Shown here: in pieces, positions 1-64,000 of the stretch | How the letters are laid out: every line of letters begins with the position of its first letter | Position numbering within the stretch: the first letter of the stretch is position 1 | Assembly: GCA_963819545.1 (NCBI GenBank) | Contig: CAWFWJ010000005.1 | Coordinates: 133,905 to 197,904, forward strand | From: an uncultured Gammaproteobacteria bacterium | GTDB taxonomy: Bacteria; Pseudomonadota; Gammaproteobacteria; Steroidobacterales; Steroidobacteraceae | Direction of reading: 5' to 3' | DNA length: 64,000 nucleotides | Translations under genes and position numbers: made by a program | Notes under the pieces: model-generated | What the model was told of the DNA's origin: nothing | Databases searched by the model: none | What the model saw: only the letters and a program-made list of their open reading frames with translations

Positions 1-265
1 GCAGGCGGCATAAACCGGGATGCCGAGAGGGCCGAGGCTACGAATTGTCCCGAGCGCCGTGACGCTGCCGCCAAGTACGAGGACCGGCACCGCCGCCAGC
101 GGGCGTACCTCAGGGCTGGCCTTGTTGGCTTTTTGCATGGCGCGGTTTTGTAATACTACCGGATGAATGCCCTGCCTGCATGCTCCCAATTGGAGAATTT
201 GACGCGGTACACACAGCCGGCCGGACGGGCTTTACTATCATTGAATTCCCAGTGTGGGAGCACCG

Positions 266-1165
266 ATGCCGGTCTGGCCGAATCTTTTCATTGCGGGCGC
301 GCCCCGGTGCGGCACGTCTTCGCTCCACGCCTGGCTTCAGACGATTCCCGGGATCCACATGTCCCGAATCAAGGAGCCGAATTACTTTTCGCGCACGGTC
401 ATCGCGGACGATCATCCGATGGTGCAGCCGATCCGCGATGAAAAGCAGTACCTAAAGCTCTTCGCCGGAGCAGGGGACGCGAAAATCGTCGGGGAGGCCA
501 GTCCGAATTACCTCGAGGATCCAGAGGCGCCGATCCTTATCGATCGAACGGCACCGGGCGCCAAGGTTCTTGTGAGCCTGCGCGACCCTGTCGAACGGCT
601 CTTCTCCCACTACCTGATGATGCTGAACAACCGCCCATCGATGGGAAGTTTCATGGCGGAAATCGAGCGCGGCCTGTCGCTCCAGAGCAATAGAAGCCAG
701 GCCGTACTTGCTGCCGACACCGGTCTTTATTCCCGGCAGGTCGAGCGTTACCGGGGGATTTTCGGTGACCGGTTCAAAGTCCTGATCTTTGAGGAACTGA
801 TGGCCGATATTCCGGGAACGCTCCGGCAGGTTCTCGCATTTCTGGCCATCGACCATGACGTCAGCAACTTCTCAGATCAGCCCCAGCGGCAGTACAGCGA
901 GGTGCGCGGGTCGTTCGTGCGCTACCTGTTCGGGAATCGCATGATTTCCAGGGCCTCGGAGACGTTAATTCCATTCCGGATCAGAAAGCTGGTCCGCAAT
1001 ACATTTCTGATCAAGGACGCACCAAAGCCTCAAATGGGTCCCGAGGCGCGGGAGTTCCTCATCCGATACTATCGCGACGACGTTCTCCGCCTGGAGGATC
1101 TCCTGGGTCGCCGGCTTCCATGGCGAAACTTCGGTGACGAACCGCAGTCGCGAATTACCGGCTGA
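266..1165 (+). CDS. PAPS-type sulfotransferase family protein (ST-1)
   Basis: Intact ORF (track 254..1165). ATG 266 lies 5 nt after GGAG. Motifs GAPRCGTSS (5'-PSB loop) and SLRDPVERLFS (3'-PB-like). Confidence 0.8.
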   Translation: MPVWPNLFIAGAPRCGTSSLHAWLQTIPGIHMSRIKEPNYFSRTVIADDHPMVQPIRDEKQYLKLFAGAGDAKIVGEASPNYLEDPEAPILIDRTAPGAKVLVSLRDPVERLFSHYLMMLNNRPSMGSFMAEIERGLSLQSNRSQAVLAADTGLYSRQVERYRGIFGDRFKVLIFEELMADIPGTLRQVLAFLAIDHDVSNFSDQPQRQYSEVRGSFVRYLFGNRMISRASETLIPFRIRKLVRNTFLIKDAPKPQMGPEAREFLIRYYRDDVLRLEDLLGRRLPWRNFGDEPQSRITG

Positions 1166-1167
1166 TC

Positions 1168-4005
1168 GTGGCATCGGTGGCAGACCCCATGGCTCAAGTC
1201 GATTCGGGCTACCTGCTTCACGGGTGTTTCGAAGAACAGGCGGTCAGGACACCCGACGCGATCGCTCTGTACTGGAAGGAGCAGTCGGCCACATTCAGGG
1301 CGCTCAATGCCGCGTCCGACCGGGTGGCCGCTGCGCTGCGCTCCAGGGGGATCCGTGACGGAGCTACGGTTGCGCTTCACATGGAGCGCTCGATCCGGTT
1401 TGTCGTGGCGATGCTCGGAATCCTGAAATCGAACTCTGCCGTCGTGCCGCTACCGCCCTCCTATCCCGAGGGCCGGCTCCGGGAGATTCTGTCGTTCTCC
1501 GCCTTCGATGCAGTGATCGACGACGAGGACACGCGCCTCGGCGCGGGCCTCGACGACGGCGTCATCCATTTCGCGGAGCTCGAGAAGTTCCAGGGCGATC
1601 CGGGCGAGCGCGCCGCCGGCGGCTCGCATGAGCCCGCGTTCGTACTCTGTTCGTCGGGTTCCACCGGCCAACCGAAGATGATCGTGCGAAGTCACCGGTC
1701 GTTCTTCCATCGACTCAACTGGACGTGGGAGAACTGGCCCTACGGCGACGGCGAAGTCTGCTGCCAGAAGTCGCACATGACGACGACTCACTCGATCTAC
1801 GAGTTATTCGAGCCCTTGCTGCGCGGTGTTCCTGTTCACATCATCCCGGACGAGGGCGTGCGCAACCTCGAACAGTTCTGGGACACGATCCGGGCAAAGC
1901 GAATCTCGCGCTTGCTGATTGTGCCTTCAGTCCTGCAAGCCTCGCTCGACATGCCCGGTTTCGCCGCTCCGCCGGTCAAGGTCGTCGTTCTTATGGGTGA
2001 ATACCTGCACCCGAAGCTTGCAGGCAGGGCGCTCGGGGCCTTCCCGCCAGAAACGAAGATCTTTTCCATCTACGGCAGTACGGAGGCGAGCTCGACGCTC
2101 GTGTGCGACCTGCGCGAGTCCTGGCGGGACGACGAGGAACTTCCACTCGGCAAGTCAATTTCGCCGGAGGTCAGGGCCCTGGTGCTCGACCCGGCGTTGA
2201 CGGAGGTGGCCGCGGGCGAGAGCGGGCTGCTCCATATGGCGGGGCCGGCGCTCTTCACGGAGTACTTCAGGAACCCAGCGCTGACCTCGTCCGTATTCGT
2301 TCGTGCGTCGGGCGACGGAACGCTACTCTTCAACACGCACGACCAGGTGAGGCGGCTCGCGGACGGAAGCCTTCAGTTCGTCGGGCGTGTCGATCACACG
2401 GTCAAAGTCAGGGGATTTCGCGTCGATCTTGGCGAGGTGGAAAGGGCGCTCCAGCTTCATCCGGATCTCAAGCAGAGTGTCGTGATGCTCGGCGGACCTG
2501 CCGCGGAAAATCCGCCGCTTGTCGCGTTCTATACGCCAGCCATGGTCGATCACGCGGCCCTGTTGAACACCCTCAGGGACCGGCTGCCCGCTTACATGGT
2601 GCCGTCCGTCCTGGTGGGTCTCGAGTCGTTTCCGCTCTCGGCGAGCGGAAAGGTCGATCGCAGGACGCTACTTGAAGAATGGTCGAAGCGCCCTGCGGTT
2701 CCGGCAGCGGACGAGCTGCTTTCGGACACGGAGTCGCGCGTCGTCGAAGTGTGGCGGAAAGTGCTCAAGCATCGGGCGATCCAGCGCGAAAGCAATTTCT
2801 TCGAGGTCGGCGGCACGTCATTGTCTGTGTTTACCGCAGTTCATCAACTGAGGGCTGCCTTTGAACTGGATCGATCCCAGCTTTCCGACCACTCGGTGTA
2901 TAAGTTCCCGACTGTCCGGGAGCTGGCCACTTACATCGATGAGCTTCAGCGCGGCGGCGCGCCAAAGCTGCCCACGAGATCCGTAGTCGCCGTCACGCTC
3001 CGCAGCGGCGAGCCCGCGCGCCCACCGCTGTTCGTGATCGCGTCGTCAGGCGGAACGCTTGGGGCGTACGAGAAGCTCTCGAAGACCCTGACGACGACCC
3101 GTGAGATCGTCGGTATCCGCGATCCGTTCGTCTGGGGCGAGCGGGACCCGACGTCGGGATTCCAGGACTGGATCACGACCTATGTTGCGGCCATCCAGGA
3201 GCGGCAGCCTGCCGGTCCTTACTACGTTTGCGCGTTCTCCTCTGCGGGGGCGTTCGGCTACGAGATCGCGCAGCGGTTGCGCCAGGATGGCCAGGAGGTG
3301 GCGCAGCTCCTGCTAATCGATCCGATCGGGATTGCGGGCGAGGCCGACGAGGACTTTGGTTCTCGGGTTTTCCAGGCGATGTTCCGAGGACGGCGCAGCA
3401 AACTTGTCGTTCGCCTGGCGGGCTGGTGGCGCCTGATCACGGGCGCCGGCCGTCGGAGCAGCGCTGCGGTAGGAGAGAACGATTACGCGATGTCGCGGCA
3501 GGAGTTCGATCGCCGTGTCGCGGACGTACGTCGGGACCAGAAGATCATGAAGGATCTGTCGTCGCTATTCGAGCTGAATACAGCGTTGCCATTCACGATG
3601 TCCGACGACGACTTTTCCGGCAAGGATCCGGACGCGTACCTGGCGACTTTCCTGTCGCGCGTCAAAACGGTTACGCCGGACGTCGATGCGGAGACAGTCG
3701 AAAGGATCCTGGTCCAGTACTACTGCCTGCAGTTGCCGGCGACGCATTTCTACCGGCTCAAGAACTATGACGGCCGGGTCGAGATCTTCGAGCCCGAAGG
3801 CCCCCAGGTAGGGTTGCTCGCAGCCTACTTCAGACCGTATGTCAGAAACCTTCGCATTCGCGTCCTGAAGGCCGGCGCCCCGTCTGCCAGAACGCAGTTC
3901 GTCTGCGCGAATCTCAGTCGGAGCCTCCGGACGCATTACCGCAGCATGCGGGACGACACGTTCGTCGCCAACCTGTGCGCAGAGCTGGAGACCTTGCTGA
4001 GCTAG
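1168..4005 (+). CDS. NRPS-like adenylation / carrier protein / thioesterase tridomain enzyme
   Basis: Intact 945-aa ORF. A-domain cores SSGSTGQPKM, SIYGSTEAS, VKVRGFRVDLGEVE, SASGKVDR. Carrier motif FFEVGGTSLSVF. Alpha/beta-hydrolase nucleophile elbow FSSAGAFG with a long C-terminal region. GTG 1168 or ATG 1189 as start. Confidence 0.85.
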   Translation: MASVADPMAQVDSGYLLHGCFEEQAVRTPDAIALYWKEQSATFRALNAASDRVAAALRSRGIRDGATVALHMERSIRFVVAMLGILKSNSAVVPLPPSYPEGRLREILSFSAFDAVIDDEDTRLGAGLDDGVIHFAELEKFQGDPGERAAGGSHEPAFVLCSSGSTGQPKMIVRSHRSFFHRLNWTWENWPYGDGEVCCQKSHMTTTHSIYELFEPLLRGVPVHIIPDEGVRNLEQFWDTIRAKRISRLLIVPSVLQASLDMPGFAAPPVKVVVLMGEYLHPKLAGRALGAFPPETKIFSIYGSTEASSTLVCDLRESWRDDEELPLGKSISPEVRALVLDPALTEVAAGESGLLHMAGPALFTEYFRNPALTSSVFVRASGDGTLLFNTHDQVRRLADGSLQFVGRVDHTVKVRGFRVDLGEVERALQLHPDLKQSVVMLGGPAAENPPLVAFYTPAMVDHAALLNTLRDRLPAYMVPSVLVGLESFPLSASGKVDRRTLLEEWSKRPAVPAADELLSDTESRVVEVWRKVLKHRAIQRESNFFEVGGTSLSVFTAVHQLRAAFELDRSQLSDHSVYKFPTVRELATYIDELQRGGAPKLPTRSVVAVTLRSGEPARPPLFVIASSGGTLGAYEKLSKTLTTTREIVGIRDPFVWGERDPTSGFQDWITTYVAAIQERQPAGPYYVCAFSSAGAFGYEIAQRLRQDGQEVAQLLLIDPIGIAGEADEDFGSRVFQAMFRGRRSKLVVRLAGWWRLITGAGRRSSAAVGENDYAMSRQEFDRRVADVRRDQKIMKDLSSLFELNTALPFTMSDDDFSGKDPDAYLATFLSRVKTVTPDVDAETVERILVQYYCLQLPATHFYRLKNYDGRVEIFEPEGPQVGLLAAYFRPYVRNLRIRVLKAGAPSARTQFVCANLSRSLRTHYRSMRDDTFVANLCAELETLLS

Positions 4006-4009
4006 GGAT

Positions 4010-4763
4010 TCAGACCCACTTCCAGCATTGCACGGTGCCGACGGGTTCTCTGGTCGCAAGTGCCGCAACGAATTCCTTGGTGGGTGCCGCAATCGGTATC
4101 ACGCGGTTGCCGGCCTCAACACTGACATGCACGGAACCGATGCCCAATCCATGCAGTTTCACCAGTGCTTCCTGCCGAACCCAGTGCTCCAGAAAACGGA
4201 GTTCACGCAAGGTCTCGGAAAGTGAAGCAAGCTCGTCGTACTCTTCGGGCGTCGAGCATGCGCCTGGAAAGCTGCAGTGCATCGGGGATGCTGCGGATTC
4301 GCTCGACGTCGACTCCGACTTCCCCATCGAATCGCACTGCAATGAGTGCGAGTGCATCTGAAGCCGAGGCGTTGAACCGAAAGCGATCCATTCCCATCGC
4401 AGGCGAAAGTGAAGGTTTACCGAAGGCAGAGTAAGTAAATTGCAGCGATTCCGGTGCACGGTCCGCATAGCGGCCGAGAATCTGCCGGAGCATACCGCGC
4501 GCGGCGACGAATCTGGCGCGATCCTGCGCAAATCGGAATCGGTCAGCGCGCGCGACTTCATCCTCGGCGAGCAGGCGTTCCAGTTCGGCGAGATGGGGAG
4601 GGGTCACATCCACGTCGAATGCCCATACGTGGGTTTCGCCGCCACTCAAGGCGGGCCACGAAGATGGAACGCTCCAGGTGTGGCTGCTCAGCGTGCCGCT
4701 GCGGTCCGCGATGGCCGCGTATTGCCGAAGTGGGCGATCTGTTCCGCGCGCAACTGATCGCAC
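4010..4763 (-). pseudogene. Sfp-type 4'-phosphopantetheinyl transferase, one frameshift near 4255-4262
   Basis: N-terminal part in frame 4203..4763 (HVWAFDV, ARADRFRF, FGKPSL, GVDVERI). C-terminal part in frame 4010..4561 (STPEEYDELASL, WVRQEALVKLHGLG). Start uncertain because it overlaps the upstream gene end. Confidence 0.8.
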
Positions 4764-6017
4764 ACGCGACCCTTCGGGAGGACGACGTCCGAATAGCTGA
4801 GCGGCTGGTCCTTGGGAACGTCGCGCACCAGCTTGCAGTCGACCGACAACGACATCGGCAGGTAGCTGTGGTCCAAGCTGTCTCGTAGGTGTCGATCAGG
4901 CCGTAGCTGGTGAAGCCGCCCATGCCGTCGAGCATCTCGCCGGCCTTGCAGGTCGCGCTTGGCGTAGGCGACGGCCTCGCAGACCGGGGCGCCGAGCGGC
5001 GTCAGCGTCGGATCATGGTGAACAGCACGGCGCGCGCGACCGAGTGCGGCAGCTGCAGGTGCGGCAGGTGGTACGGCGTGTAGAACATGTAGAGCGGCCC
5101 GTCGCCGAACTTGAAGTACGCCATGTACTGGCGCTTGACCGGGTGGTCGTTGTAACCCATGACGAAGGCGCCCGTGTGGGGCTCGGCGCCGAGCACGAAA
5201 TCGACCAGGCCGCCGTCCTTGAAGTCGTCGCGGCGTGAAGTGGTTGCAGCAGGTCCTTCACGTGGGCGCACTCATGGCCGTACATGCCGAGCATGCCCGG
5301 CCGGAAGCCCGTGGCATTGCCGATGATCGCGGACTCGAGGGCGAGCTTGGAGCCGTCGGCGAAGGAGGCCACCATGGCGGGCTTCTGCTTGTGCTTCTCC
5401 GCGAATTCGCGCTGCGTGTCCGGGTTGCGGTAGCGGTTCGAGGAAGCCCTTGATCTGCCCCATCAGCACCGGCTTGTAGCCGATGCTGTCGACGAAGCGG
5501 TAGCAGGTTCATCGCCACGCCGGGCTCGTCGCCGTCCGTGTAGGTGTAGACGACGCCGTTGCGGTCGGCGTAGCACCTTCAGGATCGGGCCCGACGGCGG
5601 CGTCGGTCTCGGCGTTCATCAGGACGACGTGCTTGCCGTTGCGGATCGCCTCGAGCGCAGACCCGCGCGCCGGACTCGACGTCGCCCGTCGTCTCGATGA
5701 TGGCCTCGACGCCGCCGGCGCGGCAGAGCGACCGTCGGATCGTCGGTGACGGCGTAGACGCCCGCGGCCATCGCGGCCTCGAGCTCGCGCGGGCGAGCGC
5801 GACCGATCGGAACTCCGTCGCGCCGGCCTCGCGGTAGGCGCGCTCGGCCTGGTCTACGCGTCGCGGTTGGCGATCGCCACGAGCCGCAGTCCCGGGATAC
5901 GCGGTCAGGATCTGCGAGCGCGATGCCGCGGCCCATGTAGCCGGCGCCGACCATGCCGACGCGGACGGGATCGCCCGCGGCGAGCCGCTTCTGCAGCGCG
6001 GTGTCGACGATGATCAT
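4688..6017 (-). pseudogene. NAD(P)-binding oxidoreductase with C-terminal SAF domain (COG4091-like), multiple frameshifts
   Basis: N-terminus MIIVDTALQKRLAAGDPVRVGMVGAGYMGRGIA (5619..6017). Mid fragment GAFVMGYNDHPVKRQYMAYFKFGDGPLYMFYTPYHLPHLQLP (5002..5271). SAF-like end KLVRDVPKDQPLSYSDVVLP (4688..4876). Confidence 0.6.
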
Positions 6018-6053
6018 TGGGATCTCCTCGCGTCGCCTCGCGGCGGGCGACGC

Positions 6054-6606
6054 TCAGCATGAAGTCGGGCCAGTTCCGGTCCTGGTCCGAGACGACGCGG
6101 ACCGGGGCCGGCCAGGTGATGCGCGAACGCCGGGTCGTCGAAGCGGACGCCGCGCGCGGCGTCCGGCGCGTAGCAGGCCGAAGTGAAGTAGGTCAGCTCG
6201 GTGTCGTCCTTCAAGCGTCAGGTAGCCGTGGGCGCAGCCCTCGGGAGCGTAGAGCATGCGGCCGTTGTCCGGCGTCAGCTCCACGCCATCCAGCGCCGGA
6301 AGGTCGGGCGAGTCGGGCCGCAGGTCGACGACGACGTCGTAGACGGCGCCGCGCGTGCAGCGGACGAGCTTGACCTCGGCGTGCGGCGGCTCCTGGTAGT
6401 GCATGCCGCGAAGCGTCCGCGCCTGCGGGCTGCACGCCGGTATTGACCTGCGCGATGCGCGTCGACGAGGCCGTGCTCGGCGAACTCGTGCTCGCACCAG
6501 GTGCGCGCGAAAAAGCCGCGCTCGTCGCGGCCGGGCTCGAGATCGATCGACGAACGCACCCGCCACTGGTGCCCTCGGTGAAGATACCTTCGGACGTCTT
6601 CCAGAC
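6054..6606 (-). pseudogene. dTDP/CDP-sugar 3,5-epimerase (RmlC-type cupin), frameshifted
   Basis: Fragments in three frames: DERGFFARTWCEHEFAEHGL, GMHYQEPPHAEVKLVRCTRGAVYDVVVDLRPDSP, GRMLYAPEGCAHGYLTL, ELTYFTSACYAPDAARGVRFDDPAF. Confidence 0.7.
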
Positions 6607-7378
6607 CATCCAGGGACAATCGCCGCGCGCCTCCATGCGATCGAAGCGTGATCTTGTCCTTGAAGGTGTCCATCGCCTGCCAGAACCCGTCGTGGCGATA
6701 GCGCCGAGCAGGCTTCTTCTCGATCAGCCGCTGGAACGGCTGCTCGACCAGTTCCTCGCCCTCGCTGGATGTAGTCGAAGATCTCGCGCCGCAGCGACGA
6801 AGAAGCCGCCGTTGATGCGGAGCGCGTCGTCCGTGCATCGGGCCGATGCGACGTCGACGAGGCCGTCGGCGTCGGCGCTGCACCACGTGGAAGCTCTGCG
6901 ACGGGCGCACCGCGGCGAAGCTCGCGACCACGTTCTTGCGCTTGAATCGTCGCACATGCGGTCGAGCGGCAGGTCGCGACAGGCCGTCGGAGTAGTTCGC
7001 GAGGAACATGTCCTCGTCTCTCGACGTACTTGCGCACGCGCAGCAGGCGCTGGCCGATGTTCGAGTGCAGCCCGGTGTCGACGAACGTGATGCGCCAGTC
7101 CTCGATGTCGCGGCTGTGCAGCTCGACCTTGCTGGCCGCCGTCGGACAGCGTGAAGTCGTTCGACATGCACTCCTTGTAGTGCAGGAAGTACTCGCGGAT
7201 CAGGTCGCCGCGGTAGCCGAGGCAGAGCACGAAGTCCTTGTGGCCGAAGTGCGCGTAGTAGCGCATCAGGTGCCAGAGGATCGGCCGCGTAGCCGACGTT
7301 CACCAGCGGCTTCGGGATCGTGTCCGAGTGCTCGCGCAGCCGCGTGCCGAGCCCGCCGCAGAACAGCACGACTTTCAT
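6590..7378 (-). pseudogene. rfbF: glucose-1-phosphate cytidylyltransferase, frameshifted
   Basis: MKVVLFCGGLGTRLREHSDTIPKPLV at ATG 7378 (GGGAG upstream). HFGHKDFVLCLGYRGDLIREYFLHYKECMSNDFTL (6724..7266 frame). GFWQAMDTFKDKITL. 3' end approximate. Confidence 0.75.
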
Positions 7379-7401
7379 GGACTCCCGTCTCCTCCTGCGC
7401 C

Positions 7402-8762
7402 CTAGCGGCCGATGCCTTCGTACGTCGCGAACGCACTCGGGACGAACATGCGCCGCCCGTCGACGACGAGCGGCGTGCGGCCCAGTGCGCCGCAGCAGCG
7501 TCGGGCAGCCCTGCGAACTCCGCCCAGCGCGTGACGAGCACCACGACGTCGGCCTCGCCTCAACGCGTCCTCGAGCGTGGCTGCCGCGAGCCGGACGCCG
7601 CGCAGGTCCGGGTGGTACTCCGGCCGCGCGATCGGGTCGTAGGCCGAGACCTGGCGCCGGCGTCGCGGAGGAGCCGGAGGATCGGGAACGCCGGCGACTC
7701 GCGCAGTCGTCGGTATCCGGCTTGAACGCGAGACCGAGCACCGTGACCGCACGCCGCGCAGGTCCGGGATAGTGCTTGCGCGACCAGCGCGCAGCAGCTT
7801 CGTCCGGCTGCGTCGCGTTGATCTCGAGCACGCTGCGCGAGCAGCGGCATGTCGAGCCCGAGATCGCGCCCTTGCGCCACGAGCGCCGTGACGTCCTTCG
7901 GCAGGCAGCTGCCGCCGAAGCCGCAGCCGGCCTCGAGGAAGCTCGCGATGCCGGCCGTCACCGGCTCGGCCACCGGGCGGCGCGCGGTGAAGTAGGCCGA
8001 CGCGTGCACGCCGCGCATCACGTCGGCCACGTCGACGTCGCCGACGCGCGGAGCAGAGCCGGCCGATCTCGTTGAGAACGAGATCATCGTGGCGAGCACG
8101 CGAATTCGAGGCGTACTTGATCATCTCCGCCGTGCGTGTTGTTGGTGCGGATGCGCGGGCGCGGCCGTCGAACGCCGCGTAGAGCGTCTGCAAGTGCGTC
8201 CTGCGTGCGCGTCGTCGATGCCGCCGAGCACGATGCGGTCCGGCGCGCATGAAGTCCGCGACCGCCTGGCCTTCGGTCAGGAACTCGGGATTCATGCCGA
8301 GCCCGAAGTCCGCGACCCGCGACGCTTGCCGGAGGCCTGCCTCGAGCGCACGCGCGGACCACGCCGTCGGTGGTGCCCGGAATCACGGTGCTCTTCACGA
8401 CGACCGCGTGATAGCCTCGGCTTCGTCGCGCAGCGCCGCGCCGATCTCGCTGCGCGGCGCGCTCGACGTAGCTGCAGATCGATGCTTGCCCGTCGGCCGC
8501 CGGCGTGCCCGACCGCGATGAACGTGACGTCCGAGTCTGCGACCGCGCGCGGCAGGTCGGTCGTGGCGCGCAGCCGCTTGCCGACGTGCGCTTGAGCAGC
8601 TCCGGCAAGCCCGGCCTCGTGGATCGGGGCGCGGCCCGCGTTGATCGCTGTCGACCTTGGCCGGATCGAGGTCGACGCAGGTCGACGTCGTGGCCGCGCT
8701 CCGCCAGGCAGGCGCCCGGTGACGAGGCCGACATAGCCGGTGCCGACGATCGAGATCCGCAT
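7402..8762 (-). pseudogene. ugd: UDP-glucose 6-dehydrogenase family protein, multiple frameshifts
   Basis: MRISIVGTGYVGLVTG at 8762. ACLAERGHDV, VTFIAVG, MNPEFLTEGQAVADF, GGSCLPKDV, and end FVPSAFATYEGIGR, distributed over three frames. Confidence 0.75.
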
Positions 8763-8763
8763 C

Positions 8764-9899
8764 AGGCCGCTGCCGCCGACTGGATTGTGGTGGTACCAGA
8801 CCAGCGAGCGGTAGACGCCTTCTTCGACGAGCACCTGCGGCTCGTAGCCGAGCTGCTCGCGCGCCTTGTCGATGACCGGGCAGCGGCGGTTCGGGTTGTC
8901 GACCAGGTAGTCCGCTTCCTGCGGCCTTGCCGAGCACGACCTTGCCCTGGTAGCCGAACAGCTCGCTGCGCGGTCTCGATGACGATGCCGCGCGAGCTCG
9001 GCCATCGAGATCTCCGGCCGTTCGATGCCGACGTTGTAGGGCTCGCCGATTGCCGCCGCGCACGAGAACCTTGTAGTAGCCGGTGATCGCGTCCGTGGCG
9101 TAGCAGAAGGTGCGCTTGGGCGAGCCGTCGGAGAACATGACGATGTCGCGCCCGGCGAGCACGTCCGGGCGAAGTCCGGGATGCACGCGGCCGTCGGTGA
9201 TCTTGAGTCCCGGGCCGTAGTTGTTGAACGGCCGCGCGATCTTGACCGGCATGCCGTGCGTGCTGCGCGAAGGTCGACGCAGAGCGTCTCGCCGAAGCGC
9301 TTGGACTCGTCGTAGCAGGCGCGCGGGCCGGTGCACGACACGTTGCCGCGATAGGTCTCCGGGCGTCGGGATCGCGTCCGCGAGCGGGTCGCCGTAGATC
9401 TCGCTCGACGAATAGAACAGGAAGCCTCGCACGGGCCGGCCGGCCTCGCGCTCCGCGACGGCGTAGTCGAGCAGGTTGCGCAGGCCGTTGATGTTGGCGT
9501 CGATGCACTTGAGCGGCTGCGCGCGGTAGTAGATCGGCGAGGCGATGCCGGCGGCGTGGATGATGTAGTCGAAGTGGCCCATGTCGTGCGGCAGCGGCTG
9601 GATCATGTCCTGCCGCACGAGGGTCGAGGTCGGGCTCGCCGCGCAGCGCCTCGAGCCAGGCCGGCACGCCGCGCATGTAGTTGTCGTAGACCGTGACGTC
9701 GATCGCGCCGCGCCGCTGCGCGGGTGCGGTTCCAGTGCAGGGCCGCCTGCACAGGTAGTAGCCGAGGAAGCCGCCGCCGCCGGTGATCAGCAGCGCGGCC
9801 GCCGGCCATTCTCGGAGAACTCGGCGTCGAGGTCGGTGCAGATCGTCTCGAGGTCGTCCGCGAGCAGCTGCTGCCAGCGGCATCAGCGGGCTGTCCCAT
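8764..9899 (-). pseudogene. NAD-dependent epimerase/dehydratase, UDP-glucuronate decarboxylase (UXS)-like, frameshifted
   Basis: LLITGGGGFLGYYL, DYIIHAAGIASPIYYRAQPLKCIDANINGLRNLLDYA, FLFYSSSEIYGDP, CYDESKRFGETLC (YxxxK), ARPFNNYGPGLKITDGRV. AGGAG lies 7 nt before ATG 9899. Confidence 0.7.
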
Positions 9900-9918
9900 T
9901 GCATGACTCCTCGGCGCG

Positions 9919-10577
9919 TTAAAGCATCGAGCTTGCGCGCATGGAACGCCTCGGCGAGGCCCGAGGGCGCGTTGCACTCGATGCCGCGCAGGCGCAGGTG
10001 CGCCTCGGAACAGATCGCGGCTGAACCAGGCGCGCGTCGCTGGGACGGGAAGCACTCCATCAGCATGTCGAGCTTCGCGCCACATCGTCGTCGCGCGAGC
10101 GGCACGTAGAGATTCGGGTGGCCGAGATCGCCTTCGTATTTCGGGATCTCGTATTCGAGCGACGAGGTGATCGCGAAACGTGTTCCAGGTGAGTTCGGCG
10201 ACCAGCGGTGGTCCTGGTGCCGGTCCTCGAGCCGGTGCGTGAGGATCAGGTCCGGCTGGACGCGCTGCCTTGAGCGACTCGAAGTGGTCCTTGATCTCGG
10301 CGCCGTCGAAGGGGAGGTAGCTCATCCGGAAGTTCAGCACCTCGACCTCTGCGCCGCGCCGCGCCGGTGGATCGCGGCCGCCGCCTTGCGCGTCTCCTGC
10401 TCGCGCGCCGTCCTCGCCCGTGAACACGACCCACTCGAACGCGCTGCTCGGAATGGCGCTCCTGAAGCTCATCAGCGTGCCGCCGCAGCCGATCTCGATG
10501 TCATCGCAGTGCGCGCCGAGGCACAGCACTTTGAGCGGCTCACCCGCGGGCAAACTCAACGACAACATGCGATCCAT
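9919..10577 (-). pseudogene. PIG-L (LmbE) family deacetylase, frameshifted
   Basis: MDRMLSLSLPAGEPLKVLCLGAHCDDIEIGCGGTLM in frame 9603..10946. Later segments shift frame. TAA near 9919. Confidence 0.7.
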
Positions 10578-10654
10578 CCCCAATCGATTGAATTTGCTGG
10601 CGGTAAGTGTCGCCGGAATGACCCTCCGCGACAACATGGCGGAGCCAACGCCGT

Positions 10655-11713
10655 TCACAGATTCGCTTGCGGCAGCGCGCCGAAAGCCTGCCCTTGAGTT
10701 GGCGATCGAGCCATTCGCCATGCCGTGCGAGGAATGGCGCCAGGATCGTCCCAGGCGAAATAGGCGAAGCTCCGGCTGCCGAGAACGGATCCCAGCCAAC
10801 CGTCGTGCGTAATCGACCCGCGCTCGCGTAGCTCGCGGAACGCGCGGAGATCGGGGCCCAGGAAGCATCCAGCGGACTCGCTCTGGCCGTCCCGGGGGCC
10901 GGGAAGGCCTGTCCGACTGCATCGTGGTAGGCGAGCAGGGGCACATCCAGTCCGGATCGCGTGATCAATTCCTGGCCCGAGAACCGTGCGCACATTGATT
11001 TCCATGAGAACGAATCGGCCGTCGCGGGGTCGCGCCGGAATTCGACCGTGGCGGCCCGCGATGGCCGGTGATCGCGAGCAGTCGGAGCCCGAACTCGGCA
11101 CCAGCGGTTCGTCCGCGATGTCCTGAGGCTGCCGTCGCCCGACGCCGAGCGGATACTGGCGGATCTTGCGCTTGGTTCGCCAGCCGACGGGCCTGACCCC
11201 GCCGGTCGATGTAGGTCGAGAGCCGAATGCATGTCGCTGTCGTCCCGGGAATGATTTCGATCGGGATCGCGGTGAGTGCAGCGACATGAAGTCCTCGAGA
11301 ATCGCGCCGAAGCTCTCGATGTCCTGCGCCTCGAGTTTGCCGCGACGCACGCGCCGCCATTCGTGGCCCATCGCGGGCTTGACGTAGCAGGGTGCGCCGA
11401 CGATTTCGATGGCCGCTTCGATGTCGCCCGGTTCCCGACGACATGGAATCGCGGATGACGGAATTCCGATGCTGCCGCGCCGTCTGCGTAAAGGCTTGCG
11501 CCTTGTCGACGATGCACTCCAGCACGCGAATAGCTTGGCGATACGAAGCAGAATTTTTCCGCAAGCCGCTCCTGATGCTTCGCAACCAGCAGCGCGTCCT
11601 CGATCACCGGTCGCAAACAGAAACGGCTTCGGGCCGGGCGCGGCCAGGCGAGCGCCAGCAAAGTGGTGATCGCCCGTCGTCGAGTTCATCGAGATGCACG
11701 AATCGCGAGACAT
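10655..11713 (-). pseudogene. ATP-grasp domain protein (carboxylate-amine ligase-like), frameshifted
   Basis: ATG 11713 after GGAG. RPVIEDALLVAKHQERLAEKFCF, GAPCYVKPAMGHEW, DGRFVLMEINVR spread over frames 10540..11661 and 10655..11755. 3' end uncertain. Confidence 0.6.
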
Positions 11714-11892
11714 AGCGGCTCCGGCGACGGCCGAGTCCTCCGGTGGGGCGGCCACCGTGACATTCAGGCCGGCGCGGCCAAGTGATCGCGCGGCGCTCAG
11801 CGAGTTCGGGACTCGCCCTGAGAATCAGTGCGTCCACGCATGACCTTGCGCCGGCGGCAGCCCGGGCTCGGAATCGGCGCGGGTCGTCGGGC

Positions 11893-12183
11893 TCAGTCGA
11901 CTGTGCGGCGGCCGCGCGACTTTCGGCGCTGGCCGCCGGCATACCAGGCGGCCCGTTCCTGCCGTACTTGAAGCGGCGGTCTTGTTCGTCCTCGCGCCGG
12001 TCGACGTACTTCTTGAAGCGGCAGCGGCACTTTGTCGGCATCGTGCAATTGGGCATCGGCAGCGGCGGGGCGTGGTCGGCGAGGATCCGCACGCCTTCCA
12101 GCGCGCCGACGGCGCCGCAGCACTTGTGCCGGCGTCGCAATCGTGACGGCCGGGAATTTCTTAGCTTGCGGCCATGGCCATAA
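11893..12183 (-). pseudogene. small Cys-rich protein, paralogue of 47287..47598 (frame-disrupted, ends uncertain)
   Basis: Frame 11604..12425 reads HKCCGAVGALEGVRILADHAPPLPMPNCTMPTKCRCRFKKYVDRR. A neighbouring frame reads KKFPAVTIATPA. ATGGCCATGGCC at 12183 follows directly after a terminator. Confidence 0.4.
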
Positions 12184-12207
12184 AAAAGGGGCGGCCGTAG
12201 CCGCCCC
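12182..12207 (-). terminator. rho-independent terminator-like hairpin (minus strand)
   Basis: Minus strand reads GGGGCGGC-TACG-GCCGCCCC followed by TTTTTT (plus coordinates: stem 12188-12195 / 12200-12207, A-run 12182-12187). Confidence 0.6.
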
Positions 12208-12857
12208 CCATTCCCCAGCGGAGCATTCCCATCTTGTTCTTCTGACGCCTTCCCCCCCTTCGATTCGATCGCGATGACGGCGCAAAGCGCCGGCTGCGCG
12301 GCCCACGAGTGTCGTGGCCGCGACGATCCGTCACCGCAGTAATTCCGTGGATTGAAGCAACGTCGCAAACTCCATGGCCGGTTACTGGACAGCGATCCTG
12401 TTCGGTAACCCGGCAGTCTTCCCATTGCGGGGAGACCCGTGGCTTTGCGACCCCGCCTCGCAGCGGGTGTGCCGTTTCGTCAGACGATGTCGTCTGTTCG
12501 GAAGTAATCCTAACATCGCGTCGCCATTGAGCGACAACGGACATCACAATAATCGCGGACAGCAGCATCGCAGGCCTGATGATTTCTCAAGAATTTCGCG
12601 GTATGTCCCCTGGCGTGACGCGGTTCTCAGTTTGGCATGCGAGCTATGTACTAGACTCGGGCCTGCACCAAGGGCAAACCCATCGAAAGGTGGGGACGCA
12701 AAGCTTCCGGGCTAAAGACTCTTCGCGAGTCCATGCCAGCGGGGTTGCCGGCAAGAGAGGCGCGCTGAATCGCAGCAATTCGCTCGCTCCGCGCATCGAT
12801 TGTCGTCAATGACCGACCAGCGGCGGCTGACGAGTTCCCATCCGCCCGATAGGTTTG

Positions 12858-12884
12858 CGCCCTCTTTGCGGAGCAAGAGGGGCG
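12858..12884 (+). promoter_or_regulatory. Shine-Dalgarno-sequestering hairpin, leader of FN3 lipoprotein paralogue 1
   Basis: GCCCTCTT (12859-12866) pairs with AAGAGGGGC (12875-12883). ATG lies 4 nt downstream. Same architecture at 13693-13718 and 14781-14803. Confidence 0.35.
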
Positions 12885-12887
12885 GGC

Positions 12888-13566
12888 ATGCAGTCGAAAG
12901 TTCGCGTTGGTCTGGTCATGGGTGCGGCACTGCTCCTGAGCGCCTGCTTCGATCGGATGACGATGACGACAGCGAGAACGGCGATGGCAACGGCGACCCG
13001 CCGGCCGCTCAGAACAGGCGCCGACGATCGCGGGTTCGCCGCCGCCGAACATCCTGGAAGGCGAACTCTACGAATTCATCCCGACCGCGAGCGAGCCGGA
13101 CGGCGATACGCTCGAATTCACGATCGCGCGCAAGCCCGCCTGGGCGAGCTTTGACCGCGCGACGGGCCGCCTCTGGGGTACGCCGGCCGCGGAAGATGTC
13201 GGCAATTTCACGAACATCGGAATCTCGGTTTCGGACGGCAAGGCAACGGCCGCACTCGCGCAATTTCGACATCACCGTCAATCAGATTGCGCTCGGTTCA
13301 GCGACGCTGTCCTGGAAGCCGCCGACCGAAAATGCGGACGGGTCCGCGCTGACCAACCTCGCGGGCTACCGCATCTACTACGGCCGCAATCGCGACAATC
13401 TCACCGAGTCAGTCGATCGTCCTCAACAATCCGGGCCTGACCCGCTACGTGGTCGAGAACCTGTCGCCCGCGAAGTGGTACTTCTCGATGACATCAGTCA
13501 ATTCGAATGGCGTCGAAAGCCGGCGCTCGCCGACTGTCAGCAAGACAGTTACCTGATCGAAGCGGC
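12888..13566 (+). pseudogene. lipoprotein with Ig-like (He_PIG/cadherin-like) plus fibronectin-III-like domain, paralogue 1, frameshifted
   Basis: MQSKVRVGLVMGAALLLSAC lipobox. Reconstructed LEGELYEFIPTASEPDGDTLEFTIARKPAWASFDRATGRLWGTP, SATLSWKPPTENADGSALTNLAGYRIYYG, and end SVNSNGVESRRSPTVSKTVT with TGA 13564-13566. Confidence 0.65.
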
Positions 13567-13692
13567 CGCGCCTAGCGGCTTCCAGAAAAAATTGCGCGAC
13601 AGGTTGTCGCAGCATCGCTACACGTCGGCCATAACTGTCGTCATTCGAAGACGTGTGACAACTGAGTAATTTCTTGCAGATCGATACGGTGC

Positions 13693-13718
13693 GCCCCTCA
13701 ATAGATTGTACGAGGGGC
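13693..13718 (+). promoter_or_regulatory. Shine-Dalgarno-sequestering hairpin, leader of paralogue 2
   Basis: GCCCCTC (13693-13699) pairs with GAGGGGC (13712-13718). ATG 13723 lies 4 nt downstream. Confidence 0.35.
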
Positions 13719-13722
13719 TCGT

Positions 13723-14376
13723 ATGCGGATTTTACCGCTGGTACTCACGCTGTGCGTCGCTTTTCTGTTCACGGGCTGCCTGGGTTCGGGCGGAGGCAGC
13801 AGCCAAAATGGAGCCCGCGTTCGCCCGCAGGAAGGCAATCAGCCGCCGACCATTACGGGATCGCCAGCGCCCAGCATCCTCGAGGGTGAGACCTATGAAT
13901 TCACGCCGGCGGCCACAGATCCCGACGGCGACACACTCAAATTCCAGATTGCCGGAAAACCGGACTGGGCGAACTTCGAGCCGGCCACCGGCCGGCTCTG
14001 GGGGACGCCGGACGCAGGTGACGCAGGAAACTTTGCGAATATCCGGATTTCGGTGGCAGATGGAAAGGTCTCGGTCGCGCTGAATGCTTTCGGCATAGCG
14101 GTCAACACGGTGGCTTCGGGCTCGGCAACCCTTTCCTGGAATCCACCGACCCAAAACGCCGATGGGTCGAACCTGACCAATCTGGTGGGTTACCGGATCT
14201 ACTACGGCCGCAGCGCCACAGCGCTCACTCAGTCGATCGTCATAAACAATCCCGGCTTGACCCGGTATGTGGTTGAGAACCTGTCGCCCGCGATGTGGCA
14301 CTTCACGATGACTTCGGTGAACGCGAAGGGCACGGAAAGCAACAGGTCGCCGAAGGTCAGCAAGACGATCAGCTGA
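13723..14376 (+). CDS. lipoprotein with Ig-like plus fibronectin-III-like domain, paralogue 2
   Basis: Intact 217-aa ORF. Lipobox LFTGC. ILEGETYEFTPAATDPDGDTLKFQIAGKPDWANFEPATGRLWGTP. SATLSWNPPTQNADGSNLTNLVGYRIYYG. Confidence 0.8.
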   Translation: MRILPLVLTLCVAFLFTGCLGSGGGSSQNGARVRPQEGNQPPTITGSPAPSILEGETYEFTPAATDPDGDTLKFQIAGKPDWANFEPATGRLWGTPDAGDAGNFANIRISVADGKVSVALNAFGIAVNTVASGSATLSWNPPTQNADGSNLTNLVGYRIYYGRSATALTQSIVINNPGLTRYVVENLSPAMWHFTMTSVNAKGTESNRSPKVSKTIS

Positions 14377-14443
14377 GTCCGCTCCGACATTGACGCCTCT
14401 TGTCGCCCGCGCGACCATCGAGCGGGCGACACGGAGGTGGGTC

Positions 14444-14702
14444 ATGTCAGATCTGGAAGGGCATTTCGAAGCGGCGCAGGCGGCGGCCAAGAGACTGACG
14501 ACAAGCCCGACAACGACACGCTTCTCGAGCTGTATTCGTATTACAAGCAGGCGACGGAGGGCGACGCCAGCGGCGCGCGACCCGGCGCCTTCGACTTCGT
14601 GGCCCGAGCCAAACACGACGCCTGGGCGGCCCGCAAGGGCATGAGAAGGACGTGGCCATGCGCGGATACATCAAGCTCGTGGAGCACCTCCAGTCAATTT
14701 GA
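14444..14702 (+). pseudogene. acyl-CoA-binding protein (ACBP), two frameshifts
   Basis: GGAGG lies 6 nt before ATG 14444. Reconstructed MSDLEGHFEAAQAAAKRLT / [48 protein letters not shown] / [18 protein letters not shown]. This matches the classic ACBP signature (YKQAT-GD, PG--DF, AK-DAW). Confidence 0.7.
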
Positions 14703-14780
14703 AGTATTCGCCAATCGGCGACAACGTCGTCGAACACCGACAACGGCGCCTAGAAAGTATTCGCCGACCCGATAGCTTGC

Positions 14781-14803
14781 GCCCTCTTCATGAAAAGAGG
14801 GGC
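14781..14803 (+). promoter_or_regulatory. Shine-Dalgarno-sequestering hairpin, leader of paralogue 3
   Basis: GCCCTCTT (14781-14788) pairs with AAGAGGGGC (14795-14803). ATG 14808 lies 4 nt downstream. About 45 nt of the leader is conserved with 12845-12887. Confidence 0.35.
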
Positions 14804-14807
14804 TGGC

Positions 14808-15137
14808 ATGAAAGCGAAACATTGGTCGGCGATTGCCATTGGGATGGCAGTCACGATGACCGGCATACCAGCCTGGGCTGGGTCCGCGACCCTTTCCTGG
14901 TACCCCCCGACCGAGCTCGTCGACGGCACGGCGCTGACGAATCTGGCGGGCTACCGCATCTATTACGGTAAGAGCGCGACGGCGCTGAACCAGTCAATTG
15001 TGATAAATAATTCGGGCCTCACCCGCTATTTAGTCGAGAATCTCTCGCGTGCCAAGTGGTATTTCGCGATGACTGCCGTGAACTCCCAGGGAACGGAAAG
15101 CGCGCGGTCGACGACGGTCAGCAAAAGGATCTCCTAG
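14808..15137 (+). CDS. secreted fibronectin-III-like domain protein, paralogue 3 (no Ig-like domain)
   Basis: Intact ORF. Signal peptide MKAKHWSAIAIGMAVTMTGIPAWA. SATLSWYPPTELVDGTALTNLAGYRIYYG. ATG 14808 preferred over 14790 by analogy with paralogue 1. Confidence 0.7.
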   Translation: MKAKHWSAIAIGMAVTMTGIPAWAGSATLSWYPPTELVDGTALTNLAGYRIYYGKSATALNQSIVINNSGLTRYLVENLSRAKWYFAMTAVNSQGTESARSTTVSKRIS

Positions 15138-15293
15138 GCTTCGAAACCGCCGTTGGTGGCTTGACATAAGCGAATCGAGAACGCAATTCACACTATTGGT
15201 GTCTGCCGAACGAGGGACAATGGACGTTCGGGGAGGATTCGGCAATCGAATCCACGGGAAGGGAGTTCGCCCGGAGAAATCCGGCCATCAGCG

Positions 15294-16714
15294 ATGAACG
15301 AACCGATCGTATTCAAGCGCAGCGTCCTGATCGGACAGCTCGTCCTCATCCAGCTTCTGGTGCCGCCCCTGGTCGCCATCGGCACGCTGTATGGCCTGAC
15401 AGTCCTTTACGACGTTAGGTTCGACAGCGAGTTCCGCATGCTCGCGGTCCTGGTCGCGCTCCTGTCGCCCACCGTCATGAAGCGTCCGCAGGTCAGCACG
15501 CTGACCGATCATCCCGCGCTGGGGCTCGATCGCGGTCAGCCTGATCATGCGCTGGCTTGTCCTGCTCGCCATCCTGTTTGCCATCGGCTACGCGACCAAG
15601 ACATCCACGCGAATTTCCCGCCGCGTCGTCCTGACCTGGGCCATGGTGACCCCGATTCCGCTGATATTCGTCAGCCTCGCGTTCAACGAGATTCGTGCGG
15701 CAATTCATGCTCGCGCCGAGCAACGCTCGCGTCGGCGGTCGTCGCCGGTTACAACGACGTCAGCCTGGCACTGGTCGAGCGCATCCAGGCGGACCCGGGG
15801 CTCGGCATCCGGGTCACCGGGTTTTTTGACGACCGGAGCGCCGAGCGCCTCGGGCTTGCCGGTCGGCAAGGAGTTGCTCGGCGGCCTCTCGGACCTGGCG
15901 GCGTTACGTCAACTCGCAGAAGGATCGACCTTATCTTCATCGCCCTGCCGATGCGGCAGGTGCAGCGTGTCGTGGATCTGCTTGGACGAGCTTCGCGATA
16001 CGACGGCTTCGATTTATTTCGTGCCCGACATATTCGTCATGGACCTGATTCAGTCGCGCACGGCGGAGATTTCCGGAATTCCGATCGTCGCGATGTGCGA
16101 GACGCCCTTCCAGGGCACACGCGGGCTGGTCAAGCGCACTGATGGATCTCGGCATCAGCCTGCTCGCCCTGGTGCTTTTGCGCCGTTCCTGCTGCTGGTG
16201 GCGCTCCTCATCAAGCTGGGCTCGCCGGGTCCGGCGATTTTCAGGCAGCGCCGTTACGGGCTCGACGGCCAGATCATCGACGTGTACAAGTTCCGCACGA
16301 TGACTGTCGTCGAGGACGGCCCGCAAATTCAGCAGGTCACGCGTAACGATCCGCGCGTCACGCCGATCGGACGCTTCCTGCGGCGATACTCGATCGACGA
16401 ACTGCCCCAGCTATTCAATGTGCTTGCCGGAAGCATGAGCCTGGTCGGGCCCGCGCCCCCACGCCGTGGCGCATAATGAGGAGTATCGCGGGCTCATCAA
16501 GGGCTACATGGTGCGCCACAAGGTGCTGCCCGGCATTACGGGACTCGCCCAGGTCAATGGTTGCCGCGGCGAAACCAGCCGGCTTGAAGACATGAAGGCG
16601 CGGATCGAATACGACCTCGACTACCTCCGGCAATGGACGCCGTCACTGGATCTCAAGATCCTGTTCAAGACGGCAATCCAGGTCGTTGCGCGATCGCAAA
16701 GCCTATTGACGTAG
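15294..16714 (+). pseudogene. undecaprenyl-phosphate hexose-1-phosphate transferase (WcaJ/EPS sugar transferase family), frameshifted
   Basis: N-terminal TM segments, central [34 protein letters not shown]-terminal catalytic domain [43 protein letters not shown] and LPGITGLAQVNG, over three frames. Confidence 0.8.
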
Positions 16715-16737
16715 CCTCGGCCCGAGGCTGCCCGAAC

Positions 16738-18170
16738 ATGACACATGGCTCCGTCGGACTGGCCCGGGGGATTCTCCGCAATGCCGCCGCGCTTTTCCTG
16801 GTGGGGCTGTTTGCCAAGGGGGCAGGGCTCATCATTGCGGTGCTCGTCGCCCGGTTTCTCGGCGACGGATGCAATGGGACTCTTCGCCGTGCTCTTCTCT
16901 GTCGCGGTCCTGGTCGAGACCTTCATATCGCTCGGCATGTCGGACAGCCTCGTGCGCGACGTGGCGGCGCGTCCGACCGAGGCGCCCGGGGTGTACCTCG
17001 CTGCGCTGAAGCTGGCCGGATGGGTCAGCGTGATGCCGGTGGCTGGCCTGGTGGTTGCGGCGTTCCTCGTGGACGAATACGCGTCGGCCCGCTCGAGCCT
17101 GGTGATTCTGGCGGTCGGAACGCCCATTTCCGGGGCCTTCGTCGTTGCGCAGGCGGTGCTCCAGGGCGCCGAGCGCGTGCTGTTGCTGACCTGGGTCGAC
17201 GTTCCTGGCGCGAATCATCAGCGTTGCCCTTCTCGTCTATGCCTTCTATCGCGGCGCAGGCATTGAGGCGGCATTTGCGTCCCGTGTGCTCTTCCACCTG
17301 CTCTCGCTCGCGGTCTTCTCGTGTCATCCTGCTGCGACGCCGGGATGTGGGCCGAGTCGCCCATTCCGCGCGCCACCTGCTCACGCGAGCCGCGCCATTT
17401 GCGGTCAACAAGGCCATCCGGGAGCTCAGCACCCGGTTGCCCTCATTCGTGCTCCCGGCATCGGTCGGGCTTGCGGGCGCGGGCATCTTCGATTCCGCGA
17501 ACCGCATCCGCAGCACGCTCGAGCATGACGATGTCCGCAAGCATCACCGGACTGATGCCGGCATTCGCGCGAAACGCCGGTGAACCGGAAAAGGACTCGG
17601 GCGCACTGATCGGATACAGCGTGAAGTACATGTGCATCGGCCTGTCGATGGTGGCAACGGTCGTTGCGCTGCTGTCCGAATGGATCGTGAAACTGCTGTT
17701 CGGGGGCGAGTTCGCGGCGGCGGCTCTGCCGCTTCAGCTGCTGACGTGGGCGCAGGTACTCAACGGCGTCGACGCCGTGCTACAGCAGGCGATGCTTGCG
17801 CGGGGAGTGGTGGGACCCGCGGTTCGCAACTCCGCGATCGGCGTGGCCGCCCAGCTGGCGTTGCTCATCCTGCTGTCCAGGATCCTCGGCCTGCCCGGAG
17901 CCGCACTGGCCGTCCTGCTGTCGTCCGCGATGATCATGGCGATCGACCTGCGTTATCTCGTCCGTAATGTGATCGCGATTCCAGTTTGGCACTTTGCCAT
18001 CGCTCCATTGATTGCCGCGTTTTCGGTGGCTTGCCTGATGCTCGCCGCAGATCACGTTTCCTTCGCGCCGCGCGCCCTCGTTGCCGTTGGAAGTTGGGCC
18101 GTTGCGGTGGCATTATTCCGCGTCCTTCCGCGGGATGAACTGAGCTTCATCTGGTGGCTCTTCCGGCCAC
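16738..18170 (+). pseudogene. Wzx-type (MOP superfamily) polysaccharide flippase no. 1, at least 5 frame changes
   Basis: MTHGSVGLARGILRNAAALFLVGLFAKGAGLIIAVLVARFLG, MGLFAVLFSVAVLVETFISLGMSDSLVRDVA, and later TM helices in frame 17321..19096. No stop before the next domain. Confidence 0.65.
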
Positions 18171-18184
18171 GCAAGGGAAATCGG

Positions 18185-19096
18185 GTGAAGAACGTGCAGC
18201 AAAATGAATCAGGCCGCGTGCGGGCGATCATACTGACGACGCAGCGGAGCGGCTCGACGTTCCTGGTCGAATGCCTGCGCTCCCATCCGGAAATCGAGTG
18301 CTCCGGCGAGATACTGAATGGCCAGCCCGACCATGCCGTGCCGCCGTTCCGCGGGCCGTTCAAGCAGGTCATGAAAGCCTTGCGAATCGCCCGGACGGGT
18401 GCCTGGATGCCGGGCCGCTGGATGGACGCCTTCTATGGGCGCGGTCGCGCGAAGGTCCGTTGCTTCAAGGCCATGTACAACCAGCTGTCGCGTCCATTTG
18501 CTCTTCGCTACCTTGTCGAGAATGAGGATGTGCGGGTCATTCACCTGCGCCGGCACAACCTGCTGAAGGTCCATGTCTCGACGCTGCTGATGAACAAGAG
18601 GGAGAAGATCCAGGCCACGGCGCCCACCGAGGCCGTGTGGATTCACGTGGACCCGGCCAAGGCGATCGCGAACATGCGCAAGGCCCGCGAGTACTACGAA
18701 TCCTTCGACAGGGCTTTCGAAAAGCATCCGCGACTTCAGGTCTCGTACGAGAGCCTGTTCGACGGCGCATTTCTTCAGGCGGATACCGCCCGCCGCATCT
18801 GCGATTTCCTGGACGTCGCGCAGTTCCGGATGCAGTCGAAGCTCACGAAGCTCAATCCTGAGTCCTTGCGGGACATGGTGACCAACTACGATGAGCTGGC
18901 TGACGCGATATCCACGACCGAATTTGCCGACATGCTCGCAATGAGCAGGGCGCCCACTCAGGGCTTCTGGGACCTCCGGACCTCGCCGACTCCGGGCGCA
19001 GGTGAAAAGACCGTCTGTTTGATCCGCTCCGCGGCGCCGACAATCCCAGGAGCCACGCTGCCGATCAGGTCAACTGCCATACGGGCGGCGTTGTAA
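18185..19096 (+). CDS. Stf0-like sulfotransferase (ST-2), in frame with the flippase 3' end
   Basis: Possible GTG 18185 after AAGGGA. ILTTQRSGSTFLVECLRSHPEIECSGEIL and HLRRHNLLKVHVS. The last ~45 codons overlap the convergent GT2 and are probably not genuine. Confidence 0.65.
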   Translation: MKNVQQNESGRVRAIILTTQRSGSTFLVECLRSHPEIECSGEILNGQPDHAVPPFRGPFKQVMKALRIARTGAWMPGRWMDAFYGRGRAKVRCFKAMYNQLSRPFALRYLVENEDVRVIHLRRHNLLKVHVSTLLMNKREKIQATAPTEAVWIHVDPAKAIANMRKAREYYESFDRAFEKHPRLQVSYESLFDGAFLQADTARRICDFLDVAQFRMQSKLTKLNPESLRDMVTNYDELADAISTTEFADMLAMSRAPTQGFWDLRTSPTPGAGEKTVCLIRSAAPTIPGATLPIRSTAIRAAL

Positions 19097-19940
19097 TTCC
19101 TGAACCACCAATTGAGCAGGAGCCGTCCGCGCCCGCAACTTCGCAACCCGCGACAAGCGTGCATTCGACACCACTTTCCAATAGGTGCCATACAGCCGGC
19201 AGACCGGGAAGCTGAATCGCTCTGTGTTGCGGGTATCGTGCCACGCCGCCCTATCTTTCGGCTTCTTCCGTGCTCGCGAGTAGCGAGCCTCGTGATCGCG
19301 TACCCTGATTAGCGCGCCTGGTACCAAGATGAATTGCCCGAACAGCGATACCTGCGCGAGCAGCGCCCGGTCCGCACCATGGAAACTGGGCAAAAGCATT
19401 GAGCCTTCGAGAACGCTGCGCCGGAACACGCCCATCATGTCGTAGCAATCGTGTGGCTCAAGGACAAGGGCGGCGAAACGTGTGGTGACATCGTCTGATT
19501 CCGAACCGGGAACATGGTGCTGATGCACGCCCAGGCTGTTGCCGGATTCGTCGATGTAATCGATGTCCGACTGACAGACGGCCGCATCTGGGTAAACTTC
19601 AAGCGCATCAATACAGGCGCGCAGGAAATCCGGCTGCAGCACGTCATCATGAGCCGCCCACTTGAAGTACTTACCTCGACAAAGCTCGAAGGTCCGGTTG
19701 TAGTTCGGATGCGCGCCCAGGTTAACGTCGTTCCGGAAGTATCGAACCCGACCGTCCGAAGCCGCGAAACGACCTGCAGATTTCCTCGGTGCGATCCGTC
19801 GACGCGTTGTCGGAGATAACGAGCTCGAAGTCGGCAAACGACTGACGCAGGACGGACTCGATGGCCTCTGCGAGGAAGCGCTCGCCGTTGTAGACGGGCA
19901 TGCCGACGCCGACGACGGGGGACGCGGAAATGGCGGGCAT
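18958..19940 (-). pseudogene. family 2 glycosyltransferase, frameshifted
   Basis: MPAISASPVVGVGMPVYNGERFLAEAIESVLRQSFADFELVISDNASTDRTEEIC (frame 19722..20384), then VRYFRNDVNLGAHPNYN...WAAHDD (frame 19070..19945). Tail in 18958..19191. Confidence 0.7.
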
Positions 19941-20076
19941 GTCACATTCTAGCCGACATAATTCTGAGCGATGGGCGCTTCGGATGAGTCCCGGGCAGCG
20001 GGGTCGGCAGCGTGTGATACAGTGCCAAAAAAAGCCGGGAAAGGTTCTGTAAAATGGCTGCGGTGAAGGAAAACCC

Positions 20077-21303
20077 ATGAAAAGGATCCTGCTGGCTTGC
20101 GGCGTGACTGCCGCGTCGCTGCTCGCGGCCGGGCCCTCGTGGGCTGCCGACGTGCAGTCTGTTCCCGCCATCGACCTGCAGGTCGAGCAGAACGACAATT
20201 TTCGTCTCGATCCGGACAGCGCCAACACGTCGAGCACGACCGGATACATCGCCGATGCCGTATGGCTGCTCAATGTGGCCACTCCGCGTGGCGAGACCTT
20301 GATTCGACCCCGAGTGAGGCTCCAGAAATATCCCGACGACGACGCTATCGAAAGAATCGAAGCATTCTTCGATCTCGACTCCATTTACCGCTGGGAGCGC
20401 AGTTCGTTCCAGCTGAACGCGGGGTACTCGAGCCGCGATGTTTACAACACCGAGACGCTCGGCGGAGAGTTCGACCCGGACGATCCGGACAGCCCGGACA
20501 ACCCGGAGTCGGGTACGGTCACGACGGGCGAGACGCGCCAGCTCTTGCTGGTACGGCCGACGTTCGAGCACCAGCTGACGGAGCGCACGAGCCTGGGCGT
20601 CAGCGCGGAATACCAGATCGCCGAATACAGCTCCGACGACGTCGTCACGAAGTCCGACTATGACTACGGGCGCTTCGGTGCATACCTGAGCTGGCGATTG
20701 AATCCGCGCGCCGACATTTCGACGGGGGCCTATGCATCGAGTTTTGAGACCGACGACGGATCTCGAGAAGGTGGACGCAGTCGGAGCCGAGCTCGGCTAC
20801 GGCTACCGCTGGTCCGAAACCGACGGAATCGAGGCGTCGGTGTTCTATGAGCAGAACGACATCACGGAGGAGTCGATCTTCGGCACAATCCAGGAAAACA
20901 CCTCAGATGTCGGTGGAAGCCTGACGGCTTACCGCAAACTCGAGGTGAGCAGCTGGCGCCTGTCGGTCGGCAGGCAGTTTGCCCCGACCGGCGACCGCGG
21001 CAAGTCGACGATCGACCAAATCCGCCTGCAATACGACCGCGACCTGAGCCAGCGCCTGAAATTTCGCGGCGCCGCCCGCTACGAGTCGCGCAGCGGTATC
21101 TCGGACACGCACGCACCAGCGGCAGCGATGCGCGCGATTACGCGCGCCTCGACCTCGGGCTTAAGTGGTACTTGACGCAGACGTGGTACCTGGGCGGCGG
21201 CTACGCCTACATCTGGCAGGACCGGGAGGCAGATCCCTCCGACGCGGCCAATAACAAGTTCTTCATCAATTTCGGATACCAGGGCCTCAACCGGAAACAG
21301 TGA
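20077..21303 (+). pseudogene. outer-membrane beta-barrel protein of EPS export loci (EpsL/TIGR03016-like), frameshifted
   Basis: Signal peptide MKRILLACGVTAASLLAAGPSWA. Alternating beta-strand-like repeats. C-terminal WYLGGGYAYIWQDREADPSDAANNKFFINFGYQ. TGA 21301-21303. Confidence 0.55.
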
Positions 21304-21316
21304 TGCGGCTTCAGCG

Positions 21317-21899
21317 ATGAAAGGAATGCGGATGACTGGCATGTTGCGCGATGCATTCTTGACCGGCCTCCTGGCCCTGTTCGTCGCGTTCTGCGCGCAT
21401 GCGCAGGGCGCCGACAGCGACTATCGCCTGCATGCGGGCGACAGCATCACGGTGTCGGTCTGGAAGGAACTTGACCTTCAGCGGAAGGTCATGATCCGCC
21501 CTGACGGCCGATTTTCATTTCCGCTGGCCGGCGAGGTCCAGGCCGCGGGCCGCACCGCCGACGAAGTGCGCGTCGACATCGAGGGCAAGCTCAAGAAATA
21601 CATCCCGGAGGCCGTTGTCACGGTCATCGTCGAGGACTTTTGCCGGCAACCGCGTGTACGTGATCGGGCAGGTGAACAAGCCGGGCATGTTCGTCATGAA
21701 TCCGTAGCTGACCGTGCTGCAGGCGCTGAGCCTCGCCGGCGGATCGACGCCGTTCGCAAAGCTCGACAACATCAGCGTCATCCGCGGCTCCGGCGCGGCG
21801 CAGAAGACGCTGCCGTTCCGTTACGACCAGGTGGTGGAAGGCAAGTCGCTGCAGCAGAACATCGCGCTTGAGAGCGGCGACGTCGTCGTCGTGCCCTAG
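21317..21899 (+). pseudogene. polysaccharide export protein (Wza/OPX family, short form); one frameshift and one in-frame TAG
   Basis: YRLHAGDSITVSVWKELDLQRKVMIRPDGRFSFPLAGEVQAAGRTADEV. AGNRVYVIGQVNKPGMFVMNP*LTVLQALSLAGG. Extra T in TTTT 21638-21641. TAG 21705-21707. Confidence 0.75.
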
Positions 21900-21914
21900 A
21901 GGTTAGGAACGCAC

Positions 21915-22787
21915 ATGACGATCGAAGACGCAATCCGGCGCGCCAAGATCCTCGGCCAGGCCCGGCTGCAGCAGGATGCAGGACGACGGACAGCCACAGA
22001 GCCGCGAGTCGCAGCCGGCCGAGGCAGCGCGCATCCGCGCGCGCACCGCGCGAGCCCGGCCATGCGATTCGATCCGCTGCAAAAGGTCGAAATCTCGGCG
22101 GAGGCCTGCGAGCAGAATCGCGTGCTGCTCTCGGACAGCCAGCTTCGCGAATTTCCGGCGGCGGATGCCGCCTACCGCTTGCTGCGCAGCCGGCTGCAGA
22201 ATCGGCTCAAGCGCAACAACTGGTTTTCGCTCGCGATCGCGAGCCCGAGCCAGGGCGACGGCAAGACGATCACGGCATTCAATCTTGCGATCAGCATCGC
22301 GCGCGAGAAGCAGAAGCCCGTCTATCTGCTCGACCTCGACATGCGCAATCCGAGCGTCTGCCGAGTTCCTCGGCATTCGCGACATCCGGCCGCTTGCCGG
22401 ATTATTTCCTGGGCCACGCAAAGCCTGAAGAAGTACTCTTCCAGACATCGTTTCCGAACCTGATCGTTGCGGGCGCCTTGGCGCCGACGGAGAGCGCATC
22501 GGAAATGCTCGCGGGACCGCGATTCAGCGACCTGCTCGCGCACATCCGCCTGCGTTCGCCGGACGCCTTCGTGCTGGTGGACCTGCCGCCGGTCAACGAT
22601 GACCGACGAGGCCTTGCTGGTCGGGCCGCGCGTGGACGCGTTCCTGGTGGTCGTGTCGGAAGGCAAGACGGAGCGCAAGAACCTCGCGCAGACGCTCAGT
22701 ACGCTGGGCGAGTTCACGGTCGCCGGCGTCGTGATCAATCGGTCGAGCGAAAGCCACACGATCGGCTACGAGCAGTATTCGGCGTAA
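21915..22787 (+). pseudogene. BY-kinase-type P-loop ATPase (EPS tyrosine autokinase, cytoplasmic module only), frameshifted
   Basis: Walker A SPSQGDGKT, A' VYLLDLDMRNP, Walker B FVLVDLPPV. C-terminus GYEQYSA. No transmembrane Wzz part. Confidence 0.7.
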
Positions 22788-22810
22788 CTCACGCGCGTCG
22801 CGGTGCGCTG

Positions 22811-23991
22811 ATGGCGATGCTTCTGCCGGCCGGAACGACGACTGATCCGGCACGAGCTCGCCGACGGTCGTCGATCTACACGCACTCGCTGCTCGAGCGG
22901 TCCATGACATTCATCCTGAGCCATGCCGAGGCGCTCACGCGCTACGGCCGGTATATGCCGGGCGCGCACCGAGTCGACGGGCTCTCGACTGCCCGAGGAT
23001 CGGGTCGTCACGGCGAACGACGGCGGCTGTCCGGGCCTGCGACGGAGTTCCTGTTCCGGCGATTCGGCATGGCGCGGCCGCTTGCCGGACGATCTGCAGT
23101 CGTTTCGAGCCGTCACTGGTGCATGCGCACTTCGGGCTAATCCGGCCCTGCCGCGCTGACCCTGGCCGAGGCGCTCGGAGTCCCGCTCGTCGTCACCTAC
23201 CATGGCCAGGATGCGACGATCACGCGACGAGGAGGCACGTCGGAGCTGGCGTGGCCGCGAATATCTGCGCGGCAGGCGCCGCGTCATGCAGACGGGCGGC
23301 CTCATCATCGCGGTGTCCGACTTCATCCGCGGCAGGCTGCTCGCGAAGGGATATCCGGCAGACAAGGTCGTCACGCATCGCAACGGAATCGACCTCGGCT
23401 TCTTCCGGCGCAGCGCGCCAGGCGCGTGAGCCGGTCGTGGTGTTCGTCGGCCGATTCGTCGAAAAGAAGGGCTGCGAATACCTGATCCGCGCGCTCGGGC
23501 AACTGCGTGAGCGAGGGCGCGCCGGTCCGCGGCGTGCTTGTCGGCGACGGTCCGCTGCGACCCGCGCTCGAGCGACTCGCCGGTGAAGTCGGGCGCCGAC
23601 GTCGAATTCACCGGGTTCCTGCCGCTGGCCGAAGTCAGGGATTGGCTCGGACGGGCACAGTCGTCGGCCGTGCCGAGCGTCACGGCCGCGAACGGCAACA
23701 GCGAGGGCTTGCCGACAGTCATCCTCGAGGCGCAGGCCATGGGTACGCCCGTCGTCGCGACGCGTCATGCCGGGAACGCCGAAGGCGTAGTCGAAGGCCG
23801 ATCGGCGCTCGCTGGTCGATGAGCGGGATGTCGAGGCCTGGCGCAGGCAATCCGCTTCTTTCTCGACGATCCCGCAGCGGTCGAGTCATTCGGCGCTGCC
23901 GGCCGCGCGTTCGTCGAGTCCAATTCGATATCGTGACGCAGGCGCAGGGCCTCGAACGATCTCTACGATCGCGTGCGGGGGCGAGCGCTCG
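22811..23991 (+). pseudogene. family 4 (GT-B) glycosyltransferase, frameshifted
   Basis: VVFVGRFVEKKGCEYLIRAL, DVEFTGFLPLAEVRDWLGRAQ, SEGLPTVILEAQAMGTPVVATRHAGNAEGV over at least 4 frames. Ends approximate. Confidence 0.65.
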
Positions 23992-24000
23992 TGACCCGCG

Positions 24001-24980
24001 ATGAGACTGATTGCAGGTTCCGGCCGAAGCGGCACGACCTGGGTGCAGGATGCCCTTGCGGCCGCCAACCGGCTGCGCCCAGTTTTCGAGCCGCTGCATC
24101 CCTATGTGTCGGAGATCGGCGATCGCTACGCGCATCGCGCGATTGCGCCGGACGAGATCATCCGGAACTTAGAGAGTTTCCTCATCGACGTGTGTGCCGG
24201 GCGCGGCCCACGGTTGTGGACCAGTATCGGCAACAGGCAGCGCTGGCTTGTTCCGCCGCCGGCGGAATTCTCGGACCAAACAGGATGCCGGGCGGGTCTA
24301 GGCGGCATTGGGCCAAGTTCCTGAGGGAGATGCCGCAGCATGACCTTGCGGCTGGCCGGCGACGGAGCCGCTCGTCAAGTGCATTCGCGCCAACCTGATG
24401 CTTCCCTGGATTGCGCGGCATTCGAATGCCGGGTTGTGCTCATCGTTCGCCATCCCGGGGCAGTGATCGAATCGGAGCTGCGGAAGGTTGGAACGCGGAA
24501 TTTGCGCTCGAACGGTTCCGGAACGATGCGAGACTGCATGAACTGACGAACGGTCGGTACCCGCTTCTGACAGGCAATTGAGTCACGTCGAGGCGCTAGC
24601 CGCCCGGTGGGTCATAGAGAACCAGTGGGTTGTCGAATCGACAAATACCCAGTGGCATTAAGATCGCGTATTACGAAAGACTCAGGTCATCGGATAGCAG
24701 CGAATGGGCGCGTCTGTGCTCCGCATTGGACCTTTCCACCGTGCCGAAAATCGATTTGCTGACACGGCCGTCCCAACAGAGCGGCGCAGGGAGGATTTCC
24801 ACTTCGATCGAGCAGTCCAAGACTCCAAGATGGATGAGTGCCTTGACTGCGGAGCAGACCGATCAGGTGCGCGGAATCCTGGAGGCCGCCGAGTTCGGTA
24901 CATACGTGCTGCATGAGCCGTTTCCCCGGGAGTCGACACAGGTCGAAGGAGAGTGTGGCTTTTCAGTGGCAAACCGATGA
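24001..24980 (+). pseudogene. sulfotransferase (ST-3), frameshifted
   Basis: MRLIAGSGRSGTTWVQDAL (5'-PSB), VVLIVRHPGAVIESEL (3'-PB). C-terminal part in 24630..24980. The stop overlaps the next ATG (ATGA at 24977). Confidence 0.65.
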
Positions 24981-26379
24981 ACTCTTCGGATATCTGGCTC
25001 CTTGCCGTCGGGCTACTGGCAGTTGTTTTCATGATGGTCGTGACGGCAAGCGCACGGCGCGCCGTAGCCATTGGAGTGCTGATCGCGCTCATACCGTTTC
25101 AGGTCGTGGAGACGCGCTATGCGTCTTCAAGCGTACTTATGGCGTATGCGATGGCTGGAACGATGATAGTCATGGGCGACTTTAAAGTTCGAATGTTGCC
25201 CGCGATCGGTCTCGGTACTTCTGGCCTATGTAATGAGTCTCGTTCAAGCCGACGGGTATCGGTCCTTCCACATAATCGAAATGTTCCAATTCTTCTCGTG
25301 CTTTGTCGTGTTTCTGCTCGCCTATAACTTTGCGCGGCTCGTTGATACAGAACAGTCGGTGATGAACCTCCTCGTTGCCATGAATATATTGGTCGCCATC
25401 TACTGTCTGCTGCAGCTCGTGGCCGGCGCCGGCAAGGCTTTCGTGCCTTTCGGCATCGACGTTCTGGCCTTCAACAGCAATCGCGACCCAAGCGATCCAC
25501 GGCTTGTCGGTCCGTTCGACAATCCTGGGACAACTGCGGGTTATTTCACGCTGATGTCGATGTTGTGTGCCGTCGAGCTGATGTTCGTATCTAACGGACG
25601 GCGGAAGGTGATCCAGGGTCTCATCCTGGCCAACGTAGCCGGAATCGTCGCAACGGGGAATCGTGCTTCGTTCCTCGTACTCTTGGCGGCTTTCCCCACG
25701 ATGCTGTTCGTATTCCGCAGGGAGCTGGGCGCACGACGATTTATAAAGTACCTTGTAGGAGGGGTCGCGGCGCTGGTGATCGGCTCGGCGACAATCGGCG
25801 CCTACAGCGGTTTCGGCAACATGTACAGGCGACTGACCCAAGTGACCGAGACCGAAAATGGCATGCCGATGAACCGAGCCGGCACTTGGACCGTAGCGCT
25901 TGAAAAGATCGAGCGCCACCCCTGGTTCGGAGATGGGCCGCATTTTTTTCGAGTGGAAGATGCCTTCATGTTGCGAATCATGGACGTCAAATTCGCGGAC
26001 CTCAGTGATGTCGAGTCCGTTTACGATCCGTACCCACACAGCTTGTACTTGTTTCTCCTGCGGACGGTCGGGATCGTGGGCCTCGTTGCCGTACTCTCTT
26101 TCTTTGCCTGGGTCGCGCTTGAACTTCGTCGACTCTAAGGCGCGAGAACGTCGACGCGCACGAAAGGGCAATCGTAAAGGCCGGTGTCATCGTAATTGGT
26201 GCTTTTCTCGTGACGCAGATAACGCTGGAGTTCAACCGGACCGGCACAATTGATTATGGGCAGTTCATATTGGCGCTGATGGGGCTCTTCGTAGGCATTG
26301 GCGATCGCTCGCCAGAGCAGCAGGGTTTCCACGAGGTGGCCACGCGGATGGCAGGGCGAAGCGGCGATCTGAAGCGCTA
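24977..26379 (+). pseudogene. O-antigen ligase/polymerase (Wzy-like) membrane protein, two frameshifts
   Basis: Multi-TM. ATGNRASFLVLLAAF, RHPWFGDGP, PYPHSLYLFLLRTVGIVG. Final TM segment VIVIGAFLVTQITLEF...FILALMGLFVGIG lies in a third frame ending at 26379. Confidence 0.7.
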
Positions 26380-26599
26380 AGAACTCGCAGCCCCTCAACC
26401 CGTCGCAATATGGCGACGTCTGATGTATGCGAAAGTGGTCACACTTTTGCATTGTTCCCGCTTGCGGTGCCACATTCAGAAGGTCATTCAGGCCTATAAG
26501 CGAGTATATTTTTCAGCCTGACAGGAACCCTGGACTTTGTGGTCTAGCCGCGCAGCAATTGGCCATTTGTGGTCGTAACGCTTCCCTGGGGTAGTTTTA

Positions 26600-28078
26600 A
26601 TGAATTCTAGAATCTACTTTTCGCGTTTGGCCGTAAGTTTTCGCGTCGCGTGTACCGTTGCCTTCTTGATGTTGGCCACAGCGCCGAGAGCAGATGCCGC
26701 GAATTACATGGTTTCACCAAGTACGTCCACCATCGACTGCAAATCGTTAGGTGGGGGAGTGCGACCCGGCGACACGATTGTTCTGACAGGCAAGAGCAGG
26801 AACTCAATTAAGTTCCAAGACTGCAAGGGAACGGCAGCGAATCCAATCGCAATCCGAAACGACAACGCGGAGTCTGGCCCGCTGCTCATCAATCAAACTG
26901 GCGATGGATTTGGTTCGCAATGCGTCAATTGCGAACATGTAGTCATTGACGGTACCGGTAAGTGGGCTGGTGCACCGTCTGGAGACTGTGGCGCATCAAT
27001 CTCGAGTAGCGGCGAATGGAAGTTGGGCACGAACCAGTGCGGTATCGTGTTCCATTGCGTAAGCGGCAGCCCTCAGAGTGGAATGCGTCTGTCTGGTTCG
27101 AGCAAGCATGTAACCGTCAAAGGTGTCGAAATCGATGGCAACGTACCCACATGCAAATGGGGCATTGGACTCAGCGTTAACGATCACCAGTACACGGCGG
27201 CCTCCAACGAGTGGAGAGAGGGAATCCTCCTTGCAAACAACTATATTCATGATACGGGCCGGTCAGGAATCTACTTTGGGCCAAATCAGACACTTGTAAG
27301 CAAGGGCGACCTTCAGCTTAGGGACAACGAGATCGCGAACAATTATGTAAACGAAACGGGTTGTGACGGGATCAAGTACAAGAGTGTCATCGCTGGTGCG
27401 AGCAGCATTCACCACAATTACGTTACCAACACGGGCCAATCAAGCGGCGACAACGAGGACGGCTGCGGCGCAAACGGCATCTCACTTTTCGAGGCCGGAT
27501 TTACCGACATCTTCGCCAATTACGTTGAAAGTCCGGCCCCTGTTGCGACTGGACCGGGCAATTGCATTGCTCAATCGACTGCTTATTTGTCAGTCAACCA
27601 AGTCGCGACACTGCCGGTTCGGATTTACAACAACGTTGTCAACAACTGCAAAGGCAAAGGCATCTCTTCTACGCGCAAAGGCCTCGAGAATCCCGCGCCT
27701 ATACCGACCATCTATAACAATACGGTCGTGGGTCCGGTCGGGAGTAGCGGGGTCAGCGTCAATTCCATGGTGAAGTCTTGTACCGTTAGGAGCAACATTG
27801 TTTCCGGACTGAAGATTATCGCGGCGCAGTGCGCGACGTCGCAAAATCTCGTGGACCCGGTCAACGCGCAAGCGTTCTTGGATGCTAGGGGTAAGGACTT
27901 CCGGCTGACCGCCCAGAGTCTGGCGATCGACGATGGCGGGAATCAATGCCCTCCGGTTGACCAAGCCGGCAATGACCGACCGCAGGGCGGCGCATGTGAT
28001 GCGGGAGCGTTCGAGTTCATTTCAGGTCAGGCGGCGAGTTCCAAGCCCAATCCGCCCGACCAGGTAGCCATAGAGTAG
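26600..28078 (+). CDS. secreted right-handed parallel beta-helix repeat protein
   Basis: Intact 492-aa ORF. Signal peptide ending APRADA. Repeated N-x-I/V-x-N/D turns (NNYIHDTG, NNYVNETG, HHNYVTNTG, IYNNVVNNC, IYNNTVVG). C-terminal GACDAGAFEF. Confidence 0.75.
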   Translation: MNSRIYFSRLAVSFRVACTVAFLMLATAPRADAANYMVSPSTSTIDCKSLGGGVRPGDTIVLTGKSRNSIKFQDCKGTAANPIAIRNDNAESGPLLINQTGDGFGSQCVNCEHVVIDGTGKWAGAPSGDCGASISSSGEWKLGTNQCGIVFHCVSGSPQSGMRLSGSSKHVTVKGVEIDGNVPTCKWGIGLSVNDHQYTAASNEWREGILLANNYIHDTGRSGIYFGPNQTLVSKGDLQLRDNEIANNYVNETGCDGIKYKSVIAGASSIHHNYVTNTGQSSGDNEDGCGANGISLFEAGFTDIFANYVESPAPVATGPGNCIAQSTAYLSVNQVATLPVRIYNNVVNNCKGKGISSTRKGLENPAPIPTIYNNTVVGPVGSSGVSVNSMVKSCTVRSNIVSGLKIIAAQCATSQNLVDPVNAQAFLDARGKDFRLTAQSLAIDDGGNQCPPVDQAGNDRPQGGACDAGAFEFISGQAASSKPNPPDQVAIE

Positions 28079-28247
28079 GCGCTTGGACGTCGGGTCCGTG
28101 TGCGCAGCTCGAGCGCACGACTCGCCAGGTCGCTTCGACTCTTGAAGATGCTGAATACCTCGCCGCAATGGTGCGGCGAGGCCTTCCGCTCGGTTCCTGT
28201 ACGATAGCTCTAATTCAACCTGGCGGCAGTCATGCCGAAATAGTAGC

Positions 28248-30125
28248 TTGCCCGGAATATTTGGCCTCGCCGCGCCTGGTGCTCTCACTTCGCAATTCCG
28301 CGAAGTGATACGCGAGGCGCACGCAGTCCCTGGACTGGAATTTATTGAGGCAGCGCATGAGTCCAACGAATGCGTTCTCGTTTCCTTCTCCAGAAAATCG
28401 GCGTTGCCCTCTCTGCCGGCGATTGCACACGATGCTCGCACCCGCACAGTTCTTCTGCTGGAAGGGGAGATCTACAACGGCAAGGAGATCTGCGAGCGGC
28501 ATCTGACATCCGGTACCGGCCTGGTCGATGCCCTCTTGCAGGCTTATCAATCCATCGGCCAAGAGTTCGTCACGGCTCTCGACGGTGAGTTCAACATAGT
28601 CGTTTTTGAACCCGTTCGAACGCGCGTTAACGTATTCAGCGATCACGTGGGCAGTTGTCCATTTTACTACTGGCACGCGGGCAATGAATTCCTGTTTGGG
28701 TCCGAGAAGAAATGCCTGCTCGCGGCCTCAAGACGTGTCCCGATTCTCGATCCTGTCGGCTTACTGCAGCCATTCGCTCATCAGCACAATCTGGACGAGA
28801 GAACGCTGGTCCAGGGCCTACATCGTCTGAAGCCATCGACCCGCTTGACGTATGAAGCGGGTCGTTTGGCGCAGTCAGAGCATGGTCACGGCTTCGGCGG
28901 GACACCCGCTCGGGGCAGTTCACGGGAGTTGCTCGAGAATTGGAGTGCATTGCTGAAAGCGGCAACGGCGAAGCGCCTCAGCGGAAAAACAAAATTGCTG
29001 ATCAGTCTCAGTGCAGGTCTTGATAGCCGCGCGATTGCTTGCGCAATTGATCGGGGCGAGCGACCCATTCACGCCCGGACATGGGGGCACGCTAATTCGT
29101 TCGAAGTACGCTTTGCGGCGGAAATCGCGCGTGCGCTGAACTTCGAGCACCATGTGGAAAATCCGTTCAAGTTCGAATTCTCAGATGTTGTGAAGCGAAT
29201 CGTTTGGCGAACTGACGGAGAAACAGATTTCAGGAACGGCCTGTCGATGTTTACGCATGACAAGATGAGGCCTTTGGCGGATGACGTGATTGGCGGATGG
29301 CTCGGTGACATTTCATCGGGTTCGCATCTTCGACCTTTCATGTTCGTGCCGACACAACGCGGTAGGTTCATCGGAAAGGTTTATCGCTGGTACATACAAC
29401 ATGGCCCGGGAGACCTGAGGCAGGTATTTGCCGATGGCTTCCTTGATGAGCAATGGCCAGAAGTTCAGCATGCTTTTGCTCAATCATACGAGCCGTTCAA
29501 GGCATTTTCGAATCCGACGGCACATGAGATGTGGGATCTGCGCAACCGGCAAACCCGTATGACCGTCAGTTCGATGCCGGTCGACAGCCATCTCTTCGGC
29601 AAGGTGCGCCCCTTCTTCGACAAGGCTTATCTCGAGTTCGTATCCGCCATTCCACTCAAGTGGCGGGTCGGGCAAAGTCTCTACAAATCGCTGATCAGTT
29701 CAATGGGGCCGGAAATTCGGTCAATCCCGAATGGCAACACCAGCGTTCGCAACTATCAATCGCCCTTCATGAATCTCCTCGGGTATGGACGAACGATCGG
29801 CGACAAGGTCTTCGCGAAGGTTGCAAAACGCATTCCCTGCAAGAGAAATGGTTCATCGAGGGATCGCGCTACCGCGGAGCTTGCAAAGCACCAGCGGCGG
29901 GATGTGGGCTTGCGGAGGATCGTAGAGGAGTTTGTAGAATCCAGATACTTCGATGGCGCCATCTTCAACCGAAAAGGAATTCTCGAGATGCTCGAGCGCC
30001 ACTACGATGGGGCTATCAATCGATTGGAGCTTATATCGATCTTGGCGACGTACGCGGTGGCGCTCCAGTACTTTGTCTATGAAAGACATGCGTCGTGCCC
30101 GCAGGAGGCTCGGCCGATCCTCTAG
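28248..30125 (+). CDS. asparagine synthetase B-like amidotransferase homologue (no N-terminal Cys)
   Basis: Intact 625-aa ORF starting at TTG. N-terminus (M)PGIFG instead of MCGI. PP-loop SLSAGLDSRAIA. Long synthetase-like C-terminal domain. Confidence 0.8.
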   Translation: MPGIFGLAAPGALTSQFREVIREAHAVPGLEFIEAAHESNECVLVSFSRKSALPSLPAIAHDARTRTVLLLEGEIYNGKEICERHLTSGTGLVDALLQAYQSIGQEFVTALDGEFNIVVFEPVRTRVNVFSDHVGSCPFYYWHAGNEFLFGSEKKCLLAASRRVPILDPVGLLQPFAHQHNLDERTLVQGLHRLKPSTRLTYEAGRLAQSEHGHGFGGTPARGSSRELLENWSALLKAATAKRLSGKTKLLISLSAGLDSRAIACAIDRGERPIHARTWGHANSFEVRFAAEIARALNFEHHVENPFKFEFSDVVKRIVWRTDGETDFRNGLSMFTHDKMRPLADDVIGGWLGDISSGSHLRPFMFVPTQRGRFIGKVYRWYIQHGPGDLRQVFADGFLDEQWPEVQHAFAQSYEPFKAFSNPTAHEMWDLRNRQTRMTVSSMPVDSHLFGKVRPFFDKAYLEFVSAIPLKWRVGQSLYKSLISSMGPEIRSIPNGNTSVRNYQSPFMNLLGYGRTIGDKVFAKVAKRIPCKRNGSSRDRATAELAKHQRRDVGLRRIVEEFVESRYFDGAIFNRKGILEMLERHYDGAINRLELISILATYAVALQYFVYERHASCPQEARPIL

Positions 30126-30145
30126 AAGAGAGGAGTCCAGCCGCG

Positions 30146-31276
30146 ATGTCTATGCGAGTCATGATGCTCGGTCCATATCCGCCCTCGCTAGCCAGAATCG
30201 ACGGCGGTGTGGCTGCGGCGACCACCTACGTGTCGCAGGCACTGTCAAAGATGCCGGATATGGAGTTGATCGGCGTCAGGGTCGCCGGACCTGCGTCCAC
30301 GCGTGGGGCAATTGAGAACCTGGGATGGCCCGTCGTCGACCTGGAACTGGGTCGTTTTAGCGTCAGCACTTTTTTTCGGCGGCAGCGCAGAGATTTTGAT
30401 GCGCTACTCCGGCAGTACAAGCCCGATCTGGTCCATGCTCAAGGAGCAGACGCATCGGGTTACCTTGCAGTCAGGTCGGGCTGGCCTGCAGTCGTGACGA
30501 TTCACGGCATCCTAAGTGAATGCGCAAGACTTCGGACGAACCTGGTCAAGAGATTGCGCGAATTAGCCCAGGCGCGGCTCACTGAGCACCACGTCGTTGA
30601 GCGGGCGGCGCACATCATCGCCATCAGCCCCTATGTCGCGAACTACTACAGGTCCCGATTGCATGGAGCCATTTACGACGTTCCAAATGCGGTCGCGCCA
30701 CAGTATTTCGAGTTGGAAAGGAAACCAGTAGCGGGACGCCTACTTTTTGCGGGGCGCATTTCGAGGGGCAAGGGGTTGATCGATCTGGTCCATGCGGTTG
30801 CACGCGTATCGGAGATGGTCAGCGAGGTCATCCTGGCCGGGGCTGCGCCGGATCGAGACTTTGCATCGCAGTTGCGAGCCGTGATTGACGACGCCGGGCA
30901 GACCAGCAAGTTTGGCATCATGGGCTTGTTGGACGAGCGATCACTTTTGGATGAGTTTGCCAAGGCATCGGCCCTTGTGCTCCCGTCGTACCAGGAGACG
31001 GCGCCTATGGTCATTCAGCAGGCGATGGCCGCTGGATTGCCAGTCATCGCTACTCGAGTGGGTGGAATTCCCAATCAGATCGATGACGAGGCTTCCGGCA
31101 TGCTCTTCGACGCTGGCAACATCAACCAACTCGCGGACCGGCTAAGGCGCGTACTGACGGATCAGGAACTCTCGCGCCGATTGGCTATGGCCGCGCAAGC
31201 AAGGGCCACCGAATCATTTACCGCAGAAAAAGTGGCATTCGCGACTCGGGCGGCGTACCGGAGAGTTCTCGCCTAA
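30146..31276 (+). CDS. family 4 (GT-B) glycosyltransferase
   Basis: Intact ORF (track 30095..31276). MSMRVMMLGPYPPSLARIDGG, LLFAGRISRGKGLIDL, LPSYQETAPMVIQQAMAAGLPVIATRVGGIPNQIDD. Confidence 0.85.
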   Translation: MSMRVMMLGPYPPSLARIDGGVAAATTYVSQALSKMPDMELIGVRVAGPASTRGAIENLGWPVVDLELGRFSVSTFFRRQRRDFDALLRQYKPDLVHAQGADASGYLAVRSGWPAVVTIHGILSECARLRTNLVKRLRELAQARLTEHHVVERAAHIIAISPYVANYYRSRLHGAIYDVPNAVAPQYFELERKPVAGRLLFAGRISRGKGLIDLVHAVARVSEMVSEVILAGAAPDRDFASQLRAVIDDAGQTSKFGIMGLLDERSLLDEFAKASALVLPSYQETAPMVIQQAMAAGLPVIATRVGGIPNQIDDEASGMLFDAGNINQLADRLRRVLTDQELSRRLAMAAQARATESFTAEKVAFATRAAYRRVLA

Positions 31277-31304
31277 AGGCGGAGCTGCCTGCACATCCGC
31301 GATA

Positions 31305-32108
31305 CTAGTCTTCGAAAAATACCGCCCAAGGGGTTGCTTCGAAGGCCTTCTTTAACTTCTCGTAGTTCAGGATCAGCGCCTGCAGGTTTTCGGGGTTCTG
31401 TCGTCGCAGGCTGGTGCGCGGTTCTTCATTGCGCACTTTAAGAAACGCGAAAAGACCAATGAGGGTCTGCCGCGGGTCAGCAATAAGTTCCTCGTACGAG
31501 ACATTCAGTACCGGGTGCCTGCCGAAACGGGCGGCCGCGGCACTTTCCCACGTGCGCGTCTGCCTGAAGCCTTCTTGCAGCTCTTGCACCGTGAACTGAA
31601 CCCGTTTGGATTTCGCATTCACGGCATCAAAGCGTGTTCCTGTCCAGGTGTCCTGAATCCCGGCAATCTTGCGCGATAACAGCGTTCGGAGAATGTTCTG
31701 CCGGGTCAGGTGGATGACGCGAATGTCCTCGCGCGCCGTGAGCTCATCCCATAATTCCTCCGCCTTCCCATCGAGCGGGTGGTAGTAGAAGATCTTGAAT
31801 CCCTTGGCCCTGATGTGCCTTGGTTGCTTCCCAAAGGCGGAATTGAGCCGCTCGAGTGGATTTCGCCCTTTCAGTTTTGCAAATATCTCGCCTTCCGCGA
31901 AAATTTCCGGATGCGCATTGAGGAAGGACAGCAGCAGGTTCGACCCCGTGCGAGATCGGGTGAGGACGATGAAGCGCGCGTAGTCGTTGTGACCGAACCC
32001 TGCCATGGTGCGATAGGCCACGAGTCGTCCGAGCTGGGCGGCGCGTCGTACGGCCTTGGTGGCCAGCGACATCAACTCCGCAGTGATGTGGCTCAGTGTT
32101 TCAGTCAC
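31305..32108 (-). CDS. Stf0-like sulfotransferase (ST-4)
   Basis: Intact 267-aa ORF. FIVLTRSRTGSNLLLSFLNAHPEIFAEGEIF and VIHLTRQNILRTLLS. Confidence 0.8.
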   Translation of the reverse strand: MTETLSHITAELMSLATKAVRRAAQLGRLVAYRTMAGFGHNDYARFIVLTRSRTGSNLLLSFLNAHPEIFAEGEIFAKLKGRNPLERLNSAFGKQPRHIRAKGFKIFYYHPLDGKAEELWDELTAREDIRVIHLTRQNILRTLLSRKIAGIQDTWTGTRFDAVNAKSKRVQFTVQELQEGFRQTRTWESAAAARFGRHPVLNVSYEELIADPRQTLIGLFAFLKVRNEEPRTSLRRQNPENLQALILNYEKLKKAFEATPWAVFFED

Positions 32109-32115
32109 GTTGGAA

Positions 32116-33249
32116 TCACTTGACGGTGGTCAATTCGCGATAGACACGATCGTACATGCGGACGATCCTGTCCCAGTCGAAGCTCCTGGCTACATGTTCC
32201 CGGGCATCCCGTCCAAGCTGTTCGACCAGCGCGGGTTGCTTGAGCAGGCGATTCAACTGGGCGCGAAGATCGGCGACGTCGTCGGTTCGGAATCGAGCGG
32301 CGACCCAGCGCGGTGCGCGGTCCATCGATGCATCGACGACCTCCAGGTTTTCCGGAATGTCACTGCAAAGGCATCCCTTGCCAAAGCTCATGGCTTCGAG
32401 CAGCACGAGTGCCATGCCCTCGATCGTGGATGGCAGAACGAAGGCGTAGGCATCGCGAAACAAAGCGTCCTTCTGCGGCCCGAACTGCGGTCCGACGAAT
32501 ACGATTCGGGGATCACCATCGGCCAGTCGTCTGAGCGAAGAAGCATATTTCTCGGAATGGGATGGCGGACCGGCAATCACGAGTTTCTTGTCGGTGTCCA
32601 GCTGCCTGAAGGCCGAGATCAGCGTGTGGCAACCCTTCTCGGGAACCAGCCGGCCCAGGAACAGTACATATCCGCCTTTGGACAGATCAACCGGACTTCG
32701 CGCTTCGGAGAGTCGGTCGAGATCGGGCAATACAACTCCATTGGGTATGTAATCGACTTCCTTTCCGTATGCGTCCCGATAGTGCTGTCGAAGCGTCTTC
32801 GAGACGACCGTCGTTCGACTTGGGAATGTCGCCGCGGCCCAGGCTCCGATCCTGAGCCAAATCTTTGCGAATCCGCCCCATTTTTCGCGCTTCCAGTCGA
32901 GGCCGTGCACCGTCACGACGACCTTCCGGCCGAATAGCCTGGGCAGGAACGCCAGCAGTGCCGGACCCGTCGCATTGATGTGAATGATGTCGTAACCGCG
33001 AAGGGCATGGAACACTGCGGCCACGGTGTTGCTGATCGCTTCCAGGTGCTTGGTGTAGATCGCGGGCAGCCGCCTGAGTCTCACGCCCTGAAAATCGGCA
33101 CTGTCATGCTGGTCATAGCGGGCGCGGGTAAAGACCGTGACATCGTGCCCGAGCTTGACGAGACGGGTGCTCAGCTCTTCGACGGCCTTCTCGATGCCGC
33201 CTGCCACAGACGGTCCGATGGCGCGCAGGCCGATGAACGCAATTCTCAA
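32116..33249 (-). CDS. family 4 (GT-B) glycosyltransferase
   Basis: Intact 377-aa ORF. MRIAFIGLRAIGPSVAGGIEKAVEEL, VLFLGRLVPEKGCHTLI, LPSTIEGMALVLLEAMSFGKGCLCSDIPEN. Confidence 0.85.
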   Translation of the reverse strand: MRIAFIGLRAIGPSVAGGIEKAVEELSTRLVKLGHDVTVFTRARYDQHDSADFQGVRLRRLPAIYTKHLEAISNTVAAVFHALRGYDIIHINATGPALLAFLPRLFGRKVVVTVHGLDWKREKWGGFAKIWLRIGAWAAATFPSRTTVVSKTLRQHYRDAYGKEVDYIPNGVVLPDLDRLSEARSPVDLSKGGYVLFLGRLVPEKGCHTLISAFRQLDTDKKLVIAGPPSHSEKYASSLRRLADGDPRIVFVGPQFGPQKDALFRDAYAFVLPSTIEGMALVLLEAMSFGKGCLCSDIPENLEVVDASMDRAPRWVAARFRTDDVADLRAQLNRLLKQPALVEQLGRDAREHVARSFDWDRIVRMYDRVYRELTTVK

Positions 33250-33282
33250 GCAGTTACCGCCAAGGTTCTGGGCCGGGCGACA

Positions 33283-34623
33283 CTACGGGTTCGGCCGGTC
33301 CTGCGGGATCCGCGCGCGATCCAGCGGCACCCACGCCATCACGTACGTCGAAAGTCGCCAAATGAGGTAGACGGGTGCCCAGAGCAGGGTGGAGGCGGGG
33401 ATGCCGTCGCGCCGGCCTCGCATCGTGATCTGGAAGCCGTAGCACGCGATGAGAACCACCGGCGCGATGCCGAGGAAATTGAGCAAAGGACCGTTCGGCA
33501 GAATCAACGTCAGGATAGCGACAGCGACGCAAAGGACGCCCAGCACCGCTACCGGTAGCTGAATCGCGTCGAGCGCCGCAAACAAGCTCAGCCGATCTCG
33601 ATCCCTAAGTCCCTTCGCCAGCAGGCTGATTCCATGCGAGATTGCGTTCAGCTGCCTGCCCCGCTCCCAGCGGACGCCTTGCCGCGTCGCGGTCGCCAAG
33701 TCGGCGCGTAGCGGCGTGTAAACCCTCGCGTCGTCCTGATATGCGACCCGAAGTCCATTCTCCACGACGCGCACGCCATGGCGCCAGTCTTCGGTTGGAT
33801 GCTGGCCGGCTTGCGACTGGGTCGGGAGTGCGAGGCTCCATCCGAATCGCTGGACGTAGCGCCGGCCGTACGCCATTCCGCGGCCCTCAATCAATGATGA
33901 CAGTCCAAGCCGCTCTCGCGCCCAGTTCTGAAGGTTGCGATGCACGAGAGTTAGCCCCAGGCACTTGGCAAACCATTTCGTGTTGGTTATTGCAACCAGC
34001 GAATGTCCGACGATGACTTCCTCGCCACCTTGCCACATGGATATCAGAGCACGCAGAAAACCCCGATCGACGCGCGCCGTGGCGTCGGTGATGACATAGA
34101 GATCCGGGTCGGCGCCCGATTGCGCGAGAGCGCGAAGCGTCCAGGCGATCGCGTAGGTCTTTCCCGGCGGATCCTCGTGTCGGACAAGCAGGCTTGCCCC
34201 GGCCATGCGCCCGCGTGACGCGGTCTCGTCGGTGCAATGGTCGGCAACGACATAAATGGTCAGGAGCTCAGGGGGGTAGTCCGACGAATGGAGCGCTGCC
34301 ACGCACGCCTCGATCTCGTTCTCCATATTGTGGGAAGGCACGATGACGGCGACCGATGGAAGAGAATCGGAATGCGCCGTCGCGCCGACTCGCGGCCGTC
34401 GCAGTCCGGCCAGCAATGGCATGACGACCACATAGAGCGACCAGAGCAACGCAACCAGCGCCAGCAATGCCTGGACTATCCGAACGACGATCATTGTGGA
34501 ACGCTGACACCTTTGACTGGCCTGCGCAACCGAAGCGTGCTCATTCGCGAAACTGTGACAGGGCGCCAGTCTGCAGCGTGTACAATCCCATGCGGGATGT
34601 CTCGGGCCGTGCGTGGCCACCAA
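33283..34623 (-). CDS. membrane-embedded family 2 glycosyltransferase with Q-x-x-RW motif (synthase-like)
   Basis: Intact ORF. VAVIVPSHNMENEIEACVAAL, YVVADHCTDETA, YVITDATA, RQGVRWERG. Flanking TM helices. True start may be the internal MIVVRIVQ (about 34494). Confidence 0.8.
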   Translation of the reverse strand: MVATHGPRHPAWDCTRCRLAPCHSFANEHASVAQASQRCQRSTMIVVRIVQALLALVALLWSLYVVVMPLLAGLRRPRVGATAHSDSLPSVAVIVPSHNMENEIEACVAALHSSDYPPELLTIYVVADHCTDETASRGRMAGASLLVRHEDPPGKTYAIAWTLRALAQSGADPDLYVITDATARVDRGFLRALISMWQGGEEVIVGHSLVAITNTKWFAKCLGLTLVHRNLQNWARERLGLSSLIEGRGMAYGRRYVQRFGWSLALPTQSQAGQHPTEDWRHGVRVVENGLRVAYQDDARVYTPLRADLATATRQGVRWERGRQLNAISHGISLLAKGLRDRDRLSLFAALDAIQLPVAVLGVLCVAVAILTLILPNGPLLNFLGIAPVVLIACYGFQITMRGRRDGIPASTLLWAPVYLIWRLSTYVMAWVPLDRARIPQDRPNP

Positions 34624-34644
34624 ATATAATATGTCTACGAAATC

Positions 34645-36408
34645 TTGAATATTCCGACCGAACCTGCCGGGCCGGTTTCAATTTTTTCCCGAATCAAGCC
34701 TTGGAAACTCCTGCTGGGGATCCTCTGCCTCGCGGCCTTCCTGCGGCTTTGGGGCATCGACTTTGGCCTGCCGTACGACGGCGTCACATACGACGCCTTG
34801 ACGATTGAGGAGATTCAGGAAGTGCACCGAGCGCTTAAGCTGGGCGCCGGCGAGTACTCCACGGTCTTCGGCAAGGGCGGGTTGTACCTGATCCTGTTCG
34901 TCGAGTACGGCGTGCTGTTCGTCGTTTCGTGGCTGCTCGGATGGGTCCACAGCGGCCGGGAATTCGCGCTCCAGGTCCTTCAGGACCGGTCCACGATCTA
35001 CCTGATTGGCCGCATCACCGTCGCCTTGATGGGCGTTGCGACCTGCTACGTGATCTATCACGTCGCGCGTCGCATGCATGACGAGCGGATTGCGCTCGGT
35101 GCTGCTTTCATCGGCGCAGTCTCGTACTTCCACGCGGTCTTTTCGGGCGTCATTAACGTCGACATCGGGGCGACGCTCGGTGTGTGGCTCTGCCTGCTCG
35201 TGTATCTCAATTTCGAAGCAACCGGCAAGTCACGGCATCTCGTCGGCACGGGCGCGCTCGCAGCCGTCGCAATCGCTTTCAAGACGCCGGGTGGCATGGT
35301 CGTGCCCGCGATCCTGGTCGCGCTGGCCACGGCGCCGCGCGGGAATCCGGCGTCGGGTCAATTGATCAAGAAGGTCGCGATCGTGTGCACCGCACTGATC
35401 GTCACGCTGACCGCCATTGCGCCGGAATGGCTGGTGAGCATCGGGGCAATCATCCGCTACAACTTCGCGGCGTTGGTTCAGCCGGCATTTGCAGTCGTCG
35501 CCGACACCGACCTAGAGCGGAATATCAAGTCGATCACGGTAATGCAGGAGGGTTGGAAGACCGGCTACATGAGGCACTTGGTGAGCGAATACAACGTCGT
35601 ACTGACTGCAACGGCGGTTTTCGGTGCGATTGTCGGCGGGCTGAAGAGAAGCCGCTGGGACTTGATCCTGGCGGGGATGGTCGTCGTCTTCATCGCGCTC
35701 ATGTCGGCTTCCGATCGGACGCAGCCGGAGCGGTACCTGTTGCCGATCGTCCCGGCGCTCTGGATCCTCGGCAGCCGGGGTGCATCTGCGTTAGGCAGGT
35801 ATCATCGCGCCATGCCGATCACGGCGCTCGCCCTGATCGTCGCTGTGCCGTCATTCTGGCTCGTGCGCACCGCGGTCGAGAAGTCACATCCAGACACTCG
35901 GGTGCTTGCGAAGGGCTGGATCGAATCCCATGTTCCCTCCGGCGCGCGCATTCTCATGGATGGCATGCGATACCGATTCTCGCAAAGCCCGCCGTTGAAC
36001 CCGGACAGCGAAACGGTGAGCGAGAAAGTGGAACGGGCCAGGGAAGAGGGAGGAAATTTCGGGCGGGGCGTATCGGAACGTACTCTCTCCATCTACGAGC
36101 AAGCCATGAACACGACGCAGGGTCCGAAGTATGAACTCGTGTCTACGGTTCACGGCCTTCAGGTGCGGGATATTTCCTACTACGTGGACAATTGCTTTTC
36201 GCACGTCGTGACCAGTTCGATGGTCGCGGGCCGGTTCAGGAGTGGCGGCCACGCCAACGAGCTGTTCCCGGATTCTGCACGATTTTATGCCTCCCTCGAT
36301 TCCGACCCGCGGGTTCGACTGGTCCACCAGGAATCTGCGGTTCCATGGGGGCAATCCGGTCCAACGATTCGGATCTATAGGATCGCGAGTCGGTGCACTT
36401 CTCAGTAG
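34645..36408 (+). CDS. GT-C fold polyprenyl-phosphate-sugar-dependent glycosyltransferase (ArnT/PMT, GT39/83-like)
   Basis: Intact 587-aa ORF (TTG start). LCLAAFLRLWGIDFGLPYDG. About 10 TM helices followed by a soluble C-terminal domain. Confidence 0.7.
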   Translation: MNIPTEPAGPVSIFSRIKPWKLLLGILCLAAFLRLWGIDFGLPYDGVTYDALTIEEIQEVHRALKLGAGEYSTVFGKGGLYLILFVEYGVLFVVSWLLGWVHSGREFALQVLQDRSTIYLIGRITVALMGVATCYVIYHVARRMHDERIALGAAFIGAVSYFHAVFSGVINVDIGATLGVWLCLLVYLNFEATGKSRHLVGTGALAAVAIAFKTPGGMVVPAILVALATAPRGNPASGQLIKKVAIVCTALIVTLTAIAPEWLVSIGAIIRYNFAALVQPAFAVVADTDLERNIKSITVMQEGWKTGYMRHLVSEYNVVLTATAVFGAIVGGLKRSRWDLILAGMVVVFIALMSASDRTQPERYLLPIVPALWILGSRGASALGRYHRAMPITALALIVAVPSFWLVRTAVEKSHPDTRVLAKGWIESHVPSGARILMDGMRYRFSQSPPLNPDSETVSEKVERAREEGGNFGRGVSERTLSIYEQAMNTTQGPKYELVSTVHGLQVRDISYYVDNCFSHVVTSSMVAGRFRSGGHANELFPDSARFYASLDSDPRVRLVHQESAVPWGQSGPTIRIYRIASRCTSQ

Positions 36409-36417
36409 CTCAGCCCA

Positions 36418-37176
36418 ATGTTTCGGAACTTTCTGATTGTAGGTACTCAGCGGACCGGGAGCACGGCGCTTGTGCGCGCGCTAACGTTTCACCCGGAGAT
36501 CGCATGCGGCGACGAGTGGACTCAGCGTGTCCCGGCGCACCGAAAATTTGCGGTTACCGAGCAGGCACTTTCCGGTAACTTTTCTGCTTTATCCTCTGGG
36601 CAACGGAAGCGCGTCGAGCGTGTGATGAGCCCGGATACGCGCTGGCTCGGCTTCAAGGTGCTCTTCCGCTCATCAGCAAAGTGGCTTCTGCACCCCAGAT
36701 ACGCGCCGGCGCTGTGGCTGGATCGCTTTGATGCCTACCTTCGCTGGCTTGCGGCCAGGCCTTCGATTTATGTCATTCACATCTTTCGACAGGACCCGAT
36801 CGACTGGCTGAAGTCAAAGTACCTTGCGGACAAATCACGAGCCTATGCCGCCGGAAGGGAGTATCCCGAAGGCATGACAATCGAGATTCCACTTGGTGAG
36901 GCAGTGCGCCGCCTTGAGACAAAGCACTGGATCGACGGCCGCATCTCACAGCTGAGCAGATCGAATCCCTACCTTGGCGTCGCGTATGAAGAATTCCTGG
37001 AGTCGGACCGCAAGGTCGTGCTCAAGTTGATGGAGTTCCTTCAGTGTGATCCGGAGAAACTCCGCGAGTTCGACTATCGCAAGCAACGCAAACAATCAAA
37101 ACGGTCAGCGCGAGATTACATCACAAATTACGACCAGCTTACGGCGGCTTTGGCTCACAGATCGTCGCCGGATTGA
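36418..37176 (+). CDS. Stf0-like sulfotransferase (ST-5)
   Basis: Intact 252-aa ORF. FLIVGTQRTGSTALVRALTFHPEIACGDEW and HIFRQDPIDWLKS. Confidence 0.8.
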   Translation: MFRNFLIVGTQRTGSTALVRALTFHPEIACGDEWTQRVPAHRKFAVTEQALSGNFSALSSGQRKRVERVMSPDTRWLGFKVLFRSSAKWLLHPRYAPALWLDRFDAYLRWLAARPSIYVIHIFRQDPIDWLKSKYLADKSRAYAAGREYPEGMTIEIPLGEAVRRLETKHWIDGRISQLSRSNPYLGVAYEEFLESDRKVVLKLMEFLQCDPEKLREFDYRKQRKQSKRSARDYITNYDQLTAALAHRSSPD

Positions 37177-37183
37177 TCTGAGT

Positions 37184-37972
37184 TCAATGGGGATGATCAG
37201 CCGCGAACTGGCGGCGCAATTCGCCTTCATTTCCAATTTGGACGCTGGACATTGTTGGACTCAACTTGTCAAGTGCGGCAGCAAGTTGCAAGCTCTCGAT
37301 CCCCAGCGCGGCGCCGACGGAAGCGACAGAAGCATTCCAGTCACTCACAATGTCTTCATAGGTGAGTAGCGTACCGCCGTGCGCCGCGTGTAATATGCGA
37401 ACTTCACGTTGTTCCTTCTGGCAATGAGCCAGCATCGCCCTAAATTCATCGACGTCTGCCGTGATAGTCTTGGGTGTATCGAGACCGCTAGCGCGATCGC
37501 TGTGATATACGCCCGACGCCTTTGCTCGAAAGTATGAAAGTGCCGTCGCTAAGCTATCCTGTCTCAACAAGTAAAAACGCTCAGCGCCCAGTTTTACGAG
37601 AGACGGTAACGCCGTCCGATATCGCCGCAATTGAGACACCATCACCTTGAATCCGACCGCACGCACTCCTGCGCCCGCAGTTGCGTAGTAGTGCGCCAGG
37701 TGATTCTCGATTCTGCTTTTTGCGAAAAGTGCGTTTGCAAAATTCGCGAGGAGGGGGCTACCGCAGATCGTCTGTGGAAATCGCCATTCGGCGTGGAGCA
37801 CGTGCGGGCCACTGTGAAAGAGTTCCCCTGCGCAGAAGATGAGTGGTGAAGCGTCGAGTGACCGGACGAGCAGCGTGGAACCAGTGCGCTGGGTGGCGAC
37901 AATGACGAACGGTTTTCCCGGGGATTGTAATTGTTGAGCCAAGGCAGGCCCCAAGTTTCGATAACAACTCAT
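37184..37972 (-). CDS. Stf0-like sulfotransferase (ST-6)
   Basis: Intact 262-aa ORF. FVIVATQRTGSTLLVRSLDASPLIFCAGELF and YLLRQDSLATALS. Confidence 0.8.
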   Translation of the reverse strand: MSCYRNLGPALAQQLQSPGKPFVIVATQRTGSTLLVRSLDASPLIFCAGELFHSGPHVLHAEWRFPQTICGSPLLANFANALFAKSRIENHLAHYYATAGAGVRAVGFKVMVSQLRRYRTALPSLVKLGAERFYLLRQDSLATALSYFRAKASGVYHSDRASGLDTPKTITADVDEFRAMLAHCQKEQREVRILHAAHGGTLLTYEDIVSDWNASVASVGAALGIESLQLAAALDKLSPTMSSVQIGNEGELRRQFAADHPH

Positions 37973-38228
37973 TTATTCTGCCGTCTAGTGGTCCAGGCGG
38001 GCCCGCAGGCGCGAAAATGAGACCTCTGACTAGACTAGCCGGACGCGGGCTCTCAGAATTACGCGGGCCGCAGCATATCAATGGACTCAGCGTGACCCTA
38101 GCTCGACAGGCAGGCTACCTGCAGGCGTTGGAATCGGCAAGTTTCCAGGTTTTTTCGTTGAATAGGCGTCTGAGCGATCTGCTTGTCGGTTTTGAAAATA
38201 GACCGGGGCGCCATTCGATCATGAAAGT

Positions 38229-39236
38229 ATGACTGGTACGAGACTGATCGTTTCGCGCGCAATGATGGCCATTGGGGCGGGCCGCATCCTCGGCGCCCTT
38301 TCGCGGCCTTCATTGCTGGTCGTCAACTATCATAGGTTGCATCGATCCTCCGATCGACTGCGGTCTCGATTCGACGACGGCGTGTTTGGCCCGGACGTCG
38401 AAACGTTTCGCCGTCAGGTGGAATGGCTAAAGTCGGCCACCACGGTCCTGGACGAGGAAGGAGTGTTGAGCCTCCTGTCCGGCAAAGACTTGCCAAGGGG
38501 ATCGCTGCTGTCGGCGATAACTTTCGACGACGGCTACATTGACTGCTACACATTGGCTCGGTCCGTTCTCGAGAGCTGGGCGTACGCGGACTGTTCTTCG
38601 TACCTGTGGAAATGCTGGAGTCCCGACGACTCGGATGGTGGGACAGTGCCGCGTACCTCTTGAAGAAAACAAGGCATGAAAAGTTCACCTTGAATGATCA
38701 AACATTTGATTTGCGCAATGACTTCCGTGGATCGCTTAAACGGGTGCTCGCCCTGTTCAAGCTCGAGAAGGCCGAACGGACGGCGGGCTTGCTGGAAGAG
38801 CTTTCGCGTGCCTGCGAAGTCGCGTTCCCGGGAAGGACGAGCAGAGTGCAGAACTGCTGAATTGGAAGCAGGTTCGCGAGATGAAGAGCGCCGGTCACGG
38901 CATCGGTTCGCACTCGCTTTCGCACCGCGTGTTTCGACGCTCGAGCGGGCGGCGCAGGAGCATGAGATTCGAGAGTCGAAGCGTGAGCTCGAGGCAATCA
39001 TCGGCTCGAAGATCAGTTCGTTCGCATACCCGGTCGGCGGACGCGCGCACTACAATGCGGACAGCGTCGACCTGGCGCGTCAGGCAGGCTACTTATGTGC
39101 CTTCACGTTCAATACGGGCATTGCGAGGATTCCAGTCGCCGACCGGTTCCAGATTCCGCGGGAATCGGCAAACTCCCTGGAGGAGCTCAAGGCAAGGATG
39201 TGCCTGCCCGGAGTGATGGGCCTGGAAGATGGCTAG
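38229..39236 (+). pseudogene. NodB-type polysaccharide deacetylase, about 3 frameshifts
   Basis: AITFDDGYIDCY (motif 1), GIGSHSLSH (motif 2), FAYPVGG, over frames 38229, 38606, 38881 and 38694. Confidence 0.7.
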
Positions 39237-39246
39237 GTAGCGCGCG

Positions 39247-40149
39247 TTGAACCTCGGCGCGCTGCTTGACCAGCTAAGGTCAGTCGGGATTGCCATCGAC
39301 GAGGGCCCGGTCGTGCTCAGCGTCGCGAGGGACCTCAAGATCCTGCAGGTGGCAAGCGGCTCAACCCAGCGCTTCCTCCGGATACTGGAACGCGCCAATG
39401 GTGAACGGCACTTCGCGCACCTGCGATTTCTGGAAATGCGCCTCGGCGACCGCATCAATGCGCCCTCCAGCGTAATTACGACCGATGATCTCGCCTGCGG
39501 AGTGTTTCCATTCATTGCGCACTTCAAGGTCTCGCATGAGCAATTGGTTTCCGGAAATCTCCTTCCGGAAGTGGCGAAATCCCTAATTCTGATGCACGAG
39601 GCGGGGCGGGACTTTTGCGCCGCGGCAGCGCCGGTCGCCACGTTATTCAGGCCGGCGAGCGCATTCGAGAAAGAGACAAGCGAAGCTGCAACCCGATCGT
39701 GGCTCGAATGCACCCTGCGACACGTGACGGAGTCCCAGCCCGCGGTTGCGCAGCATTGCGACTTCACCTATGCGAATCTCGGCGTCGCGCAGCAGGGACG
39801 ACTCATCATCTTCGACTGGGAGGAATATGGGGCGATCACGTACCCGGCCTTCGATTTCACGACATTTCTGCTCGGTCACTACCACTTCGAAGGCGCGATC
39901 GGGCGCGCGCTCGATTCTCCCGCGGCATTGATCGATCTCATCAGCCGCGACTTCGGCAATGCGTTTCTCGGGGGCCTCGGCCTGACTGTCAAGGAGTACA
40001 CACGGGTGTTTCCGGCTTATCTGTTCACCTTCCTCACACTGAAGCAGGGCGGCTTCAGCGCCGCGATCAACAGGCGCATGCAATCCATGTGGTCGAAATT
40101 GCTCCAGTCAGGGGAATGGGCGAGCGCGATGAAAACACCTGTTTCCTAG
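39247..40149 (+). CDS. aminoglycoside-phosphotransferase-fold kinase-like protein
   Basis: Intact 300-aa ORF (non-ATG start). Brenner-type HCDFTYANLGV followed by IIFDWEEYG. Confidence 0.55.
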   Translation: MNLGALLDQLRSVGIAIDEGPVVLSVARDLKILQVASGSTQRFLRILERANGERHFAHLRFLEMRLGDRINAPSSVITTDDLACGVFPFIAHFKVSHEQLVSGNLLPEVAKSLILMHEAGRDFCAAAAPVATLFRPASAFEKETSEAATRSWLECTLRHVTESQPAVAQHCDFTYANLGVAQQGRLIIFDWEEYGAITYPAFDFTTFLLGHYHFEGAIGRALDSPAALIDLISRDFGNAFLGGLGLTVKEYTRVFPAYLFTFLTLKQGGFSAAINRRMQSMWSKLLQSGEWASAMKTPVS

Positions 40150-40166
40150 CACAGGGTGGACGCCAG

Positions 40167-41037
40167 ATGAGTCCGGTCTCGCCAATTCCGCTTGAAGCCA
40201 TGGCGCTCTTCGTGAGCGAGCTGAAGTCCGGCGACCTGCACTGGCGCAGCGTGCTCTCGGAACCTCGCTTCGAGATGCTGCACTGTCGCCAGCGCTGGTT
40301 CACTGACCGTCAAAAGGGAATGTTCTTCCGGTTGCTGTCGCCGCCGCGTCGGGAGGCATTCCTCGAGATCCAGGCAGGATCCGGCATCGTGAGCTCATGC
40401 CTGAGCGAGGATTTCAAGCGCGGCTACGCGTGGGAACGCCGACCCGCGTGCGCCGACTTCATGGAACTCCGGTTTCGATCCGATTCAATCGTTAACCTGG
40501 AAATCCTGCGTGCCAGCGGGTCCGAGATCGCGCTGCCCGACGAAAGCCTCGACCTTGTCGCAATCAACGAACCGATTTCGATGGAGCGAGCCACGTTCGC
40601 AGGTTCAGATGCTGAGGAATTCGCTCTCGCGATCCTGCGCGAAGCCCTGCGATGCCTTCGCCGCACGGGCCGCCTCATCATGGCTGTCGACAACGCTTGG
40701 CACTATCCGAGTCTCGGAACACCTTTCGAGCCGTTTCTCGAGCGCATCCACGGTCGAAATGCGACCTCGAAGCGGCCGCGGTTACCGGAGACTCGTGAAT
40801 CGTGCCGGGCTCCGGAAAGCGCGCCTGTTCACCGTGAAGCCACGTCGGCATATGCCAATCGACATCTACAGCCATCACCGAGTCTCTCTGGATCAGCTCT
40901 ACCGGAAGTATGACAGCCGCAGCCGGTCCGCCGCCGATCAAGTGGCGTCCGAACCGGCGGGCATGCCGTATCTGGCTGCGTATTTCCAGCCCCTTACTAT
41001 CTCGTCTGCGAAAGGTAGGTCGGCGCTTGCGCTATGA
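40167..41037 (+). pseudogene. class I SAM-dependent methyltransferase-like protein, one frameshift near 40760
   Basis: ATG 40167. FLEIQAGSGIVSSCL (motif I-like), LDLVAINEP, GRLIMAVDN. Tail GYRRLVNRAGLRKARLFTVKP in frame 40510..41037. Confidence 0.5.
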
Positions 41038-42386
41038 CCGGTCCCGGTGGATCGGTGAGGTCTCGATGCCGATGCGTCCAGGACCTTGTGGCGCATGACG
41101 AGGTTCCAGGTGATCAAAGTCATCGACGTCGCGACGGCGGCGCCAATGGCGCCCCAGATCGGGGTCAGCGACAAGTTTAGCACGAGGTTGATCGACGCGC
41201 CAAGGAAGATCGCCCTGGTTGTATCGCGCTCGTGGCCAGTCATGTTCAGGAGCGAAGCGACCGAGCCCATGGAGGCATTGATGAGTTGACCGGCACATAG
41301 AATGACGAGCGGAACGTACGCATCCTTGAACTCCGGCCCAAATGCGAATTCGAATGAAAAACTTTCCGAAAGCACGATCAGGATGACGGACACCAGCGCG
41401 AACAGGGCCACCGCCTGCGAGCTTTTCGTGATCATCTTCTGCAGCTTCTTCATGTCCCCGGTCGCGTAGAGGTGCGCCACGTGCGGGCCCTGAATGGCGT
41501 TGACCGTCTTCAGGCCGAAGATGACCAGCAGGGCAATCTGCATCGCGACTCGATAGATGCCGACTTCGGAGTGGTCGCGGAACATGCCCAATGCCAGGAT
41601 GTCGGTCCGCCCGTTGATCAACTGCAGCGCGGCGGTCATTCCGAACGGTATGCAGCTTTGCAGCCAGAGCGACGCCTGGAACCGGGGCGTCGCGCGGGCG
41701 ACTTCCGGGGGCCGGTGGCGAAGAACAGGAAGACGCCGCATAAGAACGCAATGGTCACCGAGCCGACCTGCGCCAGCATCGCGTCATCGGCGGAATCGAG
41801 GCTGCGGCCGAACAATGGAAGCAGCAGGAGAAGCGCGAGCAGGGCCGCAGGCCGGATGACCTGTTCAGGCAGCTGGCCCAGGATGACTTTCCGCAGACCG
41901 CGGAGCATGGAGCCGCGAAGCGCCCCAAGCGAAATGAGCGGCACCAGCAGGAGTGCCATCCACATGGCCTTCAGCTTTGCCGGCTCGAAGCGGTCGCCCC
42001 ACAGGTACAAGGCAGCTCCGCCGGCGACGATGAGCACGAGGCTCAGCACGCCCGTCATGCGGTGCGCCCAGTTGAGGAAGCCGCGCATGTGACCCCAGTC
42101 CTTGCGGGCATTCGCCACGGCAACTTCGCGCACGGCGAGATTCGGGATCCCGAGTTCAGAAGGGATACAAAAAAAGGCGACGAGAGCCATCACCAATGAG
42201 TAGGTGCCGTACCCGGATGGACCGAGGGATTTCGCCAGCACCATCGCGACGAGGAATCCAATGCCGCTGAAAGCAAGCCTGAGGCCGGTGGTGCCGAGTG
42301 ACGCCCTTGACGAGGGCCGAACCGAGCTTCCCCTGGCGTGCCAGCCGAGCGTCGACGCGCTTCACGATCTGCTTGAAGCTAATCAT
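41032..42386 (-). pseudogene. Wzx-type (MOP superfamily) polysaccharide flippase no. 2, frameshifted
   Basis: MISFKQIVKRVDARLARQGKLGSALVKGV, VLAKSLGPSGYGTYSLVMALVAFFCIPSELGIPNLAVREV, IGAAVATSMTLITWNLVMRHKV, over three frames. Confidence 0.7.
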
Positions 42387-42468
42387 GCGCAGGAATTGTA
42401 GCCTGCGAGCGAGGCGAGGAGGCGTTGCGCGCGAGGTCGCGCACGCGCTGTCAATTGCGTGCTAATTG

Positions 42469-44010
42469 TCAGTTGACGATCACGAGCACGACGATCGCGA
42501 GAAGCGTGATGCCGCCGGCGAGCGCGAAGTCGACCACTCGCTTGCGCCGCATTCCGTAGTGTTCTGCATCGGCGGAATGTGCGCGAATGGTTGCGCCCCG
42601 GCGAGCGCGACGACGTCCGAGCTGCCGCGGACGGTCGTGTCGGTCGCATTCATGATGAAAGCCGTGCCGATGCCGGCGCGCGATCGCAAGCACGATCGCG
42701 AGGAACATCAGCGCGACGCGATCCGGCTCGATCGGGTCTGTCCGGGATCCGCGCAGGATTGATCAGGACGTAGGTTTCGGTGGCCGACGAGCCGGCCGCC
42801 TTGCTGCGCAGCTCCGCCGATCGCCTGCTGCGCGCGCATCTGCTCATACTGCGACTTGATGACCTCGTAGTCGCGCACGAGCTCCTGGTACTGTTCCTCG
42901 AGCCGCGGCGAAAGCGTGACCGCGCCTTGCAGCGCTGTAGAGCTGGCTCGAGATCGCGGCGCGGCGCGCCGAAAGTTCCCGGATTTCGATGGCTGCCGCA
43001 GTTCGACTGGCGACTCGAGCTGGATGATAGGCCGGGTTCGTCGGCGGCGCCTGCCGGCCGCCTGCGGCTTCCGTCGCTCAACGTCGCGATCTCGCGCCGC
43101 AAGCGTCGAACATCCGGGTGGTCCTCGCTGTACTTCGCAAGCGCGGCGACGAGTTCCTGCTGGGCGGCGGCCAGCCGATCGGCGCCGCCCATGACGATCT
43201 GGCCGGTCTCGTCGATCGTACGGCGACTGTCGCGCGGCGTGTCGCGAAGCTGGGCGTCGAGCAGGTCCCTGCGGGCCCGCGCCGCGCGCAGGTCGGCATC
43301 GATCGCCGCGAGCTCGCGCTCGAGGGACATCGCGCGATCCTGGTTCCTCACGCGATCGTCCGGCAGACCGCCCGGGTTCTTCTCCCGGAACTCGGTCAAG
43401 CTTGCGCCTCGCGCACGCGAAGCTCCTCGGCGAGCCGCTCGGACTCGGATTTGGCGAATTCGATCGAGCGCTGGGCGTCTTCCTTGGCCTGCGTCGCGCT
43501 CGAGGAGACGAAGAGGTCCGCCAGCTCGTTGGCGACGTCCGTCGGCAGCCTTCGGGATCGGAATGCCAGAATCCGACGTCGAAGGCGTAGGTCAGTTCGG
43601 CGGAGCGCATCGATGCGCGGGTCGATGACGCCCGTGACCTGCGGCGTGATGAAGACATTCTCCTTGAACTCAGCGATCTGGGTTTCGTCCGGCGGCTGTC
43701 GCCCTCGAAGTCCGTACAGCTTGTAGCTGTTTGATCAGAGCGCTGACGTTTTCGTCGGTCAGCACGCGCTGGCGAGTGCGCTGCAGGCGCTGCTCGACGT
43801 ACTCCTGCGTGCCCGCGCCGCCGGCCAGTTCGACCGGCATGTCCATGTTGCTCGATGAGCAGCGTCGCCCTGGATTCGTAGACCGCCGGCAGCAGAAACA
43901 CGAAGCAGGTCATGGCCAGCAGCACGGCAAACGCAGCGATTGCGGCGGGTCGCGCGCGTTTCCTGAGGATCTTGCAGGAAATCGAGAAACGTCTGTTCGT
44001 CTGCTTTCAT
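42469..44010 (-). pseudogene. Wzz/GumC-type polysaccharide chain-length determinant (PCP, membrane-periplasmic part), frameshifted
   Basis: MKADEQTFLDFLQ at 44010. N-terminal TM LLAMTCFVFLLPAVYESRATLLIEQ. Long coiled-coil segments (LERELAAIDADLRAA, VRRLRREIATL). C-terminal TM FALAGGITLLAIVVLVIVN. Confidence 0.7.
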
Positions 44011-44012
44011 GT

Positions 44013-45005
44013 CCCGCTCCGCCTCGAAGTAACCAACTGCCCCTGCCTGAAAGCTCAGCACCGAATCGATCTGGTAGTCACGGACCTGCCGGGCGTGCGT
44101 GAAGATGATCAGTTCGCCGAGCAGCCCGAGCGCGAAGAGCTGCAGTCCCAGCACGACCAGCAGCGTCGAAAGCAGCAGCGCCGGCCGCTGCGTCAGACCC
44201 TGGCCGAAGAACAGTCGTTCGATGACGAGCCAGGTCACGAGCAGGGCGCCGATCGCGAACAGCGTGACGCCTATCATGCCGAAAAACCGCAGCGGCTTCT
44301 TGGTGAAGCGCACCAGGAAGAAGACCGTGAATATGTCCAAAAACCCGCGCGCATAGACGCGGGGCTCGTAGATGCCCTCGTGGCGGTCCTTCGGCGACTG
44401 GCGGACGTCCATCTCGCTGACACGGAAACCCTTGCGGTCGGCCAGCACCGGCAGGAAGCGATGCTGGTCGCCGTAGAGCTGGATTTCCTCCAGCACGCGC
44501 CGGTCGAAGGCGCGGGCGCCGCAGCCGAGGTCGCGGTAACTGAGGCCGGTGACCCAGGCAAGCAGGCCGTGGAATGCCCCGCGGCGCATGCGCTCGAACG
44601 GGCCGCCGGCGCGCGGCCAGCGACGCGCGATGGCGAGGTCGCAGTCGCTCGAGCGCCGCGACGAGCTTCGGCAATTCTCGACGCCTCGATCTGGAAGTAG
44701 GCGGGCAGGGTGACGATGACGCTGGCCGGTGGCCTGCTCGAAGCCCGGCCATGATGGCGGTCGCCTCGCCGAACGTGCGCGTGAGGCTCACGACCGTGAT
44801 GCGGTGCGCCGTCGGCCGCCAGTCGCTTGAGGCCCGGCCGCGAAATCTTCGCGCGGGCCGTCGAGCACGAAGATCATTTCGTAGCGTCGGCCGAGCGCGT
44901 CGAGGCCGGCGCGGTACTCGGCGTAAAGCTCGACGGGATCCGCATGCCGGCCGCCGACCGGAATGATCACCGACAGGTCGACGGGCTGACTGCGGGTTCA
45001 CTCAT
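44013..45005 (-). pseudogene. GtrB/ArnC-like polyprenyl-phosphate glycosyltransferase (GT2) no. 2, frameshifted
   Basis: ATG 45005 overlaps the upstream stop by 8 nt. DLSVIIPVGGRHADPVELYAEY, LSYRDLGCGARAF, QLYGDQHRFLPVLA. Two C-terminal TM helices with GELIIF. Confidence 0.65.
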
Positions 45006-45969
45006 GCGGAATGCTTCTCCAGACCTTGCCGGTCAGGCGCGAGAAATCCAGGTCGCGCACGTCGCCGGAACGGTAAATGAGCTCGCCGAGGACGCCGCCG
45101 CAGATCAGGATGAAGGCGGACATCAGCAGCAGGACGCCGGTGCCGGCCACCGGCAGCGACATGCCGACATCCGTCGCGGCCCAGCGCCACAGCGCATAGC
45201 CGAGTGCGATCGAACCGAGCGCGACGAGCGGCATGGCCAGCAGGCTGAACCAGAGCAGCGGCCGCGAGGTGAACGAGGCGACCGTCTTGATCACCATGAG
45301 ATCGAGCAGAACCTTGTAGATGCGCGACAGGCCGTACTTGGACTGGCCGAACTGGCGCGCGTGGTGGCGGACCTTGATTTCGGCGATGCGCGGGCCGGCG
45401 ATCGATGCCATCGCCGGGATGAAACGGTGCATCTCGGAGTACAGCGGGATTTCCTTGATCAGCGCCCCGCGGTAGGCCTTCAGCGAGCAGCCGTTGTCCT
45501 TGATCGGCACGCCGGTGACCTTGCCGATCAGCCAGTTCGCGATCCGTGACGGGATCTTGCGCGAGATCAGCTTGTCCTGCCGGTTGAAGCGCCAGCCGAC
45601 GACGATGTCGTAGCCCTCGTCGATCTTGGCCAGGAAATGCTCGATGTCCTTGGGGTCGTTCTGCAGGTCGCCATCCATCGTCACGAGCACCCGGCCGTGG
45701 GCCTGCTCGATGCCGGCCGCCATGGCCGGGGTCTGGCCATAGTTGCGGCGGAACTTGACGACACGCACCCGTTCGTCCTGCCGCGCGATCTCGGTCGCCA
45801 CTTCGAGCGTGCGGTCCCGGCTGCCGTCGTCCACGAAGACCATCTCGAATGGGATGCCGAGCGGCTCCACGGCCTCCACGATCGCCGCGTGCATGGCGCG
45901 TATGCTTTCCTCTTCGTTGTAGAAGGGCACGATCACGGACAGGTCGGGCTCGGATGTCATACGCTTCAT
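44998..45969 (-). CDS. GtrB/ArnC-like polyprenyl-phosphate glycosyltransferase (GT2) no. 1
   Basis: Intact 323-aa ORF. LSVIVPFYNEEESI, VFVDDGSRDRT, RRNYGQTPAMAAGI, TMDGDLQNDP. Two C-terminal TM helices with GELIY. Confidence 0.85.
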   Translation of the reverse strand: MKRMTSEPDLSVIVPFYNEEESIRAMHAAIVEAVEPLGIPFEMVFVDDGSRDRTLEVATEIARQDERVRVVKFRRNYGQTPAMAAGIEQAHGRVLVTMDGDLQNDPKDIEHFLAKIDEGYDIVVGWRFNRQDKLISRKIPSRIANWLIGKVTGVPIKDNGCSLKAYRGALIKEIPLYSEMHRFIPAMASIAGPRIAEIKVRHHARQFGQSKYGLSRIYKVLLDLMVIKTVASFTSRPLLWFSLLAMPLVALGSIALGYALWRWAATDVGMSLPVAGTGVLLLMSAFILICGGVLGELIYRSGDVRDLDFSRLTGKVWRSIPHE

Positions 45970-46003
45970 TTTCGCAGCCTAAGCGCTGCAACGGCTCGGT
46001 CTT

Positions 46004-47219
46004 ATGTCACGAAACCAGAAAGGCGCAGCAGATCAATAAGTTAAGAATTGCTGTCGTTGCGGCCTGTCCGTTTCCCGTGCCGCGAGGCACTCCCATACGC
46101 ATCCTGCGGCTGGCGGAGGCCGATTGCCGACCGTGGGCACGAGGTCCACGTCGCGACCTACCACCTCGGCTCTGGACCGGTGGCGCCCAACGTCCACGTT
46201 CACCGAATCGGCGACGTGCCGTTCGTACCGCAAGCTCGGCCCGGGTCCGACCTCGCAGAAGCTGCTCCGGGTCGATCCGGCACTGACCCTGCTGCTGCGC
46301 AGGCTCCTTCGCAGCCGATCGTTTGACATTATCCATGCCCACCACTTCGAGGGCCTCCTGGTCGGCGCGGCCGCGCGAGTCGGGCTCGACGTACCGCTGG
46401 TGTTCGACGCCCACACGCTGCTGATGTCGGAATTGCCCTACTACTCGCTCGGGCCTGCCGGCGTCAGCCAAAGCGGGCATGGGCCGATGGATGGATCGCT
46501 GGATGCCGCGGTCTCGCCGAGCACACGGTCTGCGTGACGGAGACGATTCGGGACAAGCTGGTCGAGCAGGCGGGCATGGATCCGGGCAAGGTCTCGGTCG
46601 TCGCGAATGGCACCGAGGTCGATCACTTCGACCCGGCAAGAGCCAGGACCGACGCAGGCCCTTGGACGGCAAGACGCTGATTTTCACGGGAAACCTGGCC
46701 GAGTATCAGGGCATCGATCTGATGCTAAAGGCTTTCCGACATGTCGTTGCCCGCGTGACCGATGCACGCCTCGTGATTGCCACGGACTCGTCGTTTGCAC
46801 CCTACGAAGACCTCGCGCGCGAACTGGGGATTCGCGATCGGATCGACCTGATCGAGTCGCCAGCCTTTGGCGAGTCTGCCGGGATTGCTGGCGGGCGCGG
46901 ATATCGCCCTCAATCCACGGACAAATTGCGATGGCGTGCCCGTCAAGCTCCTGAACTACATGGCGGCCGCCCGGCCGGTGGTTTCGTTCGACTCGGCGGC
47001 GCCCGGGCGTGACGACATGGCCGGACCGGCTGGCTGGTCGAGAGCGGCAACGTCGAAGCGTTCGCCGACGGAATCGTAGGACTCCTACAAGACTCCGCGT
47101 CGAGCGGAGGAGATTGGCCGGGCGGCGAGGGATTATGTCATCGAGAATTTGCAGCTGGCCGAAGGCTGCGGAGCACTGCGAGCGAATTGTATCGGGACCT
47201 TCGGAGTCGTATGACATAA
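46004..47219 (+). pseudogene. family 4 (GT-B) glycosyltransferase, frameshifted
   Basis: LRIAVVAACPFPVPRGTPIRILRLAEA, IIHAHHFEGLLVGAAA, LIFTGNLAEYQGIDLMLKAF, LNPRTNCDGVPVKLLNYMAAARPVV. Likely end ELYRDLRSRMT with TAA 47217-47219. Confidence 0.65.
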
Positions 47220-47227
47220 CAAAGCTG

Positions 47228-47245
47228 TTGGACAATATTCCGCAC
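47228..47245 (+). promoter_or_regulatory. weak sigma-54 (-24/-12)-like promoter candidate
   Basis: TTGGACAATATTCCGCA: GG (47230-31) and GC (47242-43) at the canonical GG-N10-GC spacing, about 45 nt upstream of ATG 47287. Other consensus positions are poor. Confidence 0.25.
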
Positions 47246-47286
47246 GATGCCGTTAAGATGCGCTCAGGCACACAGGAGGTGTGGCC

Positions 47287-47598
47287 ATGGGCTTCAATCT
47301 CTCCAACTGGTTCCTGCGCAAGAGGATCGACGCGCAGGTGCGCAAGTCCGGCCGGCCGATGGAGCATCGCCGGGTCGTCAATCCCTATCACGCGGTGAGC
47401 ATCGAGCCCGGCTCGAAGTGCTGCGATGATGCCGGCAAGCTCGAAGGCCGGCGTTTCCTCGCATCCACTGCGCCGATGCTGCCGCTGCCCGGTTGCACGT
47501 CCGCCACCTGCCAGTGCCGCTACACGCACTACAACGACCGCCGCAGCGACGCGCGACCGGCGCGTCCTGACGCACACATCCGTACGCCCACAAAATGA
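47287..47598 (+). CDS. small Cys-rich protein of unknown function
   Basis: Intact ORF. AGGAGG lies 8 nt before ATG 47287. HAVSIEPGSKCCDDAGKLEGRRFLASTAPMLPLPGCTSATCQCRYTHYNDRR. A paralogous fragment is at 11893..12183(-). Confidence 0.6.
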   Translation: MGFNLSNWFLRKRIDAQVRKSGRPMEHRRVVNPYHAVSIEPGSKCCDDAGKLEGRRFLASTAPMLPLPGCTSATCQCRYTHYNDRRSDARPARPDAHIRTPTK

Positions 47599-47638
47599 GC
47601 GACAGGCGCATGACAGGCGGCGGCCGCCGCATGACCGA

Positions 47639-48929
<1,291 letters not shown>

Positions 48930-48933
<4 letters not shown>

Positions 48934-49545
48934 GGCCGCGGCTCCGTGGTGCCGCCTTCGAGCGTCGCGATGGCCTCGAGCTTGGCCTCGGCGCGCTCGA
49001 GTTCGCGCCGCAGCCGATCCTTCTCGGCCGATCTCGGCCTGCAGCCGCCGGTTGAGGTCGGCGATCCGGTCAGTCGGTCTGAGTTCGAATGGCTGCCGCT
49101 GCGCAGCGTCTCGTTCTCGCGCGTGAGTGCGAGCCGCGCGTCGAGGTCGCGGACCATCAGTTCGGCCAGCGCCCGCTCCGAGGGCAGCAGGGTCTCCGGC
49201 GTCGCCAGCGCTTCGCCGAGCAGCGCCCGGGCGCCGGCCGGGTCGCTCGCGGCATGGCCCGGCACGGCCAGCACGAAGGCGTAGCGCAGGCGTTTGCTGG
49301 GTCGAGGGATCGGCGAGGTAGGCGCTCGCGCGTCGCCTCGAGGATCTCGGCCTGCTCGGCCGCGCCGCCGCGCCCCAGCCGGTCGAGCGTCGCGAGAGTA
49401 GCCGGCGACGATCTGGCCGTCGTCGGTGAGCGAGACCGGGGTCGTGTCCTTGCGCTTCTTGAGGCCGCGACCAGTCGTCCACGTTCTTGCAGCCCGCGAC
49501 GAGGCCGGCGGCGAGGAGCAGACGAGCAGGCGATGAGACGCTCAT
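48930..49545 (-). pseudogene. lipoprotein located between the kinase and regulator genes (QseG/YfhG-like position), frameshifted
   Basis: MSVSSPARLLLAAGLVAGC lipobox at ATG 49545 (ATGA overlap with the kinase stop). Coiled-coil EKDRLRRELERAEAKLEAIATLE near the C-terminus. The call rests mainly on gene order. Confidence 0.45.
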
Positions 49546-50991
49546 GCCGCATGGGCGGACTCCCGTCGCGTCGCGGCCGGCAGGCGGATGCGCAGGTGCG
49601 CGCCCGGGAACTGGCCGGTGACGATCTCGACGGTTCCGCCGTGGGCCTCGACGAATTCGCGCACGACCGAAAGGCCGATGCCCGTGCCCTTGAGCGGGCC
49701 GCCCTGCGGCGTCGTTGCCGGAATAGAACGCGTCGAACACCTTGTCGCGCTCGTCGGCGTCGATGCCGGGGCCGGTGTCGGCGAAGTCGATGACGGTCGT
49801 CGCGCCGTCCGGATAGGCATGCAGGTGGATCGTGCCGCCGCGCGGCGTGAACTTGAGCGCATTCGACAGCAGGTTCTCGAGCACGAGCTTGAGCTTCGCC
49901 CGGTCGGCGACGAGGTGCAGCTCGGCGACGTGCAGGTCGAGCGTGAGGTTGCGCGCCGCCATCGCGAGACGCTGGCTGTCGACCACGGTGCCGACCAGCG
50001 AGCCCAGGCGGAACGAGGTCAGCTCGACGCTGCTCGCGCGCGACTTCCAGGCGCTGTAGGAGAGCAGGTTCTCGATCAGCTGCTGCAGGCGCAATCGCGT
50101 TCTCGCGCAGGATCGAGGCGACCTCGCGCTGGTTCTCGTCGATCGGGCCGACGGCGCCGTCGAGCAGGAGATCGGTGCCCTCGCGGATGTTCGCGAGCGG
50201 CGTCTTGAGCTCGTGCGACATGTGCCGCAGGAAGCGGTTGCGCTCGAGCGCGATGTCGAGGAGCCGGGTGCGCAGCCATTCGAGCTGGCGGCCGAGCGCG
50301 GCGAGGTCGGCCGGGCCGCTGATCGCGATCGCATGCGAGAACGCGCCGCGGCCGAGGTCGCTGATCGCGCGATCGATGGCACGGAGCGGCCGCAGCACGT
50401 AGAACCAGAAGATGCCGGCGATGCGCGAGTGCGGCCGGCACCAGCGCCATGATCGCCCACAGCAGGCCCTGCTGGGTCGCGCTCGCCTCGCGCTCGACCT
50501 GGCTTAGGCGCGCGTCGATGCCGAGGCGGGCCTGCTCGGCGAGCCCGTTGGCCTCGACGCCGAGCGACGCTGAAGCGCGCTCACGACGGGTCGAGGCGGG
50601 CGCTCGGCGGCGGCCGGCGTGGACCAGGCTGACGGCGTGGCGTCGCCAGCCTCGCGTACCTGGGCGATGTCGGGCTCCGGCACGTAGTCGGCGAGCTTGC
50701 TCGAGCGTGCGGCTGAAGGCTGCGTAGTTCGAATCGAAGGCCGTGGCGAGCGCGCGGGTCGTTCAGCACGCGATAGAGGTTCGCGGCGCGCTCCATCGCG
50801 GCGATGTTCTGGAACAGGACCTGGGTGTGCTGGGTGAGCGCGATGCTGTCCCGCACCAGCACGTCGCTGGTGCGCGAGAGCTGGCGCAACTGCACGCCGC
50901 CGTAGACGAGCGCCGCCGTCAGCGGCAGCACGATCAGGAGGAGGGCCGCCGACAGCAGCCCGCTCAGGGACTGTGGGCGGATCGTGGTCAT
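49542..50991 (-). pseudogene. glrK: sensor histidine kinase GlrK (QseE)-like, frameshifted
   Basis: MTTIRPQSLSGLLSAALLLIVLPLTAALV...NIAAMERAANLYRVLNDP. H-box HMSHELKTPLANIREG. N/G boxes LENLLSNALKFTP, DTGPGIDADERDKVFDAFY, GTGIGLSVVREFVEAHGG. Confidence 0.7.
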
Positions 50992-51007
50992 GCTGCCTAT
51001 GGTACCG

Positions 51008-53042
<2,035 letters not shown>

Positions 53043-53065
53043 ATCAATCAGTTAGGCAGTGTTCC

Positions 53066-53419
53066 TGATCAGCTCTGGTTTTCGGTGAGCCGGACGCGCC
53101 GTCCATCGCGGATATGCTGGATGGTCAGACTCTCGTTGCGCCCGCGCTCATCGTCTACGAGGTCGGCAATACCTGCTGGAAGAAGTGCCGGCGGGACCCC
53201 GCGTCGGCGGCCAATCTGCGCCAGGCCTTTGCCGACATGCTGCGCCTCGAAATCCAGCTGCTGGCAATCGAGCCGGCGCAGGTGCTTGTACTGGCGGAAA
53301 AAAGTGAAATCACGTTCTACGATGCCGCCTACTTATGGCTCGCCGATCGCCTGAAGGCCCGATTGGTGACGCTCGACCGCCGTCTCGAGCAATTGTTCAA
53401 GGCATCGTCCGCACGCTGA
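53066..53419 (+). pseudogene. vapC: PIN-domain VapC-like toxin remnant (5' end disrupted)
   Basis: GTG 53066 gives VFLI, then a frame change to ALVFGEPDAPSIADMLDGQTLVAPALIVYEVGN...ITFYDAAYLWLADRLKARLVTLD. The region around the first catalytic Asp is lost. No antitoxin ORF fits in the 24 nt upstream. Confidence 0.6.
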
Positions 53420-53442
53420 GTTACAATCCGCGCCCTTTCATT

Positions 53443-53523
53443 CTGAAGGGGACGTTCACCTTTAAAGGAAACGATCACTTTCAGCGACTAGAGCGTTCCC
53501 GTAAAGGTGAACGTCCCCTTCAG
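53443..53523. repeat. REP-like inverted repeat pair (site 1)
   Basis: CTGAAGGGGACGTTCACCTT (53443-53462) and its inverse AAGGTGAACGTCCCCTTCAG (53504-53523). A degenerate direct copy is at 53464-53481. Confidence 0.85.
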
Positions 53524-53524
53524 A

Positions 53525-55344
<1,820 letters not shown>

Positions 55345-55347
55345 CCC

Positions 55348-55449
55348 TAAAGGGGACGTTCACCTTCCTGAAGGGGACGTTCACCTTCGAAGTGGAATGC
55401 CGCCCCCTAAGGTGAACGTCCCCTTCAGGAAGGTGAACGTCCCCTTCAA
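55348..55449. repeat. REP-like array, two forward plus two inverted units forming a nested ~100-nt hairpin (site 2)
   Basis: Forward units at 55349-55367 and 55369-55389. Inverted units at 55409-55427 and 55429-55449. Starts 4 nt after the typA stop. Confidence 0.85.
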
Positions 55450-55755
55450 TGCAATAACCGCGCCCTGGATCACGTGTGTGCCCCGGCCGAACCGCGAACG
55501 GGGTCACGTTCGCCCCCTGGGCCATCCCCTAGCATCGCTGCATTACGTCGCATTCCTCGGGGTGCGGCCGCTTTGCGTTTGGGGTCAGGGTGACGACGAA
55601 AAGTACCGGCAACGTCGTGCAGTTGATGATGACCGCCGAAGCGGATTCGGCGGCCCGCACACGCCCGCCCGCGCCGCTCCCCGAGCGAAAGCAAAAGCAG
55701 CATTCACCCGGCGCTCGAACAGCAGCTGCTGGAGGCGGCCGACACCTCCGGGAAG

Positions 55756-58700
55756 ATGCAGCTTCGCAAGCTGATCGACATCGTCAGCCGCCAGTACGAC
55801 GCCTACGAGAACGACCGCACCAGCCTCGAGACCGTCATGCGCCTCGCCTCGGACGAGGCGACCGCGATGACGGAACGGCTCGAGCGCGAAAGCGTGGTCC
55901 GGCTCCAGGCGATCCTCGACCACGTCAAGGACGGCATCATCTCGGTCGATCACCTCGGCCGCATCGAAAGCATGAACCGCACGGCCGAACGCTTCTTCGG
56001 CGTGCGCCAGACCGATGTCCTGTCGGACCAGATCGACACCCTGATCCCGGACATTGCGCCGCGCGGCGACGTCGCACGTGCGCTCGAAGAGCTCGCGACC
56101 GCGCAGGAAACGACGCACTACGACCTCGCCGCGCGCGAGGTGATTGCGAAGCACCGGCGCGGCGAAATGATGCCCGCCGAGATCCTCGTCAGCATGATGA
56201 AGATCAAGCGGCGGCCGACTTACATCGTCTGCATCCGCGACACCGCCGAGCGATCGAAGGCCGAGGAGGCCCTGAAGGACAGCGAGGCACGCTACCGCGT
56301 ACTGGTCGAAAATGCGCCCGAGGCTGTCGTCGTGCTCGACGTCGAGACAAGCCGCTTCGTCGACTGCAACAACAACGCTGCCGAGTTCTTCAAGATGACG
56401 CGCGAGGAACTGCTTCGCATCGGGCCCGCCGCGGTCAGCCCACCGGAGCAGGCCGATGGCACGCCTTCATTCGGGGTCTCCCGCGGCCATGTCGAGAGGG
56501 CATTGGCCGGTGACACGCCGGTGTTCGAGTGGCTGCACCAGGACGCCCACGGCAAGGCGATACCCTGCGAGGTGCGGTTCGTTCGACTGCCGAGTTCTGC
56601 CGGCGGCCTGATCCGCGCGAGCATCATCGACATCACTGAGCGCAAGCAGGCGGAACTGATCGCGGCCGGCGAGCGCCGGGCGCTCGAGAAGATCGCCTCG
56701 AGCGAGCCGCTCGAAGTCGCGCTTTCTTCGATCACGGAGGTCGTGGAACGCGTGCTGCCGGACGCGATCTGCTGCATCCGGATGTACGACCCGATCAAGC
56801 GCGCGCTGATGCACCTGGCCGGCAAGAGCCTGCCGCGCGAGTACGTGGCGCTCATGGACAATTGCCCGGCAGAGATCCGGTTCGGGTCCTGCGCCGCCGC
56901 GATCGCGCTCCAGCGCCAGATCATCGTACCGGACATTTCCAAAGACGCGTTCTGGGAGCACCGCCGCGAGGCTGCAGCGCGCGCGGGCCTGCACGCCTGC
57001 TGGTCGACGCCGATCATGGGCGCCGACGGCCGAATGCTCGGCACCTTCGCGACCTATCTGAAGCGTACGGGCATGCCGTCGCGCCGCGATCTCGAGCTCG
57101 TCGGCCGCATGGCGCAGCTCGCGCGGATCGCGATCGAGCGCCGGCGCTCGGAGGACGCACTCCGCGAAAGCGAGAGCCGGTTCCGCGGCCTCTTCGACAA
57201 CGTGGTCGAGGGCGTCTACCAGGTGACGCTCGACGGCTATCTGCTCTCGGCCAATCCGGCCCTCATCGCGATGCTCGGTTACGCATCGCTCGAGGAACTG
57301 CGCGCCATCGGCTCGACTGAAGGGCTCTATGTCGCACCTGAAACGCGCCGTGCCCTGATCGAGAAGTTGAAGCGCGAGGGGAAGCTGGTCGAGGCCGAGT
57401 ACGAGCTGAAGCGCCGCGACGGCAGCGTCATCACGATCACCGAGAACGCCCGTCTCAACCGCGACGAACGCGGCCAGCCGACCGGCTTCGAGGGCACGGT
57501 GACCGACATCACCGAGCGCAAGCGCGCCGAACAGCAGTTCTACGACGAGAAGGAGCGCGCCGAGGTGACGCTCCAGTCGATCGCGGACGCCGTGATCACG
57601 ACCGACCGCTCCGGCACTGTCGATTACATCAACCCGATCGCCGAGAAGATGACGGGTTGGCCCTCCGACGAGGCCTGCGGCCGCAACATCACCGAGATCG
57701 TCAAGCTTGTGAAGGACGGCGGGCAGGAGCAGGTCGACGACCCCGTGAGCCTTGCGCTCGCGAGCGGTGACCCGATCCATCTTGGGGACCGCACGGCGCT
57801 GGTCAGCCGCCGCGGCCTCGAAGTGCCGATCCAGGCCACAGTTGCCCCGATCCGCGACCGCGCGGGCATGACCGCAGGCGCCGTGATCGTGTTCAGCGAC
57901 GTGAGCCGCGAACGTCGCATGAAGCGGCTGCTCTCTTATCAGGCGGCGCACGATGCGCTCACCGGGCTCATCAACCGACGCGAATTCGAAAGCCGGCTCA
58001 GCAGCGCGATCGATTCGGCCCGCGCGGACAAGAATATCCGCCACGCAATGATCTACATCGACCTTGACCAGTTCAAGGTCGTCAACGACACCTGCGGCCA
58101 CCCGGCGGGCGACCAGCTCCTGCGTCAGGTCACCGGACTTCTCCAGGCGCGCGTGCGCGCGAACGACGTGCTTGCGCGTCTAGGCGGCGACGAGTTCGGC
58201 GTGCTGCTCGAGCATTGCACGCCGGAGCAGGCGCTCCGCATCGCCGACACGCTCCGCCAGGCGATCCACGATCTCCGATTCCAGTGGGGCACGAGCACGA
58301 TGCAGATCGGCGCGAGCATCGGTATCGTCGAGATCGACCAGCACACCGAGAGCGTCGCGACGCTCCTTTCTGCGGCCGACATTGCCTGTTATTCGGCCAA
58401 GGACGGCGGCCGGAACCGCGTGCAGGTTTACGACCCCGCGAGCGCCTCCGCGCGGCATCGCGAAATGCGCTGGATGGCGCGCCTCACGAATGCGCGGGAC
58501 GAGGGCCGCCTGGACATTGTGTTCCAGCCGATTGTTCGTATCGCCGAGTCGTCCAAGACGCGGCCGCACTACGAACTGTTGTTGCGCCTGCTTGACGAAA
58601 ACGGCGCCATGGTGCTCCCCAACGAGTTCATTCCGGCCGCGGAGCGCTACAACCTGATGCCTTCGCTCGACCGCTGGGTGGTCGAGAAGGTGCTGCGAGA

Positions 58701-59229
58701 CATCGTGCCTTCGACGCGCGACGGCGTCGAGGAAGCGGCCTTCACCGTCGCAATCAATCTTTCCGGCACGACGCTTTCCGATCCCGGGTTCATGGAATTC
58801 CTGATCGACACTCTCGAAGCGCACGAGCCGACGCCAGGCGTGCTCTGTTTCGAGGTCACCGAAACCGCGGCGATCACGAATCTCGGCCACGCGAGCTATC
58901 TGATGCGGGAGATGGCGAGCCGCGGCTGCCTGATCGCGCTCGACGATTTCGGCAGCGGGCTGTCGTCCTTCAATTACCTGCGCACGCTGCCGGTGAACTA
59001 CCTCAAGATCGATGGCAACTTCGTCCAGAACGTTGCGAACGACCCGATCGACCGCAGCATGGTCGAGGCGATCGTCCAGATCGGCCGGGCGATCGGCATC
59101 GAAACCGTCGCGGAACGCGTCGAAACGCAAGCCGTGCTCGACACGCTCCGCCGCATCGGTGTCGGTTACGCGCAGGGATACCTGTGCGGACGCCCAGGGC
59201 CGATGTCGGCATTCCCGCACCGAAAGTAA
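55756..59229 (+). CDS. multi-sensor PAS/PAS/GAF/PAS/PAS diguanylate cyclase / phosphodiesterase (GGDEF-EAL)
   Basis: Intact 1157-aa ORF. ARLGGDEFGVLLE (GGDEF), RxxD-free I-site region. EAL domain YELLLRLLD, EVTETAAI, ALDDFGSG, LKIDGNFV. Coding-like sequence continues upstream to 55633, so the true start may be 55590 in another frame. Confidence 0.9.
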   Translation: MQLRKLIDIVSRQYDAYENDRTSLETVMRLASDEATAMTERLERESVVRLQAILDHVKDGIISVDHLGRIESMNRTAERFFGVRQTDVLSDQIDTLIPDIAPRGDVARALEELATAQETTHYDLAAREVIAKHRRGEMMPAEILVSMMKIKRRPTYIVCIRDTAERSKAEEALKDSEARYRVLVENAPEAVVVLDVETSRFVDCNNNAAEFFKMTREELLRIGPAAVSPPEQADGTPSFGVSRGHVERALAGDTPVFEWLHQDAHGKAIPCEVRFVRLPSSAGGLIRASIIDITERKQAELIAAGERRALEKIASSEPLEVALSSITEVVERVLPDAICCIRMYDPIKRALMHLAGKSLPREYVALMDNCPAEIRFGSCAAAIALQRQIIVPDISKDAFWEHRREAAARAGLHACWSTPIMGADGRMLGTFATYLKRTGMPSRRDLELVGRMAQLARIAIERRRSEDALRESESRFRGLFDNVVEGVYQVTLDGYLLSANPALIAMLGYASLEELRAIGSTEGLYVAPETRRALIEKLKREGKLVEAEYELKRRDGSVITITENARLNRDERGQPTGFEGTVTDITERKRAEQQFYDEKERAEVTLQSIADAVITTDRSGTVDYINPIAEKMTGWPSDEACGRNITEIVKLVKDGGQEQVDDPVSLALASGDPIHLGDRTALVSRRGLEVPIQATVAPIRDRAGMTAGAVIVFSDVSRERRMKRLLSYQAAHDALTGLINRREFESRLSSAIDSARADKNIRHAMIYIDLDQFKVVNDTCGHPAGDQLLRQVTGLLQARVRANDVLARLGGDEFGVLLEHCTPEQALRIADTLRQAIHDLRFQWGTSTMQIGASIGIVEIDQHTESVATLLSAADIACYSAKDGGRNRVQVYDPASASARHREMRWMARLTNARDEGRLDIVFQPIVRIAESSKTRPHYELLLRLLDENGAMVLPNEFIPAAERYNLMPSLDRWVVEKVLRDIVPSTRDGVEEAAFTVAINLSGTTLSDPGFMEFLIDTLEAHEPTPGVLCFEVTETAAITNLGHASYLMREMASRGCLIALDDFGSGLSSFNYLRTLPVNYLKIDGNFVQNVANDPIDRSMVEAIVQIGRAIGIETVAERVETQAVLDTLRRIGVGYAQGYLCGRPGPMSAFPHRK

Positions 59230-59237
59230 ACAGCACC

Positions 59238-59373
59238 CTCTGAAGGGGACGTTCACCTTCGATCTTGAAGGGGACGTTCACCTTCAGCGGCTGAAGGTGA
59301 ACGTCCCCTTCAAGATCCAGTCGCTGAAGGTGAACGTCCCCTTCAAGATCGAAGGTGAACGTCCCCTTCAGAG
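59238..59373. repeat. REP-like array, two forward plus three inverted units (site 3)
   Basis: Forward units at 59241-59260 and 59267-59286. Inverted units at 59292-59311, 59325-59344 and 59351-59370. Starts 9 nt after the GGDEF-EAL stop. Confidence 0.85.
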
Positions 59374-59405
59374 GGGAACGCCCCCTTTAGGGTAAAGTTG
59401 AGCGG

Positions 59406-60701
59406 ATGCGCTCCAATCGACTGACCACCTTCATCGTGATCGGCCTCATCGTCGGCATTGCGGCCGGCTACCTGAGCAACAGCGCCTATCCCGAGGACAG
59501 CGCGCGATTCGCGGAAGTCACCGCGCTGCTGCCTGCGGCATTTCTCCGCCTGATCAAGATGATCATCTCGCCGCTCGTGTTCGCGACCCTCGTCGTCGGC
59601 ATCGCGAAAATGGACGACATCCGCACCGTCGGCCGCATCGGCGGCAAGGCGCTCGGCTGGTTCATCTTCGCTTCCATCATTTCGCTGACGATTGGCCTCC
59701 TGGTCGTCGGTTTCTTCGAGCCGGGTCGGGCAATGCAGTTACCAATTCCAGCTGAGGCAGCCTCGGCAGGCATCGCGGCTGACGGCCTCTCGCTTCAGGG
59801 CCTGATCACGCACGCAATCCCGACCAGCATCCTCGATGCGATGGCGCGCAACGAAATCCTCCAGATCGTCGTGTTCGCGGTTTTTTTTGGCGTTGCGATG
59901 GCGGCGCTCGGCGAGCGCACTCGCCCGATCGTGACGCTCCTCGACGCTCTTGCGCACATCATGCTGAAAGTCACGGGCTACGTGATGATCGTCGCGCCAC
60001 TTGCGGTCTTCGGCGCGATGGCGAGCATTGTGGCCAAGGAAGGGCTCGGCATCGTTCGGGTCTACGGCATCATGGTCGCCGAGTTCTATCTCGGCATCGT
60101 GCTCCTGTGGCTCGCGCTCATCGCCCTCGGCGCGCTGGTCATCGGCCCGCGCATCGTTCAGTTGGTGAAGCGCATCCGCGAGCCGGTGCTGCTCGCGTTC
60201 TCGACCGCAAGTTCCGAGGCAGCCTACCCGAGGACGCTCGACGTGCTCGAGCGGTTCGGCGTCAGCAACCGGATCGCGAGCTTCGTGCTGCCGGTCGGGT
60301 ATTCGTTCAACCTCGACGGCTCGATGATGTACTGCTCCTTCGCCGTCATGTTCATCGCGCAGGTGTACGGGATGGACATTCCCCTGAGCCAGCAAATCAT
60401 CATGGTGGCCATCCTGATGCTGACGTCGAAAGGCATCGCGGGCGTTCCACGCGCCTCGCTCGTGGTGGTCGCGGCGACCCTCGCGCAGTTCAACATCCCG
60501 GAGGCGGGCATCTTCCTGCTCCTTGGCATCGATCATTTCCTCGACATGGGCCGTTCGGCGACGAATGTCGTCGGCAACAGCATCGCGACGGCGGTCGTCG
60601 CGAAATGGGAAAAGGAGCTCGGCCCGGAACTGACAGACGCGGAAGGGGCGGCGGACACAGCAGTCGCCCGCCAGGCCCATGCCAGTCTGCCCGGTACTTG
60701 A
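59406..60701 (+). CDS. dicarboxylate/amino acid:cation symporter (DAACS family)
   Basis: Intact 431-aa ORF. FLRLIKMIISPLVFATLVVGIA, AFSTASSEAAYPRT, MLTSKGIAGVPRASLVV, DMGRSATNVVGNSIATAVVAKWE. Confidence 0.9.
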   Translation: MRSNRLTTFIVIGLIVGIAAGYLSNSAYPEDSARFAEVTALLPAAFLRLIKMIISPLVFATLVVGIAKMDDIRTVGRIGGKALGWFIFASIISLTIGLLVVGFFEPGRAMQLPIPAEAASAGIAADGLSLQGLITHAIPTSILDAMARNEILQIVVFAVFFGVAMAALGERTRPIVTLLDALAHIMLKVTGYVMIVAPLAVFGAMASIVAKEGLGIVRVYGIMVAEFYLGIVLLWLALIALGALVIGPRIVQLVKRIREPVLLAFSTASSEAAYPRTLDVLERFGVSNRIASFVLPVGYSFNLDGSMMYCSFAVMFIAQVYGMDIPLSQQIIMVAILMLTSKGIAGVPRASLVVVAATLAQFNIPEAGIFLLLGIDHFLDMGRSATNVVGNSIATAVVAKWEKELGPELTDAEGAADTAVARQAHASLPGT

Positions 60702-61929
60702 GCTTGCGCTTGCGCTCGGTGCTGCCGTGGCACCGGCGCAGGTCGAGCACGCAGCGCATGCGATGCCGATGCCGATGTCCGGCGCCCTGGGTTCATACAC
60801 GATGACGCGCGATGCCTCAGGTACCGCCTGGCAGCCCGACAGCACGGCGCACGAGATGGGCCATGTGATGCGCGGCGACTGGATGCTGATGGGCCACACC
60901 CAGCTGAACGCGATCTACGACCGACAGCAGGGTCCGCGCGGAGACGAGCTCGGCTTCGTCGCTGGCATGGTCATGGGGTCGGCACGGCGCGATGCGCCGA
61001 ACGGCGATGCGTTGACGTTACGCGCGATGCTGAGTCCCGATCCGTTCATGGGCAAGCGCGGCTATCCGCTCTTGCTGGCGGCCGGGGAAACCGCCGACGG
61101 CACGACGACACTCGTCGATCGCCAGCATCCCCACGACCTCTTCATGGAACTCTCGGTGACCTGGACCCGCCAGTTCGAAGGAGGGGGCAGTGCATTCCTC
61201 TATGCGGCCCTGCCGGGCGAACCGGCGTTCGGGCCGCCCGCATTCATGCATCGCACATCGACGATGATGAGCCCCGAAGCGCCGATCACCCATCACTGGC
61301 TCGACTCGACGCACATCAGTTTCGGCGTGATCACCGCGGGCTGGGTCAGGGATCGCTGGAAATTTGAGGTCTCTCAATTCACGGGGCGGGAACCGGACGA
61401 GGATCGGTACGACATCGAAAGGCCGCGCCTAGACAGCACGGCCATCCGCGCGAGCTGGAATCCCGGCGGGCGCTGGTCACTGCAAGCGTCCTGGGCCGAC
61501 GTCAAGAGTCCCGAGCAACTCGAACCGGAGGTCGACGAGACCCGCGTCTCGGCGAGCGCGATCTACACCATGGCGCTCGACGACGAACGCTCCTGGTCGA
61601 CCACGCTCGCCTGGGGGCACAAGAACCCGACCGAGGGCGAATCGACGAACGCGCTGGCCTTTGAGATCGCCTACGCGCCCGCGCGCGGCTGGACGCTGTT
61701 CGGCCGCGCCGAGTGGGTCGAGACGCTCGAGCTCACGCCAGCCGAAGATATATTCGAAGTCGCCAAGATGAGCGCGGGCGCGATTCGCGAATTCCGGGTG
61801 ACAGACAGGACCAGGCTCGGACTCGGCGCGCTTTACAGCTTCAACTCGGTTGCGAGCGAACTCGAGGCGGCCTACGGCGGCAGCCCCGAGGGGGCGATGG
61901 TTTTCCTGCAATTCACGGCAGGTACCTGA
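60679..61929 (+). CDS. conserved hypothetical, probably exported/outer-membrane beta-rich protein
   Basis: Intact 416-aa ORF overlapping the symporter 3' end. Ala-rich signal-like N-terminus ending APAQV. LVDRQHPHDLFMELS. Alternating beta-strand pattern towards the C-terminus. Start uncertain. Confidence 0.5.
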   Translation: MPVCPVLELALALGAAVAPAQVEHAAHAMPMPMSGALGSYTMTRDASGTAWQPDSTAHEMGHVMRGDWMLMGHTQLNAIYDRQQGPRGDELGFVAGMVMGSARRDAPNGDALTLRAMLSPDPFMGKRGYPLLLAAGETADGTTTLVDRQHPHDLFMELSVTWTRQFEGGGSAFLYAALPGEPAFGPPAFMHRTSTMMSPEAPITHHWLDSTHISFGVITAGWVRDRWKFEVSQFTGREPDEDRYDIERPRLDSTAIRASWNPGGRWSLQASWADVKSPEQLEPEVDETRVSASAIYTMALDDERSWSTTLAWGHKNPTEGESTNALAFEIAYAPARGWTLFGRAEWVETLELTPAEDIFEVAKMSAGAIREFRVTDRTRLGLGALYSFNSVASELEAAYGGSPEGAMVFLQFTAGT

Positions 61930-61980
61930 AAAGCGGACGCGGTATGCTTCGTTGTAACCGGTCTGACGGAGCTTAAGCCG

Positions 61981-62406
61981 ATGGAACGCCTGCATCGCAT
62001 TTTTGAGCGCGGCATCCTGTATGCCGCACAGTTGCTGCTGGTCGTCGTGATCCTCCTGGCCGTCGCGCAGCTCTGGTATCTGCTGGCGATTGCGATCCGG
62101 GACCGTCTCGGGGACATCGATTCGATTCCACTGCTGACGCAAGCGGTTCAGCGTTCGTTCTCGGGCGTGCTGATGATCATTCTAGGACTCGAGCTGCTCG
62201 AAACGCTCCGGGTGTATTTCACGCATCACCGCGTGCGTCTCGAGATCATCCTCGTCGTCGCGATCATCGCGGTCGCCCGGCACATCATCAATCTCGACGT
62301 CGAACACCTCTCCGGCGCGTCGCTCGCCGGCATCGCCGCCCTCATCGCCGGTCTCACCGGTGGCTATTACCTGGTCCGGCGCGCCGGTTCCGAGCAGAAG
62401 CTGTGA
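61981..62406 (+). CDS. phosphate-starvation-inducible PsiE family membrane protein
   Basis: Intact 141-aa ORF. Four TM helices. LMIILGLELLETLRVYFTHHRVRLEIILVVAIIAVARHIINLD resembles the PsiE core. Confidence 0.7.
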   Translation: MERLHRIFERGILYAAQLLLVVVILLAVAQLWYLLAIAIRDRLGDIDSIPLLTQAVQRSFSGVLMIILGLELLETLRVYFTHHRVRLEIILVVAIIAVARHIINLDVEHLSGASLAGIAALIAGLTGGYYLVRRAGSEQKL

Positions 62407-62428
62407 AGGATCCCATGGGTGCTCTGCG

Positions 62429-63342
62429 TCAGTCGATGATCGTGTATTGCCAGGCAATGCCGTAGGTGGTGAAATCGCTGCCGATCCGGGTCGTCGCGCC
62501 CTTGTTCCAGCTGAATTTCACCGACTGGGTCTTCCCGATCGGCAACGAGAACGTCAACCCCACGCGGGAATTCGATTGCCGGACTCCCGAGTCGACGCCA
62601 TTGACGCTCGTTCTTCCGCCGTCGTAGGACGTCGCGTCTGCGGCGAGCCATAATCGCGGCCGAAAAGTGTAGCTCACGTGAGCCTGCACGCTCGTGAGCG
62701 GATCCTGCTCGCGCCGCTGGCCGCCCCGGAAATTGTCGTTGTCGCCGAAGAGCCAGACGCCCGCATACGCCTCGAACAGCCAGTGCCCGACGGGATGTGA
62801 AAGACCCAGCTCGGTCTTGATGGCCCAGCGATTGTTGCCGACATTGATGAGTTTGTCGGAGTGATATTCGCCCGTCGGCATCGAGACCGTCAGGCTCGCA
62901 CCGAGGGTCGTCTGCGGCTTGTGCCGGGCGAAGTCCGCGGGACTCAGTGCTGGACCGCCGATCAGGTTGGACGCCAATCGCAGTCTTGTATCGCCGACGC
63001 CGGAGCGCGATACCGCGCGGGCGACGTCGTCCACCGTGCCCGTGAAATCGCCCTGCACGTACGGCAGGACAATTGTCGCGTTCGCCGAGTGGCCGAAGAG
63101 CCCGAATGTCCGGCCTGCGCCAACCGCGGCGGAGTCTATTTCGGCTTCGACATCCTGAACGGGTAGGGCCGGATCGGTGAGAATGGCGCCGGTCGAGCGG
63201 CCGAGCGCGGCGAAGACAATCGTTGCGCCCGTCGGACTCGGGGCATACGAGCGCGGATCGATCTCCTGGGCCGTTGCACGATCCGGGGCGCAAATGAGGC
63301 ACAGCAGCGCGACCATGGCCAGGCGGGGTGCGCGAGATCTCA
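62429..63342 (-). CDS. outer-membrane beta-barrel transporter (MetA-pathway/phenol-degradation-like family)
   Basis: ATG 63342. Signal peptide MRSRAPRLAMVALLCLICAPDRATAQE. GVGDTRLRL, NRWAIKTELG. Aromatic-rich C-terminal strand YGIAWQYTIID. Confidence 0.65.
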
Positions 63343-63554
63343 TCGGGTCACAGCCTGCTACAGTAATCAGCCACGGTACATTGGCCCATGAGCCAATACC
63401 CCGGCCACCATCGCCCAAGCCGATCCTGCCGGCAAGTGGCGCGTCAAATTTGACGACCATCCGGACAACGACGGCGCATTGACGTTCGCCAATTTGACGC
63501 TCAGCGGTCTGCAGACCAAGATCAAGCGCGAGTAAGGACGGGATCATCCAGGTC

Positions 63555-64000
63555 TTGCGCACGGGCGGCTCTACGGGCTGGCGAATTCTGGCGTGCCTTG
63601 CGCTCGCTACCCTCGGTGGCTGCGCACGGCTGCCGGCACGTCCGGCGTTGCCCGACGTCGCGGCAATTGCGCCCGCCGACGGCGGCTCCCTGGACGGTCT
63701 CGGCGCCGGTGCCGAGGGCAGGCATCCCGGGGAATCCGCGTTCCGCCTGGTCAACGAAGGCACCGAGGCCTTCGTCGTCCGGATGCAGAGCGCCCGACTC
63801 GCGGCGCGAAGCCTCGACGTCCAGACCTACATCTGGCACACCGATCTCACCGGAATTTACCTCGCGCAGCAGCTGCTGGAATCCGCCGATCGGGGCGTGC
63901 GGGTACGGCTGCTGGTCGATGATCTCGATGCGCGTGCCAAGAACGACGGCTTCGCGGCGCTTGCGGCGCACCCGAACATCGACGTGCGCATGTTCAACCC
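63555..64000 (+). CDS. phospholipase D / cardiolipin-synthase-family lipoprotein (5' part, runs off the window)
   Basis: TTG 63555 in frame with the lipobox LATLGGC. AFRLVNEGTEAFVVRMQSARLAARSLDVQTYIWHTDLTGIYLAQQLLESADRGVRVRLLVDD. Start codon uncertain. Confidence 0.6.
   Translation, partial: MRTGGSTGWRILACLALATLGGCARLPARPALPDVAAIAPADGGSLDGLGAGAEGRHPGESAFRLVNEGTEAFVVRMQSARLAARSLDVQTYIWHTDLTGIYLAQQLLESADRGVRVRLLVDDLDARAKNDGFAALAAHPNIDVRMFN

Follow-up and report, generated by a model that had tools for sequence, protein, structure and literature searches.

A Wzx/Wzy-type polysaccharide locus with six sulfotransferase-fold genes in an uncultured Steroidobacteraceae bacterium, a candidate source of sulfated exopolysaccharide

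An uncultured Steroidobacteraceae bacterium (Gammaproteobacteria) of soil type carries a Wzx/Wzy-dependent sugar-polymer export locus of ~45 kb, in which five sulfotransferase genes are intact and one more, ST3, is frame-broken. We examined this locus within a 64,000-nucleotide stretch of assembled DNA (here, the window). Our best reading, a prediction from gene content that we hold at a probability of roughly 0.68, is that the locus makes a sulfated exopolysaccharide (EPS) or capsule. Judged from their sequences, the six sulfotransferases (ST1 to ST6) represent at least three distant lineages and not recent paralogues, which suggests that they serve different acceptors or positions. A first-pass annotation of the window had predicted a "heavily sulfated" product with several distinct positions of sulfation; heavy sulfation, or a count of six positions, is in our view an overstatement.

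Profile searches (Pfam and NCBIfam) and tblastn bore out the polysaccharide context that had been proposed: the locus has a WcaJ-type priming enzyme, Wzy along with two flippases, nine glycosyltransferases and genes for export (an export protein and a putative chain-length determinant). On the forward strand, a frame-broken gene at 15274-16690 encodes the WcaJ-type undecaprenyl-phosphate glucose phosphotransferase (Bac_transf, 7.7e-65; CoA_binding_3), whose frame-corrected product passes the WcaJ equivalog model TIGR03023 (469 bits against a cut-off of 410.75). The first Wzx flippase (16700-18184; Polysacc_synt, 2.4e-20) runs in frame into ST2. Beyond a reverse-strand GT2 glycosyltransferase (19006-19945; Glycos_transf_2, 4.3e-30) lies a frame-broken forward stretch (20098-22980; Pfam and tblastn to L004) encoding an outer-membrane beta-barrel protein, a Wza-like export protein (Poly_export plus SLBB, the former at 76.9 bits against a cut-off of 28) and a tyrosine-autokinase-like P-loop ATPase. 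Also frame-broken are a GT4 glycosyltransferase (23152-23990; Glyco_trans_1_4, 2.3e-24), the 5' end of which lies upstream near 22980, and the Wzy-type polymerase (24953-26380; Wzy_C, 2.2e-15, 57 bits against 31.7), with three indels relative to its L004 homologue.

The same strand continues with a conserved 492-residue protein that has a C-terminal choice-of-anchor Q domain (26600-28078; NCBIfam NF041518, 3.5e-13; no Pfam match) and is encoded close to wzy in relatives, an AsnB-like glutamine amidotransferase (28248-30125; GATase_7, Asn_synthase) and a GT4 glycosyltransferase (30095-31276; Pfam). Pfam also identified a GT4 (32116-33249) and a GT2 (33283-34623) on the reverse strand and a forward-strand PMT_2/ArnT-like GT-C glycosyltransferase whose predicted site of action is periplasmic (34645-36408; PMT_2, 2.4e-12). 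A forward-strand polysaccharide deacetylase gene (38226-39236; Polysacc_deac_1 and tblastn) is frame-broken by three single-base deletions; its Pfam family includes NodB and ArnD. Downstream on that strand are an APH-like kinase (39247-40149; APH, 6.9e-6) and a class I methyltransferase (about 40170-40913; Methyltransf_11). The reverse strand then carries a frame-broken second Wzx flippase (41062-42393; 56% identity to an L003 Polysacc_synt protein), the chain-length determinant (PCP, GNVR; 42472-44010; L003 homologue) and two ArnC-like GT2 polyprenyl-phosphate glycosyltransferases (44035-45969; Glycos_transf_2, 3e-37; tblastn), over which the NCBIfam ArnC model scores 276 bits in two stretches, below its cut-off. 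The PCP falls short of its models (GNVR, 20.3 bits against 27.7; TIGR03007, 170 against 278.85), which may partly reflect its 15 single-base indels. A frame-broken forward-strand GT4 gene (46195-47300; Glyco_trans_1_4, 3e-23) marks the right edge of the locus.

Colinear loci with two to four sulfotransferases occur in metagenomes and keep these genes at the same positions. ST3 lies between GT4 and Wzy in all relatives, the deacetylase gene is followed there directly by a sulfotransferase gene, and the slot occupied here by the APH-like kinase and methyltransferase genes (39247-40913) holds a sulfotransferase. Among genome loci anchored on one of these sulfotransferase genes, 18 of 25 hold at least two sulfotransferases, and the cultured methanotrophs Methylolobus and Methylotetracoccus carry related sulfotransferase pairs. 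The argument from rarity made in the first-pass annotation is thus weaker than stated: polysaccharide loci with multiple sulfotransferases are frequent in environmental Gammaproteobacteria, and examples from Synechocystis and Vibrio are in the literature (PMC8205485, PMC11641403).

In translation, all six sulfotransferases contain a 5'-phosphosulfate-binding (5'-PSB) loop and a 3'-phosphate-binding (3'-PB) Arg...Ser strand-helix, and each of the 12 motifs quoted earlier was found in its place. This two-motif pattern alone is weak evidence, near chance level: a loose 5'-PSB regular expression run on the six-frame translation of the window gave 12 matches, where Markov simulations gave 7.8 +/- 2.8. 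The assignment of all six to the PAPS-sulfotransferase superfamily depends instead on profiles and folds. ST1, ST2, ST4, ST5 and ST6 have open frames and score 39 to 56 bits against Pfam gathering cut-offs of 22 to 27; ST3 stays below its gathering score and is assigned through its motifs and a confident family model. The earlier count of six open reading frames holds for the first five, while 24001-24980 (ST3) is not one, with six stop codons in that frame as assembled. None of the six has a signal peptide, as cytoplasmic use of PAPS requires. The NCBIfam equivalog cut-offs for Stf0 trehalose 2-sulfotransferase and NodH were not reached, and ST6 alone matched any NCBIfam model. The term "paralogues" proved too loose, as BLASTP detects no significant similarity of ST1 or ST3 to the other sulfotransferases, and ST2, ST4, ST5 and ST6 share only 22 to 32% identity.

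The NodH/Stf0-like ST2 (18185-19096, forward; Sulfotransfer_3, 42.2 bits, 1.4e-10) sits within a longer open frame, 17321-19096, with no stop separating it from the upstream flippase; the GTG at 18185 is a plausible start, and the last ~40 codons of the frame look noncoding. It is 29% identical to the NodH-like ST4 (31305-32108, reverse; Sulfotransfer_3, 45.7 bits, 1.2e-11), which has 55% identity to its L003 orthologue. Two neighbors complete this set, the Stf0/NodH-like ST5 (36418-37176, forward; Sulfotransfer_3, 39.2 bits, 1.2e-9; Stf0, 4.5e-5) and the Stf0-like ST6 (37184-37972, reverse; Stf0 PF09037, 41.7 bits, 1.2e-10; Sulfotransfer_3, 6.4e-9). Both ST1 and ST4 have direct sequence matches to solved sulfotransferases, in the case of ST4 to NodH (9vki, 1.2e-5). 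AlphaFold2 (AF2) fold models were made for the ST5 and ST3 families, and their significant PDB matches are sulfotransferases only, with modest TM-scores of 0.4 to 0.56. For the ST5 family (pLDDT 91.7), all 27 matches at E<=1e-3 are PAPS sulfotransferases, and across 34 homologues the 5'-PSB (G9-G14), R124 and S133 are invariant; the 5'-PSB Arg and the 3'-PB Arg and Ser are likewise invariant in the ST3 family.

ST1 (254-1165, forward; ATG at 266) belongs to a heparan sulfate (HS) 3-OST/NDST-like lineage (Sulfotransfer_3, 55.7 bits, E 1.1e-14; Sulfotransfer_1, 3e-6; PDB matches to 3RNL at 5.8e-33, HS 3-OST-3 at 1e-9 and NDST at 2.7e-5). It ends 3 nt before a gene for a 945-residue NRPS-like adenylation/carrier/thioesterase (A-T-TE) protein (1168-4005, forward; AMP-binding, 1e-59, PP-binding and Thioesterase; NCBIfam adenylation-domain models below cut-off). 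Next is a frameshift-riddled reverse-strand block (4054-12114) in which Pfam, applied to the frame-corrected translation, identified, in coordinate order, an Sfp-type PPTase, a DRL/SAF oxidoreductase, an RmlC-like epimerase, a nucleotidyltransferase, a UDP-glucose/GDP-mannose dehydrogenase, an NAD epimerase/dehydratase and a PIG-L deacetylase, followed by an unassigned 5' part. The PPTase gene is convergent to the A-T-TE gene. Since ST1 adjoins the NRPS-like gene at the edge of the locus, it may serve a product other than the polymer.

This raises the question as to whether some or most of the sulfotransferases act off the polymer, for example on lipid A or the LPS core, on a free sugar, or on a product that is a lipid or peptide. 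ST1 in particular may help to make an acylated or peptidyl product together with the A-T-TE protein, the PPTase and the acyl-CoA-binding protein, and ST6, whose best Pfam family is Stf0, may sulfate a disaccharide by analogy with the action of Stf0 on trehalose. NodH, the nearest solved relative of ST4, also acts on a lipo-oligosaccharide or LPS. However, ST2 to ST6 lie among the genes for glycosyltransferases, Wzx and Wzy, an arrangement conserved in colinear loci, ST6 reaches 27.9 bits with the trehalose 2-sulfotransferase equivalog, whose cut-off is 400 bits, and ST1-like genes directly adjoin ST5-like genes in other polysaccharide-type loci (L014-L016, L018). We regard off-polymer action as unlikely, though it is the likeliest of the alternatives considered.

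The ST3 gene (24001-24980, forward) is interrupted by an in-frame stop at 24322-24324 and by six single-base indels, which frameshift-aware alignment to a homologue places at about 24280, 24363, 24431, 24484, 24570 and 24638. Its frame-corrected product is 48% identical to the homologue P0121 and scores 19.5 bits with PF13469, where the intact homologue scores 22.9 and the gathering score is 27; an hhalign comparison of the ST3 and ST5 families gave a probability of 11.7%. In the ST3-family alignment G8-T13, R149 and S157 are invariant, and among the PDB matches of the model (pLDDT 89.8) the first 26, which extend to about E 0.03, consist of PAPS sulfotransferase-fold enzymes only. Frame-corrected ST3 is clearly a member of a large sulfotransferase-fold family; its breaks are probably assembly errors, and the bacterium itself probably carries an intact gene.

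Not all enzymes with the sulfotransferase fold leave their sulfate in the product. In CurM and olefin synthase (OLS), for example, ST domains turn a hydroxyl into a leaving group by sulfating it. By analogy, ST3 could activate a hydroxyl in this way, or at least one of the genes could have lost transferase activity, and the product would then bear fewer sulfates than there are genes. The CurM and OLS ST domains, with TPST, lead the structural neighbors of the ST3 family, and the former two are its sole sequence matches in the PDB. This likeness, however, is at the level of fold only (14 to 18% identity), no thioesterase or decarboxylation partner adjoins ST3, and the GT4-Wzy position of ST3 is constant; we consider transient or lost sulfation improbable.

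About half of the window carries indels, every event being a single base, with dozens of frame changes at 4-26.4 kb and 38-55.4 kb and none at 26.6-38 kb or 55.7-62.4 kb. After correction, the PCP gene has 75% identity to its L003 homologue and no stops, and the housekeeping gene typA (~three indels) yields a TypA 95% identical to intact orthologues. Three control genes in the clean block showed no indels in frameshift alignment. For these reasons the frameshifts are most likely assembly errors and not gene decay. Real indels would mean that much of the locus is dead, but a decaying locus with ST3 and many export genes as pseudogenes and no polymer made is very improbable: although the frame changes are unevenly spread, frame-corrected genes keep 48 to 75% identity to homologues with few or no stops, a housekeeping gene is hit too, all events are single-base, and L002, another long metagenome contig, is fragmented in the same way.

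With a sulfated polymer as the preferred reading, the WcaJ-type enzyme would prime undecaprenyl phosphate with glucose-1-phosphate, and eight Leloir-type glycosyltransferases would assemble the repeat unit on the cytoplasmic face. Cytoplasmic PAPS-dependent sulfotransferases would then place sulfate esters on particular hydroxyls, possibly amines, of the lipid-linked unit. Sulfation would have to precede flipping, because PAPS is found only in the cytoplasm; the acceptor, the number of sulfates and this timing are predictions. Wzx would flip the sulfated unit and Wzy polymerize it; periplasmic attachment of a side sugar may fall to the ArnC-like/ArnT-like pair. Export would proceed through the chain-length determinant, the kinase-like ATPase, the Wza-like protein and the beta-barrel protein. 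The window contains no visible PAPS-supply genes (cysC, cysDN, cysQ, APS kinase or ATP sulfurylase), as the first-pass annotation had noted for cysDN and cysC; most of it was covered by profile search, and the stretches at about 52-59 kb and 62-64 kb by visual inspection only. These genes may lie elsewhere in the genome.

More tentatively, Steroidobacteraceae and many other non-marine Gammaproteobacteria, cultured methanotrophs included, may routinely make multiply sulfated EPS, with three or more sulfates per repeat unit and possibly an N-sulfate introduced by a split deacetylase-plus-sulfotransferase pair. Chemical analyses have revealed sulfated polysaccharides in granular sludge and microbial mats, with neither producers nor pathways identified (PMC10483923, PMC9723792). 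If the idea is true, these bacteria would become candidates for producing the sulfated "glycosaminoglycan-like" polymers of sludge and biofilm matrices, contradicting the published view of sulfated EPS as essentially a cyanobacterial trait. Sulfated bacterial polysaccharides are also sought as heparin-like and carrageenan-like materials, and this locus and its relatives offer specific candidate enzymes that span three sulfotransferase lineages within a defined Wzx/Wzy setting. The source group is widespread and known here from metagenome assemblies only; the related pairs in Methylolobus and Methylotetracoccus are directly testable. That sulfotransferases reside inside EPS clusters is already established by the polysaccharide clusters described in Synechocystis and Vibrio (PMC8205485, PMC11641403), and the gain here is in breadth and enzyme diversity, not a new principle.

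Several known systems share parts of this arrangement. A resemblance to XrtA/PEP-CTERM EPS loci lies in the XrtA models being the top NCBIfam matches for the export protein, kinase-like ATPase, chain-length determinant and amidotransferase, but all score below curated cut-offs, and the profile-searched stretches of the window contain no exosortase gene. ST1 aligns over about 195 residues to the 3-OST-3 and NDST enzymes of animal HS systems, and the locus includes a deacetylase gene; it gives no evidence of a glycosaminoglycan backbone, however, and the deacetylase gene is followed here by a kinase-like gene and not a sulfotransferase. Rhizobial NodH/LpsS-type enzymes and mycobacterial Stf0 have the same fold, R-x-G-S/T 5'-PSB and R...S 3'-PB, with ST4 matching the NodH structure and ST5 and ST6 matching the Stf0 family and 1TEX. 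Identities are only 15 to 22%, however, and scores fall below the equivalog cut-offs; whereas NodH and Stf0 act on Nod factor or trehalose, the enzymes of this locus presumably take lipid-linked repeat units as acceptors.

The sulfated capsule cluster of Vibrio sp. KMM 8419, whose product has a solved structure, is likewise gammaproteobacterial with several (three) sulfotransferases, but its assembly is ABC-transporter dependent (PMC11641403). It also contains cysNDC, the authors' hallmark, and their definition of sulfotransferases plus cysNDC in one cluster does not extend to our window. The synechan (xss) cluster of Synechocystis sp. PCC 6803 is, like this locus, a Wzx/Wzy-type EPS cluster with interleaved PAPS-type sulfotransferases of distinct subfamilies, and the two share glycosyltransferases, a flippase, a polymerase and a PCP, the last of these putative here (PMC8205485). 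It differs in having two sulfotransferases, against five or six here, and in lying on a cyanobacterial megaplasmid with XssQ/R/S regulators, none of which is seen at the Steroidobacteraceae locus (PMC8205485). The latter has in addition an ArnC/ArnT-like periplasmic module, an NRPS-like module and an AsnB-like amidotransferase. In xss, gene number is in rough agreement with the sugar:sulfate stoichiometry (PMC8205485).

Translation of the six intervals that the first-pass annotation had described as sulfotransferase ORFs recovered every quoted pair of PAPS-binding motifs (5'-PSB and 3'-PB). Five are open: ST1 (254-1165, plus strand), ST2 (18185-19096, plus), ST4 (31305-32108, minus), ST5 (36418-37176, plus), and ST6 (37184-37972, minus). 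The remaining one, ST3 (24001-24980, plus), is not an ORF, with six stops in that frame. Each open interval scores above the Pfam gathering threshold of a sulfotransferase family: ST1 matches Sulfotransfer_3 (55.7 bits), ST2 and ST4 pass at 42.2 and 45.7 bits, ST5 scores 39.2 bits plus 23.5 bits for Stf0, and ST6 matches Stf0 (PF09037, 41.7 bits) plus Sulfotransfer_3 (36.8 bits). These profile results and the fold evidence are what count, since the two-motif signature is statistically weak alone; the six-frame translation contains 12 instances of the loose 5'-PSB pattern, compared with 7.8 +/- 2.8 in simulated sequence. An exact-protein look-up of ST5 returned no match. By inspection, none of the sulfotransferase N termini resembles a signal peptide or membrane anchor, as expected for enzymes using cytoplasmic PAPS.

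A structure model of the ST5 family (pLDDT 91.7) gave 27 PDB matches at an E value of ≤1e-3 (TM 0.41-0.56), all of them PAPS sulfotransferases, including Stf0 (1TEX), TPST, HS 3-OST, and 3RNL. No variation is seen across 34 ST5 homologues in the loop G9-T-Q-R-T-G14 or at R124 or S133. ST1 shows a clear relationship to the Alicyclobacillus sulfotransferase 3RNL (E = 5.8e-33), heparan-sulfate 3-O-sulfotransferases (E = 1e-9), and the NDST sulfotransferase domain (E = 2.7e-5), while ST4 matches the NodH structure 9vki (E = 1.2e-5). ST2 and ST6 have no relative in the PDB at the sequence level and are 22 to 32% identical to ST4 and ST5. This low identity, together with the lack of significant pairwise similarity between ST1 or ST3 and the remaining sulfotransferases, indicates at least three distant lineages, so that the initial description of the six as paralogues does not hold in the sense of recent duplication.

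To examine the frame-broken ST3, we aligned positions 23950 to 25000 to an intact homologue from a Steroidobacteraceae MAG. Six single-base indels were needed to give a 315-residue product (48% identity, 148/308) that keeps both GSGRSGTTW and IVRHPGAVIES. Against Sulfotransfer_3, the corrected ST3 reaches 19.5 bits and the intact homologue reaches 22.9, both below the threshold of 27. The family is large (883 matches at E ≤ 1e-5), and most of its members among those listed carry a precomputed PF13469 match. Comparison of the ST3 and ST5 families with hhalign gave a probability of 11.7%, and the ST3 profile matched PDB sequences weakly (E = 0.02 to 0.05; CurM and olefin-synthase sulfotransferase domains). 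Because these comparisons gave little, we turned to structure prediction with AlphaFold2, which gave a family model with a pLDDT of 89.8 and a pTM of 0.88. The first 26 PDB matches of this model, to an E value of about 0.03, are all PAPS sulfotransferase-fold enzymes, headed by the CurM sulfotransferase domain, TPST1/2, and the OLS sulfotransferase domain. We conclude that ST3 is a sulfotransferase-fold gene and that the organism itself probably carries it unbroken.

The locus was mapped by searching intact ORFs and frame-corrected translations against Pfam and NCBIfam. ST1 is followed by an NRPS-like adenylation-carrier-thioesterase protein (1168-4005) and a minus-strand block (4-12.1 kb) encoding an Sfp-type PPTase, an oxidoreductase, an RmlC-like epimerase, a nucleotidyltransferase, a UDP-sugar dehydrogenase, an epimerase/dehydratase, and a PIG-L deacetylase. 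The NRPS-like gene adjoins the convergent PPTase gene (1168-4600), and an acyl-CoA-binding domain ORF (about 14400-14700) lies at the locus edge; these three may provide acyl or aminoacyl decoration, or a separate product together with ST1. That ORF sits among three He_PIG/fibronectin-III units (12880-15137), which are lipoprotein-like, tandem, diverged copies (66 to 80% DNA identity) directly upstream of the priming transferase; the MAG GCA_050738495.1 likewise has He_PIG proteins flanking its polysaccharide locus. The priming transferase is of the WcaJ type, passing the TIGR03023 equivalog model at 469 bits (cut-off, 410.75). It is followed in order by flippase 1, ST2, a GT2, a beta-barrel protein, a Wza-like export protein, a tyrosine-kinase-like ATPase, a GT4, ST3, and Wzy. 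Beyond these lie a conserved 492-aa protein (26600-28078) with a C-terminal choice-of-anchor Q domain and no Pfam domain, an AsnB-like amidotransferase, a GT4, ST4, a GT4, a GT2, a PMT_2/ArnT-like GT-C (34645-36408), ST5, and ST6. The right part holds a polysaccharide deacetylase (38226-39236), an APH-like kinase and a methyltransferase (39247-40913), flippase 2, a chain-length determinant, two ArnC-like GT2s (44035-45969), and a GT4. The map contains nine glycosyltransferases in addition to the priming enzyme, in agreement with the earlier count. It also agrees with the reported absence of PAPS-supply genes from the window: no APS kinase or ATP sulfurylase was seen by profile search, which covered most of the window, or, at about 52 to 59 and 62 to 64 kb, by eye. 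All XrtA/PEP-CTERM models scored below cut-off, with no exosortase in the profile-searched stretches.

Taken together, the locus is predicted to direct Wzx/Wzy assembly of an exopolysaccharide or capsule. In the reading that we favor, at a probability of about 0.68, the lipid-linked repeat unit would be sulfated in the cytoplasm at several positions ahead of flipping, with separate sulfotransferase lineages serving separate acceptors. It is unlikely, yet the strongest of the alternatives, that some of the sulfotransferases act on another product; this applies above all to ST1, which adjoins the NRPS-like module. Less probable still is that sulfation is transient or that some of the sulfotransferase copies are inactive. 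The locus also contains an Arn-pathway-like set, comprising the two ArnC-like polyprenyl-phosphate GT2s, the ArnT/PMT_2-like GT-C, and the polysaccharide deacetylase, whose family includes ArnD. This set suggests periplasmic addition of a side sugar from a lipid-linked donor.

Reading-frame changes were mapped across the window by a codon-usage frame path. Three blocks (1-4005, 26.6-38.0 kb, and 55.7-62.4 kb) have no frame changes within genes, whereas in two others (4-26.4 kb and 38-55.4 kb) the frame changes every 100 to 300 nt. When genes were aligned in a frameshift-aware manner with their counterparts on related contigs, single-base insertions or deletions were the only corrections required: 15 in the chain-length determinant; 3 each in the deacetylase, flippase 2, Wzy, and the beta-barrel protein; 1 in the export protein; and 0 in three control genes from a clean block. 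The same fragmentation occurs in another long metagenome contig. This pattern fits assembly consensus errors rather than gene decay. True decay of the locus is very improbable, and pseudogenisation was rejected, given that the corrected chain-length determinant is stop-free and 75% identical to its homologue and that the housekeeping GTPase TypA (53.5-55.3 kb), spread over four frames, is 92 to 95% identical to intact Steroidobacteraceae TypA. Clean and indel-rich blocks alternate along the window; homopolymer density accounts for neither the indel positions nor the division into blocks. At the flippase 1/ST2 junction (18150-18190), the ST2 interval is contained in a longer open frame (17321-19096) that continues stop-free from the flippase C-terminal membrane segments. 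The GTG at 18185 shares bases with a TGA of a different reading frame, so a conventional GTGA start/stop overlap masked by a nearby indel is as probable as a true flippase-ST2 fusion.

At E ≤ 1e-5 we counted 161 homologues of ST5, nearly all metagenomic, on contigs colinear with the window from Wzy through the ArnC-like pair. In the nearest contig, protein identity is 86 to 93% across GT4-GT2-PMT_2-ST5-ST6. Since phmmer runs with the six sulfotransferases as single-sequence queries failed to recover most of those in related loci, we adopted a motif prescreen with Pfam confirmation, and all 26 further candidates in these loci, chosen for their motif or for weak similarity, match Sulfotransfer_3. 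Colinear contigs carry four (a 29-kb JGI contig and L003) or three (L001 and L004) sulfotransferases. In one-genome-per-species data, ST5 relatives occur at 25 loci, the closest in a Steroidobacteraceae MAG (61%), and these include the cultured methanotrophs Methylolobus aquaticus and Methylotetracoccus oryzae; 18 of the 25 hold two or more sulfotransferases within ±10 kb, and the largest number at any locus is four. The 492-aa protein lies near Wzy in all colinear loci (35 to 66% identity). In colinear relatives, the deacetylase is directly followed by a sulfotransferase gene (L003, 12910-13836; L001, 4176-5123, with a 4-nt overlap), an order resembling a split N-deacetylase/N-sulfotransferase; in the window, by contrast, the kinase and methyltransferase fill this slot. 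For this reason 39247-40149 was weighed as a seventh sulfotransferase and rejected, as Pfam assigns it to APH and the HxDxxxxN...D kinase motif is present.

The right flank encodes a sigma-54 response regulator, a lipoprotein, a histidine kinase, GalE, an SrkA-like kinase, TypA, and a PAS-GGDEF-EAL protein. REP-like palindromic elements occupy intergenic positions 53438-53528, 55350-55446, and 59236-59375, with arms of 33 to 58 nt (94 to 100% complementary) and the common core GAAGGGGACGTTCACCTTC. The same flank, from regulator to GGDEF-EAL protein, adjoins the polysaccharide locus of the Steroidobacteraceae MAG GCA_050738495.1, so the chromosomal site is conserved while the polysaccharide island that occupies it varies. 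G+C content is 0.54 to 0.58 in the central block (24000-32000 and 36000-38000) versus about 0.65 in the flanks, and lowered G+C is typical of horizontally exchanged, variable polysaccharide islands. A megablast search of 20 kb against plasmids gave no match.

The group from which the locus derives is known here from metagenome assemblies alone. An earlier study noted sulfotransferase genes in Nevskiales MAGs of microbial mats (PMC9723792), and for the sulfated polymers of granular sludge, producers and pathways are still unknown (PMC10483923). Polysaccharide clusters containing sulfotransferases have already been described, and the locus, as read from its sequence, is a system of the same kind. 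In the synechan xss cluster there are two sulfotransferases, and its authors stated in 2021 that no other bacterial exopolysaccharide cluster with such genes was known to them (PMC8205485); in Vibrio sp. KMM 8419, the cluster for a sulfated capsule carries three sulfotransferases together with cysNDC (PMC11641403). Compared with both, the sulfotransferases predicted here are more numerous and more diverse.

Follow-up and report, generated by a model that had tools for sequence, protein, structure and literature searches.

Unusual acyl substituents decorate bacterial surface polysaccharides, and the route of their attachment is known in few cases (for example, Dlt, AlmEFG, and simple O/N-acetylation). 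DltABCD carries out the D-alanylation of teichoic acids and AlmEFG places glycine on Vibrio lipid A, both of which show that surface polymers can be aminoacylated by way of a carrier; in V. cholerae O1, RfbK/L provide an ACP and an AMP-ligase for the tetronate N-acyl group. Stand-alone A-T-TE proteins are known as the aryl-pyruvate furanone/quinone synthetases TdiA, MicA, RalA, and AlfA of fungi and bacteria, and the mycosporine NRPS-like enzyme Ava_3855/MysE works with an ATP-grasp. Pks13-TE is a type-I thioesterase (TE) that off-loads onto trehalose. Full-text literature searches returned nothing relevant on an NRPS-like enzyme combined with a thioesterase, EPS, and a sulfotransferase, or combined with ATP-grasp, thiamine, and ALS.

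We analyzed a 64,000-nucleotide stretch of DNA (the window) from an uncultured gammaproteobacterium, near the left edge of which lies a gene for a real, complete, stand-alone NRPS-like enzyme with adenylation (A), carrier (PCP), and TE domains (Table 1). Pfam placed AMP-binding at aa 21 to 367, AMP-binding_C at 423 to 495, PP-binding at 524 to 590, and Thioesterase at 620 to 719, with the TE fold reaching residue 945, which bears out the 945-aa A-PCP-TE protein of the initial annotation. The corresponding database protein (P0001) begins at the alternative start and has 938 aa. As also claimed earlier, there is no condensation (C) domain: the Pfam scan found no PF00668 in the 945-aa protein, and there was no credible HHxxxDG ORF anywhere in the window and no PF00668 in the annotated neighbors of 6 related loci. 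A neighboring NRPS occurred in 1 of 45 distinct related loci (L044 only), and we set aside a partner C domain, treating this as an isolated case. With no C domain in cis and no credible one in the window, the protein did not classify as a canonical NRPS elongation or termination module. Based on its adenylation core motifs, carrier Ser, and Ser-Asp-His triad, which are all present and kept across 120 homologues, the enzyme is predicted to be catalytically competent.

Table 1. Positions of the A-PCP-TE gene, its domains, and neighboring features in the window
Feature	Position	Strand	Basis and details
ATPgrasp_Ter-type ligase gene, first ~46 codons	1-138	-	Truncated by window edge; tblastn with L004 and L005 proteins
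Glycan-type sulfotransferase, 303 aa	254-1165	+	Pfam Sulfotransfer_3 and Sulfotransfer_1; PDB sequence matches
A-PCP-TE NRPS-like gene	1168-4005	+	945 aa from GTG 1168; alternative start ATG 1189 (938 aa)
Adenylation domain	1228-2652	+	N-terminal core aa 21-367, C-terminal subdomain aa 423-495; PF00501, PF13193
A4 motif MTTTHSIYELF	1777-1809	+	Alignment to LgrA FDGS and FDIS
Carrier (PCP) domain	2737-2937	+	PF00550; phosphopantetheine Ser551 (945-aa numbering) in FFEVGGTSL
Type-I thioesterase domain	3025-4002	+	PF00975; ~130-residue helical lid
Sfp-type PPTase	4010-4763	-	Converges on A-PCP-TE, 4 nt between stop codons; PF22624 and PF01648
Nucleotide-sugar block	4709-11837	-	SAF/DRL oxidoreductase, RmlC-like epimerase, glucose-1-P cytidylyltransferase-like, NDP-sugar dehydrogenase, 4,6-dehydratase/epimerase, PIG-L deacetylase, second ATP-grasp
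Second ATP-grasp gene	10658-11837	-	Within nucleotide-sugar block
ACBP gene	14464-14699		Present in window
AsnB-like gene	28248-30125		Present in window

The A domain is an ANL-superfamily NRPS-type adenylation domain, based on a PF00501 score of 202.7 bits (cutoff, 29.9; E 1e-59) together with its core motifs; PF13193 scored 23.1 bits, slightly below the cutoff of 24.5. Invariant among the 120 homologues were A3 (SSGSTGxPK), A5 (YG-S-TE), A7 (T-x-D), A8 (GRxDxxVKxRGFR), and the A10 GK Lys, with the proline of the usual A5 motif (YGPTE) absent from all 120 and replaced by Ser in 119 and Thr in 1. The initial annotation had read THSIYELF in A4 as lacking the Asp that binds the alpha-amino group, and had named a normal Asp235 in a careful alignment as grounds against that reading. 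Alignment to both LgrA A domains placed Thr (the third Thr of the motif), not Asp, at position 235, followed by His236 and with Tyr at 239, and these three residues were kept in 120/120 homologues, so the reading was correct. The A7 core is FNTHDQ (G to H), as had also been read, but the His has no special meaning, since the position varies among H, R, Q, and N across the family, and we dropped it as a clue to the substrate. The pocket (T-H-Y-S-V-M-I-S-S/T-K) was invariant among the 120 homologues, and neither it nor Thr/His at 235/236 matches any specificity code known to us.

By sequence, the A domain is closest to NRPS A domains that activate amino acids and to DltA, yet it stays below the model cutoffs of both classes. 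It scored 269.0 bits against TIGR01733 (amino-acid adenylation domain; trusted cutoff, 317.4), and the DltA models gave 185.6 against 559.85 (TIGR01734) and 187.6 against 476 (NF003417). FAAL/FACL models scored far under the NRPS A-domain models, making a fatty acid unlikely. Asp235 is reported to be missing from A domains that use hydroxy or keto acids (PMC11253843; PMC13643306), and a review of A domains ties loss of the A5 proline to alpha-keto-acid recognition, the proline being replaced in the keto-acid domain of StsA (PMC11253843). Of the described signs of keto-acid use, the replaced A5 proline is present here; at 235, where a hydrophobic residue is described (PMC11253843; PMC13643306), the protein has the polar Thr in place of Asp, followed by an invariant His; and Pfam found no downstream KR domain in the protein. 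An A-KR-PCP-TE arrangement occurs only in P0192, a very distant TE relative. Together, the A4 and A5 changes favor a small acid of the keto or hydroxy type over a canonical alpha-amino acid. Given the loss of Asp235 and the A5 proline, a non-alpha-amino carboxylic acid is probably the better guess, which upholds the carboxylic or hydroxy acid of the initial annotation while leaving its fatty acid unlikely.

The carrier domain (PF00550, 37.2 bits; cutoff, 20.8) has the modified Ser of GG-x-S (here GG-T-S) in 120/120 homologues. The TE is of type I (PF00975, 41.2 bits; cutoff, 26.4) with a triad of Ser691 (A-F-S-S-A), Asp718 (LLIDP), and His923 (T-H-Y-R-S-M; 945-aa numbering), of which the A-x-S-x-A Ser and the His were conserved in 120/120 homologues and the Asp in 119/120. 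An AF2 model (pLDDT, 88.5) has a type-I TE fold and matched NRPS/PKS TEs in Foldseek with a probability of 1.00. The lid appears unusually large and family specific, its half of the domain being confined essentially to the ~940-aa architecture. Mycobacterial Pks13-TE, which shares this fold, was among the best structural matches (E ~3e-12, 15 to 17% identity), but ordinary cyclizing and hydrolyzing TEs matched equally well, so the match is uninformative on the acceptor; the fold search does not distinguish TEs that transfer from those that hydrolyze or cyclize.

Sulfotransferase and glycosyltransferase genes abound in the window locus, which also encodes Wzy, a flippase, and a priming transferase. 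Directly upstream of the A-PCP-TE gene, as the initial annotation had it, is a sulfotransferase gene that stops 2 nt before the GTG; its product is 74% identical to its L004 orthologue, and its PDB sequence matches are 3rnl and heparan sulfate 3-O- and N-sulfotransferases. In CurM/OLS logic, a carrier-bound hydroxyacyl group is sulfated and then undergoes TE-driven decarboxylative elimination; we rejected this for the present pair because the sulfotransferase is glycan-like (heparan 3-OST/NDST) and adjoins the family gene in only 7 of 46 loci. The PPTase contains GVDVE (GxDxE) and WVRQEALVK (WxxKEAxxK), classifies as Sfp type, and scores below the HetI equivalog cutoff (129 against 370). It converges on the A-PCP-TE gene as described earlier, in a frame that is broken here and intact in the Logan contig L001. 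The nucleotide-sugar genes beside it and the ACBP, ATP-grasp, and AsnB-like genes listed earlier were likewise all found. The nucleotide-sugar block, named from NCBIfam assignments of the L005 orthologues, has the same order in L005 and L004 by tblastn synteny. At the left edge of the window, aa 1 to 48 of the L004/L005 ATP-grasp proteins match the start of the window at 63 to 67% identity, and a ThDP enzyme gene follows beyond the ATP-grasp gene in related loci (gene order of L001, L004, and L005). These partners fall just past the left window edge, where the initial annotation could not see them.

Members of the A-PCP-TE family (~940 aa) come from six or more phyla, are frequent in soil metagenomes, and carry generic names only. 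Across 45 distinct loci (46 scanned, including the near-duplicate L001), the steadiest partners were an ALS-like ThDP enzyme, an ATP-grasp, and a PPTase, the last adjoining the family gene in 17. In the 26 loci flanked by 5 kb or more on both sides, the ThDP enzyme was a neighbor in 13, the PPTase in 10, the ATP-grasp in 9, and sugar or sulfotransferase genes in 9, and 6 had none of the partner genes. A tight ATP-grasp/ThDP/A-PCP-TE operon occurs in Gemmatimonadales, and minimal ATP-grasp/ThDP/A-PCP-TE or A-PCP-TE/ThDP units also occur without glycan genes around them, some amid housekeeping genes. The glycan link is not a family-wide property, because of these units and the six loci without partners. 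Glycan-modifying genes (polysaccharide deacetylase, glycosyltransferases, sulfotransferase, PIG-L, and RmlC-like) do lie next to the family gene in Gamma- and Betaproteobacteria, Gemmatimonadota, and Actinomycetota, and in the window lineage the order of glycan sulfotransferase, A-PCP-TE gene, and nucleotide-sugar genes is conserved (synteny with L004 and L005).

Acetolactate synthases, oxalyl-CoA decarboxylase, glyoxylate carboligase, and further enzymes were similarly good matches to the ThDP partner, and a YerE-like branched-sugar role was considered for it; sequence searches of the ATP-grasp partner against PDB gave no match. Some lineages add a Glu/Leu/Phe/Val-dehydrogenase-like gene and a "PaaK-like" neighbor, the latter a provisional label given by eye from sequence (one scanned member had no Pfam match), and c-di-GMP signaling genes flank two distant loci. 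TIGR03098 (exosortase-A-associated acyl-CoA ligase) was the best match of the A domain outside NRPS and Dlt models, at 140.9 against a cutoff of 592.35. We discarded a PEP-CTERM/exosortase link on account of this low score, the presence of PEP-CTERM proteins beside the family gene in only 3 loci, and the absence of a PEP-CTERM motif from the window by regex search.

Our best explanation, held tentatively at a little short of an even chance, is that in this lineage a small acid is loaded and transferred by the TE to a glycan acceptor. The A domain would adenylate a small polar non-alpha-amino acid of the alpha-keto or alpha-hydroxy type, possibly an acetolactate-type product of the ThDP enzyme, the most frequent neighbor of the family, and attach it through a thioester to the carrier of the same protein, which the adjacent, dedicated PPTase would serve as part of the module. 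The lidded TE would take the acyl group on Ser691 and hand it to a nucleophile. Here the module is embedded in a locus for a sulfated polysaccharide, in which genes for TPP, ATP-grasp, sulfotransferase, A-PCP-TE, and PPTase lead into nucleotide-sugar genes. On that ground the acceptor would most likely be a hydroxyl or amine on a sugar, whether in a nucleotide-sugar, a lipid-linked repeat unit, or the polymer, and the partner ATP-grasp may form another amide or ester linkage within this decoration. Known keto- and hydroxy-acid domains have a hydrophobic or small residue at 235, where Thr is found here, and the protein has no KR domain, both of which count against this explanation. In addition, the adjacent sulfotransferase and PIG-L could carry out N-deacetylation/N-sulfation, leaving no free amine to acylate. 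Acylation of EPS is a plausible hypothesis for this lineage. The initial annotation's proposal that the TE acylates an EPS sugar was not supported as stated: what speaks for it is neighborhood only, the steadiest partners are ThDP, ATP-grasp, and PPTase genes, and minimal units are free of glycan genes.

The same partners could instead make up a small-molecule synthetase unrelated to EPS, a strong if less likely alternative in which ThDP enzyme, ATP-grasp, and A-PCP-TE would form a self-contained path to a diffusible metabolite, released by the TE through hydrolysis, cyclization, or dimerizing condensation in the manner of the A-T-TE furanone/quinone synthetases or the mycosporine NRPS-like enzyme, with the EPS position reflecting co-regulation or chance. 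It would account for the minimal operons, the gene standing alone in six well-flanked loci, and ThDP and ATP-grasp genes being commoner neighbors than sugar genes; the c-di-GMP genes and the added dehydrogenase-like and PaaK-like genes also favor it, and a dehydrogenase paired with a ThDP enzyme resembles ScyB/ScyA logic. Such a path fits poorly with the recurrence of glycan-modifying genes across the four groups named above, with the wedged position of the window-lineage gene in a conserved order, and with the lack of any conserved transporter or regulator of the kind usual in metabolite clusters. Aminoacylation in the manner of DltA/AlmE, in which an ordinary, D-, or beta/gamma-amino acid is bound noncanonically and passed by the TE to the polymer, appears quite unlikely. 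The best matches of the A domain agree with it and Asp235 is not strictly required, McyG having Val there (PMC11253843), but Asp235 and the A5 proline are missing from every homologue, the TIGR01733 and DltA trusted cutoffs are not reached, and the annotated loci contain no MBOAT/DltB- or AlmG-like partner.

A decaying locus, with the PPTase and downstream sugar genes as pseudogenes and the A-PCP-TE gene as a not-yet-degraded remnant, is highly improbable. Here the PPTase is split over two frames (N half at 4203 to 4763, PF22624 score of 32.4 with a cutoff of 27; C half at 4010 to 4561, PF01648 score of 25.9 with a cutoff of 25) by a +1 frameshift, one extra base at 4246, and every gene of the nucleotide-sugar block has several frameshifts in this assembly; if genuine, they would leave this organism without a working pathway. 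Neither the A-PCP-TE ORF nor the sulfotransferase ORF is broken, though, and L001, a near-identical, independent short-read contig with 5 differences over window positions 1 to 4750, has an intact 212-aa PPTase gene, which makes an error of assembly likely. The 4.7- to 12-kb stretch resembles poor long-read consensus in its odd GC, its scarcity of G/C homopolymers, and its 13% divergence from L001.

A broader version of the preferred explanation, which we consider unlikely, is that a multiphylum set of ATP-grasp, ALS-like ThDP carboligase, and lidded A-PCP-TE builds a branched alpha-hydroxy or alpha-keto acyl group on a carrier and transfers it to sulfated EPS or a precursor. If true, bacterial glycans would be acylated here by an NRPS-logic route that has not been described before. 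The invariant non-amino-acid pocket and the neighbors conserved from Gemmatimonadota to Gammaproteobacteria and Actinomycetota make the family a candidate for a decoration route or for a small metabolite of biofilm loci, and one biochemical assignment would annotate hundreds of genes. The question is experimentally accessible, since a cultured carrier of the family exists (Lentisalinibacter orientalis YNA5901).

Compared with known systems, the protein shares with the A-T-TE synthetases, of which AlfA is named in PMC12105029, the three-domain order without a C domain, the TE as product-forming step, and, with their keto-acid users, an A domain without Asp235. It differs from them in its unrelated pocket, its far larger family-specific TE lid, its conserved ThDP and ATP-grasp partners, and its glycan-locus context here. 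Like MysE, the family is paired with an ATP-grasp ligase; the gene context is nevertheless not of the MysE type, as the annotated loci contain no DDGS/EEVS sugar-phosphate cyclase or O-methyltransferase. With StsA (cereulide synthetase; "KAL" domains) the protein has in common the missing Asp235 and the replaced A5 proline; domains of that type have a hydrophobic residue at 235 and are followed by a KR in multimodular depsipeptide synthetases, whereas the present protein has Thr235, His236, and no KR or C domain. The exosortase-A (PEP-CTERM)-associated genes likewise bring an AMP-forming ligase, a carrier, and alpha/beta-hydrolases into EPS loci, as separate proteins rather than a fusion, and the regex search of the window found no PEP-CTERM motif. 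In DltABCD, AlmEFG, and RfbK/L, as here, an adenylating enzyme and a carrier feed a surface glycan (in our case, putatively), and the genes lie within or next to polysaccharide loci; there, however, the functions are spread over separate proteins that include a membrane acyltransferase (MBOAT or AlmG), whereas the present enzyme carries a fused type-I TE.

The A-PCP-TE gene proved to be a real open reading frame, encoding 945 aa from a GTG start at 1168 or, in the public version of the protein (P0001), 938 aa from an ATG at 1189. A Pfam scan of the intact 945-aa protein recovered adenylation, carrier, and thioesterase (TE) domains and no condensation domain, confirming the architecture proposed in the initial annotation. 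The top NCBIfam matches were NRPS modules; the protein scored 269 against the amino-acid adenylation model, below the trusted cutoff of 317, and fell far below cutoff for the DltA models. Across 120 full-length homologues, each at least 51% identical, all catalytic motifs are conserved, together with the Ser of the carrier and the TE triad (Ser of A-x-S-x-A, Asp of LLIDP, and His of T-H-Y), which argues that the protein is under selection as a working enzyme. Judged from these motifs, a single chain lacking a condensation domain joins a competent adenylation domain, a carrier, and a Ser-Asp-His TE, served by a dedicated Sfp-type phosphopantetheinyl transferase (PPTase).

The gene does lie between a sulfotransferase and a converging PPTase, as originally described, with the stop codons of A-PCP-TE and PPTase 4 nt apart. 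One extra base at 4246 splits the PPTase in the window; it is intact (212 aa) in L001, an independent short-read contig (run ERR11593397) that differs from window positions 1 to 4750 at 5 sites and is otherwise identical. The PPTases of the subclade formed by the window, L004, and L046 read FNASAS/FNASGS rather than the usual FN-x-SHS, and the lysine of W-x-x-K-E-A is Gln (WVRQEA) in the window and L001; PPTases adjoining other family members keep SHS or SRS plus KEA.

The adenylation pocket provides the main clue to the substrate. HMMER alignment to both LgrA adenylation domains (FDGS and FDIS) placed the third Thr of MTTTHSIYELF at the Asp235 position, His at 236, and Tyr at 239, so the earlier reading of an A4 core without the alpha-amino-binding Asp holds. 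These three residues are invariant among the 120 homologues, as are Ser 278, Met 301, and Lys 517 of A10; Val occupies position 299 in 114 and Ile position 322 in 119. With the pocket fixed throughout the family, all members should use the same or a very similar substrate, and its polar mouth (T, H, Y, S, S) and bulky lower part (V, M, I) suggest a small polar acid. In addition, the A5 proline (YGPTE), a feature absent from the initial annotation, is replaced by Ser in 119 of the 120. Hydroxy- and keto-acid adenylation domains lack Asp235 (PMC11253843; likewise PMC13643306), and the keto-acid domain StsA has a substitution at exactly this A5 proline, a residue that alpha-amino-acid domains otherwise keep (PMC11253843). 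Based on the loss of both residues, the substrate is probably a small keto or hydroxy acid rather than a canonical alpha-amino acid, in line with the non-amino-acid substrate first suggested. The His in the A7 core (FNTHDQ), also noted at first, is not diagnostic, because this glycine position, although never Gly in the family, varies (H in 56, R in 22, Q in 17, N in 13, and other residues).

An AlphaFold2 model of the TE (residues 603 to 945, 17 family sequences as input; mean pLDDT, 88.5) has an alpha/beta-hydrolase core and a helical lid of ∼130 residues. Foldseek matched it to type-I TEs of NRPS, PKS, and FAS systems in the PDB (E ∼1e-12), including an epimerizing/cyclizing TE, Pks13-TE, AB3403, FAS-TE, Vlm2-TE, and NocB-TE; TM-scores were ∼0.5 on the query versus 0.6 to 0.7 on the targets, so the core is matched and the lid is not. 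When a TE-domain profile was searched against 1.84 billion representatives, only 56 matched at E <= 1e-30. Full-length matches came almost only from 900- to 990-aa proteins or fragments, while ordinary NRPS/PKS TEs matched only over the first ∼120 profile positions; the lid is therefore a signature of the family. The two exceptions were a stand-alone TE of 351 aa (P0178) and a distant A-KR-PCP-TE protein (P0192) whose N-terminal adenylation domain appears FAAL-like by eye.

A word-indexed search returned more than 120 full-length homologues with only generic names, and a genome scan found the family in Gemmatimonadota, Gammaproteobacteria (Steroidobacteraceae, Rhodanobacteraceae, and the cultured Lentisalinibacter orientalis), Betaproteobacteria, Acidobacteriota, Actinomycetota, Polyangiaceae, and Zixibacteria. 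We clustered ORFs from 46 related loci (45 distinct without the near-duplicate L001) and counted neighbors in the 26 that have 5 kb or more of flanking sequence on each side. In 13 of these, an acetolactate-synthase-like ThDP enzyme is encoded no more than 7 kb away, often abutting the family gene; a PPTase is nearby in 10, an ATPgrasp_Ter-type ligase in 9, and sugar or sulfotransferase genes in 9; 6 have none of these. For the ThDP enzyme, matches of similar strength were obtained to acetolactate synthase, guanidino-oxopentanoate decarboxylase, oxalyl-CoA decarboxylase, and glyoxylate carboligase, and the ATP-grasp ligase has no sequence relative in the PDB. Behind a PAS-GGDEF-EAL gene on one Gemmatimonadales contig, a compact operon carries the ATP-grasp, ThDP enzyme, and A-PCP-TE genes on the same strand, and on one gammaproteobacterial contig the genes for A-PCP-TE and the ThDP enzyme adjoin rimP-nusA-infB. 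Four Steroidobacteraceae/Betaproteobacteria loci (L028, L030, L036, and L042) add two genes after the ThDP enzyme, ∼0 to 4.5 kb downstream of the family gene: one is Glu/Leu/Phe/Val-dehydrogenase-like, and the other, of ∼470 to 505 aa, was provisionally labeled PaaK/CapK-like by eye (no Pfam match for the one member scanned, from L028). The dehydrogenase-plus-ThDP pair resembles the keto-acid/acyloin logic of ScyB/ScyA. Polysaccharide deacetylase, glycosyltransferase, sulfotransferase, PIG-L, and RmlC-like genes recur near the family elsewhere.

Other neighbors are more local. The window encodes a large PAS-GAF-GGDEF-EAL protein whose orthologues lie directly upstream of the Gemmatimonadales operon, and GAF-PAS and response-regulator-EAL genes lie upstream in one gammaproteobacterial locus; such genes may indicate c-di-GMP control. 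Among the 45 distinct loci, a condensation domain occurs near the family gene only in a Rhodanobacteraceae MAG (L044), within an NRPS 3.8 kb downstream. In L. orientalis (L022), the A-PCP-TE/PPTase pair is bordered by genes for two PEP-CTERM proteins that share the same C-terminal sorting signal, together with two VanZ-like genes and an NTP_transf_5 gene.

Coordinates of features in the window and, where a locus is named, in related loci
Feature	Position	Strand	Remark
ATPgrasp_Ter-type ligase	138-1	-	first 46 codons
Sulfotransferase	254-1165	+	303 aa; stop 2 nt before A-PCP-TE start
A-PCP-TE	1168-4005	+	
AMP-binding	aa 21-367	+	Pfam, E 1e-59
AMP-binding_C	aa 423-495	+	Pfam
PP-binding	aa 524-590	+	Pfam
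Thioesterase	from aa 620	+	Pfam
Sfp-type PPTase, two frames	4203-4763 and 4010-4561	-	converges on A-PCP-TE
Sugar-gene block	4.7-12 kb		in order: SAF/DRL oxidoreductase, RmlC-like, glucose-1-P cytidylyltransferase-like, NDP-sugar dehydrogenase, dehydratase/epimerase, PIG-L deacetylase, second ATP-grasp
He_PIG/fn3 genes, three in tandem	12983-15134		signal peptide then Cys
ACBP	14464-14699		frameshift near its end
Sulfotransferase-domain ORFs	17321-19096, 31305-32108, 36418-37176		
PAS-GAF-GGDEF-EAL protein	55756-59229		
c-di-GMP-type genes	L086 4481-7009; L087 4986-9150		
Bimodular NRPS	L044 16630-22779	-	2049 aa; A-T-C-A-T-TE
Genes flanking the A-PCP-TE/PPTase pair	L022 13429-15093		

The placement of the gene at the edge of an EPS locus was correct, since the rest of the locus, to ∼46 kb, encodes Wzy, a flippase, a priming enzyme (Bac_transf), GT2 and GT4 glycosyltransferases, and three further sulfotransferase domains; an AsnB-like enzyme, ACBP, and He_PIG/fn3 lipoproteins are also present. 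By sequence, the adjoining sulfotransferase resembles glycan sulfotransferases (heparan sulfate 3-O- and N-sulfotransferases). The four sulfotransferase-domain ORFs and the PIG-L deacetylase suggest a heavily sulfated, possibly N-sulfated, heparan-like polymer. The lipoprotein-like He_PIG/fn3 genes surround the small ACBP gene, and L004 and L005 share this arrangement, which precedes the priming sugar transferase gene. To the left, the window edge interrupts the ATP-grasp gene and cuts off the true neighbors; in related loci the ThDP enzyme lies beyond it.

The split PPTase and the frameshifting of every gene between 4.7 and 12 kb could be read as decay of the locus in this organism. This block is syntenic with related loci, and each of its genes is matched in two to three reading frames by its L005 orthologue. 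However, L001, near-identical to the window's left end, has an intact PPTase, and the stretch from 4750 to 12000 has a GC content of 0.69 to 0.70 (0.62 in the flanks), few G/C runs of at least 5 (0.14/kb versus 0.5 to 0.8/kb elsewhere), and ∼13% divergence from L001. Given this composition and divergence, the stretch appears to be a low-quality or mosaic long-read consensus and not a run of true pseudogenes, and we regard decay as highly improbable.

We propose that the ThDP enzyme and the ATP-grasp ligase would make the keto or hydroxy acid or take part in its further processing, a part of the scheme we hold more loosely, and that in the window lineage the TE could transfer the acyl group to a sugar residue, either in the sulfated polysaccharide or in a precursor of it. 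EPS-sugar acylation had been suggested at the outset; the position within a sulfated-polysaccharide locus stands, and acyl transfer to a sugar is a tentative reading of that position. The main alternative is a free small molecule as the product of the three-gene module, with the TE working by hydrolysis, cyclization, or dimerization, as known A-T-TE enzymes do; we rate it nearly as likely as sugar acylation. Aminoacylation of the Dlt/AlmE kind is less likely, and indeed improbable, because Asp235 is invariantly lost, as is the A5 proline.

The family occurs widely, is clearly functional, lacks annotation, has a cultured carrier, and offers a testable link to glycan acylation. A literature search found no description of this gene set. 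Compared with known families, A-PCP-TE fell outside the amino-acid adenylation domains, DltA, and the exosortase-associated ligases. Its fit to keto-acid adenylation domains is partial, as it has no KR domain and carries Thr-His at residue 235 rather than a hydrophobic residue. The domain logic is familiar; the unfamiliar parts are the pocket, the lid of the TE, and the conserved partnership with the ThDP enzyme and the ATP-grasp ligase. In its workings A-PCP-TE is akin to known stand-alone NRPS-like A-T-TE enzymes, and it is similar to carrier-dependent systems that decorate surface polymers.

Follow-up and report, generated by a model that had tools for sequence, protein, structure and literature searches.

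The cyclic dinucleotide c-di-GMP governs the switch between the motile and the biofilm life of bacteria; to our knowledge, many components of its output have yet to be identified, most of all in soil and sediment bacteria that are not in culture. Several described systems are relevant to the locus analyzed here. In Vibrio the Vc2 c-di-GMP-I riboswitch controls the regulator TfoY, and in Agrobacterium and Sinorhizobium the zinc-finger proteins Ros/MucR (PF05443) regulate exopolysaccharide (EPS) synthesis. Arginine-rich c-di-GMP motifs comprise RxxD of the GGDEF I-site, RxD-x8-RxxD of BldD and the arginine-rich extension of Cle. In the enterobacterial system GlrK(QseE)-YfhG(QseG)-GlrR(QseF) the sigma-54 target is the small RNA glmY.

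The window, a stretch of 64,000 nucleotides from an uncultured bacterium of the Steroidobacteraceae, carries two paralogous genes about 35 kb apart around an EPS locus. Copy 1 lies on the plus strand (47287-47641) and was reconstructed as a protein of about 117 amino acids from a three-frame reading against homologues, relatives' contigs and the family HMM; copy 2, of about 95 amino acids, lies on the minus strand (12181-11893) and was delimited by its frames, the HMM and orthologue clusters. A six-frame search of the window with the family HMM recovered both (E 2.7e-39 and 4.1e-15, respectively) as members of one family. The sequence-only reading had placed a minus-strand paralogue at about 11893-12183, and it was indeed found at about 11893-12181; the decisive feature, a c-di-GMP-class riboswitch directly before copy 2, had been missed. 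A weak HMM match at 53089-53304 was rejected as a third copy, being a spurious hit to an alternative frame of a PIN-like gene.

Covariance models located two aptamers of the c-di-GMP-I class between copy 2 and the EPS genes. The one leading into copy 2 (12482-12400, minus strand) fits the GGC-variant model RF03167 best, with 60.8 bits against a gathering score of 59, an E-value of 7e-12 for the whole window and all model positions (1-80 of 80) covered. The other, a canonical c-di-GMP-I aptamer (RF01051) at 12663-12752 on the plus strand, reaches 79.8 bits where the gathering score is 35. Both are assigned to the class as they reach or exceed the curated gathering scores of Rfam clan CL00126 (RF01051, RF03167). 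The aptamer before copy 2 lies in leader position, on the strand of the gene and ahead of a candidate expression platform, the arrangement by which a riboswitch of this class is recognized.

Between the end of this aptamer and the ATG of copy 2 there are about 220 nt (172-231 nt in the orthologous loci L105-L108) and no ORF. The larger part is a conserved linker (12399-12210, minus strand), defined by the leader alignment of five loci and by folds, which has no ORF of its own and contains GTAACCGG, a complement of the aptamer's 3′ half that takes part in alternative pairing in the folds. The linker is followed by a GC-rich hairpin of 10 pairs with a 4-nt loop and a T-run (12209-12182), detected in a terminator scan, which is the candidate expression-platform terminator and stands immediately 5′ of the start codon. 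In the five loci its stem is invariant and its loop variable; it is present in every MFE fold of the leader and is kept in thermodynamic folds both with and without the aptamer enforced. The leader as a whole, with a mean column identity of 82% over the five loci, is conserved more strongly than the coding N-terminus.

For copy 2 the start codon was taken to be the ATG at position 12181 or 12175, next to the end of the hairpin and T-run, because intact orthologues of 92-93 amino acids show it there; the stop codon is at 11895-11893. A longer N-terminal reading (MGMLRWGMGGGYGRPFF...) was rejected, since the stretch concerned is the terminator hairpin and is conserved as RNA. In L106 the frame of the upstream ATG is out of frame with the domain, and the gene therefore has to start after the hairpin. 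As predicted from these elements, no gene other than copy 2 stands behind this c-di-GMP-I-class riboswitch, and the candidate terminator of the riboswitch abuts the start codon of copy 2.

The canonical aptamer is divergent from that of copy 2 and leads into an operon for a He_PIG/FN3 lipoprotein, an ACBP and a priming transferase (He_PIG/fn3 at 13723-14373; CoA_binding_3 and Bac_transf at 15294-16473). By way of this predicted riboswitch the second messenger would act directly on the sulfated-EPS locus, at the lipoprotein/priming-transferase operon. The twin layout recurs in all four orthologous loci examined (L105-L108), with 60.9-63.7 bits for one aptamer and 76.8-81.1 bits for the other, and it explains a structured non-coding gap of 650 nt in the window. 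Among the subfamilies only that of copy 2 has an aptamer in its own leader, and in all the loci examined a gene of this subfamily is the only cargo of the predicted c-di-GMP-class riboswitch. Mere proximity to an aptamer within a few kb is weak evidence, because c-di-GMP aptamers are recurrent in the relatives' loci that were scanned and abundant in metagenome contigs. A literature search for the ligand of the GGC-variant aptamer gave nothing useful, and the variant with its conserved leader would be a good substrate for settling that ligand.

The arrangement at copy 2 resembles Vc2/tfoY of Vibrio cholerae and other GEMM-I leaders in that an aptamer of the c-di-GMP-I class, above the gathering threshold (RF01051, RF03167), occupies the 5′ leader of a single small and presumably regulatory gene, with an intrinsic terminator predicted as the platform. 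It differs in four respects: the protein under control has no relation to TfoX/TfoY, the best model for the aptamer is the GGC variant, the terminator directly abuts the start codon, and two aptamers stand back to back for divergent transcription units.

The protein family to which both copies belong comprises 1,721 clusters at 50% identity with E≤1e-3, of which 384 have E≤1e-10; it occurs widely among environmental Gammaproteobacteria and also in Shewanella, which can be cultivated. Its members are small (about 93-120 amino acids) and consist of a core of about 55 residues, (NPYH)AVSI, C, R-F/I-L, AP-x-LP-L/M and C-x4-5-C-x-C-R-Y/F, followed by an arginine-rich tail with DRR, RR, (W), E/QRR and, at the C-terminus, GRRxxD. 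In the numbering of copy 1, C70, C75, C77, L58, P66 and D84 are invariant and C46, R56, Y79, H81 and R85R86 nearly so; in the copy-2 subfamily H81 is replaced by K. Whereas five conserved cysteines had been counted from the window, only four (C46, C70, C75 and C77) are conserved family-wide, the first C of the CC doublet occurring in 164 of the 415 members collected. The pattern C-x19-30-C-x3-6-C-x-C, whose conservation in further homologues had been named as the point to check, is present in 409/415, and RRxx[D/N] lies within 3 residues of the C-terminus in 319/415. The pI was 9.9-11.3 in six of the seven members for which it was computed.

In an AlphaFold2 model the block-mean pLDDT is 87-91 over residues 31-80 and drops to 59-75 in the tail, which is predicted to be disordered. 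Four conserved candidate ligands in the sequence and a small, confidently folded core in the model characterize a candidate Cys4 zinc-binding mini-domain of the generic zinc-ribbon or treble-clef kind, and the four cysteines most likely hold one zinc ion. No signal peptide was found in the family proteins, and in members with an N-terminal TM helix a basic stretch follows the helix (Shewanella khirikhana WP_126165825.1); on these two features the family proteins are predicted to be cytoplasmic.

The family had been called uncharacterized and assignable to no named domain, and the searches agree. Pfam and NCBIfam scans of the window copies gave no family at E≤1, and those of ten intact homologues only chance-level matches (E≥0.1); neither set had a Pfam match to small regulators of the PilZ, Ros/MucR or DksA-TraR type. 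The best hit of a sequence-profile search against PDB (E 0.17, a YcgJ SAM-methyltransferase motif) is regarded as chance, and Foldseek of the AlphaFold2 model against PDB found no match (best E 4.5, TM 0.16). In Pfam, NCBIfam, PDB profiles and Foldseek alike, similarity to DNA-, RNA- or nucleotide-binding domains was not detectable, and a literature search for the family returned nothing useful. With Ros/MucR the family shares a small size, a basic character, presumable zinc binding and a connection to EPS genes, either by location or by action. The analogy is one of function only: no sequence similarity shows in Pfam at E≤1, and the family has a Cys4 arrangement with C-x-C versus the C2H2/C3H of Ros/MucR.

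The two copies had been described as bracketing parts of the EPS locus. This holds in the window, and in relatives one member of each subfamily is found on a single contig (P0030/P0332 on 337 kb, P0041/P0391 on 72 kb); outside the lineage members often do not adjoin EPS or GlrKR genes. The orthologues of copy 2 are always divergent from the He_PIG lipoprotein-ACBP operon (four loci, L105-L108); the priming transferase comes next in three of the four and Poly_export is present in two, followed in L105 by a Wzz-type gene, while SCO1/SenC genes adjoin the copy-2 orthologues of L106 and L107. Members of other subfamilies are divergent from Bac_transf (5/72 neighbours), and GGDEF and EAL domains occur in 4/72 immediate neighbours, in a tally that covers members with RV[VA]NPYH[ASC]V in the scan of genomes or NPYHAVSI in that of metagenomes and is biased toward those subfamilies. 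Individual members lie upstream of a riboswitch-controlled He_PIG lipoprotein (L072, L098), beside a PKD autotransporter adhesin (L039, L046) or beside a REC-GAF-GGDEF-EAL gene (L041). Many others have neighbours unrelated to EPS or c-di-GMP, and the surface-polymer link is perhaps limited to some lineages for this reason.

Taken together, we consider the chances about even that the family consists of basic mini-regulators that work in the cytoplasm, probably bind zinc and belong to the c-di-GMP and surface-polymer programme. It is possible, though unlikely, that the proteins themselves bind c-di-GMP or a similar cyclic dinucleotide as receptors, their arginine-rich tail clamping the nucleotide in the manner of the I-site, BldD and Cle motifs and the Cys4 core serving as dimerization or output surface, so that the riboswitch on copy 2 would create a feed-forward loop. 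In the tail, RR motifs numbering two to four are accompanied by a conserved Trp and a terminal RRxxD; DRR, RR, W-x-G-x-ERR and GRRxxD are conserved, and the genomic links with c-di-GMP riboswitches and a GGDEF-EAL gene point the same way. With its repeated RR and RRxxD and its conserved aromatic residue, set in a flexible segment, the tail recalls the c-di-GMP motifs of the GGDEF I-site, BldD and Cle. The resemblance to these motifs is, however, short, of low complexity and differently spaced, without homology; no sequence or fold similarity to known receptors was seen, PilZ and other Pfam families being unmatched, and the tail is predicted to be disordered. The Cys4 domain with its RRxxD tail would on this reading form a new class of cyclic-dinucleotide effector relaying to exopolysaccharide, lipoprotein and adhesin expression, a speculative and rather doubtful proposal; if true, an RNA sensor and a protein sensor would be wired in series, with one paralogue under a variant c-di-GMP-I riboswitch.

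A distinctly improbable use of the four cysteines is to hold an iron-sulfur cluster or form a thiol redox switch, which would make the family a sensor of redox state or of metal, or a protein that handles metal, and its proximity to EPS genes a lineage-specific synteny. The four conserved cysteines, together with a His conserved in most subfamilies, the many members in contexts unrelated to EPS and the SCO1/SenC genes beside the copy-2 orthologues in L106 and L107 are consistent with such a role. Against it, the riboswitch in the leader of copy 2 would tie expression to a dinucleotide signal and not to redox state, His81 is lost in the copy-2 subfamily, and the spacing C-x23-C-x4-C-x-C fits no Fe-S motif that we know of.

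Copy 1 is convergent with a sigma-54 activator gene of the GlrR/QseF type, as had been noticed, and this is also true of many relatives. The 3′ end of the activator gene (48037-47639, minus strand) was identified by AAA_lid_14 and by a gene with Response_reg and Sigma54_activat at the same position in relatives, and the two stop codons coincide. The position of copy 1 orthologues convergent with a GlrK-GlrR-type module is kept in many Steroidobacteraceae loci. The module follows the gene order of GlrK-YfhG-GlrR, with a kinase, a protein of about 200 amino acids and a sigma-54 activator; unlike glmY, the neighbour encodes a protein and is convergent, and there is no support for a sigma-54 promoter conserved among orthologues.

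The region upstream of copy 1 (47211-47286, plus strand), studied by a promoter scan and by conservation across orthologue upstreams, contains a sigma-70-like site (ATGACA, 17 nt, AATATT) at 47211-47239, the scan finding 1 where 0.1 was expected. Conserved boxes are TTGGACAA and TAAGAT, and a small hairpin carries in its loop the strong AGGAGG Shine-Dalgarno sequence of the ORF starting at 47287. That copy 1 is a sigma-54-dependent output of GlrK-GlrR, like glmY, and the family a member of the GlrR regulon and not of c-di-GMP signalling appears very improbable from this region, even though the convergent adjacency is conserved and TGG-N10-GC precedes the gene in the window as well as in L001, L006, L011 and L015, four of the ten close orthologues compared. 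Among these ten the -24 GG is GA in L003, L012, L013 and L016 and the -12 GC is missing in L003, L005, L007, L008 and L009, whereas the TAAGAT-like -10 box is kept in all ten, the sigma-70-like boxes being retained where GG or GC is lost; a sigma-54 promoter before copy 1 was rejected on the lack of conservation of GG-N10-GC. The two genes are moreover convergent, not divergent, and in L001 two other genes separate the copy 1 orthologue from the activator gene.

Both copies contain frame breaks in this noisy assembly. The ORF at 47287-47598, which had been taken for an intact gene of 104 amino acids, is only the frame-1 part of copy 1, shortened by frame errors: the coding sequence runs in frame 1 to about 47545, in frame 2 to about 47578 and in frame 3 to the TAG at 47639-47641. 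In comparison with homologues such as P0001 (117 amino acids, 92% identical), the end of the ORF is out of frame, and the rest of the conserved tail is read from the two remaining frames as RDRRVLTHT and then PYAHKMSDRRMTGGGRRMTD up to the stop codon. The extra bases are near 47545 and 47578. In each of the short-read contigs of relatives, which come from four independent metagenomes, one base is absent at 47545 (at 47549 in one of them) and another at 47578/47579, exactly where the two breaks lie. Copy 2 has three single-base indels in the assembly, near 12169, 12128 and 11951; its orthologues, 103 clusters at 54-85% identity, include intact proteins of 92-113 amino acids, and the relatives' contigs over copy 2, being divergent and fragmentary, do not confirm the three indels one by one. 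That both copies are decaying pseudogenes with real breaks and no functional meaning in this organism is barely credible: there are two and three breaks within about 300-350 bp each, some not at long homopolymers, but after every break another frame still encodes the conserved residues, and for copy 1 the relatives' contigs lack exactly the extra bases.

If the family is indeed a mini-regulator of the c-di-GMP and surface-polymer programme, both paralogues, small and predicted to be cytoplasmic like the rest of this widespread and undescribed family, would be functional in the organism, and the frame breaks of the window would be assembly errors. The amount of copy 2 would be set by the cellular level of the dinucleotide signal, because it is the only gene behind the predicted riboswitch and the terminator abuts its start codon. 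From the same intergenic region a second, divergent riboswitch would serve the lipoprotein/priming-transferase operon of the exopolysaccharide locus, and at the other edge of the locus, beside the GlrK-GlrR-type two-component module, copy 1 would be under its own sigma-70-like promoter. The proteins would be small regulators for the programme of surface polymers and adhesins, and their basic tail would bind nucleic acid or a partner protein.

With about 1,700 clusters at 50% identity, strong conservation and no description in the databases, the family could be studied concretely and at little cost on a protein of 93-117 amino acids with four cysteines and a defined tail motif, and is a good candidate for an unknown player in the regulation of slime and surface.

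Searching a profile of 50 family members against the six-frame translation of the window recovered copy 1 with an E value of 2.7e-39 and copy 2 with an E value of 4.1e-15 (11893-12181, minus strand), in agreement with the sequence-only reading, which had placed a minus-strand paralogue of copy 1 near 11893-12183. A weak profile match at 53089-53304 was rejected as a third copy, being a spurious alternative frame of a PIN-like gene; the PIN-domain (VapC-like) reading frame itself (53080-53480, plus strand) lies upstream of REP-like repeats and typA. In copy 2 the similar sequence is spread over several reading frames and a single base has to be corrected at each of three places, near 12169, 12128 and 11951; contigs of relatives are too divergent over this gene for indel-by-indel confirmation. 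Orthologues of copy 2 fall into 103 clusters (54-85% identity) and include intact proteins of 92-113 aa; the window copy itself can be read as a protein only after the three corrections.

Rfam places two c-di-GMP-I-class aptamers back to back in the 650 nt that separate copy 2 from the first lipoprotein gene of the EPS locus. The one facing copy 2 (12482-12400, minus strand) is best fitted by the GGC-variant model RF03167 (60.8 bits, gathering score 59), and the other (12663-12752, plus strand) is a canonical c-di-GMP-I aptamer (RF01051, 79.8 bits, gathering score 35). On the 3′ side of the minus-strand aptamer there follow a conserved linker, a GC-rich hairpin whose loop measures 4 nt, a T-run (hairpin and T-run at 12209-12182), and then ATGGCCATGGCC. 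Some gene callers extend the open reading frame upstream through the hairpin, giving "MFRWGMGGGYGRPFF"; such a start was rejected, as in the orthologous locus L106 the extended frame fails to join the domain. The alignment of the orthologous locus L108 also puts the start codon 3′ of the T-run, and divergent orthologues begin directly after it (MTGRK..., MPVKP..., MATPKK...). Copy 2 therefore begins at 12181 or 12175, leaving the hairpin as an RNA element. The aligned leaders have a mean column identity of 82%, with an invariant hairpin stem and a variable loop, and the coding N-terminus diverges. The terminator is kept in both the free and the aptamer-constrained folds of the leader, in which the 3′ half of the aptamer can alternatively pair with the conserved linker segment GTAACCGG. 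These elements place copy 2 under predicted riboswitch and terminator control, for which the closest analogy is Vc2-tfoY; in both arrangements a c-di-GMP riboswitch would control a small presumed regulator.

The twin-aptamer layout was found in all four orthologous loci fetched (L105-L108), where 172-231 nt separate the end of the same-strand aptamer from the family gene downstream and the divergent canonical aptamer precedes an operon of He_PIG/FN3 lipoprotein and ACBP genes. The Bac_transf priming transferase is next in the operon in three of the loci, and Poly_export is present in two, followed in L105 by a Wzz-type gene. The ACBP gene comes after the riboswitch-preceded He_PIG lipoprotein gene in each of the four (at approximately 4300-4630), and in all three loci having the transferase it lies between the lipoprotein and the priming glycosyltransferase genes. 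The plus-strand aptamer is predicted to put the operon of He_PIG/FN3 lipoprotein, ACBP and priming transferase in the EPS locus under direct second-messenger control. The genes downstream of copy 2 orthologues vary (VWA, methyltransferase, SCO1, sulfotransferase), and the conserved cargo of the putative copy 2 riboswitch is, judging by gene order, this single small gene. In four metagenome runs (X1, X2, X4, X5) the 5′ half of the aptamer (window 12435-12480) is covered by contigs 5-10 times as deeply as its flanks, and the sequence continues in many different ways from there; these sediment communities therefore hold many loci with this aptamer type.

The family is large: exhaustive phmmer searching with a cut-off of E<=1e-3 gave 1,721 representative clusters (50% identity level), of which 384 remain at E<=1e-10, and a word-seeded profile search gave 1,124 family clusters at the 90% level. 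The few clusters with a source name are labelled "hypothetical protein", and none carries a precomputed Pfam domain. That the family belongs to no named domain, as proposed earlier, was upheld by Pfam and NCBIfam scans of the window copies and ten intact homologues, which gave no match, by a PDB sequence search with the family profile, which gave a chance-level match only, and by Foldseek with the AlphaFold2 model, which again gave no match; the literature search found no paper on the family. The sole PDB match, weak at E 0.17, aligned profile residues ~47-95 with the class I SAM methyltransferase motif 'vrF..g.Ae.LPf.d..FD.v.cryalHh..D' (YcgJ, 1xxl), probably by chance.

The core follows the pattern (NPYH)AVSI-x5-6-C46-x9-R56-F-L58-x3-AP-x-LP66L-x2-C70-x4-C75-x-C77-RY-x-H81-x2-D84RR (copy 1 numbering), His81 being replaced by Lys in the copy-2 subfamily; the tail has RR, often then W-x-G-x-ERR, and GRRxxD at the extreme C-terminus. 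The cysteine pattern is indeed kept among homologues, since C-x19-30-C-x3-6-C-x-C occurs in 409 of the 415 collected members, but the CC doublet occurs in only 164, hence four cysteines are conserved and not five as first supposed. RRxx[D/N] lies <=3 residues from the C-terminus in 319/415 members. The AlphaFold2 model is confident for residues 31-80 (block-mean pLDDT 87-91), where it has three strands and a single helix, all of them short and the helix starting just after C46, and of low confidence for the N-terminal helix and the tail. At the N-terminus the copy-1 group has an amphipathic helix and the copy-2 group hardly anything; other subfamilies carry a genuine TM helix with basic residues after it (e.g. 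Shewanella khirikhana WP_126165825.1). This topology points to a cytoplasmic Cys domain. Six of the seven members computed are basic (pI 9.9-11.3), and the homologue P0074 has the domain twice. The RR, RRxxD and Trp motifs are reminiscent of the I-site, BldD and Cle motifs, as if the protein were itself a c-di-GMP receptor and a new type of cyclic-dinucleotide effector; the likeness is confined to short motifs and we regard this as rather unlikely. The four cysteines would bind zinc, and an Fe-S or redox sensor seems improbable to us.

In Steroidobacteraceae MAGs a sigma-54 response regulator gene usually converges on the copy 1 orthologue and is preceded by genes for a histidine kinase and a ~200-aa protein in the order GlrK-YfhG-GlrR; glycosyltransferase genes lie on the other flank of the orthologue. 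The window has the same layout, with GT1 at 46479-47009, an AAA_lid_14 fragment at 47642-48037 and HisKA beyond it at 49160-50398, so the convergence noticed in the sequence-only reading is the usual arrangement. Control of copy 1 by GlrR and sigma-54, which this position might suggest, is nevertheless very unlikely in view of promoter conservation: GG-N10-GC is present in the window and 4/10 close relatives, and GG or GC is missing in L003, L005, L007, L008, L009, L012, L013 and L016, eight related loci, whereas the sigma-70-like boxes ATGACA, TTGGACA/TTGAACA and TAAGAT are kept across relatives. Copy 1 has an independent predicted promoter of the sigma-70-like type. The Rfam scan of the window found no element upstream of copy 1. 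GGC-variant c-di-GMP-I aptamers are located 5-6 kb downstream of three copy-1 orthologues, past epimerase and kinase-like genes (L007:11995-12071, L009:11056-11131, L014:11651-11726); the equivalent window site has nothing above the gathering score.

Copy 1 starts at 47287, after a strong AGGAGG ribosome-binding site. A small hairpin (47268-47289, GGC-A-CACA / TGTG-GCC) holds this Shine-Dalgarno sequence in its loop, its 3′ arm reaching and partly overlapping the ATG; it is kept in the closest orthologues (L001, L003, L005, L006, L015) and, with small changes, in L007. The 104-aa ORF had been taken as intact, but homologues have 115-117 aa and end in ...DRRxxRDRRV...HAHKMxDRRxGxGRRMTD, and in the window this tail continues in the two other frames (RDRRVLTHT, then PYAHKMSDRRMTGGGRRMTD*) to the true TAG stop at 47639-47641. 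Close relatives are represented in four metagenomes by contigs assembled from short reads, and over the gene these contigs consistently lack just two bases, one at 47545 (or, in a single contig, at 47549) and the other at 47578/47579, coinciding with both breaks; copy 1 is therefore a normal ~117-aa gene in the lineage, and the window's copy has two extra bases. That the window copies are real pseudogenes is scarcely credible, given these contigs without the extra bases and the preserved downstream frames.

Family genes are recurrently sited at EPS, lipoprotein and adhesin loci. Divergent from the homologues P0260 and P0274 runs the series Bac_transf-Poly_export-(unnamed ORF)-chain-length-determinant-like-ParA-like-Wzx, and P0260 has FN3 lipoproteins on its opposite flank; a PKD-domain autotransporter adhesin follows the family gene in L039 and L046, and in L041 a REC-GAF-GGDEF-EAL gene converges on it. 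Two loci, L072 and L098, have a tandem of aptamers (L072:1135-1951, L098:4789-5473) on the strand of the family gene and downstream of it: a canonical c-di-GMP-I aptamer comes first, then ~520-650 nt further on a GGC-variant aptamer, and after that a He_PIG lipoprotein gene. No convincing ORF lies between the aptamers, the first of which could govern a small RNA or a very short ORF. In L017 (3562-6357) two same-strand paralogues lie on either side of a glutamyl-tRNA synthetase gene and tRNA genes, and the homologue P0236 also adjoins a gltX-type gene; these form a third syntenic subgroup, without an EPS link. Immediate neighbours numbered 72 in 46 non-redundant metagenome loci, a sample skewed to members with the search motifs RV[VA]NPYH[ASC]V or NPYHAVSI, and the families commonest among these neighbours were Bac_transf with CoA_binding_3 (5/72) and GGDEF with EAL (4/72). 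Co-occurrence with EPS or GlrK-YfhG-GlrR genes is recurrent but not general, members in Shewanella, a "Pseudomonadota bacterium" MAG and elsewhere having unrelated neighbours, and the family gene appears solitary, without a conserved operon partner. As c-di-GMP aptamers recur both in the scanned loci of relatives and in metagenome contigs, proximity alone is weak evidence; strong evidence comes from an aptamer within the leader of the gene itself, which is the case for the copy-2 subfamily.

The riboswitch class is already known, and the protein family is undescribed in Pfam, NCBIfam and PDB. We propose that the family protein would be a small regulator, the dose of copy 2 tracking the dinucleotide signal, and that its tail would bind nucleic acid or a partner, acting on the surface-polymer programme.
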